Assembly (NCBI RefSeq): GCF_026571515.1
Contig: NW_026851624.1
Span: forward strand, 186,001-250,000
Origin: Ruditapes philippinarum
Lineage: Eukaryota
Direction: 5' to 3'
Length of the DNA: 64,000 nucleotides
In this document: piece after piece, positions 1 to 64,000 of the stretch
How the letters are laid out: the number at the start of each line of letters is the position of its first letter
Numbering within the stretch: the first letter of the stretch is position 1
Translations under genes and position numbers: made by a program
The notes under the pieces: generated by a model
What the model was told of the DNA's origin: nothing
The model's input: the letters and a program-made list of their open reading frames with translations, nothing else
Databases searched by the model: none

Positions 1-1014
1 TAAGTCGTCTTTCACCATTTATTTAACCAGGAATTGGTATTTATCTGCACAGATAAGATTCAATAAGAATTGATTCATGCTAGTTTAAGTACTATTGTTA
101 GAATGTTGAATTGCTCTGAAACAATGAGTAAACATGTTATGATTATTGCTGACGGAGGAAATATGATTACAGCGTTTATTTTGAAATTGTATGGCATGAA
201 TAAAATAATATCTTCGAGAGATTAATGTCATGCTTTAAGGTTGAGATGAACCGAATTCCCAAATATGAAACACATAACGGTTTGATAATTACAGCAAAAT
301 GATTGACTTTTAACCATAAACATGTTTACAGTAAGCATATTACAATTGTATTACCCGTTAAAGTCACTAAAGCACTGACAAAATTTCTCGGAATTTGGTT
401 ATTGTTACTTTAACAATCGACTTTCTTAATGAAAAAAGTACCAACTACCTTTGCATTTCTTTATTTGCATGCTTGTGTTAAAGACCCGTTATGCCTAAAA
501 CATGCTTTAACTCTTATTTATCAAAAGCTCTCTTTTTACTCTTAGTTGTCCTATTATAGTTTCCAAAACGTTTTTAATTTGGCCAATTAACTATGTCATA
601 GTTTGCATCTGTAGCGTGTTGGCAATAAGTAGTTATAGCGACTCAGTATTTGAATAACAAGAAAATAATTTATTTACATTTTGCTTCTTGTTTGACCAAT
701 AATTTCATGTGAACTCGGCGATAATTTCTTTTAGTGATTCGCATATGTAGCGCTCTAAACAATTACTAAAACGCTATAAAGAATGAAAAATGATATTCGT
801 TTCTCAGGTTTAACGTGTCTTTAAAAAATTGTTAAGGGTCTTTTTTCTGAATCAAGTCATTTCAAACTGAAATCAATCCAATGAAGCGAGGAGGCGGATA
901 ACTTTAAGTGGTATTTGTTCTTTTATTATGAATGCCCGATGAACTATGTATGGAGGTTGCTACGCCGTCATCCATTTCACTTTACATGTAACATCTTATT
1001 TCAATTTGCCTTAC

Positions 1015-1185
1015 AAGACCGTTCCTATTTTCAATTCATTGGGTGTTCAAACACACATCCGTAACATCGTTATTGATGTGCACGATTCTATTGTTCGTTG
1101 CAATTTCTCACTTTTGATGCATTTAAAAACGACCTCAGACATCAGGTTTAAGTGCATAGACAGGAAGTTTAGTTAAAGCTAACAC
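1015..1185. promoter_or_regulatory. Repeated ~170-bp enhancer-like module, copy 1 of 4
   Basis: Shares TTATTGAT and AAGTGCA...AGGAAGT...AAAG with 8850-9020, 9650-9800 and 11100-11270. (A)GGAAGT is an ETS-type site. Regulatory role is inferred. Confidence 0.55.
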
Positions 1186-2929
1186 TGCACACATTGAATC
1201 TTAATAGTATTTACCTTGTGATTCAAACAAATGTGCTAAAACGTGATTTCGCTTTTATGTTTAATTACAGAAGCGGCTTTCAGGTAGGGATTTCCTCTTT
1301 TCATTAAATTGCTCCCCGATTGGATCCAATGTAAAATGAATTTACAATGGAACCGTATTTTTATTTCATTTCCCACGTTTTAGTTTTTCTTTTCAAGTTA
1401 TTTTTACTACTCGCTCCAAGAACCAAGAGCATCATTATACGAAATTTTGGGAGCTATTATATGCGAGTTATTATAGTTAAAGACATTGTCCACTGTCCAT
1501 ATGTGTCCGATACAGGTGTTTTGTTTTTGAAATAGCAAGTAATAGCGTATCAGGATAATACAAATAAGTCAAATAGTAGCTAAAATAAGGATCTTACACC
1601 GGCTGCTGGTATAGACCGGACTTTCACACTTTCTTAATCAGGTTTATATTTCGCACAACATATTTTGCAAATTACATTTTGGTTAGCTTTAGATATTGTA
1701 CTTTTAACAGCCAGATAACTTTCAACTCCCATGTTTCCTGTCGTTAGAGACCTCTTTATGTTATATGTACTGAGAAATGGAAAATTGAATTGTTTTGACA
1801 GTCTATTCTTAAATTAGTAAACTATTGGAACTGGTAGACAAATTATAGAAAATGTAATCGGTTTAACATCAACATTGATAACTGTTATCACACTAATTGG
1901 AAACAAAACAAGCCACATGAACACGATAATTGATAAAATTATAAATCGGCATGTTTTTGTTATGATTTAACCACATACAACTAACAATACTCACATAAAT
2001 TGACAAGAAATAAGAGCACTATACTGAATTATTTTTAGCTATATCTACTAGTATCTTTTACAAGTACAGTTTTATCACAAATTGCAACGCTGTACGGCTT
2101 ACGCCTTTTCATATTTAAAAGCATCTGGCGGGATTATCGGAGAAATATGTTAAAATCAGATGACTTTGGATTATAAATAGCTGAGCGGTAAGAACAATGA
2201 TATATATTTTTCTCAGGTATTATTTACATTTCATTATATTTGCGATATTATGTATATCTTAGTATGTTCTTTAAACCTTACTAATAATCTGGATGTAAAA
2301 GAAATTATTACTTTTGTTTTATTCTAAAACTAACCCCAAACACGTATTCTTTGATATGATATGATTGGATGATTTTACATGTACATCAACGCTTGATTTA
2401 CAAGCATCAATTTAAAAGTTTATGTGCACTATTTTAGACGCATTAATTTTCTTTTCACTATACAATGGCAATGCTATTTTAAATAAGGTATGTTCATATT
2501 CTTATAGATTCATACAAGAGTGAAAAAATACTGAATATTATTTTAATATCTAACTTTTTTTGTTCTTTTTGTGTGTTCATGAATAGAATATTTGAATATA
2601 TTAAATAACATTTTTGGAACGCCTATTACTTTACAAATATTCAACACGCTGAATAACTATTTAACTATTATTAAAATAAATCAAACTAGCGATAAATTCT
2701 TTATCAACTTTACCAAACATTTATCATGAAATATAAGATTCGACAAAGTAGTATAAAATAAATTTTGTGAAGCTGTTATATATCAAATGAATGTCTCTCT
2801 AAATTCCCATTTAGCTTTCTGATCCCGGTAAAAACACTGTATTAAATAATTTCCTGATCAGACGTTTCACATTTGTTGTATTCAGCGCCAAAGACTTAAC
2901 TCTTAGGCTTTGCTGTATGTAAAAGTATG

Positions 2930-3120
2930 AATCTAGTAGTCTCCCTTGGCCTTATTTCTAGGATAAAACTCCAGATAAACCTTGTCCGGTAGTCGGGGAG
3001 ATATTTCACTTATAATCACAACGTGCCGTCATACTGGACAGAAACACTTAAGTACATTGACAGTCTATCCAATTATAAGACAAAATAGCAAAGCAGGCTG
3101 ACGACTTAAGCAATATAATT
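2930..3120. repeat. Old repeated module, also at ~6360-6500 and ~21450-21620
   Basis: Shared GACAGAAACA core. TAGTCTCCC...GGAGATATT is shared with 21450. Confidence 0.65.
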
Positions 3121-4004
3121 TTCTAAACAGCTAGACTGATGATGAAAAACCTGATCTATTTATGTAGATGAAATGTCTAGTTTATAGTAAAGTAATCAAA
3201 TTTGTTGAAGCTGATTTTCTTGTATCTAACATCGGACTAATTGTACAATATTGAGCAAGTTTTAGGTAGCAAAAACAATGTTCACAGGTACATGCATATT
3301 TAGAACAACAAATTGTAAGATTTACAATATTAAATTTATGTCTGAATTCATTTGAAATTATGATTATAAGGGTTTTTATTATTATTTTGTTTTTATTCAT
3401 TTTAAAATTATTTATTTTTTCTTTATTATTTATTTATTTTTGTTTAATTTGGTTGTGGGGAGTATTATTAAAATTTTGTTTAAATCAAACCTAATATTGT
3501 TTTTTCATTCCCATCAGATTTTGAAAATTGCTACAAAGTTTCTTTGTATATATAAAATATGGTTTTGCATGTTTTGACTTCACACAAAATAGATATGTCA
3601 TGTTTAGAACTCTACACACAATAGGTGGTCACAATAAAAGTATATAGTGTCAAAAAAACAAAAACAAAAAAAAACTGGCGGGTTTTTTTTAAGAAAAGAC
3701 CATCTTTACCTGTCTTGTAATAGGGAACGTAGCTTTCAATACAAAGTGTGTTCATTTTGTTATTCAAAATAGATATATTCAGTAAGAACTTCATAGATTT
3801 CAATAGTTTCTTTGATTAAAGTGTTTTACTGAAGGATGAGCATAGTATATCTTTAATATACCATTCGATTGAAGCCTAACAAGTGAACAAATACCAAGAA
3901 TATGGAACATTAAACATGCTGGCTAATGCTCATCATGTATAGGATGAATAAACAAAAAAAAAGACCACCGGAAATTAATAAACAATACAAACTTAATGGA
4001 ACGC

Positions 4005-4115
4005 AAATATCACTGGGAATTAGCTTTCTGTCGAGAAAATTAGATTCTAATATTTGCCAAGAAAAATAGAAACAAAAAACAGAAGCCCGATTTATTTCAA
4101 AATGCAAACATTTGA
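4005..4115. repeat. Old repeated module, also at ~7230-7335
   Basis: GAAT.AGCTTT.TG.CGA...AGATT...TTTGCCAAGAAAAAT.GAAACA in both. Confidence 0.7.
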
Positions 4116-7100
4116 AATTCCACGATGAAAAAAAACATTAACATATTTTTTAACTAGTTTTACAACTGGCGTAATTTGTTTGGAACACGATTCTTTCATA
4201 GTAAATTATAAACGACTGTAAATCAAATAAAAAGTTTGTTTGAAATTGCTAACAATTTAATATTTTGCAACGTAAATAATAAGTCAAAGTTAGCGCTGTG
4301 CAGCATAAACATACTACATACAATTTTAGAGACAGTGCAATTACTAATTGGCGCGAAATGTATAAATTTAAATTGTTTTAGAGTACTATTTCATACCTTC
4401 TTTCCAAAATAAATCAATCAATAAATAAAAAAAGAAACAACAAAAGACAACAACAAACGTTTCTGTATCAGCATACGAAATTGTGTTATTTCTTATTTAG
4501 AAATAGTTAATATATAACTCGATATCTTTAGATAAGATTAACGCGATATATCATTACTCTAACATATTGAAATACAAGCCATAAAAAGGACACTTTCTTT
4601 TTAATTTGCTACACTGTATAATAAGTTGCATTGCTTTCTTTGTTAATCATTATTATTATTATATTTATCTGATTGTAATTATTTTCGACAGTTGTACTGG
4701 AACAAGAATAAAAAAGAGTGCACAGATAAAACACAGATATACACGTGCAAGTTACCATTCCAAAATATAATCATTGTAGTCCAGGAAACGATTGAATTGG
4801 TTTGGCAGAATAACCTTAATTCAGTGAAACGTAATTTAAAGTATACTTGTAGATCAACTATGTAAGAAGCAACCTGTTTACCAATAAAACAGATAAAAAA
4901 TACGCCAGTTGGAAACAAAACAGACCTGAATGGTCGTAAAAATGAATGCATTCAGTTTTGCTGGTGATTTCATTGTATCAACTTTCCAATTATCTGCAAA
5001 GTTGTCGGGTAGTCATATTATATTATCAATTATATCTTATCAATAAATATTATCACATGAACGTGTACCGATTTGGAGAATATACGCTTGTTTAGACTGA
5101 TTAAATATCAACTTATTTGCTTTTTTGTACAATGTGAATTAGATCTATATCTGAATTTTGTAATAATTAACATTATAAGATAGTTAATAAACAATCATAA
5201 GTTTTATATTGAAATTATTTTATACTTCACTTCTTGAAACTCAAAACATTTAAATAATATTTTTATAATTTATCAAGGAAAGGGGCTTTCATAGGGCTCT
5301 ATATAAAAAACGTCCAATTATTCTATTCTATATACTGATACATTGAAGTTGTTTTACATATTAAGATGAATAATTTAATATTAATATTTTAAGTGTTGAT
5401 TTTAACGTCCTTCTAAATGCTTTAACTTCCGTTTCTATGACTTCTCTGACGTAATAAACCATTCATTACATCATTTTAGGGAAAATTTCCAACTATTTTA
5501 TTACACACTTTAAAATTGTTTTTACATAAAATAAATAAAATAATAGTAATATTTAAGAATTTTTTATAACGCCAATCGACATACTATTACTACTGTTTCT
5601 ATGATCTCTGAGGTTATAAACCATTCATCATCTTAATGAAAACTTAAAATATGTCCTGGCTGTGCGTTATCAAACAGTACAGATATGTGGTTGATCTTGA
5701 TCTGCACAGATATCATGGGTGGAATCAGACACATATACTCGATTACGAATATAGAACAAAATAATTACAATTTTTAAAGTATTACACTTTCTTTTAAAAA
5801 ACGAGAAAAAAAGACACTATTACCAATTACTTTGTTTAAACAAATTGACATGTAATGAACATAAATCCAGAATATTGTAAGTTAAAACTGTTTTTCCGAC
5901 AATTACAATGAATAGCTAATAGCTTGATCATTTACTTGTGGAACGATCATATAGTATTTATCCAATACAAATGACTGTTTGTATGCTCAAAAGATCTTAT
6001 CAATGTTATATTATCTACATAACTGACTATTATACTATTATCGAATATTACATTCACATTTTCTCATTCAACTGCATATAAATTCTTATAAATTCTAACT
6101 CCTTTAAATAGCATGAGCATCCTCTTCTTTTTGTTTATTATATTTTATCTTCAGAACAGGTGTATTACTAAATGCCAACAAGATTCGAGCTATCATTTTA
6201 TTAAGGTTAAAGCCTGTTTCCTCCTCATTTCGTTTATACCTTCTTTATTGTTTTAACAAAATTTTAATAACATTTTATTTTAAAGTATAGTGATAAAATA
6301 TATTTACATGGACAGATCTATTTCTGTATTTACCTCTACTTTTTGGAAGTATTTTTTCAAGCCTTCTCATGATGACCTGATTACTGAAAGTAAATCTCAT
6401 TGCATACCGTACACCAGTCGTGCATATACTTTATTGATAAACTTTACGTGCTGACTAGGCGGACAGAAACACTTTGTTTAACTGGCAATCTATTTTGCTA
6501 ATAAAAATAAAAAGAAACGACTACGTCAATTGATTTATTTTATAATTTGGAAAACAAAAGTCCGGAAGAGAGAAAGCGAGTGGTTAAGCTTTAAAGTGCC
6601 AATTGCTAAAGCAATATTTCTGAAACAAATTAATATGATTCAAAATATAAAATTAATTAATTTACTAATTGCCTATTGAGCAAAATGGAATATAATATGA
6701 AGAAGGTAGATTATTTAATACCATTATACTTTTAGTTCACTCGAACTATCTTGTCTTGAAAGAAGCGCTTGCTTGATTTTAGTTAATCTTTCCTTTTCAT
6801 AGGTAATCGGAGATATTTTGTCTTGTTTTAAGTAAAAAAAGCTTTCTTAAACTGCAATGACTTTTATAATGACAATAGTTGCTTCTAGACCACATGCTAA
6901 CTCGGAGAAAAAAAATCGAAAAAAAACAACAGAATGCACTTAGTCGATGTACTTAATTGTCCTCGTAATTTGATTGGTTATTAGATCATTACATCACATC
7001 TCTGTCGAAAAATATTTGTAAGTGTTGAAGATTGCAAGTGTACGGGTCAATGACTCTATTTATCTAAAACAATTAATCTTACAAATAGTATAGCATATTA

Positions 7101-8849
7101 GCATTTGATGAAATAGCAACATTTTCTTTTGATTTTGGCTGAACTTAATCATCAGTTTCAGATAACGAAAAATACCCCTACCGGATATTAATCATCTCTG
7201 CAGACGAAATAGACCGTACATTTGCAACAAGAATAAGCTTTTTGCCGAACAACTAGGAAATAAGATTTAAAATGTTTGCCAAGAAAAATTGAAACATGCA
7301 ACAGTATCTCTATCTGTTTTCAAAATTAGCATTTTCGTACAGGTCAAAGAGTAAAAAACCCATTCGTTATTATTACCCGTCACTTTTTTGAAATGTTAAT
7401 TTCCCGTAGGCCAATAGGAGTAATTCTTACTGTAAACCATGTCACTGAAATTTTGTATCGTGACATAGGTAACAGTATGTTTCACAGTAAATATCTAAAA
7501 GATTAAAACCTATAGAAACAATGTCCTTATGAAGTATTCAGAAGGAGCAATAAATTATAACACATAATTTTGCGAGTAACAACAAAAACATCATCATTCG
7601 TAAAAATACGGTTACCCTTGGCTACAGTAATTTCCCATGGATGATATTTTTACTGTTATTTACAAACCTATGTGTTATTTATATTCAGTTAAAATTATAA
7701 GTTTAACAAACATGATAAATTCCGGGACTTGACTATAAGTAACTGTAAGTATTGCGATTTTCATTGCAATAGAATATGTCCGGCAAATACAGTATTTTAC
7801 AATAAAACAATTGTAAGAATGGTTTACATAATTATATTTCTTAAATAATTCCGTAGATTTGCATCATTTGCATTTACATGAAATAGTAAAAATATTAAAA
7901 CACATTTTTATGAGATGTTTTCCTTTGTTTCTTTTTGTTTTTTCAAAGACAAACAATGACGTTTTCCTCTAATTATTCGCCATTATTTTTTTTCTTATCT
8001 TAACTTGTTTGTATCTTTTTGCAACGCAGGTGTATTCTATAAAGCAAGCTCATATTTATATAATGCTAATACTGTTATCTTTAGCGATATTGTTCAGCTG
8101 CGAGTAATGATTAATTTTTTAGACCTATTTATTTCATGTACCCGAATAGTATGTACTTTTCAATAAATGTCTAAAAAAGCTCTTCATCAAAGAATAATTT
8201 CCGGTCTCATATTTAAAATATAACGATATATCGCAGGTCAGTGTGATATTATTTGCTTAAAAGCTGCTGAGAAAGGCGGCGGTATTTCGTCACAATTCTT
8301 TCAGGAAATGTTAAGCAAATGACGTATTTTTTTTCTATTTAGACTTTAACAGGACAAATGGCCCAAATGTCACAATCAAATCACATTATTATGATTATAA
8401 TGCCAGGAAAAAGGGAAACAAGTTCTTAATTACATTTTAAAGTTTGAAAATTTCATAACATCTGAAATGAAAAAAGCAGACCATTATTTTCTTTCTTCTA
8501 CTGAGTATCAATAGTTCAATGCACACCTTTTACTAGATACATCGTACCTAATATCTTTTGTATAAACGTTAAGAACACTGTTTTTTTTTTGTTACAAAGA
8601 GAACAAAACTTTCATGCTTTTTTTCTGATTAGCCTTTGTATGGTTTAAAAACTTAAAGCAGTTGAATGAGTCATGAGTTGTGTAGCTCCTTGTCGCACCT
8701 TTTGCTTGTTGGCGTTTGTTTTGTCACAACAGTCATCAAAACGCTGATGAACACTTGAACCTTTTATGTTAGAACCGCATGTTGAACTTTTTATTACGGT
8801 TTGCATAATTGTACTTCAAATCTTTACATCGTTTTCCAATTTACCCTAC

Positions 8850-9020
8850 CTGCTCATTCCTCGTTTTCATTCATTAAGTATTCACAAACACATCCGATGT
8901 ACCGTTATTGATATGCACATTTCTTTTGTTTGTTGCACTTTTTCACTTTTGATTAATTCGAAAACATTCTCAGACATAATGTTAAAGTGCAGTAACAGGA
9001 AGTGCATTAAAAGCTATCAC
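8850..9020. promoter_or_regulatory. Repeated enhancer-like module, copy 2 of 4
   Basis: CACACATCCG...GTTATTGATATGCAC...CTCAGACAT...AAGTGCAGTAACAGGAAGTG; closest to copy 1. Confidence 0.55.
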
Positions 9021-9649
9021 TTTTCTTGGAAATATTTTTTTTTGAGTTTTGAGATCAAATGTGATAAAGTATTTTGTCACTTCAAGCACTGCTTAACGAC
9101 TAGTTTCCATAGAAATGAAAAATCAGACATTTTGGCAGAAGTCAAATATGTGGCTTTTTTGCAGTGTAAAAGTATTACAAAATTTAAATATTATTCGTAT
9201 TTGAAATGTATACCTCAACAGATACCAAAACAAAAAAAGGCAATATACAACAAAGACAAAAACAAGATCCATAAAGAACGCCCAAAACGGCATAAATATA
9301 AAATGTTGCACACCCGGTAATTTTTGTGCGTAGATGTTTGTTTTTGGGTTTATTATTTCAGCTTATTAATTGTTCATATTAAGAGTTACAAATCGGGCAT
9401 GTGCACTGATTGTCGATTTCATAGTTTTAAACTTAGTAACAGTTTATTGAACTTCGATGTTTTGATCAGCTGTCATATTATCGCTGATCATACCTTAAAC
9501 GCTTTTACATTTTTTATGAGTGTGTCCACAATCAATATAAAAGCTGACAAACACCTGTATCTATTCCATAAGGAACATCTGTTGAAAATTGTATGAACAT
9601 TGACAATTGCGTGTGTGTGTTTGTACTGAAAATCATTTTTGCAATGTTC

Positions 9650-9800
9650 TATTCTAGTCCGTTTCTAGTTTTGATTCATTTATTATTTAAAAACCCAGCC
9701 GGTGCATCATTATTGATGTACACGTTTCTTTTGTTTGTTACAATTTGTCATGTTTTGATGTTTAAGTGCAGTAGTAGGAAGTGTTGTAAAAGCTCTGGCA
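9650..9800. promoter_or_regulatory. Repeated enhancer-like module, copy 3 of 4
   Basis: GTGCATCATTATTGATGT...AAGTGCAGTAGTAGGAAGTG. Confidence 0.5.
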
Positions 9801-10089
9801 GCAGACATTATTCTCTTAGACTATATGATAAGAAGATTTCTCGTGATAATAACAAAACAAATGCCTTCGTTATTCAAATTAATAAAAGTGTGTTGCGCAC
9901 CATGGTAAAATCCGATATTTTAACAAGTGTCAAAATAACTTATTGTTAACAAGCAAACTGATGTAAAATATAAAATGCACCAAAATCTCAATTGACTTAC
10001 TTTTTTTTAATTTCCACCACATTCTTAGAAAAATTTCTTTGAACATCATAGTGCTTTATCTGTTCACGACATCATTAATGCTGGCTGAT

Positions 10090-10400
10090 TTTAATATGTT
10101 GATATTCTACGTGTACCCTATCTTGAAATCTTATTTTACGCAAGGTTTCTTTGAGCACCCTTCAGAAAACTCGCTGTCCACTTAGTCACACTCGAAGAAT
10201 CATTTCCGATGTTTGCCCTGAATAATAATCAGACAATTATCTGAAATATCTGTATTTTCCGCTGATCTGCGGTCTTGAAATTGAATATTTCTCGAGCAGT
10301 AGAATGACAAAATCAAATTGTTTCAGCAGCATACCCCTACAAAATTGATAGATAAGGTACTCCAGACAAGATTTGCAAGATTTCGCTTTTTTACATTGTT
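10090..10400. repeat. Conserved ~300-bp module, also at ~11545-11860 and ~19995-20320
   Basis: Invariant 27-mer TGAATAATAATCAGACAATTATCTGAA in all three copies, with collinear flanks. Confidence 0.85.
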
Positions 10401-11099
10401 AACTGTCTTACATGTGAAAAGAACGATCAACAACAGCTGAAAAATACAAAACAAAATCAACGCTTTTAAGATACAGGAGACATTTTATATTTTGTTTGTA
10501 AGCTGTTTTTTTTTATTTCCTTTATTTTTTGCTATCTTTAGCTGTAAAATAGATAAATTGATTAAATTTGTTTGACCACCTCAATAAACATGTATTTGTC
10601 TTTACACTTTACCTCATTTTAGCAAAAAATCAGTTTCTTATAAAATATTCATATCTTGTAACTGTGCTCTCAGTTTGACAGAGTGTTATCATTTCCTAGG
10701 CAGGTGTTATGACCTCAAACTTCTTTTAGTAAATGCTCATGAGGTTACCTGTTTTAAATACTACTATATATAATTGAAGGGGAAATGATGTTACGAAATT
10801 TAAATGAATTTCTGAGCCACAAACGTTAGACAAATCTTTAGGTTCAAATTGTTAAAGTTTTATAAACCGGTCTGACTTTATTGTCTTAAACTAAGTAACA
10901 GCACATTTAAATAATTTGTTCCTTAATTGTTTGTAATCACCTCTTCATCACGTTCTTGTCGTGACAATCCCACAATCCCCATAAAAGCTTTGGGACACCT
11001 GTTACTCTTCATAATGGTACGTCTGTTAGATATTTTATCAACGTTTACAACTATTTTTTATGTTTAAATGTCGCACATCTTAACATCATTTTGCAGTCA

Positions 11100-11270
11100 C
11101 CTCTTCTAGTCTGTTTTAATTTTTTATTCATTAAGTATTTAAAACACAAGCAGTGCATCATTATTGATGTCCTCGTTGCTATAGTCTGTTGCTGCAATAT
11201 ATTTTGTATTAATTCAGAAAAATCTCATGATGTGAAAGTGCAATTACAGGAAGTGTAGTAAAAGTTCTGA
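11100..11270. promoter_or_regulatory. Repeated enhancer-like module, copy 4 of 4
   Basis: GTGCATCATTATTGATGT...AAGTGCAATTACAGGAAGTG. Confidence 0.5.
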
Positions 11271-14199
11271 CTAAAGCCATTGCACTTTGTCACGAACCAA
11301 GAATATTTTAAGGGCATGCGCATGTCTGTGAGTTCATTAAAAAATGAAAATGTGTACGAAATTATATAATCAGAATAGAGAAAAGCTACGTCTTGTCTTA
11401 AACGAAATGGTCTTCATAAAGAACAAAAAGTATAACAAGGGTTCGAGAAACTTAGTCTGAGTAAGTGCCTTCATTGCCTTTAACCTGATCAACCTCATTG
11501 ATTACTATTAACTTGCGCAATTACATTTTGTAATACATAATGCACTTCGCACGAAAATTTTGTATTTTGAGCTTGTCCTTTCTGGAAATCTTGTTTCACG
11601 CAAAGTTTCGTTGAGTACCCTTTAGCAAATTCACCGTCCTCTCAATATCACTTGACGAATTATTTCCAATATTTGTCTTGAATAATAATCAGACAATTAT
11701 CTGAACTATGATCATCTGTAAGTATTCTGAGACCTTGAAGTCTGAATATTTATTTTACTTGAAAAAAATACCCAATTGAATTGGTAAAGCAGTATAACCC
11801 TACATAATTGAAAAGTAATATATATGGCAGACTAGATATGCAAGATTTAGTATGTTTTCCGTGAAAAGAGATCATTTTTTCTTCTTCGTTTCTAAATATT
11901 CTCTCTAGTGCATTGCACGATACAGAAATTACACGGATTTCATTTGATTCATTTTAATAATTGGAATCTTATATTCACAACAGTGTCGGTAATGTGGTGT
12001 AAAGACATGCTTTAAAAGAACGGTCTTTATTTTACTGTTCTAAATTTGTTGTTATGTTTTTAGACATGCAATAATTTTCAAATTAACAAATAGAAAACTA
12101 CCGACGATATATCTGTAATATACTGAATGACTTTCCTTTCAACAAGAAGATAAATACTAAATATCAACATAGATGCATTAATTTTATTTTGATTTTATTC
12201 CAACTTAATACTTTGTTTTAAATTAAGCATGGTTATCATAACATATTTAAAAAAGTTAGTTCTGAATACCATGAAACTTAATTATATGATTACGAGATTT
12301 TGGATTTTGCACGTACTCTTTTGGACTCTGCTCGTACTCAAAACAATTTTCCTAAAGCATTAAAACAATTACTATATGTTCATTTACCGTTGTACCTATA
12401 AACAAATATTTTTTGACGTTTTTCATAACTTTAATTAGTTTTACCTGACTACAGGTATTCATTACTTCAATGGCGGTTTTCTTAAGTCTTAATTCAGAAT
12501 AACTTAATGTTCATTTTACCGATATAACTATAAACTAATAGCTTGTATCTTGTTTTTTGTAGATTTATTTTTTTTCTAGTATGAAGGTATTTGTTACTTG
12601 AATGGCGGTTTTGAAAGAACTGCTATTGTCGCTATAAATGACGCTTTCAAAAGAATGCAAAACAACAAAACCAATAATGGTGGCCTATATCAAATACAGT
12701 ATAATCTTTTACCTTGCAAATTGTTAATGTGTTTTGATGGATAGTGCTATATGGATAAACAATGTATGTTTTCTATATCTAATTAATGAATTTGTATGAC
12801 TAATAATGTGTGAACTTTTAACTCTTTCTAACGCTGAACATGATATCTTTTCGATAAAAGCATTTTTCTTATGATCTTATGAACCTTTACTTTTTCTCTG
12901 TTTCCATTTTTCAAGAAGTCATCGTCTTAAATAGCGCAATTAGCCAATTAGTCTGATCGTAGTAAAAGGCAAAACTATTCAAGAAATTCAATATTTCAGA
13001 ATGATTTTTAACCAACATTATAAACGGCTATTGCTTAAGGTTTGTTAAAAAAAAACTTCACATTAACATACATTTCCCCGAGGTAATTTTTTTTAATTTT
13101 CTTTTCTATTTTGCATTTTGCTAATGAATCTGTGAAAGGTTGTCTTTAACCATATACACGCAGGTGTATTAGTTTTTAAGATCCTCGCCGTAAATGGCGA
13201 CTTAATGGGTTTTCTGGAGTTTAAACATATCTTAGCTTCAGCTGTTGAGGTGATTTTGATCCCTGGTGTTGCTGTAGGGCTTTAACACCAAGGCTGGCCA
13301 GAATCATCACAAACAAACAAACCAACAAACAAAAAACCTTTGCCACTAGTAAAGAACAAGGCCAGCCTGCACAACCACGAGTCTTAACTATATGTATACA
13401 TTTTGCTGTTCAATGTTTGTAATTTGTTTTTATTACAGTCCGTTTCATATTAAATTGATTGTTCTAAATTAAAAGCAGGTCACTTTAATGACAATAATTT
13501 CAGCAGATAATAAGTGTTAATAAGGTATGATTACATGCGGTGAGAGATTAAGAGTATGCGTGCTCTTTTTGTTATTTACTATTTTACTTATTCATTGAAT
13601 TGGGTAATTTCTTATCAGGTTTTACAAAGTTTTTTTTTTGGCTTATTTTGTTCTACTCGAATTTGGAACGCGAAAACGGATATGCGAATGATTCAAATAA
13701 AACTATTGGGTAACTGTAGATAGTTTTTCTTTCATCTCAACATTAAAGTAATAGCGACACGAAACTGGATCATTAAATATAGTTTAACAAATTATCTGTA
13801 ATGTATATTCGGAAGAGGCGGTACTTTAATTTCAATTTCTTTCATCATTTGTATGTCATGAGTTTTTTTTTCTTGTTTGTATCCAGAATCAAATATATAT
13901 GACGTCATTCCAAGTATAGAACATAGATAACCGTAATAATTAGACTATTAGGGTAACTGTATCGGAATAAACACAACGCACTCCTCCTCCAGGGAATACA
14001 GAAAATATACGATGTAACTCTACATTGTGTAAATATTTACTTTATTATAACTTCTTATCTTCTTCAATATGCGAATTTATAGAATAATTAAGCATGCTCT
14101 CTTATAAATTGGATATAGATTTGACTTCCAGATAAAGTTTGTTTTATTATTGTTTTTAAAAGTAAGTAGCACATAAATGTGTTGAATTACGTAACTACT

Positions 14200-14473
14200 A
14201 CATTGCTTAGTACTGATTGGTTCCAGGTACGGATCCGAGAGGGTATCAATAAGCGTATAGCTTCCAACACGATCGAACTAAAATAAATTAGTATAAACGA
14301 ACTGCATTTGTCTCCGAATAGTTACAATCCCCTGTAACGGACGGACAAGCCGCTGTGTTATTGAGCAGGACATTTTACGCTCATTGCTCAGCAATGGTTG
14401 GTTCAAAGACCGGATTCGAGAGTTTGTCTATAAGCTTATAGCTTTCTACACAATCAAATTGAAATAAATTCTG
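14200..14473 (+). mobile_element. Two adjacent 5'-truncated copies of the same SINE
   Basis: CATTGCTTAGTACTGATTGGTTCCAGG...CGAACTAAAATAAATT (14201-14297) and CATTGCTCAG...GGATTCG...TATAAGCTTATAGCTT (~14320-14473) match the 56.2-kb element. Confidence 0.85.
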
Positions 14474-16094
14474 AATATATTGAACAGTAAAATCCATTCA
14501 AACGAATACTTAATTCAATAATTATGACAAGTATGTTCGTCTCCTTTGCTTGTGTATAACAGAGAGTGTTTTTTCCATCAAACATTAGCTTTACTTTTAA
14601 AAACTATCAGTACCGGTAAAAAAGTACTGCTTTAATGTTAATCATTCGATTTAAAGAACATTACTTTTTTTATTCTTGGACATGTAAATATAAAAAAATG
14701 AATATCAGAACTTATTAATTAAAACAGGGATTTAAGGAGCATGTTTTTGACATTGATTATTGATAATGGCAAATTCTACAATTATATTTCTTTGAAACCC
14801 AAGTGCAGCAATGTTTTGTAAATGTTTTATAAGACATTTTTCAACATTAATATTTCAATTCATGTTATCTTAAATTCTGTTGAATTCTTGCAGAACGGTT
14901 ACTTTTCTAGAAAAGTTGTTGCATGGTTTTTATCACAATTCAGTTCTGTTTTAGATCGACAGGAATACACATACATACGTCTTAGATTTTAAGTGGTTTT
15001 GTGTGTTCTAAAATGAAATAGAATGAATCAATGAACCAGTTCACTAGGGAATGTTTTACTCTGACAGTTATGTCCCGTATGATTGCTAAAGAGAATATCA
15101 ATGTCAAATTGTTCGACAGGCAATCAGATCATCCAACAAAACATTCACATACTCATATCTCTGGAAAATATACCGTTGAAGGCGTTTACGAGAATGCATT
15201 GAGTACTATAAGAAATCGTTATTAAACTAAACAGTGACAGCATGTAACTTTATCATCTAGGATATGAATATTGTACATGTTCTGTCAGTTGCATTTCAAG
15301 CAAAATGATGCTTCCCACATGCTTGTATGGCTATTTCTAAATAGTCATAATCATATTTATAAACGGAAAAAATATGTGACGTCACATCGTCTTTAAGACC
15401 CCTAAATTTTGTAGGAAAAGAAATCCATGCCAATTACAAGAATAATAAAAAGCTGTTTTATTGAAAGCAAAATGGTAAAACTTCTACATTTTGCAATATG
15501 TGAGTTTAGTGAAACGTGATTTATCACTTTATGTTGTAAATGGCATTTTGTTGATAAATATGGTATGGTTATAAGGAATAGCAAGCATTTATGCTTGATT
15601 TACCGACTTCATTATCCGTCACATAGCCTCAACTAATGTCAAATATGTTTTGAAATCTATTGACCTTTTGGTACCAAAAGCTGTAAATAGCCTCTTTGGT
15701 GTTATAATATGACAGGGACAAATCGGCTTAGAGAAGGAAATTGAATGCTTTTGTTCGCGACAAAACTGTCTGAAAGCTTCCTTCATTTGAATGTTACAGC
15801 GGATAATTTCATTCGACAGACAATCATTTGTGTTTAGCCAAGATAGACTCAAAGTGACTTAACGTTATGAAATTATCCTATGGGAGGTAAAATCCATTAT
15901 GTCCCATCACCCTCGTTGATTCTATTTGCAGCGATAAGCTAATAACCGTTTCTGAGTTTATTATGGAACATAAGAATATTTTGTAAGGACCATTTTCTGG
16001 AAAGTATAAAATAGTATCCTTGAAATGTCGTTGAATTTTGACAAATAATTATGGACGATATTGTAAGATAGAACGTGTATGCATTTAAAAACAT

Positions 16095-16230
16095 TTTTTT
16101 TCCTCCATCGCTTTTTACGAAACAATTGCAAATACTGAAATATTAGTTTTCTTTTAACCCTTTTTTTTCCTCCATCGCTTTTTACGAAACAATTGCAAAT
16201 ACTGAAATAATAGTTTTTTAACCCCTTTTT
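16095..16230 (+). repeat. Local ~68-bp tandem duplication
   Basis: TTTTCCTCCATCGCTTTTTACGAAACAATTGCAAATACTGAAAT occurs twice; once in the paralogue at ~26282. Confidence 0.9.
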
Positions 16231-17644
16231 AACACTTTGAGTATCATCTTTATGAGCACGTTAAACATACTTCCATACGTATTTATATTCGTTACAGTCT
16301 TCTTTTGCAGCTACACGTATCCAGTAAATGTTGAGTAAAATCTCTTTAAATGGTATAAAGCAATATCTTATGTCATATTTTCATAACTTTATCAACAATA
16401 AGATTATATTGGTTCAATTATCTTAAGGTTCTTGCTGTAAAGTATTGTAACATAGAATTCCTCTTGACGTGTTTAACACACATGTATATTGTACGTTCAC
16501 ATAATAAAATGTTTCGGAACCAAATATTATTCAAGTAGGGTTTTATTCGCCGTGCATGACAGCTATTCGCTTTTTATGCAAAGGCAATTTACTACCAGTT
16601 TTATTTTATAGACAAACATTTGGGAAGCATTCTTTTATTTCAAAATAAGCAATACTTTATGCAGCGGATATAATGCGTTATATACTTTTATGCATATGTT
16701 CATACTGTTATGTAAATTTTAAACGTGAATTTAGAGACTCATGAACAAAATATATTGTAAATATTTATAATTTCTACTTTAATGTTTGTACTCTTACATT
16801 TTGATAACTCATGTGTTCATCAAATTTTCAAAGTAGTTTTTTCAATAGCAAACTAAAAACCGAACACAAATATTTTAAGGCTACTCATGATAGTTATACG
16901 AGTAAAATTGACTTCAACTAATATACTAGCATACCTTATCAATATCATATATAATTTAATCTTAACTCTAGAATATTTTCATTTGCAACCACTACATTTA
17001 TCTACGTTAAAATTAATGAAATAAATATAACCAAAACGTACTTTCCCTAAGCAACCGTCAAAGTACTTTAACAAAATGTCAAGTATGGCACAGAAACCTT
17101 GAGAAACTTGTTAAAACCTTAATTGCTTCGAAAGTGCCCAATGGCTAAATTCATAAAATGAGAACTTCTCGATCAACACACGGTTGCCGGTGATCTGTTA
17201 ATGACTAAAGATATAATGTAAGGTAGAATTCAATTGCAACAGAAGCGTTCCTGGCCCTATTTTTTGTAATTGGAATAGTGTATGGGAGCATTCTCCAAAT
17301 TTTATTTTATTCTGTCTCGCACGACAGTCGTCAGTGATTTTTTTGTTCATATTTTCTTACGGCATTATTTTCAGTTTTTTGTTCGTTTGTTTTTCTTGAA
17401 GTTAAATTAACTTTATTGTCAGTGCTTGTAAGATGTTTTGTTTACTATTTTCTTAATTCAACTATTCTTCTTTATCTATTGATCCAAGTCTGATCATTGT
17501 TGTTGAAAGGATTAGAACATTATACTTGTGCAAGTAAAGTAAAACAGGCCATATTGTTCACAAATTTGATAGCAAGCGTACTGTTAATTACAATATGATT
17601 GCTATCGATTGCTGAAGTTTATCTCTGTACATAATACTGTTGTA

Positions 17645-17930
17645 CTCGTTGTTTTGTTTTTTCTTTGTTTTTGTTTTTGTTGTTGTTGTTGTTGTTGCAC
17701 CAACATAGTAGAAGTGAAGTGATATGGTGATCTTCAAGTTTTTTTTTGCGGGGGAGACATCATAATCCTTTACGTGCATTGTTTCAAGCAAGAACGAGCA
17801 CTTGAGTAGAAACAGCTTGAGAGCTACCTCATGCGAAGGAATCTTAAGTCCCAGGCGGCATATGAACCCACGGCGGTAAGGGACACGTTTGTCTGAAGTC
17901 AACGACCATAACTACTCGGTCACGGGCGCC
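17645..17930 (-). mobile_element. Degenerate tRNA-derived Meta-type SINE with (CAA)n-like tail
   Basis: Head GGCGCCCGTGACCGAGTAGTT...GGGTTCA; body CATGAGGTAGCT...TTCTACTCAAGTGCTCGTTCTTGCTTGAAACAATGCACG. Family assignment is from memory of bivalve Meta-SINEs. Confidence 0.75.
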
Positions 17931-18064
17931 TTATCTAACAATTATAGCTTTGCATTTACATTTTCATAATAGTAATAATCACTATATGATATTTTAGCAA
18001 CAAATAATGTGTGTAATGCAAATACATGTAGCATAAATTTACACATATTCTCTTTATTTTTCAG

Positions 18065-18102
18065 ATGACTAGTTTGGATTAATGGTTACGATCTCAACAG
18101 CT
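18065..18102 (+). other. Candidate 38-nt micro-exon containing ATG (18082), encoding MVTISTA, phase-0 donor
   Basis: Long polypyrimidine tract plus CAG acceptor and GTAAGT donor. Both sites and the 38-nt length are kept in the paralogue at 28072. Confidence 0.6.
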
Positions 18103-18831
18103 GTAAGTTTATTATTGTATTAGGTGTCTGTTGTTTTTTTTGTGTTGACTTTTTTGTGGATTTTTAAATTATAATAATTTCGCATTTTTCACTGACAGCA
18201 GTTTTTATTAACTTTAAGGCTTGTATTTCAAGGTTTGAATATACGAAGACAAAGCGTAAAAGCACCAAAATATGTACTTAACTGGTACACGTTAATGTGT
18301 TTTTAAATTATTGTTTAAAAAACCGCAAACGTTGACTTATGAATTCAGACCAAAGTCAATGGTGAAAATTGGTAAAATATTCTACTGGTTAAGGTTTGTT
18401 ATTCAGTTTCAGCTCAACAGTACCGATACAAAATAAAACACTGCTTTATCTTTAACGAAAACGTTTCATACACATTCATTCCGGCAGAAAACAAGAGACA
18501 TTTTTACATCAAAATAGCAGGAATTTAGGTAAATACGAAAAAAGTATTTTCTGTTATTTGTCAAAATCATTCATTATACTTGTAATGGTAAACATAGCAA
18601 AGAACTTTGATAACGTTACCTTGACAAAATATTCTGTATACCATCATAATCGCATTTTATCCTACACAGCCTATCGGGTTATTTGTTTGACACAACCAAT
18701 GGCTTCTTTATGATAATAGTTTTCTATGCTTATTTACACAAACATAACACAATAGTTCAAAACAGATATGACACTTTACTGAAATTATAGAAATCTTCTA
18801 TATGAAAGTGTTTGCTGTTAAGATAGAATGA

Positions 18832-19180
18832 AATATCACATTGTATTATTATCAAAAAGATAGTTACAGTTTATGGCCTGAACTATCACCTTGTATTATT
18901 ACGAAACACATAGTTACAGATTATGGCCTAAAATGTCACCTTGTATTATTACGAAAAACAAAGTTGCAGTTTATGGCCTAAAATATCACCTTGTATTATT
19001 ACGAAAAACATAGTTATCGTTTATGGCCTAAAATATTACCTTTTGTTATTACAAAACATACTTAGTTACAATTTATGGCCTAAAATAACCCCTTGTATTA
19101 TTACGAAAAACATAGTTACAGTTTATGGCCTGAAATATCACCTTGTAATATTACGAAAAACATAGTTACACATTATGGCC
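18832..19180 (+). repeat. 49-bp minisatellite, ~7 copies
   Basis: Unit AAATATCACCTTGTATTATTACGAAAAACATAGTTACAGTTTATGGCCT. Confidence 0.95.
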
Positions 19181-19586
19181 ATATAAAACGTTCGTTTACG
19201 CGTGCATTGAAAGCAACACAATCCCAGGCGTTTTGGCAGGTAATGTCCATACAATGTGGTGGTTAATGTTCTCAATCAGTTTTTGAGAATAATAGATAGG
19301 GTTAAATTAGAGTAAAATTCTCATCAAAAGATATAGTTTTATGCGTTACAAGTTCACATATCAAGCTTATACATGTATGTCTATAATACATTTGTCATAC
19401 GATAATTGTTTTCTGAAAGTTTTGTTAAAAAAACAATACGGAATCGCAAATGCGCTTTTGTGTGCTTTATATTGATGACGATTAATTGTTCATTTTGATT
19501 TGCTCGCAAGTTAAAACTAAATGTTCACTTTGAAACAACAAATTTAAATGCTCTTGAATAGAAATGTTTTTTTTTTCCTTTTTCAG

Positions 19587-19658
19587 AATATCGTCTTTCC
19601 ACCCACTCCTTTTAGTATAAATGCAACACCTGAATGGTTTTTGTATTTTGTGTTTTAA
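19587..19658 (+). CDS. Candidate second exon of a micropeptide (NIVFPPTPFSINATPEWFLYFVF*)
   Basis: Very strong polypyrimidine/CAG acceptor, in frame with the phase-0 micro-exon. The paralogue keeps frame and stop. Confidence 0.3.
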   Translation, partial: NIVFPPTPFSINATPEWFLYFVF

Positions 19659-21664
19659 TGTGTGGCGTAGTTATTTGCATAAAATTCTGTAAAAGAACTC
19701 GCCTTTCTAATTGACTTTGAATTAAAGCCATTGCACTTTGTCACGAACCAAGAATATTTTAAGGGCATGCGCATGTCTGTGAGTTCATTAAAAAATGAAA
19801 ATGTGTACGAAATTATATAATCAGAATAGAGAAAAGCTACGTCTTGTCTTAAACGAAATGGTCTTCATAAAGAACAAAAAGTATAACAAGGGTTCGAGAA
19901 ACTTAGTCTGAGTAAGTGCCTTCATTGCCTTTAACCTGATCAACCACTTGATTACTATTAACTTGCGCAATATTACATTTTGTAATACATAATGCACTTC
20001 GCACGAAAAATTTGTATTTTAGCTTGTCCTTTCTGGAAATCTTGTTTCACGCAAAGTTTCTTTGAGTACCCTTCAGCAAATTCACCGTCCTCTCAATATC
20101 ACTTGACGAATTATTTCCAATATTTGTCTTGAATAATAATCAGACAATTATCTGAACTATGTTCATCTGTAAGTATTCTGAGACCTTGAAGTCTGAATAT
20201 TTCTCTTACTTGAAAAAAAAATACCCAATTGAATTTGTAAAGCAGTATAACCCTACATAATTGAAAAATAATATAGATGGCAGACAAGATATGCAAGAAA
20301 TAGTATGTTTTCCGTGAAAAGAGATCTTGTTTTTCTTCTTTTCTAAATATTCTCTCTAGTGCATTGCACGATACAGAAATTACACGGATTTCATTTGATT
20401 CATTTTAATAATTGGAATCTTATATTCGCAGCAGTGTCGGTAATGTGGTGTAAACATATGGTTTATAAGAACGGTCTTGATTTTATTGGTCTAAGTGTGT
20501 TTTTGTTTTATTTTTAGACATGCAATAATATCCAAATGAAGAAATTGAAAACTGCCGACGATATTATTTTTTGTAATTTATATGACTGCCTTTTCAACGG
20601 AAAAGCAAATACAAAATATCATCACACAAACATTTATTTTGATTTTATTTCAACTTCATACTCCCACATTTTGTATGTTTTAATTTCCCAAAAATATTAT
20701 ACTTATCATAGTTAAGGTTTGTTCTAAAAACCGCGAGACTTTAATATCTGATTACTTGCTTTTCGATTATGCACATACTCAAAATATTTTTTCTTAAGCA
20801 TTAAAATAGAAATTACTAAATGTTCGATTGCCGACACATTTGTTTGTTGTTTTTAATATCTTTAATTAGTTTTCATCACTTAAATGGCGATTTCTTCAAG
20901 CCATGATTAAAAATTACTAATTGTTCATTTTCCGATGCAACTATAACAAATATTTTGTGTCTCTTTTTTACAGGACTATTTTTTTCTGTATAAAGGTATT
21001 CGTTACTTGAATGATGGTTTCGAAAATACCTCTTTTGTCGCTATAACTGACGCTTTCAAGTTTATATAAAACAACCACATAAATAACTGAATTGTTCATT
21101 AAAATAAAAATAATAAATTATTTAAACTTGACTTTCCTACTCAATGGATTCGTGTTTTCACATTTACCCTGGATGTAAATGTGTATGTTTATCTTTTTCT
21201 ATGATATGATTTGCAACTGTCTTTCATGAAATGTCTTTATATGAAGCAGGCGTTTTAACGCATCAAGCCTACAATATATGTTTTTAAATAAGACTCATAA
21301 TAATGAAATTCAAACTAATTAGGAAACATTTCATATTGAGCAAACAAGTTCTCATAATAATATGTCATATATCAACATATTAGACTATATATCCGTACAA
21401 TTGTTAACTGAGTAGTACATCCTAGACGTTTATCCAACAGTTTGTTTTCTATTAGTCTCCCCTGACCTCATCATAGGATTATTCTACATACCTAAAATGT
21501 GAAACAAACTGGAGATATTCCATTGATAAGCTCGACGTTTTGTCTAGCTTGACAGAAACATTTAAGCTCATTGGCAGATTACCTGTTATATGAGGAAATC
21601 GAGAACCGGGCAGACAAATTTAACATCAGTGATACAATTTAGTTCATTAACAGTAAGTTCTGAC

Positions 21665-21709
21665 GTACGCGTATCAGGAACCTCAGGTACGCGTATCAGG
21701 AACCTCAGA
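21665..21709 (+). repeat. 22-bp perfect tandem duplication
   Basis: GTACGCGTATCAGGAACCTCAG x2. Confidence 0.9.
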
Positions 21710-22984
21710 GTAACATATTTATGTTCAATATAATTATACACATGTCTTGTTGAATAAATGCACCAATTAATAAACTATTACTAAAAGTAACGATAAATAA
21801 AACCAGACATAGTTAGATCTGCTTTTTGATACATTTCAGTAGAAAATGTTGGTACTTTTGTTAAATAAAACTACTCAACGACAAATTATTTCTTTATACA
21901 AATCTGGAAAATAAAATTCATTGGTTCTGACATTTTTTTTAAACAAAAGCAATATTTATGGAAAAAAATAAAAATGATTATACATATCATTGAATGTAAT
22001 TATTTGTTGCGTTAAATTTGTGCATTTATCGTCAATTTTAAATCAATGATTTTCTGAAATATAACCTCTAATTAGGCTTTATTAATTCAACAATTAACAT
22101 TATGTGTCTTGTTATAACAAATGAGCGAGTAAGTTAATATGAGAATAATCTCCTAAATGCTGCAACTTTGGCTTATCCTATCATTGAGGCATAAAACAAT
22201 CGAATTCTTTCGAGTTTTAAAAACATTCTATTATAGATTAAATCATATTTACACATTTTCATCATCCCACCAATAAACCAATATCTCATGAGATTCGTCT
22301 TAATCAGCTCGCTATGTCTTTGTATAGGTCATGAACACTTATGTAATATACATATATAAATTGTTAACATCCTGAAATACCGGAAAAATATTGATTATAA
22401 TTAACAAGGCGTTATATATATATAATTTTCATTTTATCAGTCATTACATCGAATACGCCCCCACCTCACGAATATTGTTTGCTACTGTTTCAAACAAGTG
22501 ATGGCCTAATATATCAAACACAGTATAATCTTTTACCTTTCCAATTGTTTATGTGTTTTGATGGATAGTACAATATGGATAAACAATGTATGTTTTTCTA
22601 TATCTAATTAATGAAAGTGTATGTCTGCTTATGTGTGAACTTTTAACTCTTTCTAACGCTGAACATGATATTGTTTTCGATAAAATCATTTTTCTTATGA
22701 TTTTATGAACCTTTACTTTTTCTCTGTTTCCATTGTTCAAGAAGTCATCGTCTTAATTAGCTAATTAGTCTGATCGTAGTAAAAGGCAAAACCATTCAAG
22801 AAATATAATATTTTAGAATGATTTTACAATCAACTTTATAAACGGATATTGCTTAAGGTAAGATATGAAAACTTTACATTAACATACATTATCCAGTCTT
22901 TTTTTAATTTTCTTTTTCATTTTGCATTTTGCTAATTATGCTGTGATAAGCAATGAAATGTTGTCTTAAACCATACACACGCAG

Positions 22985-23003
22985 GTGTGTGTGTGTGTGT
23001 GTG
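22985..23003 (+). repeat. (GT)n microsatellite
   Basis: About 9 GT units. The paralogue at 13164 has only GTGT. Confidence 0.9.
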
Positions 23004-23059
23004 ATCTTGCGAAGGTTAACTTATACCTGTTTACCTTGACCCTCAACCTATTGAACTTA

Positions 23060-23328
23060 AAAAGTTCACCTTGTGGTTGAGGGGTTGTCTCTAAAGGTTG
23101 AGGCATCAGAATTGCAGCCACCGTTTATCCCTGCGTGACCGTAAATGGCGACTAAATGGGTTTTACCCGAGTGTCTTCAGCCGGTGAGTTGGTTTTACCC
23201 CTGGTGTTGCTGTAAGTTTTTAACATCCGCGGCTAGCCAAAATCATCATTCCTGATTTGGTGCCAATCGACCTTAATTTTTTTCATACGCCGGAAAACAT
23301 TATAAACAAACAAAAACACAAACAAACA
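23060..23328 (+). mobile_element. Degenerate SINE (CCCTGCGTGACCGTAAATGGCGACTAAATGGG body, (AAAC)n tail); shorter paralogue at ~13180-13336
   Basis: GC-richer insert. The 3' part CCAAAATCATC.TT.CTG.TT.GG.GCCA matches fragments at 37133-37205 and 46100-46197. Confidence 0.65.
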
Positions 23329-24191
23329 TCTGCCATCAGTAAAGAGCTAGACGAGCCTGCACAACCACGGAGTCTTAAAAATATCTTTACATTCCGCTGT
23401 TTAATGCTTGTATCTTTTATTTAAATCCGCTTCATATTAAATTCTAAATTAAAACAGGTAACATCAATGACAACAATCTTAGCAAAAATAATGGTTCATA
23501 AGCTATGAGAGATTAAGAGAGTGTATGTATGCTTTTGTTATTTGTTGTTTATTCCTTTACTTATTGATGGAATGGGATAATTTCTGTATCAGGTTCTACA
23601 ACGTTATTTTTTCTGTTGTTTTTTGTTGTTGTTGTTGTTTTTTTCTACTCGTATTTGGAACGTGAAAACGGATATGCGAATGATTCAAATAAAACTGATG
23701 CGGCAACTGTAGATAGTTTTTCTTTCATCTCAACATTAAAGTAATAGCGACACGAAACTGGATCATTAAATATAGTTTAACAAATTATCTGTAATGTATA
23801 TTCGGAAGAGGCGGTACTTTAATTTCAATTTCTTTCATCATTTGTATGTCATGAGTTTTTTTTCTTGTTTGTATCCAGAATCAAATATATATGACGTCAT
23901 TCCAAGTATAGAACATAGATAACCGTAATAATTAGACTATTAGGGTAACTGTATCGGAATAAACACAACGCACTTTTTCTCCAGGGAATACAGGAAATAT
24001 ACGATGTAACTCTACATTTTGTATATATTTTCTTTATTATAACTTCTTATCTTCTTCAATATGCGAATTTATAGAATAATTAAGCATGCTCTCTTATAAA
24101 TTGGATATAGATTTGACTTCCAGATAAAGTTTGTTTTTATTTTTTTTTTAAAGTAAGTAGCACATAAATGTGTTGAATTACGTAACTACTA

Positions 24192-24465
24192 CATTGCTTA
24201 GTACTGATTGGTTCCAGGTACGGATCCGAGAGTGTATCAATAAGCGTATAGCTTCCAACACGACCGAAACTAAAATAAATTAGTATACATGAACTGCATT
24301 TGTCTCCGAATAGTTACAATCCCCTGTTACGGACGGACAAGCCGCTGTGTTACTGAGCAGGACATTTTACGCTCATTGCTCAGCAATTGTCGGTTCAAAG
24401 ACCGGATTCGGGAGTTTGTCTATAAGCTTATAGCTTTCTACACAATCAAACTGAAATAAATTCTG
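24192..24465 (+). mobile_element. Paralogous pair of truncated SINE copies in unit 1b
   Basis: Duplicate of 14200-14473. Confidence 0.85.
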
Positions 24466-24520
24466 ATAAACTGAACAGTAAAATCCATTCAAACGAATAC
24501 TTAATTCAATAATTATGACA

Positions 24521-24600
24521 AAATAGAAAAATGCAGAATCCCTAAAGAAAGCCCAACACGGCAAAATTGTAAATGTTGCAGGCTCGGTTTGATTGAGCCT
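24521..24600 (+). mobile_element. 80-bp terminal fragment of the hairpin-rich repeat
   Basis: Absent at paralogous position 14530; near-identical to the reverse complement of 57698-57777. Confidence 0.85.
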
Positions 24601-27600
24601 AGTATGTTCGTCTCCTTTGCTTGTGTATAATAGAGAGTGTTTTTTCCATCAAACATAAGCTTTACTTTTAAAAACTATCAGTACCGATAAAAAAGTACTG
24701 CTTTAATGTTAATCATTCGATTTAAAGAACATTAATTTTTTTATTCTTGGACATGTAAATATAAAAAAATGAATATCAGAACTTAAGACTGAGCTATCAG
24801 GGCATGCTTACTTACGACATAATTAAAACAGGGATTTAAGGAGCATGTTTTTGACATTGATTAATCCGTACTGTCGAGCTCTAAGAACAAAATTGATAAT
24901 GGCAAATTCTACAATTATATTTCATGTTCTTTAAAACCCCAGTGCACCAATGTTTTGCAAAAGACATTTTTCACTTTTAATATTTCAAATCACTTTATCT
25001 TAAATTCTGTTGAATTCTTGCAGAACGTTTAACTTTCTAGAAAAGTTGTTGCATGGTTTTTATCACAATTCAGTTCTGCTTTTTATCGACAGGAATACAC
25101 ATACATACGTCTTAGATTTTAAGTGGTTTTGTGTGTTCTAAAATGAAATAGAATGAATCAATGAACCAGTTCACTAGAGAATGTTTTACTCTGACAGTTA
25201 TGTCCCGTATGATTGCTAAAGAGAATATCAATGTCAAATTGTTCGACAGGCAATCAGATCATCCTACAAAACATTCACATAATAATATCTCTGGAAAATA
25301 TACCGTTGAAGGCGTTTACGAGAATGCTTCGAGTACGATAAGACATCTTTATTAAACTGAAAAGTGACAGAATGTAACTTTATCATCTGGGAAATGAATA
25401 TTGTACATGTTCTGTCAGTTGCATTACAAGCAAAAGAATGCTTCCAAAATGCTTGTATGGCTATTTCTAATCGAAATAATATATGCTGTGAGCTAAAAGC
25501 AACGATATTCTTCAATCGCACATAATGTTTACAATGACAATATGTCTCGTCACATCTTTTTATGTCCCTTTTTTGGTAGGAAAAGAAATCCAAGCCAATT
25601 ACAAGAATAATTAAAAGCTGTTTTATTGAAAGCAAAATGGTAAAACTTCTACATTTTGCAATATGTGAGTTTAGTGAAACGTGATTTATCACTTTATGTT
25701 GTAAATGGCATTTTGTTGATAAATATGGTATGGTTATAAGGAATAGCAAGCATTTACGCTTGATTAACACATTTAGTCACTATCCGTCACGTAGCCTAAA
25801 CTAATGTCAAATATGTTTTGAAATCTATTGACCTTTTGGTACCAAAAGCTGTAAATAGCCTCTTTGGTGTTATAATATGACAGGGACAAATCGGCTTAGA
25901 GAAGGAAATTGAATGCTTTTGTTCGCGACAAAACTGTCTGAAAGCTTCCTTCATTTGAATGGTACAGCGGATAATTTCATTCGACAGACAATCATTTGTG
26001 TTTAGCCAAGATAGACTCAAAGTGACTTAACGTTATGAAATTATCCTATGGGAGGTAAAATCCATTATGTCCCATCACCCTCGTTGATTCTATTTGCAGC
26101 GATAAGCTAATAACCGTTTCTGAGTTTATTATGGAACATACGAATATTTTGTAAGGACCATTTTCTGGAAAAGTGTAAAAGATTATTCAAACAGTTTCGT
26201 CTTTGAAATGTCGTTGAATTTTAACAAATAATTATGGCTGATATTGTAAGATAGAACGTGTATGCATTTAAAAACTTTTTATTTTCCTCCATCGCTTTTT
26301 ACGAAACAATTGCAATTACTGAAATATTAGTTTTCATTTCACCCTTTTTTAACACTTTGAGTATCATCTTTATTAGCACGTGAAACATACTTTCATACGT
26401 ATTAATACTCGTTATAGTCTTCATTTGCAGCATAAGCGTATCTAGTAAATGTTGAGTAAAATCTCTTTAAATGGTTTAAAGCAATATCTTATGTCATATT
26501 TCATAACTCTATCAACAATAAGATTATATTGGGTTCAATTATCTTAAGGTTCTTGCTGTAAAGTATTGTAAAATAGAATTCCTCTATTGTTTAACACACA
26601 TGTATATTGTACGTACACATAATAAAATGTTTCGGAACCAAATATTATTCAAGTAGGGTTTTATTCGCCGTGCATGGCAGCTATTGGCTTTTTATGCAAA
26701 GGCAATTTACTCATAGACAATCATTTGGGAAGCATTCTTTTATTTCAAAACAAGCAATACTTTATGCAGCAGATATAATGCTTTATATACTTTAATGCAT
26801 ATGTTCATACTGTTATGTAAATTTTAAACGTGACTTTAGAGACTCATGAACAAAATATATTGTAAATATTTATAATTTCTACTTTAATGTTTTACTCTTA
26901 CATTTTGATAACGCATTTGTATATCAAATTTTCAAGGTAGTTTTTCAATAGTAAACTAAAAACCGAACACAAATATTTTAAGGCTACCCATGATAGTTAT
27001 ACGAGTAAAAATGACTTCAGCTAATATACTAGCATACCTCATCAATATCATATATAATTTAATCTTAACTCTAGAATATTTTTTGCAACCACTACATGTA
27101 TCTACGTTAAAATTAATCAAATAAATATAACAAAAACGTACTTTCCCTAAGCAATCGTCAAAGTGCTTTTACAAAATGTCAAGAATAGCACAGAATCCTT
27201 GAGAAACATGTTAAAACCTTAATTGATTGGAAAGTGCCCAATGGCTAAATTCATAAAATAAGAACTTCTTGATCAACACGGTCGCCGATGATCTGTTAAT
27301 GACTCAAGATATAATGTAAGGTAGAATTCAATTGCAACAGAAACGCTTCAGGCCCTGTTTTTTAATTGGAAAAATGTATGGAAGCATTCTCGAAATCTTA
27401 TTTAATTCTGTCTCGCATGACAGTCGTCAGTGATATTTTTTGCCAATTTTCTTTAGGCATTGATTTCAGTTTTTTTTCCTGTAGTTAACTATTTTTTTCA
27501 GTGCTTGTAAGATGTTTTGTTTACTATTCTCGTAATTCAACTATTCTCCTTCAACTATTGATCCAAGTCTGATCATTGTTGATGGAAGGAATAGAACATT

Positions 27601-27684
27601 ATACTTATGCAAGTAAAATAAATCAGGCCATATATTTCACAAATTTGATAGCAAGTGTACTGTGAAACAGGCAATATGATATAC

Positions 27685-27937
27685 TTGTTTTTTTTTTTTG
27701 TTGTTATTTTTTTTCACCAACATAATAGAAGTGAAGTGATATGGCGATTTGTTAGCTTTACTTGTAGAAGGAGACATTATTATCCTTTACGTGCATTGTT
27801 TCATGCAAGAACTAGCACCTGAATAGAGAGAGACAGCTTGAGAGCTACTTCAAGCAAAGGAGTTTAAAGTCCCACCCACGGCGGTGAGGGACAAGTATGT
27901 CTAAAGTAATCGAATTAACCACCCGATCACGGGCCCC
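27685..27937 (-). mobile_element. Paralogous degenerate Meta-type SINE
   Basis: Same position in unit 1b as 17645-17930. Confidence 0.72.
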
Positions 27938-28071
27938 TCATTAAACAATTATACCTTTGCATTAACATCCTCTTAATAATGATAACTATTTGATATTCTA
28001 GCAAAAGATGATTTGTGTAATTGCAAAGAGCATATATTTACACATTCACACATATAATTTTTATTTTTCAG

Positions 28072-28109
28072 ATGACTAGCTTGGATTAATGGTTACAGTC
28101 TCAACAGCA
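28072..28109 (+). other. Candidate 38-nt micro-exon (paralogue), MVTVSTA, phase-0 donor
   Basis: TTTTTATTTTTCAG acceptor and GTAAGT donor. 4 substitutions versus 18065-18102. Confidence 0.6.
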
Positions 28110-28884
28110 GTAAGTAAATTATTGTTTTGGATGACTGTTTTTGTGCGTTTTTTATTATAATAATTTCACAGTTTTCCCCAAGACTCCATATACAGCAGTA
28201 TTTATTAACTTTAAGGCTTGTATTTAAGGTTTAAATATACAAAGACATAGCGCAAAAGTACCAAAATATGTACTTAACTGGTGGTATACCTTAATGTGTT
28301 TTTAAATAGTTGTTTAAAAAACCCGAAAAGGTTTACTAATGAATTAGAACGTAGAAAATTAAAGATGTATTGACATTTTCATCTTGTTCAAGTTTGTATA
28401 AATTCTGTTTCAGCTTAATATTGACGATACAAAATAAAACACTGCTTTATTTTTAACGAAAATGCTGAATACACATTTAATCCGGCAGAAAACAAGACAC
28501 TTTATTATGAATAAACGCAGCACATACATAAAATTAACAGTACTTTATTATCGTATTTGTCTTGTCTTTTCTGTTATTTGTAAAAAGCATTCATTATGCT
28601 TGTTAATGGTAAATTTAGCAAAGAACTTTAAAAAAGTTACCCTGACAAAATACTGGTATTCTGTATACTTTTATCCTACACAGGGTATCGCGTAATCTGT
28701 TTGTTTATTAGTTAACACAAACAGTGGCTTCTTTCAGGATAATAGTATTCTATGCTTATTTACAAGTATAACACAATAGTTCAATACATGTACGACGGTT
28801 TACTGAAATTATATAAATCTTCTATATAAAAGTTTTTGCTGCTAAGATAGAATGAAATGTCACCTTGTATTATTACATGTACGC

Positions 28885-29215
28885 AAATTGTTTCAAAGTC
28901 TTTTAAACAATATTGTGTATTCTGTAACTATTATAAATCAAGTGACACACAGTTAAAAGCAAACTTGTGCAGACAAAACTGTCAAATAAAGCATTTGATC
29001 TTTTGAAATAAACATTGATTTTCTTTATTAAATAACATAAAATAACACTTAACAAATTGAATATCACACCCGCCGATTTCAAAATTGATTATAGAAAGTT
29101 AATATTCCATAAACGAATTTCTGAAACGTGACTTTTATACGAGATTTGTACGTAGATAGAAATCTTGAAATTGATTAGCGAAAATATTAAATATCACAAA
29201 CTTTAAGATTGAATT
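28885..29215 (-). repeat. Inverted ~330-bp copy of 40463-40790 / 31512-31850
   Basis: Reverse complement matches, e.g. TTGTGCAGACAAAACTGTCAAATAAAGCATTTGATCTTTTGAAATAAACATTGATTT. Absent from unit 1a. Confidence 0.92.
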
Positions 29216-29332
29216 AATAATACGTTCGTTTATGCATGCAATGAAAGCAACACAAACCCAGTCGTTGGAACAGGTAATGTCCACACAATGCGGTGAGTTA
29301 TAATGTTCTCAATCAATTTGAAAATAATAGAT

Positions 29333-29677
29333 CACAGGTGGTCGTCCAGTCTTGGTGCCCATATAAAAAAATGAAGTTAAAAAAAAAGAAAACAAAAACA
29401 ACAAAAAAAACACCAAAACAACTTTTGTAATAATTTTTTTTTCCCTATATACCCTTACTACCAAAAGGTCAACTAGTCGCCGTAACGCTATGGAGCTTTA
29501 CTAGGACACGCTGTGGAACAACCACAATGTCCAGTTCTGTAATAATACAAGCTATTTTGCAACTCTTTACACATCATGCATTTAGAAAATTGTTAACATT
29601 CTTCTTCTTCTACCTTACATACAATCTTGAATAACTTACATTTTTTATATGGCACCAAGACTGGACGAGCACCTGTG
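29333..29677. mobile_element. MITE, P- or hAT-type, ~45-bp TIRs, 8-bp TSD
   Basis: CACAGGTGGTCGTCCAGTCTTGGTGCC... / ...GGCACCAAGACTGGACGAGCACCTGTG. TAATAGAT at 29325-29332 and 29678-29685. The paralogous site (~19290) has a single TAATAGAT. Confidence 0.95.
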
Positions 29678-29957
29678 TAATAGATAGGGTTTAAATAGAG
29701 TTTTACTCTCATCACAGATTTTTCTATGCGTCACAGATTCACATATCAAGCTAATACATGTATGTCCATAATACATTTGTTATACGATTATTTTTTCTGT
29801 AAGTTTTGTTAACAAGCAATTCCAGAATCGCAAATGCTTAAATATGGATGACAACAAATTGTTCATTTTGATTTGCTTGACAGGTAAAACTTATACCTTC
29901 ACTTCGAATCAACAAAATTTAATGCTTTTGAATAGAAATATTTTTTTCTTTTTTCAG

Positions 29958-30032
29958 AATATCGTCTTTCCACCCACTCCTTTTAGAATAAATGCAACAC
30001 CTGAATGGCTTTATTTGTATTTTGTCTTTTAA
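29958..30032 (+). CDS. Candidate second exon, paralogue (NIVFPPTPFRINATPEWLYLYFVF*)
   Basis: Same acceptor. Differs by a net 3-nt indel, a synonymous GTG/GTC change and S/R. Confidence 0.3.
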   Translation, partial: NIVFPPTPFRINATPEWLYLYFVF

Positions 30033-33009
30033 TGTGTGGTGTAGTTATTTGCATAAAATTCTGTAAAAGAAATCGCCTCTTTTAATTGACTTTGAATTGT
30101 CTGTCAGCTATTTGCAATATGTTAATAGCTGAGCTATGTTGTTGATGCACAAAAATCAATAAGGAGTTTGATCTAAGACAGTTAATATCATTGCAATTAC
30201 TTTGGTTTACATGCATTTGCTTGAATGAGGCGTTGAAATCATCTAGATTGTCAGGTAACAAATTCTGCATGATATAATTTTTGATATGACCGAATTTTGC
30301 TATTTCAGGTATTCATTTATTTCATTTAATAATAACTGTCTTACCGCTTACATTTTATTGTTATGGGATAATGATAGAAGCATTTCAAGTGAGCTTCTAT
30401 CAATGTCCTTGTAAATGTGGTTTAATTGGAGAATGGGTGTGATAACTTTCCAATTCAGATTGCAATTGTGTTGATATGATAATTATGACTTTAAGTACAT
30501 TTTCTGTATTTTCAAGTGAAATGAATCAATAGGCTCTTTCATTTATAATGTTTTATATTCTATATTGACAGGAATGCCTCGTCTGTTTCTTCGAGTGCCT
30601 ATAAACATGTACTATAAGAATCAAACAAAATACAAAGTGTTTTTAATAATGAAGTTACCAGAAACTGAATGAGCACAATTTTTTTTCAAGAGAGTGCCTT
30701 CAAATATAAATGACACAACTATTATTTCAAGCGATATGAACTTGACATAAATTGTTTCAATGATGCTAAACATAAATTTGATAATACATTTATATTTACA
30801 TTTTAGAAATGCAAAGAATGAAACTTCAGTTATAACAACGTGTTTTTATTGTGTGGACTATGCACGTAAAAAGCGTAACCGCAAATCCTGTTTGCCTTTG
30901 TGTGCCTACTCGAATAAATTCCAGACAATTATGACTTATTCAAAATGAGTTGATATAATTCATAATAATACACCACCTTTCAATATGTTGGTATATAATA
31001 ATTTAAGTAATTAGAAAATGTTGTTTAGAAGATAATGATGTCATAAAGATATAAAAGTGAACGTTATGTTGAACGTGCAACGTGCAAGTCTAAACAATTG
31101 CTGAATTTGAGATCATCTAATAAGGCAAGCAAATTATTGCGCTGAAATTCGTAAAAGGCGTAATTTCGAACGATGTAAACTAAGAAATACTAAGACTTCC
31201 AGCTAATGTATGTGTATTTAATCCATTTCTAGTAGATCCGAAAATGTATAATTATAATATTTCATTATCTAGTTCAAATAATCTTGTGTTAACTTCGACA
31301 CGAACACTAACGAAGGACACCATTTCAAAAAGTACGTGAAGAACTGGTGTTGATGCACGGGTATAAAGATTGTATGACCATGACACTGAATGTAGCCCCG
31401 TTAAATATGTGTCTTAATTATTATTGACAATAATACGCCTTCTAGAATATTAAAATGAAACTAAATGCTTCAATTATGTTCTTACAAAAGATAAACGCTT
31501 AAATATTTATTTTGAATTCATTCTTTGTGATATTTAATATTTTCGCTACTCAATTACATGTTTTCTATCTACGTACAGATCTTGTATTAAAATCACGTTT
31601 TAGAAATTCGTTTATGGAATATTAACTTTATATAATCAATTTTTAAATCGGAGGGTGTGATATTCAATCTGTTAAGTGTTATTTAATGTTATTCAATAAA
31701 GAGAATCAATGTCTATTTCAAACGATCAAATGTTTTATTTGACAGTTTTGTCTGCGCAAGTTAATTTTAAGTGTGTGTCACTTGGAGGACTTTTATTTAT
31801 AATAGTTACAGAATACACAACATCATTGTTTAAAAGACTTTCAAACAAATACATTTTCACCACGCATTGAAACAAAGTGTACAAAAGTTGAAAGTGTTCA
31901 TTAGCGTGATGGGAATGTTTATTTGTCAATATTTGGCATAATTATTTTCTTTGATAGTCTTTTGGAGTTTTTTATTTTAGTGCATTTTAAACCTTTTTTT
32001 ACATATTGTCTCAAAGAGTCACTTTACATATATAAGTGCTTGAAACTTTGGAAATTATCCGATGGTCAAGTTTGACTTGAATGTATTTTCTAACCGATGT
32101 GACTTTTCTCTAAGTTATCACAATATGTATTTATACGTCGAACATTAAAATTCGTTTCTTATTAAGCGATATATTCGAATTTTATTCTTTAAATAAGCTT
32201 ATGAGGATTTTAACAAGACTAAAAATGTCTTAGAGTACGAAATTGACTGCTTTTCCTGGCGACAAATCTGTCTGAAAAGGCTTGTTTATTCCATTTGACA
32301 AACTTCCATTGTATGTTTTAGTAACGGTAGACTTCTAATGTCGCAACATTATTCAATTACCGTTTTGGAGGCGAAATCCATTCCGTTCTATTATTTCTCT
32401 TTATCATATTTGCAGTAGTAACCATTGTAGTAATATCTAAGTAGACTTAGACATTCGTATACATTAAGACCTTCTAGGAGACGTAAATCCCATTTAATGT
32501 ATTAACATCATTTATGAAAGACAGAAGTGTTTATCTGTTATACAGCACTTTGATTTATACGAATAGTATATAATATTAGATAATTGTTAAGGATCAAATT
32601 ATGTATTTCTTGCCGCCTTTCTGTCAACAATCGGATATTTGTTTCTACATTTGTGCAGCATTTGCACTTCCATGAATAACGGAAAATACATCAGTCCCAC
32701 AAATTAGAATATAATTATCATTACCATTGTTATCAGCACGCCAATTTGTTATTGTGAAACAAAATTTATTTTGCAATTTCAACGATAAAGTACATCTTGA
32801 ATTGATATTGTTTTATATGGATTTATATCCATATTGTTTAACGTACTTGAATTGCAGTTCTGTTTTGAGTTTCCCAAATCTGATTTTCTCGAAGCTCTGA
32901 AACATTAATTTATGAGCTTAACTTCTCATATACTTGCCATATCTGTTCTTAATCAATCCAAACTAAAGAAGCCGTCACCTATAAATAAGATACCCATAAA
33001 TACGAAAGT

Positions 33010-33182
33010 AGGGGTCCGTAAAATGTCTTAAATGACTACATTTTATCCGCTTGGCGCCTGGCATAGTGGTATGAGTTGGGAGGTACATGGTATGCAAGCA
33101 AAGGTGTCTCACAAGTCAGAAACGGCTGGCCCATTCAGTAGGGGTGACACTATAATAAACAATACCTTTACCTTTACCTTTT
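33010..33182 (+). mobile_element. SINE-like remnant with (ACCTTT)n tail; paralogue at ~42200-42372
   Basis: GC-richer body CCGCTTGGCGCCTGGCATAG...GGCTGGCCC ending AATAAAC and ACCTTT repeats. Confidence 0.55.
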
Positions 33183-36100
33183 TTATAAGTGAAAATTTAT
33201 ATAAAATGCTAGCATTTTATTCGATTACAAAAAATATCCTGGATTAGATGTGCTTCGTAGATATAACAAAAATCTATAAGGAAGTATCGTAATAAGTGGC
33301 AACAACAAATCTGAAAATGCATTTTGATTAAGAATAATGGATTCGTTCCGTAGAACTTTGTCTGCTATAAAAAGTCTAATAATCTAGAGGAAGCTTGTTA
33401 AAGCATATCCAGACAATGGTATAAGATGTGATTTGCATAGAAACATTGATAAAAATCAGAAAGAGAGATGTATTTCTTCAAAACATCTAAGTTGGCTGCA
33501 AATGACAAATTTTGTCTATTTACAAACTGACAAGTGGATTAGAATATTGAGTAGATTTTTCCTCCTTCTCTTTGTTCTTGCTTGAACTTAGAAAAGTCTT
33601 AATAACAGCTCGTATGCATCGATGTGAAGTTCTTAACATATATTTGTTTAAAAAAACAAATATTTTATCATACATATCGGCCAAACAAAACCGCTAAAAT
33701 ATTTGAAAATATATGATTACAGGGTTTATCACCCTAATAAACTCTAAGCGTTCCTACATTTAGTCTAAAAAATTCACCATATCTTTGTAAATATTTTAGA
33801 CACACCAGCAATATCACATTTTCTTATTATCATATCATAAGCCGTTTCTTATAAATTGCATGTGTTTAAAACAGTGAAATAATATAACAGAGATGAAATA
33901 ATATAATTTAAAACATAGATGAATTAAATACATTTATGTCACTTGTATTACAGTCAAAATTATAATTTTATTGTAATTAATGTCACGCATTTGTGAATAA
34001 CTTATACATATGGCTATGTTTGATCTTATTGTTTTTTTTGTTTATTGTTCGTTTTTCAAGTTTGTAAAAAAACATTTTATTTGATTGTGTCCCCCTTTTA
34101 GATTTTTAAAAACAAACTGTGCTATAGGTTTAACTAGTTAAAGAAAGAAATCGGGTAATTGTTGAAACCTTTTGACCGAAGAGAAACTTTCAGTGCTGAT
34201 AATATATCTGGAATCGAATTATATCGTAGTTCGATAATAGCACTTTAATATATTCTCCAATTAAAGGGATGCTTTCATTACATTTTGCTTACTGTCTTAA
34301 TATTTTTTTACAGATTACCATAAACGTTTCTTTTATAGCAAAGTTCTTATTCTACATGATTGCATGCATGAATGAAATGTCTTTTTTCAGCTACATTTGT
34401 ATTACCCTTTAGTTAAGAGAACAGTCACTGTGATTTTAAAATTTTATAAATGTACAATTCAAACAAACATTTTGATAAGCTGACTCAAATATTTATCAAA
34501 GTTTGTTATACACTAGACAGAGCATTAATATCAAAATGTTAAATGATTTATTCGTTACAGACCTTAAATCTATTAAAAGCAAACGTAATCTAATCTATTC
34601 TAGACTGTCAGAATAATATTTACATCATACAAAACCTGCGAGAATGTCTGGTATTTCACAAACTGACAAAGCCTGCATTTGACATGTAATTTAAGTCCCT
34701 GGCTAATAATGAATAATGACTAATTTTATGCTTCAGGAAAGAACGAGCAATTCCGTGAAATTACTAATGATGCCCAAGCAAATGTCTCCGTTGAAAATTG
34801 CTAGATCGAATTTAAGGCACAAGTTAATGATCGTTTAATATGGGCATCATTAGCGTTGTGAAAAAAAATCATGACAAAATCACAAATGTCTATGTTATAT
34901 ACATATATTATAGTATTGATTTTAAATTGGGATTAAACAGACACGTAATAATCTACAAATACGTTTCTTTATGAAAAGACATGAGACTTTGTTGTCTGTG
35001 GTTCTTAATGAATATAGAAATTACATTTTCTTCACAAACACATATCTAGTAAGATATTATGAAAGCAACCTCCATAGGAGTTATCATAAGTAAATCGTCA
35101 AAACATACTTTTAAAATGTTTGTATCTATCATTTTAAAAAATAAGAAATCAATATTTTTAATTTGAATATAAATAAAATAAATATAATGTAAATTATAAC
35201 GGTATGTAGTAGATTATATCCAATTATTAATATTAAGGAAAGTTTGATGTAGTCTTTGTAAACCGTTATTATTATAATTGTTAGAACAATTTGTTTCTTT
35301 CATAAATAAACCTTCAGGCGTACTACTTTAAACTACTTTAAAAGAATCTTTGAGTTAAGAAAGGGGTCAGATTTATTTACTTGTGTCTTTTTAATTATTA
35401 ATGTACAGCAAATAAATAGTGACTGTCTGTTGTCTAACTTCTTTGACATGTTGTTGACATTACCTATTCTGTCAAGAATACAAAAGAAACGCAATTGAAA
35501 GGTTTGAATAAAATTTTAGTTGCAACGTAATAACGTTTAACAAGCTCATACGACAGAAGAAAGTGACGCTAGGTCAGGAGATTATAATCATTTTTACACT
35601 AGTGATGAGACTCCGAAAACGTATTTATTGAGAATGAAACGTGTTTTCCATTTTCTTGATTAATTATACACGTATCTTAGACTTTTTGGATTCACCTTTA
35701 AACTTGTATCGACAATAATTAATTCACAGTTTAGTATAAACTTTAAAGGATTAGTGATGTACCGATACTTTATTCATGTCTGCTAGTTTGGGATCATTTT
35801 ATATGCGGATTTCAAAACAAATCAAAACTAGAGATAGATCTAGTGCCCTAAGGGAAACATTGCCCGCAATAAATAACTAAACCCAGTAACGATATTTATA
35901 TACTATTAAGGCAGCGTCACTGTGAGTGCATTGGGGTGAAAATTACTTATTGACTTTTTGCGTCCGTCTATTCTTCTTCTTATATTTTCCAATTTACTTA
36001 CATGATTAAAATGGTTGAGAACTTCACAAAACAAAACCCGTAGAGAACAATTTTAACATTTTTTCTGTTAGAAAGTTTGTAAAGAAGCACACGGAAATCT

Positions 36101-36559
36101 AGCTAAAGCAATGTAGAACTACTTTCGTTTACATTTGGGCTATAAATGATCTTAGGACAAAACTCATCACTCAATCGTCTTGTTGTTAAATATAATGTAG
36201 GGCGATAGAAGGTTATTATTCGGCAAGGATGCAAACAAACATTATAATATATTAATTAATTATGGCCGCGAAGACATAAAAATGCATAAGGAATGAATAT
36301 GTTTGACGAAAATATACTTTTTGTATTAATTTGCTTGTTATTGACCTAATATTGTATACATTATTTTGTCGCCGAAGAATTTCAATCGTCAACAAGTATT
36401 TCCGTATATTGCTTATAACAAATCGTTTTTATTGACCAATACAAAACTTTCATACTGCATTTTCATTTTAATGCAATATATTTACTATAACTATCGACTA
36501 CTGTCATGGTTTGGAATTCAGGACATCATTTTGCTTTTCTTGCGACAACACAATATAGA

Positions 36560-36828
36560 TCAGTTTTCCGATTAATCTTCTTTAAAGAGTTTTTCTTGCA
36601 CTGTCAGCGTTAAATCGCAATTACAATAGATCGTTTCTGGCTTAAAAATGTTATGTGTAAACCCAAGTTTTGTCTATTGACAATATCCCAATAATGGAAT
36701 TTACCCTCTACGAAGTTTTGGCAATATCTCACTTCTCATAAAATACTGACAATCAATACTGTAGCTCATATAGCGGAATTAATTTGATCGTATTTTCAAT
36801 ATAATATAGCTACTTCATTGTAATGAGA
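36560..36828 (+). promoter_or_regulatory. Candidate promoter/first exon: Inr-like TCAGTT through ATG AGA | gtaagt
   Basis: ~300-bp island much more conserved with 45136-45407 than its flanks. It begins at TCAGTT and ends shortly after a consensus donor. Confidence 0.45.
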
Positions 36829-38488
36829 GTAAGTGTATGCATACCAGTGTGAGAAAGAACATCGTGTTTCAGTCAGTTTTTTATGGTGATATATTGCATT
36901 TGACTTAAGTGGGTGCTAAATCAATCTAAACGTGCAACATTTTAAATTTTAGCAATGTTGGCCTTTCCCCACGGTGTATTTTATAAACTGCTATCATAGA
37001 GCAATACACTATATTTGCATTTACATTATTTCTCCTTTCTCCGTATCTGTACATTTTTACACTGTCACAAGTAGTATCGTGTTAGGTACAATGTAGAACA
37101 GTACAAAATTGGTGTTGCTTTAAGTTTGTTAACCAAAATCATCTTTTCCTGTTTTGGTGCCATATACCGGTACCTTTATTGTGTTGGTGCGTCGTAAACC
37201 CAAAACATTTAACGAACACGCAAACAAAAGTATTTACTGCACTTCCGTAACATTAAATGAAATCTTATCTGCCTGATATAAATATTGGGCAGCTGTTTTG
37301 AACAAATGTTGACTACATTGAGCAATTAATGGTTTAATTAGCTCCTTTGTTTATATGTTGTATTTACCTGTAGAAAACCAATACTGCACTTTTCAACACA
37401 TTTTTTACTTTCATTCCCCTAAAAAACAATATAGTAACCTCAATGATTTGGCGGTTAAGGTCAATGTTTTACGGATAAAGGACTAACCAAAAGTCGCTCT
37501 ACGATAGGTTTTGTATATTCATTTATGTAATCTAAACATTAATTCCTACTATGACTTCATACTTTAAAAATATAAAAATATACAACGGCTCCAGTACAGC
37601 TTATTAATTATCCTTAATTTGCGCTTAACTGTGTAATATTTCTTTGAAGTTAACAAAAATACATTACTCCCTTAATAAATTAATATTATCAACTGCAACT
37701 GTATTTATTTTAAGCATGTCAGATGGTAATCAGTTTGTTTCCTGTAAACACTGTATTTTTGTCATTGTTTCTTGTAAGTGTTGTACTGGTATAGAACGTC
37801 GTGCATACAAATCATGTTGCACTATTCAAAATGTGAAGCGATGCCTTTCACACATTTAAATGAACATGTAACTTGCGTCTTCCGTCCATACAAAGGTTTG
37901 TTTTTACAATGCAAGTGTTTTTGTTTATATATTCTTATACCTTTTATGTAGTATGCATGTATATTCATATGCACTAGCACAGACATAATGGTCATTCATC
38001 CAATCACATTTCTGGGTAGTATTATGTCTACTAAAATTTGTCTAATGATAACGTTTAAATGACTTTAACAGAACATCTTTGTGCATGCAATATGGCGTTG
38101 ATATTTGTTTACTATATCACTTAAATCAAAGGTTAAAATATGGGACTGAATGGACGAAAGAAAATTACATGTATAAAAAATATTGACACAAAATATATAC
38201 ACCCTTAAAATATAATGTAATACAAACAAGATAAACAAACATCGTATGTTCAGTTATGCTTAAATTTGTTTTTGGCCCATGTACTTGATTGTTTCAGTCG
38301 TGTGTTAAATATAGAAACGATTATCATAGTGCTGAAAGCTTAATGTGGCGACATCTGGAAGAAATGTCTGTTTAATATATTATAGGTTTGGTACACATCT
38401 AAGCGTCATAGTGTTTCGAAACTTGATCACTCTACAATAAGCTTGGTATTTATGTGTTATATTTGTATGTCACAGGCATTTTTTCCAG

Positions 38489-38645
38489 AGAAATAGCGAA
38501 AAAACAGCTCTTGGGAATTCGGACTTATGTGAGCCTCCTATTACAGGCAACTTCGTACAAGCCAAGAAACTGTTACAAATTCTTGATATACATTTTATGG
38601 AGCAGAAATGTTACACATCATTAGACGATCTTAGCCCCTTGAGAG
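38489..38645 (+). other. Candidate 157-nt internal exon, open in phase 0 (RNSEKTALGNSDLCEPPITGNFVQAKKLLQILDIHFMEQKCYTSLDDLSPLR)
   Basis: TTTTTTCCAG acceptor and GAG|GTACG donor. Length and both sites are conserved at 47327-47483. Confidence 0.4.
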
Positions 38646-41600
38646 GTACGAATGGAATTTGCATATCATAAGCCGAATAAGGCCATATCGCCAAGAATGT
38701 GGAAGATTCTTCTAATATTATTTACAGTCTGTGGCAATTTCTCCCAGGTATATATGGCTGGACTGGGTTTCAGTTTTGGTGAAGGGTATATCCACCAAAA
38801 GTACGTTAATGGTGTAAAAGCAACTTTTAATTAATCTTTTTATAATCAAACCTAGTATATCAAGAAATGTATCATCTCTTTTACTTAAACTTTATTTTAA
38901 GCAAATCAATATTGATGTAAAATGATGTATCTATTTTCTAAATTAAGATAAGAACGGGCTTCTGCACAGTGCTTTTATTTCAAGGTCAAACGAACGACCA
39001 TTTGAGAAAATCACCAAGGTTGACAACAGCCATATCATAAAACGATTAATCATTCAAAAAAACAAAAAACAACAACAACAAAAAGAATAAAAACATATTG
39101 CCTGCATGACAAGAATAGCATATACCAACAAATCATGTACATGTACCTAGTTACTTACAATATGTGCATTACAATATAAAAAACTATGTAAAAACTATTA
39201 AATAAAGATATAATCACCAACTTTTCCAGGTAGTTTAATCAGTTATTTCATTTTTTATTTTGCTTAATTTTTTTTTATGGATAATTTTAAAGTATTTTAA
39301 AGGGGTTCTAAAAATGTCCTTTACTGTACTTTGGGTTTAAATTTGGGGAAAAGGGGGTGATAAAATTTCCAATTTTTGCTGCAATTGTTTTGATATGATA
39401 ATTATGACTTTAAGTACATTTTCTGTGTTTTCAAGTGAAATGAATTAATTGGCTCATTCATTTCAAAGTGTTTTATATTTTATATTGACAGGAATGCCTC
39501 GTCTGTTTCTTTGAGTGCCTATTAACATGTACCATAAGAATAAAACAACATACAAAGTGTTTAAATAATGAAATTGCCAAAAAGTGAATGAGCAAAAAAA
39601 ATTTGGCCTTCAAATATAAATGACACAACTATTATTTCAAGCGATATGAACTTGACATAAATTGTTTCAATGATGCTAAACATAAATTAGATAAAACGTT
39701 TATATTTTCGTTTTAAAATGCAAAGGATGGAACCTCAGTTATAATATCGTGTTTTTATTGTGCGGACTATGCACATAAAAAGCATAAGTGCAAGTCATGT
39801 TTGAAGTTGTTTGCAAAACAATGTTTTGCCTACTCGAATAAACGAATAAACTCTAGACAATAATGGTATATTCAAACTTAGTTGATATAATTCATAATAA
39901 TACACGAACTTAACTGTTGCCTTTCAATATATTGGTATTTAATAATTTAAGGAATTAAAAACTGTTATTTAGAAGAGAATGATGTCATACAGATATAACA
40001 AATGAACCTTATGTTGATCGTGCAACGTGCAAGTCTAAACAAATGCTGAATTTGTGATCATCTGAAATGGTAAGCAAATTATTGCGCTGAAATTCGTAAA
40101 AGGGGTAATTCCGACTGATTTTAACTAAGAAATATTAGAGACTTCCAGCTTATGTCTGTGTATTTGACCAGATTCTAGTAGATCCGAAAATGTATAATTA
40201 AAGTATTTCTTTATCTAGTTTAAATAATCTTGTGTTAATCTATACAACAAAACCAACGAATGACATCATTTCCAGAGGCACGTGAAGAACTGATATTGAT
40301 GCACCGGTATAAGTATTGTGTGGCCATGACATTAAATGTAACCCCGTTAAATATGTCTTCTCTTAACCATTTATGACAATAATACGCCTTCTAAAATATT
40401 GAAATAAAACTAAATGATTCATTTATGTTCTTACAAAAGATAAATGCTTAAATATTTATTTTGAATTCAATCTTTGTGATATTATATATTTTCGCTAATC
40501 AATTACATGATTTCTATCTACGTACAAATCTCGTATTAAAGTCACGTTTTTAGAAATTCGTTTATGGAAAATTAACTTTCTATAATCAATTTTGAAATCG
40601 GAGGGTGTGATATTCAATCTGTTAAGTGTTATTTTATGTTATTCAATAAAGGAAATCAATGTTTATTTCAAAAGATCAAATGCTTTATTTGACAGTTTTG
40701 TCTGCACAAGTTTGCTTTTAACTGTATGTCACTTGATTTATAATAGTTACAGAAAACACATTATTGACGGTTTAAAAGACATTCAAACAAGCACATTTTC
40801 ATTTTTTTCTCCTTTTTGGAACAAAACCACCACGCATAGAGACAAAGTGACAAAAGCTTGTGAGTGTTTTAAAACAACACATTTTAAGGGTAGTACAAAG
40901 GTATATTCATGGTTGAAAGTGTACAATGGACATGATGGGAAGTAGAGCGAATGTTTATCGTCAATATTTGGCATACTCTTTTTATTTGTTAGTCTTCAAG
41001 CGTCTTTGGCTCTAATCTGTATAAGGAATTGTTGTGAATCTTGAGTGGGTATGTAATTGGAATTTTTTGTTTCGTTTACGTGTTTTGCCGGTTCAGGCAA
41101 AAATAGACGAAAATGATGAAAAAAAAAACAAAACAAAACGTGATATATGACATTTACAAAAATCATGCGACTGAAATTGTTTCTTTGATACTTAAAGACT
41201 CACTTAACTGACAAAACTGCTTTAAACTTTAGACATCCTTAAGACATGTAAGAATAACCAATATTCAAGCTTGACTTGAATTTATTTTCTAACCGACCTG
41301 GATTTCTCTAAGAAACACGATATTTTTTAACGTCGTACATTAATCTTCGTTCCTAGATTAGCAATGTATCCGAATTTTTTTTTAAAGATTATGGGGATTT
41401 TAGTAAGACTAAAAAAGTCTTAGAGTACGAAATCGACTGCTTTTCCTGGCGACAAATCTATTTATCTGTTTATTCCATTTGACAAACTTCCATTGTATGT
41501 TTTAGTAACGGTAGACTTCTAATGTCGCAACATTATTCAATTACCGTTTTTGAGGCGAAATCCATTCCGTTCTATTATTTTTTCTTTATCATATTTGCAG

Positions 41601-43546
41601 CAGTTACTATTGTAGTAAGATCTAAGTAGACTTAGACATTCGTATACATTAAAACCTTCTAGGAATCAAAAATCCCATTTAATGTATTTACATCTTTTAT
41701 CAAGAACATCAGTGTTTATTTGTTTAACAGCACTTTGATTTATACGAAAAGTACAAAATTAAATAATTGTTTAATATCAAGTTATGTACTTCTTGTCGCT
41801 TTTATGTAAACAATCGCATATATGTTTCTACATTTTGCAGCATTTGCACTTCAATGAATACCGGAAAGGGCACCAGTCCCACAATTTAGAACAGCTCATC
41901 ACCACAGTTATTAGCACACCAATTTGTAATTGTGGAACTATTTTTTCTCTCTTTTATTTTTGCAATTTCAACAATAAAGTAAATCTTAAATTGAATGATA
42001 TCAATATTTTTGAACGTATTTGAATTATAGTTCAGTTCTGAGTTTCTCAAATGTGCTAGTCACGAAGCTCTGAAACATTCATTTATGAGCTTAGCTTGCC
42101 ATACACTTGCCATTTCTGTTTCTTAATCAATCCAAAGAATTAAATCCAAACTAAAGAAGAAGCCATCACCTATAAATAAGATACCCATTAATACGAAAAT
42201 TTCGGTCCAGAAAATGTCTTAAATTACTTCATTATATCCGCTTGACGCCTGGCATAGTGGTAGGAGTTGGGAGGTACATGGCATGCAAGCAAAAGGTCTC
42301 AGAAGTCAGAAATGGCTGGCCCTTTCAGTAGGGATGACACTATAATAAACAAGACCTTTACCTTTACCCTTTTTTTAAAAGTGAAAATATAAAAAGCTAT
42401 CTTAATATTCGATTTAAATTAAAAAAAAAAAGAACTAACTCTATAAGGTAGCCTCTCAATAAGTGGCAACAACAGATTTGAAAATGCATTTTGATTAAGA
42501 ATAATGGATTCGTTGCCTAGAACTTTGTCTGCTATAAAAAATCTAATAATCTAGAGGAAGCTTGTTAAAGCATATCCAGACAATGGCATAAGATGTGATT
42601 TGCATAGAAACATTGATAAAAATCAGAAAGAGCGATGTATTTCTTCAAAACATCTAAGTTGGCTGCAAATGACAAATTTTGTCTATTAACGATTAGGATA
42701 TTAAATAGTTTTTCTCCTTTTTGTTCTAGCTTGAACTTGGAATATTCTTGATCACTGAAACAGCTTTTACTCGTACGCATCAATATGAAGTTCTTAACAT
42801 ATATTTTCTTTGAACAACAAATTATGTATCATACATATCGACCAAACAAAACCGCTAAGATATTTGAAAATTATGATTAATAATATCTGTCATATTTTGC
42901 GGTTCGGATCGGAATATCCGTGCCGAGGAGACCTGCCCATTGGGCGGTAACGAGGCTTGAAGTTCTTATACTACGCGAGTGCATAAATGTAACATTCTCT
43001 TTTATATCTCTTTTTTCAGCTATTATTTTGATAAGCTGACTCAAACAGATATTAAATTTTGTTAAACACTAAATATAACATAAATATAAAAAAATGGTTT
43101 ATTCTGTACAGACTTTAAATCTATTAATTTAAAAAACATCACTGCATTTTGATACAAAATCTGCGAGAATGTCTGGTATTTCACAAACTGACAAAGCCTG
43201 CATTTGACATGTAATTTAAGTCCCTAGCTAATAATGAATAACGAGTAATTTTATGCTTCAGGAAAGAACGACCATTTCCGTGAAATAACTAATGATGCCC
43301 AAGCAAATGGCTCCGTCGAAAATTGCTAGATAGAATTTAAGGCACAAGTTAATGATCGTTTAATACGGGCATTATTAGCTTTGTGAAAAAAAAATCCTGA
43401 CACAAATGTCTATGTTATATATTATATAAATATATTATATTATTGATCTTAAATTGGGATTTAACTGAAACGTAAATTTCTACAACCCTGTGTTTTATGA
43501 GATTTGGTTTTTATTTGTTACATATACATGTAGAATTTAAACACAT

Positions 43547-43887
43547 ATCGAGTAAGAAATTATGAAATCTATCTCCAATCGAGTAAGAAATTATGACAGC
43601 TACCTCCAATCGAGTAACAAATTATGAAAGCTATCTCCAATCGAGTAACAAATTATGAAAGCTATCTCCAATCGAGTAACAAATTATGAAAGCTATCTCC
43701 AATCGAGTAAGAAATTATGAAAGCTATCTCAAAACGAGTAAGAAATTATGAAAGCTATCTCCAATCGAGTAAGAAATTATGAAAGCTATCTCCAATCGAG
43801 TAAGAAATTATGAAAGCTATCTCCAATCGAGTAAGAAATTTTGAAAGCTATCTCCAATCGAGTAAGAAATTTTGAAAGCTATCTCAA
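43547..43887 (+). repeat. 31-bp minisatellite, ~11 copies
   Basis: Unit ATCGAGTAAGAAATTATGAAAGCTATCTCCA. One monomer at the paralogous site ~35044-35074. Confidence 0.96.
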
Positions 43888-45135
43888 GTGGAGGTTATCA
43901 TATTTAGTAAATCGTCATACAAGTAGAAATATTGTATCTTTAATTAAAAAGCAAGCAAACAAACAAGAAATCAAAACAATCAAATCGAACATATAGCAAA
44001 TAAATATAATGTATGTAGTAGATTATATTCAGTTAATAATGTTAAAAAAAAGTTTGATGTAGACCGTAATTATTATTAGAATATTTTGTTTGTTTCATTA
44101 AATAAACCTTCCGACGCACTACTTTAAAGGATTAACTTCTTTGATTACATGTACCTAATGTTGTCAATGCTATTGAAAGAACGTTTGAATAAATTAAGCT
44201 CACCTGACAAATGAAAGTGACGCCAGGTCGGGAGAGTGTAATGATTTTTACACGAGTGATGAGAATCCGATGACGAAATTATTGAGAATGCATCGTTTAA
44301 TTAGCTTTTTTTTATTAATCATACACGCCACGTAGTCTTTTTAGATTCACCTTTGAATTTGTGAAGAATATAATTACTTCACAGTTCAGTATGCACTTAA
44401 TAGGTTTAGTGATATACCGATACTTTGTTCATGTCTCCTAGTCTGAGATCATTTTTCTATGCGGATTTTAAAACTAATCAAAACTAGAGATAGATCTAGT
44501 GCCCTCTGGGAAACATTGTCCGTAATAAATAACGAAACCCAGTTACGATATTTATATACTTTTATGTGTAGCGTCACTATGAGTACATTGAGGTGAAAAT
44601 TACTTGTTGCATCCGTCTATTCTTCGTCTTATATTTTTCAAGTTACTAACATGATCAAGATGGATGAGAACTTCACAAAAGAAAACCCGTACAGAACAAT
44701 TTTAACACTTATTCTATTAGAACTTATGTAAAAGTAACTCATGAAAATTAAACAAAAGCAGTGCAGATGAAGTACTTTTGTTTACTTTTGGGTTATAAAT
44801 GATTCTAGGAAAAACAAATTAGTTAATATATTTGTTTTAAATACATTTTAAAGATAATATAGGTCGATAAAATAATTTAAATAAAAGAGGATGTTATTTT
44901 TTTATTTTTTTTTTATTTCCGCTGAAGAATTTTAACAGTTAAAAGGTCTTTCCGGTATATAATCGCTTATATCAACCTGTCTTATATACGATTGTATTGT
45001 CTCTAATTTTGTAGAAATATAAATCTTTCACACACCATTTACATTTAAATGAGATATTTACTATAATTACCGACTAATGAAAGGCCCTAGAACTCAGGAT
45101 ATCATTTTGCTTTTCGCACGACAATACAATATAGA

Positions 45136-45407
45136 TCAGTTTTCCGATTAATCATTTTAAAACAGTTTTTATTGCACTGTCAGCGTTAAATCGCAATTAC
45201 AATAGATCGTTTCTTGGCTTTAAATGTTATGTGTAAACCAAAGTTTTGTCTATAATTGACAATTTCCCAATAATGGAATTCACCCTCTTCGAAGTTTTGG
45301 CAATATCTCACTTCTCATAAAATACCGACAATCAATACTGTAGCTCATATAGCGGAATTAATTTGGTCGTATTTTCAATATAATATAGCTACTTCATGGT
45401 AATGAGA
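45136..45407 (+). promoter_or_regulatory. Candidate promoter/first exon, paralogue: ATG GTA ATG AGA | gtaagt
   Basis: As for 36560-36828. Confidence 0.45.
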
Positions 45408-46099
45408 GTAAGTGTATACATACCAGTGTGAGAAAGAACTTCGTGTTTTCATCCATTTGTCATATTGATATATTGCATTTGACTTAAGTGGGTGCTAAAT
45501 CAAACCTTACCTGCAAGACTTTCATTTTGTTCGCAATATTTGCATGTATATGGTTTCCCTTATACACTGCTATATAATCAAATACAGCACCATAGAGAAA
45601 AAAACATATGTTGCATTTACATTGCGTTGTTCTTCTTCTTCTCATTACATGTACACTTAACATTGTCATGACAGTATCATGTTAGTTAACACAGTATATC
45701 ACTTTTGAATTATTTGAAGATCGATCATTGCTTACTAAAAGTGAAAGAATTTAAATAGGATAAAAGTAGATACAAACTATTTCCTTGTGGCTGGAGGTTG
45801 TCTTTATAGATTGAAGTATAGAAATTTCAAAAAACAAAAAACAGGGGTGGGGGACAATATATGATATACTGCCGCTATGTATCATTTGTCAATATAACAT
45901 GTGTACAGATAATTTGAAATTATAAAGCTTATGTCAATTTAGAATTTGCTCAAACTCAAGGAAAGATTCGACATTTCAATTTATATACATATATATTCAA
46001 AGAAATTGCGAACAACTGTATCTTAACACAGTAATGCCAATTAGATAAGAAGACAAAAAGGCAATAATGCTTATTTCAACGTCTGTGCTGCATTTTGTA

Positions 46100-46197
46100 A
46101 CACCCGAGGTTACCAAAATCATCTTTACTGTTTCGGCGCCATATACCTTTATTGTGTTGGTGCGCCGTAAAACCAACCAACCAAACAAACAAACACG
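46100..46197 (+). mobile_element. SINE 3' fragment; paralogue at ~37133-37225
   Basis: GGCGCCATATACCTTTATTGTGTTGGTGCGCCGTAAAACC followed by an (AACC/AAAC)n tail. Confidence 0.7.
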
Positions 46198-47326
46198 CAA
46201 TCAGGAGAATTTACTGCGTTTCCGTTACATTAAATGAACTCTTATCTGCCTGATAGAAATATAAGGCAGATGTTTTAAACAAATGTTGACTACATTGAGC
46301 AATTAGTGGGTTAATTAGCTCCTTTGTTTATATGTTGTTTTGTTTTACCTGCAGAAAACCATTTCTGCATTTAATTTTCACCTCATTCTTTAAAAGATAT
46401 AAAAATATACGGAACCTATATAACTCATTAGGATTTAGTTATCCTTAATTTGCTCCTATCTGCGTGTTATATTTTTTTAAACTAAAAGTACACTTCTCCC
46501 TTATTAATATTATCAACTGCCCTATTATTTATTTTAAACATGTCAGCTGGTGATCTGTTTGTTCCTGAACAGACTGTTTTTGTGTTATTGTTTCCTGTGA
46601 AAGTTTTTCTTGTTTAGAACGTTGTGCATACAAATCATTTTGCATTATTCAAAATGTGAAGCGATGCCTTTCACACATTTGAATGAACATGTTACGTGTG
46701 TCTTCCACACATGCATAGGTTTTTCATGGAATAGAATTACAACGTTTGTCATTTTTATTTGTTCATACATTTTAATACACTAGATATAGTATGCATGCAT
46801 TTTCATATGCACAAATACAGACATAATGTTCCTTCATCCGATCACATTTCTGGATATTATAAATAGATACTTTAAATGGTCTAAAGATAACGTTTAAAGG
46901 ACCTTGACAAAACTTCTTTGTGCATGCAATATGGCATTTATTTTCAGGTAAACTATAATGTTAAAATGAAGGGTTAAATTGACAAAATAATACTATAAAA
47001 GTATTGACACACATTGTGTATACAAACCCTTAATATTAGAATGTAATACAAAAGAGATTAACAAACGTCGTATGTTCAGTTGTGATTTATTTTGTTTTGG
47101 GCTCATTTACTTAATTGTTAAAGTCGTAAGCTAAATCAAGAAAAGATTATCATAGTGTTTGACATTAAGACTTATGCGGCGACATTCAGAAGGAATGTCT
47201 ATTTGAAAAAATATCTTTTGTTGAGAGGTACACATTCAAGCGCCGTAGTTTTCCAACACTTGATTACTTTACATATAGCTTGGTATTTATGTGTTATATT
47301 TGTATGTCACAAGCATTGTTTTTCAG

Positions 47327-47483
47327 AGTAAAAGAGAAAAAATAGCTCTTGGGAATTCGGTCTAATGTGAGCCTCCTATTACAGGCAACTTTGTACAAGC
47401 CAAGAAACTGTTACAAATTCTTGATATTCATTTTATAGAACAGAAATGTTACACATCATTAGACTTTCTTAGCCCCTTGAGAG
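47327..47483 (+). other. Paralogous 157-nt exon candidate, non-coding or pseudogenised
   Basis: Same splice sites, but TTA>TAA closes the frame that is open in 38489-38645. The other two frames are also closed. Confidence 0.4.
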
Positions 47484-48160
47484 GTACGCAGGGTATTTGC
47501 ATATAATTAGACGAATACGGTCAAAACGCCAAGAATGGGGAAGATTGTTCAAATATTATTTACAGTCCAAAGGAATGTCTCGATGGACTGTATGGCTGAG
47601 ATGGGTTTTTAGTTTTGGTGAAGGATATATTCGCACGAAAAGCTATCCAAAACATTAAACATGTGAATATTGAATATTACGTTAATGGTGTAAATAGCAA
47701 TTTTAAATCTTTTAAACTTTAGACCTTGAAGTATATCATGAAATGATTCAACTCCTTCATTATAAATAATCATTACTTTCAGCAAAGAAATGTTCATGTT
47801 ATGACATTAAGTTAAGAACCCATGATACTCTTTTCAAGATCAGAAAAACGCTGGTATATCAGTTCGTTTATAGGGTGAACATCAAAGCATCAAAGAACGT
47901 TTCCTTAAATGGAAACAGCAAAATCATATAACGATCAATCTTTCAAAATCTTAAATGTACATTGTCTGCACGAAAAGAAATAGCATATACCAATAGGCCA
48001 TATACCTAGTGACTTATATATATGTGCATTACAATATAAAAGAGCTATTTTAGAACTATTGAATATAGATATAATCCCATAACGCATTTTAACGTAAATT
48101 AAATATATTATGTGATTTTCAAATGAACACCGATAACCCCAACTTAAGACATGTACAAAA

Positions 48161-48465
48161 TCAGTGCAGAACCACGGTTTCCTTCTTTTCCATTTATTCA
48201 TGAATAATAAGTATTCTTGTTGTATTCCCATCTTTAAATCATTATTTTCTAGACCCTTCTTTGGCGTTGTACCATTTAATATATTACACGAACGCTGGTG
48301 TGCGCGTCTACAATTTCCCCGGTAATGGCAATGTTCTCTATAAAGTTTTGGCAATCTACCACATCTAAGCAAATCCCGCTAATCAATACAGGAATTTTAT
48401 CCTAAATTAGTCGAATAAATCTGCCCAAATCTTTCTTAACACTAAGGCTAGAATATATGAGAAAG
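48161..48465 (+). promoter_or_regulatory. Diverged candidate promoter/first exon: ATG AGA AAG | gtaata
   Basis: ACAATTTCCC..TAATGG...AAGTTTTGGCAAT...AATCAATAC is homologous to 36680-36760. ATG at 48457, donor at 48466. The 5' boundary is a guess from TCAGTG. Confidence 0.35.
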
Positions 48466-48857
48466 GTAATAGTTACTAGAGAGGGAAAGTAGGCATTATT
48501 TAATGATTAATCACATTTATAGGACACGAGGATAATCATTTATATGCCCTTTCAAATCTCTGCTTTTAAGGCCTTCCTTACTTTAACTATGACCTTGTGC
48601 GTTTATATTTATAAGGTTTGTGCAAGAACAGTATTTATGCTTTCAACGGTATTGACGTTAAGAAAACATTCTGGTTGTGCCCGTGTTAATACACTGAACT
48701 TCAAGTCCATATATTGATATATTCATGTATATGATAATTAAAAGTGCTTTATTAATCAAATATTAAATGAAAAGTTGAACCAAAATAGTTTATATATACC
48801 ATATTGATAATAAAAAAATCAATGTGCCTTGCGCCATCTTATGTACATAATCAAACT

Positions 48858-48975
48858 TAAAATAGAGAAAGGAAGAATCCAAAAAGAAATCCCAACACGG
48901 CAAAATTGTAAATGTTGCAGGCTTGGTCCCCAAGTAAAACATGCATGTGCCCTAAACGAAAAAAAAATGGGCGGA
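48858..48975 (+). mobile_element. Internally deleted copy of the hairpin-rich repeat; a further degenerate copy lies at ~9265-9318
   Basis: CCCAACACGGCAAAATTGTAAATGTTGCAGGCT followed by TGTGCCCTAAACGA...AATGG, matching both ends of 57459-57779. Confidence 0.75.
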
Positions 48976-50179
48976 ACATAATAAAATGGAATTTTGAAAG
49001 GGGCTCAGAGGTTATGAAGCCTGCATATCACAGATAATACGTCAAAAGACAAATTTAAAAAGCATGCCACATATTCTAAGGGTGATTCAACAGTATTCAA
49101 GTGAGGAATACTGGAACCACCCAAGAAGAAAATAGCCGAATAGACAGAGCACAGCAAAATTGTCGTGCTGAACGATCTTTAAGGATCGGAAATATAACAT
49201 CTCTGATTGAATGTACGGGGCGACTTTTTACAGCCTCCACACGGCACAAACAACGCTGATGTGGCGATAAAATAGAGAAAGTAAGAATCCCCATTTTATT
49301 TTATGCACTATGAATCATATGTTAAACTAAATGTGCACTAATAAAATATGTTAATAAATTTAAATATACAATTAGTATATGTTTGTAAGCATTTATGTGT
49401 AGACCAAAATTAAGAAAGAAGACACAATTAGTATATTTTACGATGTATGATTTGTTTAGGATTAGGCACAATTATAATGTACATTCTACAAATATCACAA
49501 AATGCCTACATAGCACTTTTGTGTAGATTGTACTTAGAAATATAGTTCCTTTAAAGGCGGGAAATGTTCGTCTGATACACATCTGCCACTTAATGTTTAT
49601 TCAAACACTAGGCACATACATATAGCTTTAGGCAATAAATGGCGATGACATATGTGTCTCGCTCTGTGGGAAAATGTGTATTATATTACAGCAATATCAA
49701 TCTTACTATTGTTTATCTGTTTCAAGACAAATACAAAGTAAACAAGCAATAAATTATTGACACTGTCTTGGGAAGTAAGTTATTTTCTTGCAGAGGGTTG
49801 TCATAAGAATTCAAATGAACCACATCGTCGACTGCAAAAATGTTTCCACGTCAATATTTTACTACCGTAGCAATTGAAATTTGTGGCAAAATGACAGCAA
49901 TGGATTTATTCATATTCTGCCTTGTTACGTAAACATTTTTATAATACATTTTTGCAAAATACTTTGAAGGTAATCAACTATTTTCAGATAAATTGAACAC
50001 TATCACACGTTTTTCACCGGAGAAGTTTTTATAACAATGCGTAAAATGTAAAAATGGGTAAAGTAAATGACCTTTCGTAAAAGATATAATTTTATCACGG
50101 AAAAAATGTCAAAATGGCTGATGGAAAAGCTAAAAATTACTTTTGCTTATGACAGTATTTTGCCTTAAATTTCCACAGA

Positions 50180-50467
50180 CTAAAGGGGCTCCACTAAGCT
50201 TTTTGACATGGTTGGACCAATTTTTTTTTAATTTTCATTTGACGCAGGTCTAAGCCAATAACCTTTGTGAATTTTTTAGATAATTCTCCCACTCCATTTT
50301 ACCAGAATAACTATTCTAATTGTGAGAAAATTACACTAAAATGAAAAATGTTGCATAGCTTTTTTGTGTATTTTTGTAATTCACATTTTGCCTAGTTTTA
50401 AGTGATCCAGCTGATCTTTGTAGGAAATTCTTTTTTTGGCTTTTAGACCTCAGTTGAGTTCCTTTAA
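50180..50467. mobile_element. Kolobok-like MITE
   Basis: Imperfect TIR TAAAGGGGCTCCACT / AGTTGAGTTCCTTTA (12/15 match), with CTAA and TTAA at the ends. Confidence 0.6.
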
Positions 50468-53149
50468 GCTGTTTCTATATATTAATAACACGACATTACA
50501 AAACACACTTAATGTTAGTATTGAATGACAGTAGACATGAAATATACGTTACAGCTAATAGAACCGACATTGGTCTTTGAGCTAAGATATTTTCAAAATA
50601 AGGTCAATCTAATAAACAACCATCAAACCTATAGTTTTTGTTTGCATTGTTAAGCAAAGCTTACTAAACGTAGGAATATGGTTAAAGAACTTTTCATAAA
50701 CAACATAGACATAATGCTTTAGACTGTTTTCGTCAACTTGTCCCTTTCCAAGACCATTTATGTCAATCTTCACTTCAAATGACCATTATTTGTCAATGTT
50801 ATCCAAGTAATATTATTCATTTACAACTCATTATAAAAGCTATCACAGTTTTAGAATAGTACATTTTGTGCCAGTCTTAATCGATATCAATCAAGCCAAC
50901 GATCCAAAATATTGCCATTATCACGCTTGTTTAATCATACTTGTGCGCTCATTAGGAAACTTTACAAAGTAGTCAAGAAAAATGTACTTTAAGGAACCAT
51001 GCGAAGAGAAATATTTTCCACCCAAACAGTTTATTCCTCTTTCTATATAAGGTAAGAGTGTTCAACGTAATATTCGCTGCACAGCTGAGCCAAACACCCA
51101 TGCATGTGTTTTATTCTTGGAATTCAAAGGAGCTTGTTCAATATTATACTCAATCTATCAAGCTTAAACAGAAGACTTACCACATAATCTGTCTTCATCA
51201 TATGTAGATCGCTGTCCATCAACCTCACTAGTGTCATGAAGCGGAATACTGCGGTTACAGTATGTGTTAACAAAACCTAATTGGGTGCAAACTTGAATCT
51301 TATGAAAAAGAGATAAGGCTGTCTCCGAATTTGGCAACAGGACACAAGTAAATTCAGTTTAATAAAGAAGAATGATTTTCGTCCTCAGAAAATTGTCTGC
51401 AATAATAATAGCTGATAAACCCTAAAAGGTTCGGTATTGCACAACAAGGCGTATGTAACGCGCATATGTGCCATGTTTGAAGAGATATGTATGTTGTTTG
51501 CCAAATAAAATTACAAATGCAATATCATGTTTCCATGCAACCACACACATTTAATAGACAGATTGCCTTATATGTTGTGCTTCCGCATGTTAGTTGTTCC
51601 TTGAACAGGACATTGCATGTTTTTATTCTCAACCAACATAACCATTTTAAATGAATTTTAAGACCAAATGCATGTACTGCTTAATATAAGAAAACTCTTC
51701 TTTATACTTAAGAAGGCATGTACATAGGACTATATGAAATACAAACAATGATATGGAAGATACAAAACATAGAAAGCGGTGTTGAAACTTAAAATAATAT
51801 AGATATGTTAAAATATTGAAAATGTTATTTTAGATGAGTTCTTTAAAGTTGTAAAGCTATAGATGGTTATATTACTTCAAATATTACAAAATTTATGAAA
51901 CAAGGTTGCTAAAAATTTCCAATGTCATTTATATGGCGCAACAATTCAATATAACATAAAGGATCTGAATTTTAAAGCCCGTCTAAAAATATTCTACTGC
52001 TATTTTCGGACAGTGTTATAGTGTGTCCGTCTATTTGCTACGAATCTTACAAACTTGTTTTCAGTATAGGTACTGTAATGTGATTTCAATCAAGTAACAA
52101 TCACAAATAGCGTTTATACTATATTTAACATTTTTAAATAAAAAATATTAGGATTATCAGAATAACTTTTACGCTGAAGAGCGTCTGGTTCAAACAGAGT
52201 TCTTTGAATTATACATTTGAGGCATACATGACGTATGCGAAAGAAAAGATCGTTGCTGCTGATATGTGAACTAGCCTTTTGTCACTAATGACAATATCGT
52301 GACCAAACTATTGCTAACGATGATCCGATAATGACAAAGGCGTAAAATCAAATGAACATAATTGTCCCGCACATCCTCTTCAATTGAACTTAATTCCGAT
52401 GGGAAAAATGTTATCGAACTTTATAAAAATGATAATATGCCGATATATCTTATTTGAGAGGTTTCTGTCTTCAAAGAATACAATGGAAATATAAAACAAA
52501 GATATGTTTATGCCGCATTGTTAAGGTATAAAAATTTGTTGATTCATAGTTTACTAAGGAAGTATGGAGTCGGAGGATGGAGGATAACATCTTAAGATGT
52601 ACATTCAATGATGCGCTCCAATGATTGATTGTAACAGCTGTGACAGTACTTTCTTTTAGATGATCGAACTATTCCGAAAGAGTATCGGATTTTTGGCAAA
52701 ATCACAATAACATCGCCCTTTCTAACTTACAACACTTTCCAGTATACTAAAATGAGTTACAACTATTTATACTCACTAGGTTATCTTGAAGATGTCGTCA
52801 GAAATATGACGAAGTAATAAGTATTGAAGATATTACTTTGCTTGTCAACATTATCAAACCATTTTTCATCGGGTTAATTGTCTTTTCTTAAATTTACTTC
52901 AAGCATTTTTTTCAGAATTTACTTTTCTGTTCACTTTCCTTATGCAAACTATGGAGGACATAGCCAATCACTCCAATTCAAGTTGTACACTAAATATAGA
53001 TTGAAATTCATTTTTGTCTTCAAATTGTCTTGTAAGGTACTCAATATGTTTCATTTTCTTTGCTCTAATGCTACACAATTAAGAAATAAGCATAACATAA
53101 ATTTATCGTCTCTCCATAAATTGAGAGACAATGTTTTTAAGGAGGTTAT

Positions 53150-53460
53150 TACAATGTACTTTGGAAATTAAGTTATCTCAAATGATACTGCTATTGTCCT
53201 TATTAAGATATTGATTTCATGTAATAACGTAATGTTCTAATTCATTCTACAATAACAAGATAATGAGAGCTTTGAAGGAAAAGTCTGAATTTTGTAGGCG
53301 TGCTTGATATTTAGATTTTGAAATTCTTTTTGGTCTTACCAATATTTTACTTGATTGGCACACACATTCTTTTGCATCTAAAAGGTTCCAATTTCACCAA
53401 GGATTCAAACTTTCTCTATCACCGGTTTATAAATGAAGAGGAAAAACCACTAAGACTGCT
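53150..53460 (-). mobile_element. Decayed Penelope-like GIY-YIG endonuclease relic
   Basis: Minus strand 53346-53296 reads NIGKTKKNFKI*IS, resembling YIGxTxRxLxxRxxEH. A 1-nt frameshift would restore EH. Stops and frameshifts are present. Confidence 0.4.
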
Positions 53461-54138
53461 GGTCTTTTTTAATCAGGCTTATGTGTCTCAATTTGTTTAT
53501 TATAAGGTTAACACTTGAACTTATATTCACTTTCTTTATTTTCTTAAGTTCTACCGCTTGAAGTATTTCCTTATGGAACAATATTTTTAAGTGGTTAAAC
53601 ATGATAATAAACCATGCATCAGCATTTCAATATTTGAATAAGAAAGGAACACCATGCATTGCATAACATACTTCCTGATCTATGTCAAGCGTTTCTCTAT
53701 GTTACATTTCCTTCTTGCTTTATACAAACAAGTTACAACGCATATAATTAGTTCAACGGCTACCATTTAGTCTAAGAATAATCTAGTGGGTAGATATACA
53801 TGATTAAACATAGTTAACAAGGAGTACATGTAAATGTGTATATAAATTTTATTATTATCAGAATAAAAAACAATGATAAACAAGAAAGGACAACATCAAT
53901 GCACACAGCCCAAAATCGAATAAAAGTCTGCTAAGAAAATATAAATGTCATCATTGACATCTTTAAATTTAGACAATAACATTATTCAAAGTACTAGTTA
54001 AAGGGAGACACATGCAAAATTTTCATTTCTTCGTTTTGAATTTTTCATTCATTTATCTGTAAATGTTCTCAAAATGAATACACTAGGCAGTCACAGGAAC
54101 AAAACTTTACTCCTTATAAATAAAAAAAGGGTGGTTTC

Positions 54139-54190
54139 CTAACCTGACCCACGCGGGTCAGGTTAGAGCGATAAGATTTCACAAGTCTAG
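54139..54190 (+). other. Perfect 12-bp GC-rich hairpin followed by CTAG|T; possible Helitron 3' end
   Basis: CTAACCTGACCC-ACGC-GGGTCAGGTTAG at 54139-54166; CTAG at 54187-54190. Confidence 0.4.
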
Positions 54191-55211
54191 TCACAGTGAA
54201 CTCTGGAAACTATTAAGAACCGTCAAATGAATGATTTATGTTTGTTTCAATCATACTATAGCCACAATATCTGTAATTGTAACTTCCATGGTTTGTTCAA
54301 GTCGCATGACTTGTTTTAAAACTACTCAGTGATTCTGCCGGCGTCTAAATTTCGTTAAACATATATAGGTATATTTAAACTTCAAACCCAAAATATATAG
54401 AATATTTACAGAAATCCATGCTGGAACTTTTACAAATGTCATATCAGCGTGATTCGAGTACAAAAGATAGTTTTGATATTTTTGTCATTAATTTGCCTGA
54501 GGTAACAAATATAGCTATAATTCGTTAAATGTGAAAGTCCTGAGACGAACTCTCGTTTACAAACATTTAAAGAGTTTCTGATTTTAGTTACAAACAGATT
54601 AGTGAAGCAATTATGAAATTTTGTTAACTACCTAAACATGCTTTAATTTAATGCTTTTCTTTATTAAAATCATTGGAGAAATTGAATATTAAAACAAGAT
54701 GTTATTGTGTTTTCATATCACATCCTTCAAAATTTATTTGTAATGTTTCAATAGCCTGAACTTATGTGCGTGTCGAATAATTTAATGATATTTTTTTATC
54801 ATTGAAAGGTAGTATTTGTGATACTTTTAGACTTTACTCATTGTTTGCTCCACTCTTGTTTTATCTATTTAACTTTTTAATATGCATCGGAAATAATTGT
54901 ATAGATATGTAATTATTCTTTGTGAATTTTTGGCGATGTCTCACGTCTTGTCTGATAATATACTGCCGATCAATAATGGAACTTTAGCTCGCATAATTGG
55001 AAAGAATGAATTTTATATAGTCAGCACTAGAGTTTATATATACACGTATTAGAGCAATAAAGCTGTACTTTATGATTTACAGGATAAATATATTATTGCA
55101 CACTCCTTCCTTATCTTTATAAATAGAATATAACCTTCATTTGTATACAATTTACAATACGATAATTGTCGTTTTTCAAGTGTTATTTTTATATTCCTTT
55201 TCTCTTTTCAG

Positions 55212-55249
55212 ATGAAATTGCGGGATTAAACACAAGAATGAAAACACAT
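55212..55249 (+). other. Candidate 38-nt micro-exon (diverged paralogue), ends MKTH, phase-0 donor
   Basis: TTCCTTTCTCTTTTCAG acceptor and GTAAGT donor. Same length, same ATGA start and GGATTAA at the same offset as the other two. Confidence 0.55.
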
Positions 55250-56076
55250 GTAAGTAATGAAAGTTATACCATTCATGGTTATTGTTTCAGTAATACTGTT
55301 ATAACATATTTTAAATATATTGCTGTTCTCGCTACACACTTTAAAATTACTAATTTACCCATATAAACACGGACATTAAAGTACATTGATATTAATCATT
55401 CATAGTAAGAAATCAATGTTTAATATATCTTAATTATTGGTGCTTATGCCTTAAAGCAAACAACTTATAATAATTTACAATCTTAAACTATAATAATGCA
55501 TGCACTTAAAAGAAGCATTGATTGTAATACGTAATTTTTTGCTAACAAAAATGCAGTTTAAATTATTTCCTATTCAAACAGTTAAAAAAACTTATCAGCC
55601 TTGATATTCATATATGTGTGTACTTCTTAAACATTAAGTCAAACTCCCCATATGCAAATGGAGAATAAAATTGTTAATTGTATCATAAAACGACAAACTG
55701 CATATTTGTTGGACAAATTTATATATCTTTCGTGATCGACTAGCTTATTTGCTTTCTGAAACTGCAATTACATGTTGGCATCTGACTCGAGATGACTGAC
55801 ATACCGAATACTTTCTTTGTCTTGTAATCGATAATTTGATATTGTAAATGAGCGTTTGCAGAATATCCTGTGGTCATTTCCTATTTACTTTAGCCATGAT
55901 ATTAAACAACATACGACACATCAACTCATCGATTAGGAAGGAATTTCTTAAGATTTAGTGTTCGTCACATTATAGTGGTTTTTAAAATTCACAAAAAATA
56001 TTTTAAATTGGCAAATCAAACTTGTGTCTTATTATAGATTACATATATTTTTTTGCTTTTGTATATCGAGGAATTG

Positions 56077-56303
56077 GTTTTAAATTATACAGAATTTATT
56101 TTAGTTCGATTGTGTAGGAAGCTATAAGCTTATAGACACACTTACGAATCCGTTCCTGGAACCAACCAGTACTGAGCAATGATTGTAAAGGTTCTTGTTT
56201 CTCCACGAAACAACGACTTGCCCCTGACGGGGTTTGAACCCATGCGGCTAGCGATCATGAGATTACTAGTCCGACGCGTTAACCACTCGGCCATGCCGCC
56301 ACT
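56077..56303 (-). mobile_element. Full-length tRNA-derived SINE (CORE-like bivalve family) with 15-bp TSD
   Basis: Minus-strand head GGCGGCATGGCCGAGTGG (A box)...GGTTCAAACCCC (B box); body CATTGCTCAGTACTGGTTGGTTCCAGGAACGGATTCG. TATATCGAGGAATTG is duplicated at 56062-56076 and 56304-56318. Confidence 0.93.
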
Positions 56304-57458
56304 TATATCGAGGAATTGACTTCCTTTATTAATGATATTGAACATGTTTTGTCTTTACTGTAAATATATGAACGTGTTAGTCATATTATATGTTATTTAA
56401 ACAATAAATAAGGAGGAGGTTGATTTCAACAAAATAAAGAAAAGGAAGCAAGATAAGATACAAACTTTAAAGTAATATTGTGGTAGTTCTTGCATATTTA
56501 TAATGTTCTTTGTATGTAAACGTCCGGCAGGAGAATCATAAAAGTTAACTTATTACACAGCATGCCACTCTTTGGGTTCGAAGAAATGTTGTCCTTAATA
56601 AATGTCAAACTTATAGAAAGTATATCGTATTTGTTTCAGTGTTTTTTAAACATTTTATAAGTTGGATTTAGTTTGAGAAGCAAAAATGAAAGGAAACTAC
56701 CATATACAAAATATCCAATTCTTACTTTGCTACATTTAATATTTTCCGCGTACATTTCCATCTCAGGATCAAACGAAAATATACTATAGGAATTCTTTTC
56801 GTTGAACAAATATATGTTTTTCAGGATATCTGCTGTAATAGAAAATTTATGAGATGAAAGATTTTTTTCCTTTCAACGGCTATGGTGATGATTTTTATGC
56901 GTATTTATACACACGTTTATTATTTTGTGTAGTTAATAGATATAAACGCATTTATGTATAATTAATAAATATGCATTGTAATGTTCATTTAGAGAGAACC
57001 CCTTTGAATAAGATACTACATATTATTGAATATCACGTTGCCAACATGAAAATAAATACTTCTTTAAAAACTATGTATGAAGGAAGTCAAGACAGATTGC
57101 ATTAACAGCTGGGTCATAAAACCAGCCCCTTTTCTCTCTGTAAAAACAAAGTCCGGATGTTTTGCACAAATGCTGACTACTTAATTGATCCATTACAATT
57201 TAATTAGCTCCTTTATTTATAGGCTTTGTTTACATATCTTTTGCCATAGGAAATCAGTTTCAGCAGCAATTTCCACCATTACTTATTTCTTAATTGCTGC
57301 TTTCGTCAAGCATTCAAAGTTGCATTGAATTTATCACAAATGCATTCTCATGACGTAATTTAAAAGAATTCCATGAAAAATTTCTAAACAAGATATTTTA
57401 AATTGACTCATTCAGTGAAATGCAAGATAATTAAAAGATAAAAGCCTAAGGGTATTTA

Positions 57459-57779
57459 GGCCATTGTTTTCTCGTTTAAGGCACACGCTTTTTATTACTA
57501 GGGGACCATACGCCGCTTTTCATGGAATGGCACGGAAGTGTCACATTGAAGGTTCCATGATAACCGCCGTATGAACACATCTGCGGATGTTTCTAAATTC
57601 AAAATTTTACTATTTCACGTTTAAATGTTGAATTCTGCTTAAGCCGGTGCTAGGGGGCGTGGACGGTAACTTGCACTTTCCAGTACCGTCCATGAACAGG
57701 CTCAATCAAACCGAGCCTGCAACATTTTCAATTTTGCCGTGTTGGGCTTTCTTTAGGGATTCTGTATTTATCTATTTTA
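57459..57779 (-). mobile_element. Hairpin-rich non-autonomous repeat of unknown class
   Basis: Absent from the paralogous site at ~63380. Its end is the reverse complement of 24521-24600 and 48858-48930. Three internal inverted repeats. Confidence 0.8.
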
Positions 57780-58639
57780 ATAAATAACAAAACATTTCAC
57801 GTTTCGATTGGTTTCTGTGGAGTATGGCATGATTTGTTTATTTCCTCTTTAGATAACAGATAAAACGATTTCCTGTATGTGTTCTTGATGTTTGTTTTGA
57901 TAGTGTTTGAATAGGTTTCGTTCACACTGTTTAAATGGGTATCGTTAACAATATTATTAATTTAAAATAACAATTTGTTTTTTTTTCTAGGATATCACCC
58001 CTTAACAACATATACTTGGAATCACATATTTTCTTACTTTATCGCTTCATCGTTCATAGCCATTGGTATCTGAACATATTGGTACTGATACCTTCCTAAA
58101 ATACATGTCTCTTGCACTAACCTTTGTATGTGACAGGTACATATTGATTTGATTTAATGTTTACCGCCTATTTGTCATGAAGAGGCATGGGTTGATTTTT
58201 TTTTTCATCCAGTTCTTTCAATTTTCAATGAGTGAAGAAGGTGCGATTGCAAGATATGAGAAACAATTTAAATTATCTTTAACCACAATACCATGAAAAT
58301 ATTTATTATCTGAATCGGATGAAACCCCTTGAAATGCCATCCAAAATTATCATGCGAAACTACTTCAAATTATCTGCTCAATCCTCTTGATTTATAGCTT
58401 TTTTTGTGTATAACACTGTTCGTGTAACCATGTAGCAAATCTGATCTATAAACTGAAGAAAGTCTTTACTTTCCAATAGAACTTTGAGTTGATAAGGTTT
58501 CTTAAGTTTTCAAGTGCGCTTTTAAATTGTAGAAGGTGCATGTTGTTTTATTGACAGTGATATGTCTTCCTTAGTTTATTTTATCAGATTGGTTTGGTGG
58601 ACAACACATTCTGAGGCAACGAAACAAAAACTCTTTAAA

Positions 58640-59130
58640 TGTCTTTACTTTACAGTGCTTTTGTTTGAGTCCTCAGCAGTACTAATGCTGCTGACCGTTT
58701 TAAGGCGGCGCCCTCTGTGTTCCTCAGATGTATGTCTTTGTTGTTTCATACCGTTTTGATGACACTTTTGTTTGTGTCCCTTGTTGTTTACATCTTCGAT
58801 AATATTTTCCCTTTTGCCACTTGATTTCTTTCTCATTTTGACCCTCTTTTCCCCTAATCACGTATCACCTTCCCTGTGCCCCTTTACTTTGTGGGTTAAT
58901 AAATCAATCGGTTATTTGTTTTCATTAATTTTCTTGTCGGTTATTATTTAATCTTTTTAAGTATCATTTAAATGATTAGCCTGTCCGTGCTCTGCCGTGC
59001 GCCCTGTCCTGTTTTTGTTTGGGGTCCTCCTCGGCTCCTTGCCACTTGTTCTTGTTACTGGGTCGAGTGGGTGATGCGTTCATTAAACGCCGCCTTTCCT
59101 TGTTGATCTTGTTTACCATATTGTTCTAAT
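58640..59130. mobile_element. GC-richer interspersed-repeat relic
   Basis: CTGACCGTTTTAAGGCGG resembles a CTGACCGTTCCAAGGCGG repeat I recall as abundant in bivalve genomes. Strong strand skew and no sustained ORF. Confidence 0.45.
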
Positions 59131-62049
59131 TACTGGTGTCCATTCATCTAAATATTGTCATACTGCATATGTAAATATATCCGTAGTTTTGATTTATTAT
59201 TACTTTATTCCTGGTTCTTCCTGTTCTATAACATTGTGTTTGCTGGATTAAATTTTATAAAACATAATAATAACTGAATAAATATGTACAATAAACAAAT
59301 AATAAACAAATACATAAATAAACAATTTGTTATCACATTTCTGCTGACTAGCACACTTTATCTGACTATTAAAGACATTTTCTCAGGGGGGATATAATAC
59401 TTATTACGTGATCATTTGACATGTGCAGTCGGCACACTCGTTCTCAATAAAGCGTTGGTAACGTAATACTTTAGGTTATGGTTCCTAAAACTTAATTAAT
59501 CCGACATAAAAGTGTCTCAGCTAACACATTTTAATTACAATGTCATCCGACGTCTTTATTTGTCGAGGATATTTCCTGTTACAATGTTTTTGATATTAAT
59601 AGAAATTAATTGGCATTGTGTCTGAAAGATGATAGGGATATAATAAGGGTGTTCTTCACTATTTTTGTGTTCCTTCAAAGTTAATATAGAAACTGTTGTC
59701 CATTGGGTGTTTATAAGTACAAAAACGCAAAAGTGATTTCCTACATACTGTCCTTTCTACTATATTATATGGCTTTCTACATGTTTGGCTAAGCATCAAT
59801 TGAAAAGTTAGAAAGATGATGAAGACAAAGAAAGAGATATAATAACAGGCAAAATGAACAAAGAGTCAACAATGATAAGGATTGTTGCAATTGCAATAAA
59901 TAGATACTTTGTACTTACATAAGAAAATGGTCATTATTCTATCACAAAAGGAATTACAGGACTTGTTGTCTAGCATTCCTAGTTTATGCGTTGTTAAAAT
60001 TAATAACAAAAGTAACACGCAGCCCGACAACATCCAGCCTCATTGAATTATCAGGAATTAAGCCAGTGGTGCACCAAACAGAGACAATGCAAAAATGGGG
60101 TAGGAAAAAAAAGGACGGACAGGTGGCGAGTTAATTAATTACATAAAAATGCCATATAAAAAACAAAGATCTAAATCTGGAGCTTTTTGGTGATATAGTT
60201 TAATTTGGTATAACAACACTGAGAATGGACTGGAGCAAAGCGTTTAAGGCAACAGTACAGTCCTTCTTTATCTTCCATTCTTACAGGAATAAGCTCCGGA
60301 AATACCAGTAAACTGAATATGTATAATGATTGTTAGTTTCTTTGGCGCACGATCATTCGTAATGCAGATTAATTTATATGCTCAATGACCGAATATTATG
60401 AAATTTCCCGATGGGAGAGAAAATCCGTTTAATCCAATCATCTCACTTGATTGTATTTGCAGCAATAAACCGATTACTGACATTTATATTATTAACTTAC
60501 AGAATACGATTAATTTAAGTACATTTTCTTGTAAGCGATTATCTTATTAGTATTGTCGCTGTTAGTACTGTTGACATTACTATAATAAAGCTAAGTTGTA
60601 TCATTTTTATTGCACTAGTTGTTGAAGAAATAAAATTTAAAAAAAAATGATAGAGAAATGGCAACAATTATTTCCTTTGAAGGAACAAATAGAAAACTTC
60701 TTTTATAACTTATGAGTATAACAAAGAACGTCTAAACATAATCTGTCAAACTACGAACATAAAAGATCTTTACACAATAAACGATCTCAATCAATTTGAA
60801 GTGCCGTCTGTCAAGATTTACATATGCCTTCTTTTCAAAATCTGCAAGTGAAAAGCTGACGGAACATAATACGTTTAGTTCGTAATTGGATGCACGGCGA
60901 TGTAATAAGAAAAAAGGTTAAGATCGTCTCTGTGTGTGGTAATGGCAAATCAGGAAATATTTTTGAAAAGGAGAAAAATCGATTCCTAGAATATTGACTG
61001 CTTTAAATACAGAAACGAAAACAAAGAAAGCTTGTTAAAGAATACCCAGACAGTTGTAGTACTTATATGCATCGATATAATATTATAAGATGAAAAAGAC
61101 ATGGATATGTCATATCAAGTGCATATTTTGCAGACAATTACTTGATATATATAGAGTTATATGTTTGTTTGTTTGTTTATTAATTAATACCTATATTTGT
61201 ACCTTACTTTTAATGTTAACCACCCGCTGCAAGTAAAAACAAAATAGAACTTCTTGATATTAAGTGAAAACAAATAAGTAAACATATTATGAACATAATA
61301 TTCTGTAAATTATCAATAACATGAAATAAAAATCTAAAATGTTCAGGTTAACTTTATGATAGCAATCCAATGTACTTAAGAAGTCATGTTATCGAAATAA
61401 TTATAATTTAAATAAAGATCATATCATAATTATTTACCATATATTGTATGTTTTACATATTTTGATGACTTTTCTATTGATAAAAGCTACAACTTTTAAC
61501 ATTTCAAACGAATGAAAAAATGCTAAAAAATTGAACCTGCAGTAGCACATCATGTGTGTAAGAAATGTAATGCTAAAGTGACAGAATTTTACATTTTTAC
61601 CAATTTTTTAAAAAAAAAATAGTTAAAATAAAAACGTTTGTGACAATCACGTACGAAAGATTAACGTACGATCTAATAATTCTTCTTTCACTATCTCGTC
61701 CCGAAATTATTGTTGACATGAGCGCAACCAAGTTGTTTCCGTGACCCAATGTATCAGATACAGCTAACACTCTCAATAAAACGCTGAAAATATATTTGTA
61801 ACACTGAATATTTATACGCAATCAGTTAGAATTTTTAGTGTCTGCGTTTGTCATGTAATTTAAGTCCCTTGTCGAAACTGAATAATTTGCAATTCTGTAC
61901 CACTGTAAGAACTTTCACACAGTAACTGATTTTGACAAAGTTAGAGATTCAGGGGAATGAGTTCGATCTTGTACTTCAGGGAAGGTACTTGACCATTTAA
62001 TGTAGTTCAATGTGCTATGTTCCATTTTGGTTTATTTGTATAAATAAGT

Positions 62050-63850
62050 TTTGTTTTTTAAAAAGGCCTGAATCTTGTGAATTTTGGTTAAATGATAGAT
62101 TTCAAAATTGTCTACATTCAATTTGTTGTTTTTGTTAAACCCTTATCATTTACTCATTGTTCACTTGACTCTTGTGTACTTGTTTTATATTCAACGAAAG
62201 TTATTGTACAGTCTACAATTTTCATAGAAATGCAATTATTATTGGTGAATATTTGGCAATGTCTCACGGCTTTTCAGATAATATACTGTAGATCAATAAT
62301 GGAACTTAAGCTCGTATAATTGGAAAAAAATGAATTTTATATAGTCAGCACTGGAGCATAATAGAAAGTTAATAGATACAAGAGAAATAAGGCTGTACTG
62401 TATGATTAATTGCGTACATAAGACACCACACTTATAATACACTGTCCTTTCTAATCCTTAACAGCGTTTGTGTATATAGTTCGCTATATTATATTGCTTT
62501 TTAATTTATTCATACTCCCCTACACATTTCATTTAATTTGTTTCGACTTGACAAGCATCCATGAAATGAACAGTTAAATATTCGGATATTTTTTTATTCG
62601 ACATAAACATAAATTGGGTTCCTTTTCATTATTAGATCAAAACGAAACTATACATTATGATATTATTTAGTTGAACAAATAAAACCATTTCAGGATGAAA
62701 CATTTCATAACTGCTATAATAAAAAGTTCATCAGATGAAAGATTTGTTTCCCTTTCAAAGACTGAGGTAGTGTTTTTGCACTTAATTAGTATTTATACAA
62801 CAGTACTATTGCGTAGTCAATAAATATAAACGCATTAATATATTTATATAATTGGCATATTAATGTTCATTTACAGACAAATATCCTTTGAATTAGGTAC
62901 TTCTTATTATTGAAGGTTACAACAAACAAAACTTGTTGACAACATCAGAAGAACGCTTCTATGATAAACATGTAGCAAGGTTAAAACAAATTGCGTAAAC
63001 ATCTGAGCAATAAAACCAACCCCATTTCTCTTGGAAAATCTTAAAGCCGGATGTTTTGCACCAATGTTGACTATTTCAATGATTCATTACCGTTTAATAA
63101 GCTCCTATGTTTAAAGGCTTTGTTTACATATCTGTTGCAGTAGGAAATCAGTTGTTTCACCCTTACTTCTTTAGAAAGTGCTGCTTTCGTCAAGCATTCA
63201 AAATTGCATATTAAAATTAACACAGATACAGTTTCGTTATGTAATTTGAATGAACTTAATAACAAAATGTCTAAAATATGGAAAAAACGTCACAAGGACA
63301 GGCAGCGTTAAATGAACCATATAATTAAAAACTACTTCATTCAGTGAAATGCAAGATACAAGTTGAAAACCTTACGGTATTTAAAATAATGAAACATGTA
63401 AAATATCGATTGGTACCTATCAAGTATTACATGTCTTATAAGATTGTCATGATGTGTTCTTTTCGTAAGTTATGGTTTTTACTTGTATGTGTTTTTATTA
63501 ATTTATTGTTTTCTGACGTATATATTGAATTTATCTAATGTTTACAGTCCATTTCTGTAATGAGGCATTGATGAGATTTATAATTGTTTCTATCAATTCC
63601 TTCGTTAAGAAATCAATTCGAAGGAAACGGCGGTACGAGTAACAAAACAACTGAGATTTTTTTACCTACACATCCCTGAAACAATTTATAACCTGTACGG
63701 AAACCCTTAAAATACCATCAAAATAATTATGCAAAACTACTTTGAATACTCTTGATTTATAGAGTGCGTATATCATACTGTCCCTGTAACAATTCTGATA
63801 TAGCTGAATTATAAACGGAAGGGTTGATACTACTTTCCAATTTCCATAAA
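62050..63850 (+). repeat. Older segmental duplication, unit 3b (internally shorter copy of 3a)
   Basis: Same blocks as unit 3a. Lacks the equivalents of ~55200-56700 and 57459-57779. Confidence 0.88.
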
Positions 63851-64000
63851 AAATGCATATATAAATGCAGGCTTTACAATACGTATTTCAGCAGACAATA
63901 AGTATTTAAAGCTTCTGATATTAATTGATATTCGTAATTGTTTGCATTACTCTTAATTTCCTCAACATGACCAGTCTTTACTAATATTGCTTTTGTCAGG

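What the first reader, a model, noticed from the sequence alone, without database searches (positions are those of the whole stretch)
11272..63850. Six or more ~9-kb paralogous units retain collinear conserved non-coding islands without any recognisable CDS
Seen: island d (GAAATTGA.TGCTTTT...GCGACAAA and AAATCC...ATTTGCAG) at 15730, 25900, 32235 and 41425, with its 3' half at 60400. Island e (AAGCTTGTTAAAG.ATA.CCAGACA) at 33390, 42558 and 61028. Island f (TTTG.CATGTAATTTAAGTCCCT) at 34678, 43203 and 61847. Island h has five copies and island i four. The order d-e-f-h-i holds in units 2a, 2b and 60-64 kb. Islands are near-identical between 2a and 2b while flanks are clearly diverged. Inference: purifying selection on repeatedly duplicated cis-regulatory landscapes. 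This is unusual, because tandem arrays of this size normally carry a gene per unit.
Basis: partly seen in the sequence, partly recalled or inferred. Interest (0 to 1): 0.72.

Follow-up and report, generated by a model that had tools for sequence, protein, structure and literature searches.

The report
Tandem array of gene-less conserved elements
A gene-free stretch of clam-like DNA consists of about thirteen old side-by-side copies of one module whose seven short non-coding patches kept their sequence and order while the DNA between them decayed, which likely makes it a repeatedly duplicated set of gene switches, probably serving a nearby acetylcholine-receptor gene.

Summary
Seven islands of about 200-300 bp recur 60 times on one strand, in one order, in 13 units of about 2-11 kb over 93 kb. 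The same patches survive independently in deep lineages (p<=0.0003) and island trees agree, so TE fragments and conversion tracts are rejected. No coding, splice, RNA-structure or Rfam signal was found, and four RNA runs showed no spliced exons in units 2a/2b. The array lies in a repeat-poor, duplication-rich desert of at least 330 kb whose nearest gene is a single-copy muscarinic receptor. In a sister array around that gene, its intron end is copied three times without the exon. Best reading: serially duplicated cis-regulatory modules kept by selection. Caveats: present-day constraint is modest (2a/2b cores 6.1% vs TE remnants 8.7%, p=0.10); no enhancer assay or orthologue was available. The scan noted other gene-less tandem arrays in this genome, not this sequence.

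The parts
11272..19722 (+). unit 1a (islands d, j)
19723..30345 (+). unit 1b; 87% identical to 1a in a mosaic of 97-100% and 75-85% blocks
30346..39261 (+). unit 2a (d, e0, e, f, h, i)
39262..48200 (+). unit 2b (d, e0, e, f, h, i)
50500..59850 (+). unit U3 (e0, e, j, h, i); boundaries approximate
59850..64000 (+). unit U4 (d, e0, e, f, h, i); continues to about 64700, array continues to about 108900
15681..15971 (+). island d, 1a (11 copies in all)
25849..26139 (+). island d, 1b
32186..32446 (+). island d, 2a
41379..41631 (+). island d, 2b
60219..60503 (+). island d, U4
32817..33039 (+). island e0 (new; 8 copies; others in window 41990-42230, 51005-51241, 60661-60833)
33237..33469 (+). island e (8 copies; others in window 42435-42637, 51274-51468, 60875-61104)
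17048..17321 (+). island j (new; 7 copies; others in window 27149-27418, 52183-52454)
34572..34800 (+). island f (10 copies; others in window 43136-43326, 61774-61960)
36575..36875 (+). probable reader island h (script label g; 9 copies; others in window 45151-45459, 48202-48530, 54798-55091, 62118-62428)
37216..37412 (+). probable reader island i (script label h; 7 copies; others in window 46193-46397, 57080-57315, 62980-63199)
33041..33185 (.). high-copy dispersed repeat between e0 and e, shared by 2a/2b; not an island, used as near-neutral yardstick
31524..31848 (.). repeat remnant shared by 2a/2b, with an inverted copy at 28888-29200; second yardstick

Best explanation
The stretch is an old tandem array of about 13 gene-less copies of one non-coding module whose seven islands outlasted the DNA between them, most likely because they are cis-regulatory elements (enhancer-like clusters of factor-binding sites) kept by selection, probably acting on the single muscarinic-receptor gene next to the desert. 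Shown: the duplication history, the fixed order with piecemeal loss of islands, the recurrence of the same patches in independent lineages, and the lack of coding, splice or RNA-structure signal. Inferred: unequal crossing-over copied the module again and again; deletions trimmed each copy; selection kept the binding-site clusters, which would add or diversify enhancer input without raising gene dosage. The target is inferred from proximity only (receptor coding exon 43 kb beyond the last island).
For: 60 island copies, all on the + strand, in 13 units plus 2 single-island fragments. Between deep lineages only 1-7% of a unit aligns (one close pair 26%), yet patches coincide: overlap 1330 vs 170, 1123 vs 442, 1745 vs 257 bp under shifts, p<=0.0003 in 3 of 3. 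Islands diverge less than the rest in 6 of 6 younger pairs (ratios 0.44-0.88; combined p=0.0006) and less than local flanks in 18 of 23 cases (p=0.005). Columns invariant in other lineages mismatch 10.0% vs 14.1% (p=0.0005). Conserved columns cluster in short blocks in 6 of 7 islands. Island distance matrices correlate positively in 15 of 15 comparisons, 6 at p<0.05 (d-f rho 0.87), and d and f trees share the main clades. The contig is gene-poor, repeat-poor (2-6% vs 14-29% in 7 of 8 controls) and duplication-rich (26-50% in 7 of 8 windows vs 0-16% in 8 controls). A sister array at +141 to +202 kb carries the intron end upstream of the receptor exon three more times without the exon.
Against: No activity data and no orthologue. 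In 2a/2b, island cores (40 of 659 mismatches, 6.1%) are not significantly better kept than two repeat remnants (40 of 459, 8.7%; p=0.10). Only 2 of 6 pairs are significant alone. The invariant-column effect appears at A/T sites only (8.1 vs 14.0%), not at G/C sites (15.1 vs 14.4%). Of 14 recalled factor motifs only 5 were 1.3-fold or more enriched, and Fox, Sox, GATA and Pbx-Hox were depleted; copies are not independent. Islands are slightly GC-richer than flanks (33.6 vs 30.2%), so slower mutation may contribute. One control window is as repeat-poor as C111. A muscarinic receptor is not a typical target of a conserved-element desert, and short exons of another gene could have been missed.
Confidence: 0.6

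Rival explanations
1. Each unit is, or was, a non-coding transcription unit (a lncRNA gene, or an alternative promoter with a 5' untranslated exon spliced to the receptor exon), and the islands are its promoter and exon signals.
For: All islands face one way, the same strand as the receptor. The receptor exon has a predicted splice acceptor 67 nt before its ATG, so 5' exons are expected upstream; human CHRM5 has alternative 5' exons tens of kb away (PMC1978498). Island e has AG after a short pyrimidine run in 7 of 7 aligned copies. Run X8 covers the region thinly (mean 1.3x in 19 non-repeat bins).
Against: No donor or acceptor passed the conservation-plus-score filter in any of the seven islands; TATA and poly(A) words are depleted. 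No splice joint among the 15 joints shown (101 not shown), and the PolyA and oligo-dT runs X14 and X23 are at or near zero outside repeats. X8 is unstranded and may hold genomic DNA.
Confidence: 0.2
2. The islands were functional once but most copies are now dead or redundant; recent duplications are neutral by-products of a region prone to unequal crossing-over.
For: Weak contrast with repeat remnants in 2a/2b; frequent loss of islands; several f, d and e copies diverge faster than their flanks; the whole contig is duplicated in blocks, and the C111/C5850 overlap differs by about 15%, as much as the young pairs.
Against: Independent retention in at least six deep lineages, lower island divergence in 6 of 6 pairs and fewer indels in 5 of 6.
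Confidence: 0.13
3. The islands are decayed coding exons of a dead gene family, or each unit hides a short hypervariable peptide gene.
For: Exon-like size, fixed order, one strand, slightly higher GC; pseudogene arrays are noted elsewhere in this genome.
Against: No third-position bias in tblastx self-matches. Every frame of every island majority sequence has stops, longest open run p>=0.10, and indels are multiples of three in only 14-34%. Period-3 power stands out in 1 of 7 islands (e0), whose frame is broken between copies. 0 of 36 frames reach a Pfam cut-off. No codon-like segments beyond repeats.
Confidence: 0.05
4. The islands are transposon fragments or gene-conversion tracts, or the units are an assembly artefact.
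For: 1a/1b is a mosaic with 97-100% blocks that include a repeat remnant, so conversion or recent exchange affects that pair.
Against: Locus-specific islands; 43-70% identity between deep copies; congruent island histories; nested ages of duplication; a second contig shows the same upstream duplication.
Confidence: 0.02

Closest known systems
Genomic regulatory blocks / clusters of conserved non-coding elements (PMC5585340; passages read)
   Same: Gene-poor, repeat-depleted region dense in conserved non-coding patches.
   Different: There the conservation is between species and the target is a developmental regulator; here it is between tandem paralogues in one genome and the nearest gene is a GPCR.
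Amphioxus Irx-Sowah paralogous CNEs (Maeso et al. 2012: not held, content recalled; numbered CNEs with a-d suffixes seen in a table of PMC5010895)
   Same: Tandem copies of a set of CNEs retained while a gene's exons were lost (recalled).
   Different: Each amphioxus copy accompanies a retained Irx gene (recalled); here 13 units carry no detectable gene.
Regulatory element families made by segmental duplication (bioRxiv 10.64898/2025.12.03.692127; abstract and one section read)
   Same: Duplicated non-coding elements form families, some acting on genes outside the duplicated segment, some orphaned or masked.
   Different: Those are young, near-identical and mostly dispersed, and were tested by STARR-seq and CRISPRi; these are old, head-to-tail and untested.
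Muscarinic receptor genes with one coding exon and distant 5' exons (human CHRM5, PMC1978498; passages read)
   Same: One coding exon with a predicted acceptor just before the ATG.
   Different: No 5' exon was located here, and no duplicated upstream array is described in the passages read.

Membership tests
Paralogous conserved non-coding elements | Non-coding and not transposon-derived | tested here: met
Paralogous conserved non-coding elements | Slower divergence than flanks, at recurring positions | tested here: met
   weak against repeat remnants in 2a/2b
Enhancers | Open chromatin, H3K27ac or reporter activity | not testable with these tools
   no such data held
Enhancers | Clusters of recognisable factor motifs | tested here: inconclusive
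   short conserved blocks but mixed motif enrichment
Genomic regulatory block | Gene desert with transposon depletion | tested here: met
Genomic regulatory block | Cross-species conservation and synteny | not testable with these tools
   no related genomes held; 0 matches in metagenome contigs
Genomic regulatory block | Developmental regulator as target | tested here: inconclusive
   only a muscarinic GPCR and an ApeC-domain gene found on C111; none evident among long ORFs of C5850, which were not Pfam-scanned
microRNA / snoRNA tandem cluster | Conserved hairpin or Rfam match in each unit | tested here: not met
   0 Rfam matches at E<=1; best mean z -1.1 and consensus energy near 0 in 104 windows
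Tandem lncRNA genes / alternative first exons | Conserved splice sites and spliced transcripts | tested here: inconclusive
   none in islands; none seen in 4 runs over 29.5-49.4 kb, tissues unknown
Pseudogene array | Residual reading frame or protein homology | tested here: not met

The most novel reading that the evidence does not exclude
A 300-kb-plus regulatory landscape grown almost wholly by serial tandem duplication of multi-enhancer modules around one single-copy neurotransmitter-receptor gene: copies of the gene's exon were deleted while enhancer copies were kept and diversified, an enhancer birth-and-death array in which the regulatory module, not the gene, is the repeating unit.
Probability: 0.3. 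Interest if true: 0.75.

Novelty: new variant of a known kind. Interest (0 to 1): 0.55.

Why it matters
If the islands are enhancers, the locus offers 7-11 naturally diverged copies of each of seven elements in one genome. That is a ready-made series for asking which bases an enhancer needs and how duplicated enhancers are kept, lost or re-specialised without a duplicated gene. It also shows that self-alignment can map constrained non-coding DNA in a mollusc without a second genome.

Tried and rejected
Rfam scan: 0 matches. Hairpin and consensus folding: nothing. tblastx and codon-usage scans for hidden exons: only the receptor, a LINE, an ApeC gene and repeats. Receptor pseudo-exons elsewhere on the contig: none (one tblastn hit at E=0.49). 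Degenerate island-f pattern in metagenome contigs: 0 matches. Earlier-findings look-ups by place near, sequence and relatives: nothing (word look-up one search also empty). First control contigs were too short; controls were then taken from large contigs found through a tubulin search, so they may lean gene-rich. The MAFFT alignment of F1/F2 failed and a chaining slip dropped 1a's d island; both were redone, whose numbers are used. Ten literature searches listed no paper on a gene-less tandem CNE array in a mollusc; the library lacks most subscription papers and no supplements were read.

Full report
Setting. The window is G000:C111:186001-250000 in a 1.41-Gb assembly, 30% GC, with no N. Earlier AI notes call the animal a Manila clam; I did not check that. 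I fetched the whole 434-kb contig. Positions below are window coordinates extended in both directions.

Observation. Self-BLAST shows two young pairs, 1a/1b and 2a/2b (long matches 81-88% and 73-84%), and short older matches. Profile searches of the contig give 11 d, 8 e0, 8 e, 7 j, 10 f, 9 h (script g) and 7 i (script h) copies: 60 in all, 28 in the window, all on the + strand between 15.7 and 108.9 kb. They fall into 13 units with two or more islands and two single-island fragments, always in the order d-e0-e-j-f-h-i with some islands missing. I drew unit boundaries where the order resets, so the order is partly built in. Deep copies are mostly 43-70% identical within islands.

Not transposons. 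DNA searches of the own genome with d, f and i hit only C111 (the tool warns that it skips very common words). A 6-kb query from 2a hit other contigs only through one 145-bp repeat that lies between e0 and e. None of 60 copies overlaps repeats shared with eight control contigs.

Constraint. Between deep lineages only a few percent of a unit aligns, and the patches coincide far more than under random shifts in 3 of 3 focal units. This is the strongest result. In six younger pairs islands diverge less than the rest of the unit (ratios 0.44-0.88, combined p=0.0006; only two pairs significant alone) and less than local flanks in 18 of 23 cases. Columns invariant in other lineages change less in young pairs (126 of 1256 vs 302 of 2135), but only at A/T sites. 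Against this, 2a/2b cores are not significantly better kept than two repeat remnants (6.1 vs 8.7%, p=0.10), and the young pairs are mosaics of blocks of different age. Island histories agree with each other, as expected from whole-unit duplication and not from island-wise conversion.

No gene per unit. There is no third-position bias among self tblastx matches, no open frame in island majority sequences and no excess of frame-keeping indels, no Pfam match at cut-off in 36 frames, no Rfam match, no shared RNA structure and no conserved splice site passing my filter in the seven islands (the frequencies used were recalled). Four RNA runs laid on 29.5-49.4 kb gave mostly partial repeat-derived reads; none of the 15 joints shown looks like an intron of a unit gene, and 101 were not shown. 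Run X8 gives thin cover of about 1.3x in 19 of 30 bins chosen as repeat-free; this could be nascent RNA or genomic DNA. Tissues are unknown and other units were not examined.

Context. From -186 to +150 kb I found no protein-coding gene, only transposon remnants. At +152397 starts a single-exon 711-aa GPCR whose best solved relatives are muscarinic receptors; it is single-copy (next match 35%). An ApeC-domain gene lies at about +226 kb. Tandem collinear duplicates cover 26-50% of 7 of 8 C111 windows against 0-16% in 8 control windows, and shared repeats cover 2-6% against 14-29% in 7 of 8 controls. Several unrelated arrays lie upstream. A sister array of about eight units spans +141 to +202 kb on both sides of the receptor exon. 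The 335 bp ending 7 bp before the exon's predicted acceptor has three paralogues (183.7, 191.0, 200.1 kb; E 3e-12 to 9e-4) followed by no exon and without the acceptor AG. The simplest reading is that units once held the exon and lost it; insertion of the exon into one unit, or breakpoints beside it, are not excluded.

Mechanism. Shown: serial head-to-tail duplication, piecemeal deletion, long-term retention of the same non-coding patches, no coding or structural signal. Inferred: unequal crossing-over as the engine; factor binding as the cause of constraint (conserved columns form short blocks, but recalled motifs are not clearly enriched); the receptor as target. I give this 0.6, transcription units or alternative promoters 0.2, mostly dead copies 0.13, pseudo-exons or peptide genes 0.05, and repeats, conversion or artefact 0.02.

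Comparison. It resembles a genomic regulatory block in being gene-poor and repeat-poor (PMC5585340, passages), but cross-species conservation could not be tested and no developmental regulator was found, so I do not file it as one. Duplicated regulatory families are known from human segmental duplications (bioRxiv 10.64898/2025.12.03.692127, abstract and one section) and, from recall, from the amphioxus Irx-Sowah cluster (original not held; mentions in PMC5010895 and PMC3342872, passages). In the amphioxus Pax3/7 tandem pair no CNE recurs (PMC6010424, passages). Ten searches listed no gene-less tandem array of this kind in a mollusc.

Verdict. Interest 0.55.

Noticed in passing
C111, window coordinates +141800 to +202300 (L013-L015, L035-L038): Second tandem array of about eight non-coding units on both sides of the muscarinic-receptor exon; the intron end before the exon recurs three times without the exon.
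   Followed up: partly
C111, +152397 to +154532 (L014:8397 into L015): Single-exon, single-copy muscarinic acetylcholine receptor-like gene (711 aa) with a predicted splice acceptor at 152328-152329.
   Followed up: partly
C111, -175 kb to +11 kb: Further unrelated tandem arrays: -175/-157 kb pair, -119 to -95 kb triple, -89 to -55 kb four copies, -54 to -41 kb, -16 to +2 kb, and a four- to five-copy patch near 1.0, 8.8, 9.7 and 11.1 kb in the window.
   Followed up: partly
G000:C5850:1-23284 vs C111:1-31830: End-to-end overlap at about 85% mean identity (72-98% by block) that shares one upstream duplication; either a very divergent second haplotype or a further tandem copy.
   Followed up: partly
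window 11272-11970 vs 19723-20420, and 13670-15170: 97-100% identical blocks inside an otherwise 75-90% pair, including a repeat remnant: signs of recent conversion or exchange.
   Followed up: partly
window 18831-19180 and 43547-43885: Unit-specific minisatellites (50 bp x 7; 31 bp x 11).
   Followed up: no
window 48850-49300: Dispersed repeat that draws thousands of partial RNA reads in all four runs.
   Followed up: no
C111, +226575 to +236090 (L041, L042): Exons of an ApeC-domain gene (Pfam PF16977, E 4e-9) with a discoidin-looking segment that got no Pfam match.
   Followed up: partly
C111, -62616 to -60466; C5850:106400-111500 and 132300-136300: LINE-like reverse-transcriptase remnants, and broken ORFs resembling a Polinton-type element (resemblance recalled, not tested).
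   Followed up: no

What the first reader, a model, noticed from the sequence alone, without database searches (positions are those of the whole stretch)
17310..64000. Array of duplicated promoter/5'-exon cassettes, each ending ATG + few codons + phase-0 donor, with no gene body in the window
Seen: six paralogous units each carry a + strand donor preceded in frame by a nearby ATG. These are MVTISTA (18082-18102), MVTVSTA (28089-28109), MR (36823-36828), MVMR (45396-45407), MRK (48457-48465) and MKTH (55238-55249). All are phase 0 and five have GTAAGT. Each lies at or shortly after a related conserved island: TCGCACGACA followed by Inr-like TCAGT at 17317 and 45114, or the TTTGGC.AT...ATCAATA core at 36.7, 45.3, 48.3, 54.9 and 62.3 kb. 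The seventh copy (62.3 kb) has lost ATG and GT (ATAATAGAAAGTTAATAG versus ATATGAGAAAGGTAATAG). Known: vertebrate clustered protocadherins, UGT1A and chelicerate sDscam use tandem promoter/first-exon arrays spliced to constant exons, but their variable exons encode whole domains. Inference: here whole ~9-kb regulatory units with tiny N-termini may have been multiplied upstream of one shared coding region, diversifying expression rather than protein. Caveat: the copies are not independent, and a phase match has a 1-in-3 chance for each.
Basis: partly seen in the sequence, partly recalled or inferred. Interest (0 to 1): 0.85.

Follow-up and report, generated by a model that had tools for sequence, protein, structure and literature searches.

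The report
Duplicated microexon units before clam receptor
Non-coding DNA upstream of a Manila clam muscarinic acetylcholine receptor gene has been copied in tandem many times, carrying conserved blocks and a roughly 38-base exon with intact splice signals, but the ATG-plus-donor "N-termini" occur at chance frequency and cannot add residues to the receptor.

Summary
The window is Ruditapes philippinarum contig C111:186001-250000. It is AT-rich and has no coding ORF.

Type 1 is a conserved core of about 190 nt. It has nine same-strand copies, and only three have a usable donor. Type 2 is not a first exon. It is an internal microexon of 37-45 nt in six copies, whose acceptor TTTTCAG|A and donor GTAAGT never vary while the exon body and flanks have decayed to 41-61% identity.

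GTAAGT and in-frame ATGs are at background frequency. The next + strand gene is a single-coding-exon muscarinic receptor 88 kb beyond the window. Its acceptor is followed by stops in all three frames, so no N-terminal extension is possible. At least four RefSeq accessions share the one protein.

Best reading: amplified regulatory and 5'-UTR-exon units of the receptor gene, as in human CHRM2. The scan also noted a micropeptide candidate in unit A.

The parts
11272..19722 (+). Tandem unit A, the older copy of the roughly 10-kb duplication.
   Evidence: Self-BLAST blocks against 19723-30098 at 81-88% identity. The identity profile is 90-100% over 14.9-17.2 kb and about 70-80% over 17.3-19.7 kb.
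19723..30098 (+). Tandem unit A'.
30346..39215 (+). Tandem unit B (period about 8.9 kb).
   Evidence: Collinear blocks against 39262-48076 at 73-84% identity.
39262..48076 (+). Tandem unit B'.
18065..18102 (+).
28072..28109 (+). 38-nt internal microexon of unit A' (MVTVSTA).
55212..55249 (+). 38-nt internal microexon of unit D (MKTH), starting 324 nt after the start of its core.
   Evidence: Paralogues outside the window lie at L010:92-128, L011:8624-8668 and L012:4391-4428.
36678..36860 (+). Core copy (type 1) of unit B, with a GTAAGT donor at 36829 (MR).
   Evidence: nhmmer E 3e-35; alignment A1.
45257..45440 (+). Core copy of unit B', with a GTAAGT donor at 45408 (MVMR).
   Evidence: It is 96% identical to the B core.
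48306..48495 (+). Core copy C, with a GTAATA donor at 48466 (MRK).
54888..55060 (+). Core copy D. The homologous donor site is deleted, and a microexon follows.
62211..62400 (+). Core copy E. The donor has decayed, and the microexon was lost in a deletion of about 600 nt relative to the 73.7-kb unit.
34584..34772 (+). Conserved non-coding block X. It has about 10 + strand copies, found only on this contig, and one lies 0.4-2.5 kb before most cores. Other window copies are at 43136-43297 and 61840-61909.
15680..15970 (+). Conserved non-coding block Z. It is 100% identical to 25848-26138, with older copies at 60381-60468 and four places downstream of the window.
37273..37370 (+). Conserved block Y. 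Other copies are at 46257-46340, 57154-57233 and two places downstream of the window.
   Evidence: Its copy number in the rest of the genome was not checked.
17767..17930 (.). Dispersed SINE-like repeat lying between the 17317 island and the microexon.
   Evidence: At least 40 copies on other contigs at 70-80% identity.
19587..19658 (+). Candidate downstream exon of unit A, with a strong acceptor ending at 19586. It is conserved in A' near 29.96 kb and is found only in A and A'.

Best explanation
The window lies in the long non-coding 5' region of a single-coding-exon muscarinic acetylcholine receptor gene of the Manila clam. That region has grown by repeated, nested tandem duplication of units 7-13 kb long.

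What each unit carries:
- Several conserved non-coding blocks (X, the TTTGGCAAT...GATCAATA core, Y and Z). These are most simply duplicated cis-regulatory modules.
- In six units, an internal microexon of 37-45 nt whose splice signals have been kept by selection.

Inferred, not shown: the microexons are alternative cassette exons of the receptor's 5' UTR. Transcripts from upstream start sites would splice through one or more of them and then into the acceptor 67 nt before the receptor ATG.

The ATGs in the microexons are incidental. At most they start short upstream ORFs that end over the receptor start codon. They cannot change the protein.

The three core-linked donors at 36829, 45408 and 48466 may mark extra leader exons or may be nothing.
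For: Shown:
- Organism and gene. The 711-aa ORF at L028:397-2529 is 100% identical to R. philippinarum 'muscarinic acetylcholine receptor M2-like' and matches 7tm_1 at E 3e-40.
- One locus, several accessions. Only one genomic locus encodes this protein, yet at least 4 RefSeq XP accessions carry it.
- No other gene nearby. There is no other ORF with a Pfam match between the window and this exon, or in the 50 kb upstream.
- Duplication structure. The region from ext 11 to 117 kb is a set of collinear same-strand duplications.
- Core. There are nine + strand copies between ext 36.7 and 98.2 kb, none elsewhere in the 298 kb examined, and none found on other contigs by DNA search with two of the copies.
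- Microexons. All six keep TTTTCAG|A and GTAAGT invariant. Exon bodies are 56-61% identical and flanks 41-53%.
- Rarity of the motif. It has 0.00 expected matches per window and occurs nowhere else in the 35 fetched loci.
- Position. In four units the microexon starts 324-357 nt after the core start.
- Closed frames. All three frames after the coding-exon acceptor stop.

Precedent: human CHRM2 has five untranslated exons, three or four promoters and at least 6 mRNAs for one protein (PMC2198911).
Against: - No transcript evidence of any kind was obtained, so the exons' use and partners are inferred.
- The RefSeq variants might differ elsewhere, for example in the 3' UTR or in other 5' exons.
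- The unit A microexon has a strong candidate acceptor 1.5 kb downstream inside its own unit. It might therefore belong to a separate short transcript.
- Three core lineages lack the microexon, and A/A' lack the core, so 'unit' is a loose term.
- Gene conversion could have refreshed some blocks. One stretch of A/A' is 100% identical.
Confidence: 0.5

Rival explanations
1. Each unit is an alternative promoter with its own first exon, as in protocadherin, UGT1A, BDNF or NR3C1, spliced to the shared receptor exon. The core is the promoter. The microexon would then be a hybrid exon used both as a first and as an internal exon. There is no contribution to the protein.
For: - The core is conserved across old units while most of the surrounding sequence has decayed.
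- The core-to-microexon distance is constant at 324-357 nt.
- Three cores have a donor at +151 to +160.
- Several RefSeq accessions carry one protein.
Against: - The microexons have conserved acceptors, which a pure first exon does not need.
- Six of nine cores have no usable donor at the homologous site.
- No TATA or initiator motif is held at a fixed place in alignment A1.
- The core is only one of four repeated conserved blocks.
- The 17317 island is not conserved above its surroundings.
Confidence: 0.17
2. Separate short transcripts. The exon-like pieces belong to unit-internal non-coding RNAs or micropeptide genes, for example microexon 18065-18102 joined to the exon starting at 19587. 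They would be duplicated along with the units and unrelated to the receptor mRNA.
For: - A strong acceptor ends at 19586 and is conserved in A'.
- ATTAAA or AATAAA signals lie nearby.
Against: - The second exon has no copy in units D, F, H or I, although their microexon splice sites are equally well kept.
- Microexon lengths of 37, 38 and 45 nt, and the out-of-phase ATG in the 92.6-kb copy, argue against a shared coding role.
Confidence: 0.15
3. Neutral by-product. The units are untranscribed duplicated spacer, and the splice-like and ATG motifs were simply inherited by copying.
For: - GTAAGT and ATG-plus-donor are at background frequency.
- The region duplicates readily, including stretches with no exon-like features.
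- The copies are not independent.
Against: - In five lineages the 14 splice-signal positions are invariant while the flanks are 41-53% identical.
- Blocks X, core and Z stay recognisable where the rest of the unit is not.
Confidence: 0.15
4. The tiny ORFs are real alternative N-termini fused to the downstream protein.
For: Five of the six microexons have an ATG in phase 0 with the donor.
Against: - All frames after the only acceptor before the receptor ATG are closed.
- All RefSeq accessions give the same 711-aa protein.
- The phase-0 ATG rate matches background.
Confidence: 0.02

Closest known systems
Human CHRM2 and other muscarinic or GPCR genes with an intronless coding region and several untranslated 5' exons and promoters
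   Same: - A single coding exon.
- An acceptor shortly before the ATG.
- A 5' region well over 100 kb long.
- Several mRNAs for one protein (PMC2198911).
   Different: Here the candidate 5' exons are paralogues made by tandem duplication and sit in units with repeated conserved blocks. Their use is not shown.
Clustered protocadherin and UGT1A variable-first-exon arrays
   Same: Tandem paralogous units lie on one strand upstream of shared downstream exon(s). Each unit has a conserved sequence element near its exon.
   Different: The variable exons of those arrays are large, coding first exons without an acceptor. Here the exons are about 38 nt, non-coding, and have conserved acceptors. No promoter is shown.
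Tandem exon duplication giving cassette or mutually exclusive exons (Dscam, 14-3-3, Mhc; own knowledge)
   Same: Paralogous exons in a row, each with both splice sites, created by local duplication.
   Different: - Unit spacing is 6-20 kb rather than hundreds of bases.
- The exons are non-coding and unequal in length.
- No docking or selector complementarity was found.
BDNF, NR3C1, NOS1 and CYP19 type genes with many alternative untranslated first exons (own knowledge; CYP19 in PMC8067493, listed)
   Same: Expression, not protein, is diversified through alternative non-coding leaders joined to one coding exon.
   Different: Those leaders are generally not paralogous copies of each other and are first exons with mapped promoters.

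Membership tests
Variable-first-exon array (protocadherin / UGT1A type) | Each variable exon is a first exon: it has a donor but no 3' splice acceptor. | tested here: not met
   All six type-2 exons have an invariant polypyrimidine tract plus CAG acceptor. The type-1 cores have no uniform boundary.
Variable-first-exon array (protocadherin / UGT1A type) | Variable exons encode a protein segment joined in frame to constant exons. | tested here: not met
   All three frames stop after the acceptor at L028:330. Exon lengths are 37, 38 and 45 nt.
Variable-first-exon array (protocadherin / UGT1A type) | Each exon has its own promoter, and all splice to one constant acceptor. | not testable with these tools
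GPCR gene with intronless CDS and multiple untranslated 5' exons (CHRM2 type) | A single coding exon preceded by a 5'-UTR intron. | tested here: met
   The 711-aa ORF is uninterrupted, and an acceptor lies 67 nt before the ATG. A related bivalve contig, L029, has the same arrangement.
GPCR gene with intronless CDS and multiple untranslated 5' exons (CHRM2 type) | Several transcripts encode the same protein. | tested here: inconclusive
   At least 4 RefSeq XP accessions carry the identical sequence, and the genome has one locus for it. The transcript structures were not visible.
GPCR gene with intronless CDS and multiple untranslated 5' exons (CHRM2 type) | The candidate exons are spliced into the receptor mRNA. 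| not testable with these tools
   No RNA data were reachable.
Tandemly duplicated cassette or mutually exclusive exons (Dscam type) | Paralogous neighbouring exons, each with an acceptor and a donor. | tested here: met
   Six copies.
Tandemly duplicated cassette or mutually exclusive exons (Dscam type) | Selector elements complementary to a docking site. | tested here: not met
   - Ungapped complementarity, allowing G-U pairs, of three conserved core segments against 298 kb does not exceed shuffles.
- nhmmer finds no minus-strand hit with E below 1.
- The test was limited: it was gapless and covered only 298 kb.
Rhodopsin-type muscarinic receptor (downstream gene) | A 7tm_1 domain and close full-length relatives named as muscarinic. 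| tested here: met
   PF00001 at E 3e-40. Bivalve 'muscarinic acetylcholine receptor' proteins are 49-85% identical over 92-100% of the query. Ligand specificity was not tested.
Structured small RNA cluster (miRNA / snoRNA) as the identity of the core | A conserved secondary structure or an Rfam match. | tested here: not met
   RNAalifold predicts 0 pairs on the nine cores. There are no Rfam hits and no tRNA hits.

The most novel reading that the evidence does not exclude
Each core plus microexon is a self-contained promoter-proximal module. On this reading a clam muscarinic receptor gene has multiplied its own leader and promoter six to nine times, and each leader can serve as a first or an internal exon. 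Cell-type-specific or stochastic choice among paralogous leaders would then tune one unchanged receptor. Most leaders would carry an ATG that, after splicing, opens an upstream ORF ending over the receptor start codon. This would be a protocadherin-like array that acts on expression only.
Probability: 0.1. Interest if true: 0.7.

Novelty: new variant of a known kind. Interest (0 to 1): 0.35.

Why it matters
If RNA data confirm it, this would be a clear case of 5'-UTR exons and their neighbouring conserved elements being multiplied by tandem duplication in front of an intronless neurotransmitter receptor gene. It would show how regulatory complexity can grow without touching the protein, in a mollusc where gene regulation is little studied.

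As it stands, the work has three results:
- It removes the "tiny N-termini" idea.
- It shows that the ATG and phase pattern is chance.
- It replaces six "promoter cassettes" with two defined element families that can be tested directly with junction reads.

Tried and rejected
RNA evidence
- The single metagenome scan returned only a genomic contig of a related bivalve (L029). It shows the same acceptor-before-ATG layout but has no core.

Sequence reach
Only 50 kb upstream of the window was read.

Ideas rejected
- The core as a structured RNA: no consensus pairs and no Rfam or tRNA hits.
- The core as a Dscam-like selector: no complementary docking site. An RNAduplex scan timed out.
- The core, X or Z as dispersed transposons: their copies are found on this contig only.
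- A CpG-rich block 31 kb upstream of the window as the promoter: it is a dispersed DNA transposon with terminal inverted repeats.
- Hidden coding exons: ten of the ORFs of 100 aa or more have no Pfam match.
- Homology between the 17317 and 45114 islands: it does not reproduce between the sister copies. The local-alignment test had low power, because its positive control was weak.

Other
- Literature on the clam receptor gave nothing relevant.
Only single exons were read, by reference.
Full report
Where we are. The window is G000:C111:186001-250000 of a 1.41-Gb assembly. A protein search identifies the organism as the Manila clam Ruditapes philippinarum. The window is 27-33% G+C throughout and has no credible coding ORF. 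I read 184 kb downstream and 50 kb upstream of the window. Below, 'ext' coordinates continue the window numbering downstream.

The observation. The statistics do not support a special ATG-plus-donor signal:
- GTAAGT occurs 31 times on both strands against 37 expected from shuffles.
- 5 of 21 + strand GTAAGT have an in-frame ATG within seven codons. That rate matches the 16-21% seen at loosely defined GTAA sites on either strand.
- Two of those five are duplicates of two others.
- 'Phase 0' follows from picking the in-frame ATG.
- The 10-mer shared by 17317 and 45114 is mutated in both sister copies, and its flanks do not align reproducibly.
- The 17317 island is not an identity peak between A and A'.

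Structure. Self-comparison shows nested, collinear, same-strand tandem duplications:
- A 11.3-19.7 kb and A' 19.7-30.1 kb, at 81-88% identity.
- B 30.3-39.2 kb and B' 39.3-48.1 kb, at 73-84% identity.
- Older units continue beyond the window, for example 62-70.7 against 73.6-83.8 kb and 100.1-108.7 against 108.7-117.0 kb.
- One more duplication straddles the window start.

Type 1 is a conserved core of about 190 nt that contains TTTGGCAAT, GATCAATA and AGCTCATATA.
- Profile search finds nine + strand copies at ext 36.7, 45.3, 48.3, 54.9, 62.2, 73.7, 84.6, 92.3 and 98.0 kb.
- None lies elsewhere in the 298 kb examined.
- DNA searches of the whole genome with two of the copies (36.7 and 54.9 kb) find matches only on this contig.
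- The copies form about five old lineages that are 50-60% identical to one another.
- Only the copies at 36.7, 45.3 and 48.3 kb have a usable donor at the homologous position. In the others it is mutated or deleted.
- The core has no consensus RNA structure and no Rfam match.
- No complementary 'docking' sequence was found.
- It is one of at least four repeated conserved blocks. X has about 10 copies. Z has seven copies, two of them 100% identical over 291 nt. Y has five.

Type 2 is the main new result. The MVTISTA, MVTVSTA and MKTH sites are the 3' parts of a small internal exon, not a first exon.
- A long polypyrimidine tract and CAG precede an exon of 37-45 nt that ends at GTAAGT.
- There are six copies: window 18065-18102, 28072-28109 and 55212-55249, and outside the window L010:92-128, L011:8624-8668 and L012:4391-4428.
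- Anchored alignments show TTTTCAG|A and GTAAGT invariant in all six, while few other positions are conserved.
- In the D-F and H-I pairs the flanks are 41-53% identical, the exon bodies 56-61%, and the donors 6 of 6.
- The combined motif has 0.00 expected matches per shuffled window. Across all 35 fetched loci it occurs only at these six places.
- A stricter microexon scan of 298 kb gives 8 hits on the + strand, five of them this family, and 2 hits on the - strand.
- In four units the exon begins 324-357 nt after the core start.

I read this as purifying selection on splice signals, so these are probably real exons. Their unequal lengths and the out-of-phase ATG in the 92.6-kb copy argue against a shared coding role.

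The gene. The first convincing + strand gene after the window is an uninterrupted 711-aa ORF (L028:397-2529, ext 152397-154529).
- It is 100% identical to R. philippinarum 'muscarinic acetylcholine receptor M2-like'.
- It has a 7tm_1 domain and close bivalve orthologues.
- An acceptor ends at L028:329, 67 nt before the ATG.
- A phase-0 join reads 25 codons and stops at a TGA overlapping the ATG.
- The receptor frame has an upstream TAA, and the third frame also stops (that script was off by one base, corrected).

The small ORFs therefore cannot extend the receptor. At most they would be upstream ORFs.

The same protein carries at least four RefSeq accessions, and the genome holds one locus for it. 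The simplest reading is several transcript variants that differ outside the coding region. This matches the known layout of human CHRM2, which has five untranslated exons, three or four promoters, at least six mRNAs and one protein (PMC2198911). No other Pfam-matching ORF lies between the window and the receptor.

Interpretation. My best reading (about 0.5) is that tandem duplication has multiplied regulatory blocks and a 5'-UTR cassette microexon in the receptor's 5' region.

Shown:
- The duplication structure.
- The two element families.
- The conserved splice signals.
- The closed frames after the receptor's acceptor.
- The identity of the downstream gene.

Inferred:
- That the microexons are transcribed.
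- That they join the receptor mRNA.
- What the core does.

Rivals:
- Alternative promoters with hybrid first or internal exons (0.17).
I confirmed its acceptor and conserved ORF, but its second exon is found only in A and A' (0.15).
- A neutral by-product of duplication (0.15).
- True alternative N-termini (0.02).

What could not be done. The decisive tests are the RefSeq transcript structures and junction reads at the coordinates listed under next steps.

Verdict. This is a new variant of a known kind (untranslated 5' exons of an intronless GPCR gene, here amplified in tandem). Interest is moderate and depends on RNA confirmation.

Noticed in passing
L034:7655-9331 (contig C111:153655-155331, about 31 kb upstream of the window): A CpG-rich block of about 1.7 kb that looked like a promoter island is a dispersed DNA transposon. 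It has inverted terminal repeats of about 60 nt and dozens of copies at 88-97% identity on other contigs. By eye, its internal ORF fragment resembles the N-terminus of a Harbinger-type transposase.
   Followed up: partly
window 17767-17930 and its A' counterpart near 27.9 kb: A SINE-like dispersed repeat with at least 40 copies at 70-80% identity on other contigs. It inserted before the A/A' duplication, just upstream of the microexon, where other units have the core-to-exon spacer.
   Followed up: partly
window 15680-15970 versus 25848-26138: These 291 nt are 100% identical inside a duplicate pair that is otherwise about 70-90% identical. The whole 14.9-17.2 kb stretch is 90-100% identical. 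This points to gene conversion or strong constraint on block Z.
   Followed up: partly
L032:2829-2894 (contig C111:168829-168894, + strand): A single-copy 66-nt exon-like segment, richer in G+C, with a good acceptor and a GTAAGT donor. A second such segment lies about 1 kb upstream of it. Both could be further 5' exons of the same gene.
   Followed up: partly
window 43482-43955 and 18808-19230: Minisatellites with a 31-nt period (about 15 copies) and a 50-nt period (about 8 copies) inside units B' and A. Their GTAA-containing repeats inflate counts of donor-like sites.
   Followed up: no
L028:338-370: The receptor's coding exon itself carries a 10-codon upstream ORF (ATG at 338, TAA at 367-369) in the receptor's frame, between the acceptor and the main ATG.
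   Followed up: no
ext 179987-181517 (L020-L021): ORFs of 152 and 232 aa that look like reverse-transcriptase fragments of a LINE-like element, downstream of the receptor gene.
   Followed up: no
window 19587-19658 and about 29961-30035: A strong acceptor followed by a 23/24-codon ORF, conserved between A and A' with an in-frame 3-nt indel. This is the second exon of the micropeptide candidate noted earlier on this window.
   Followed up: partly
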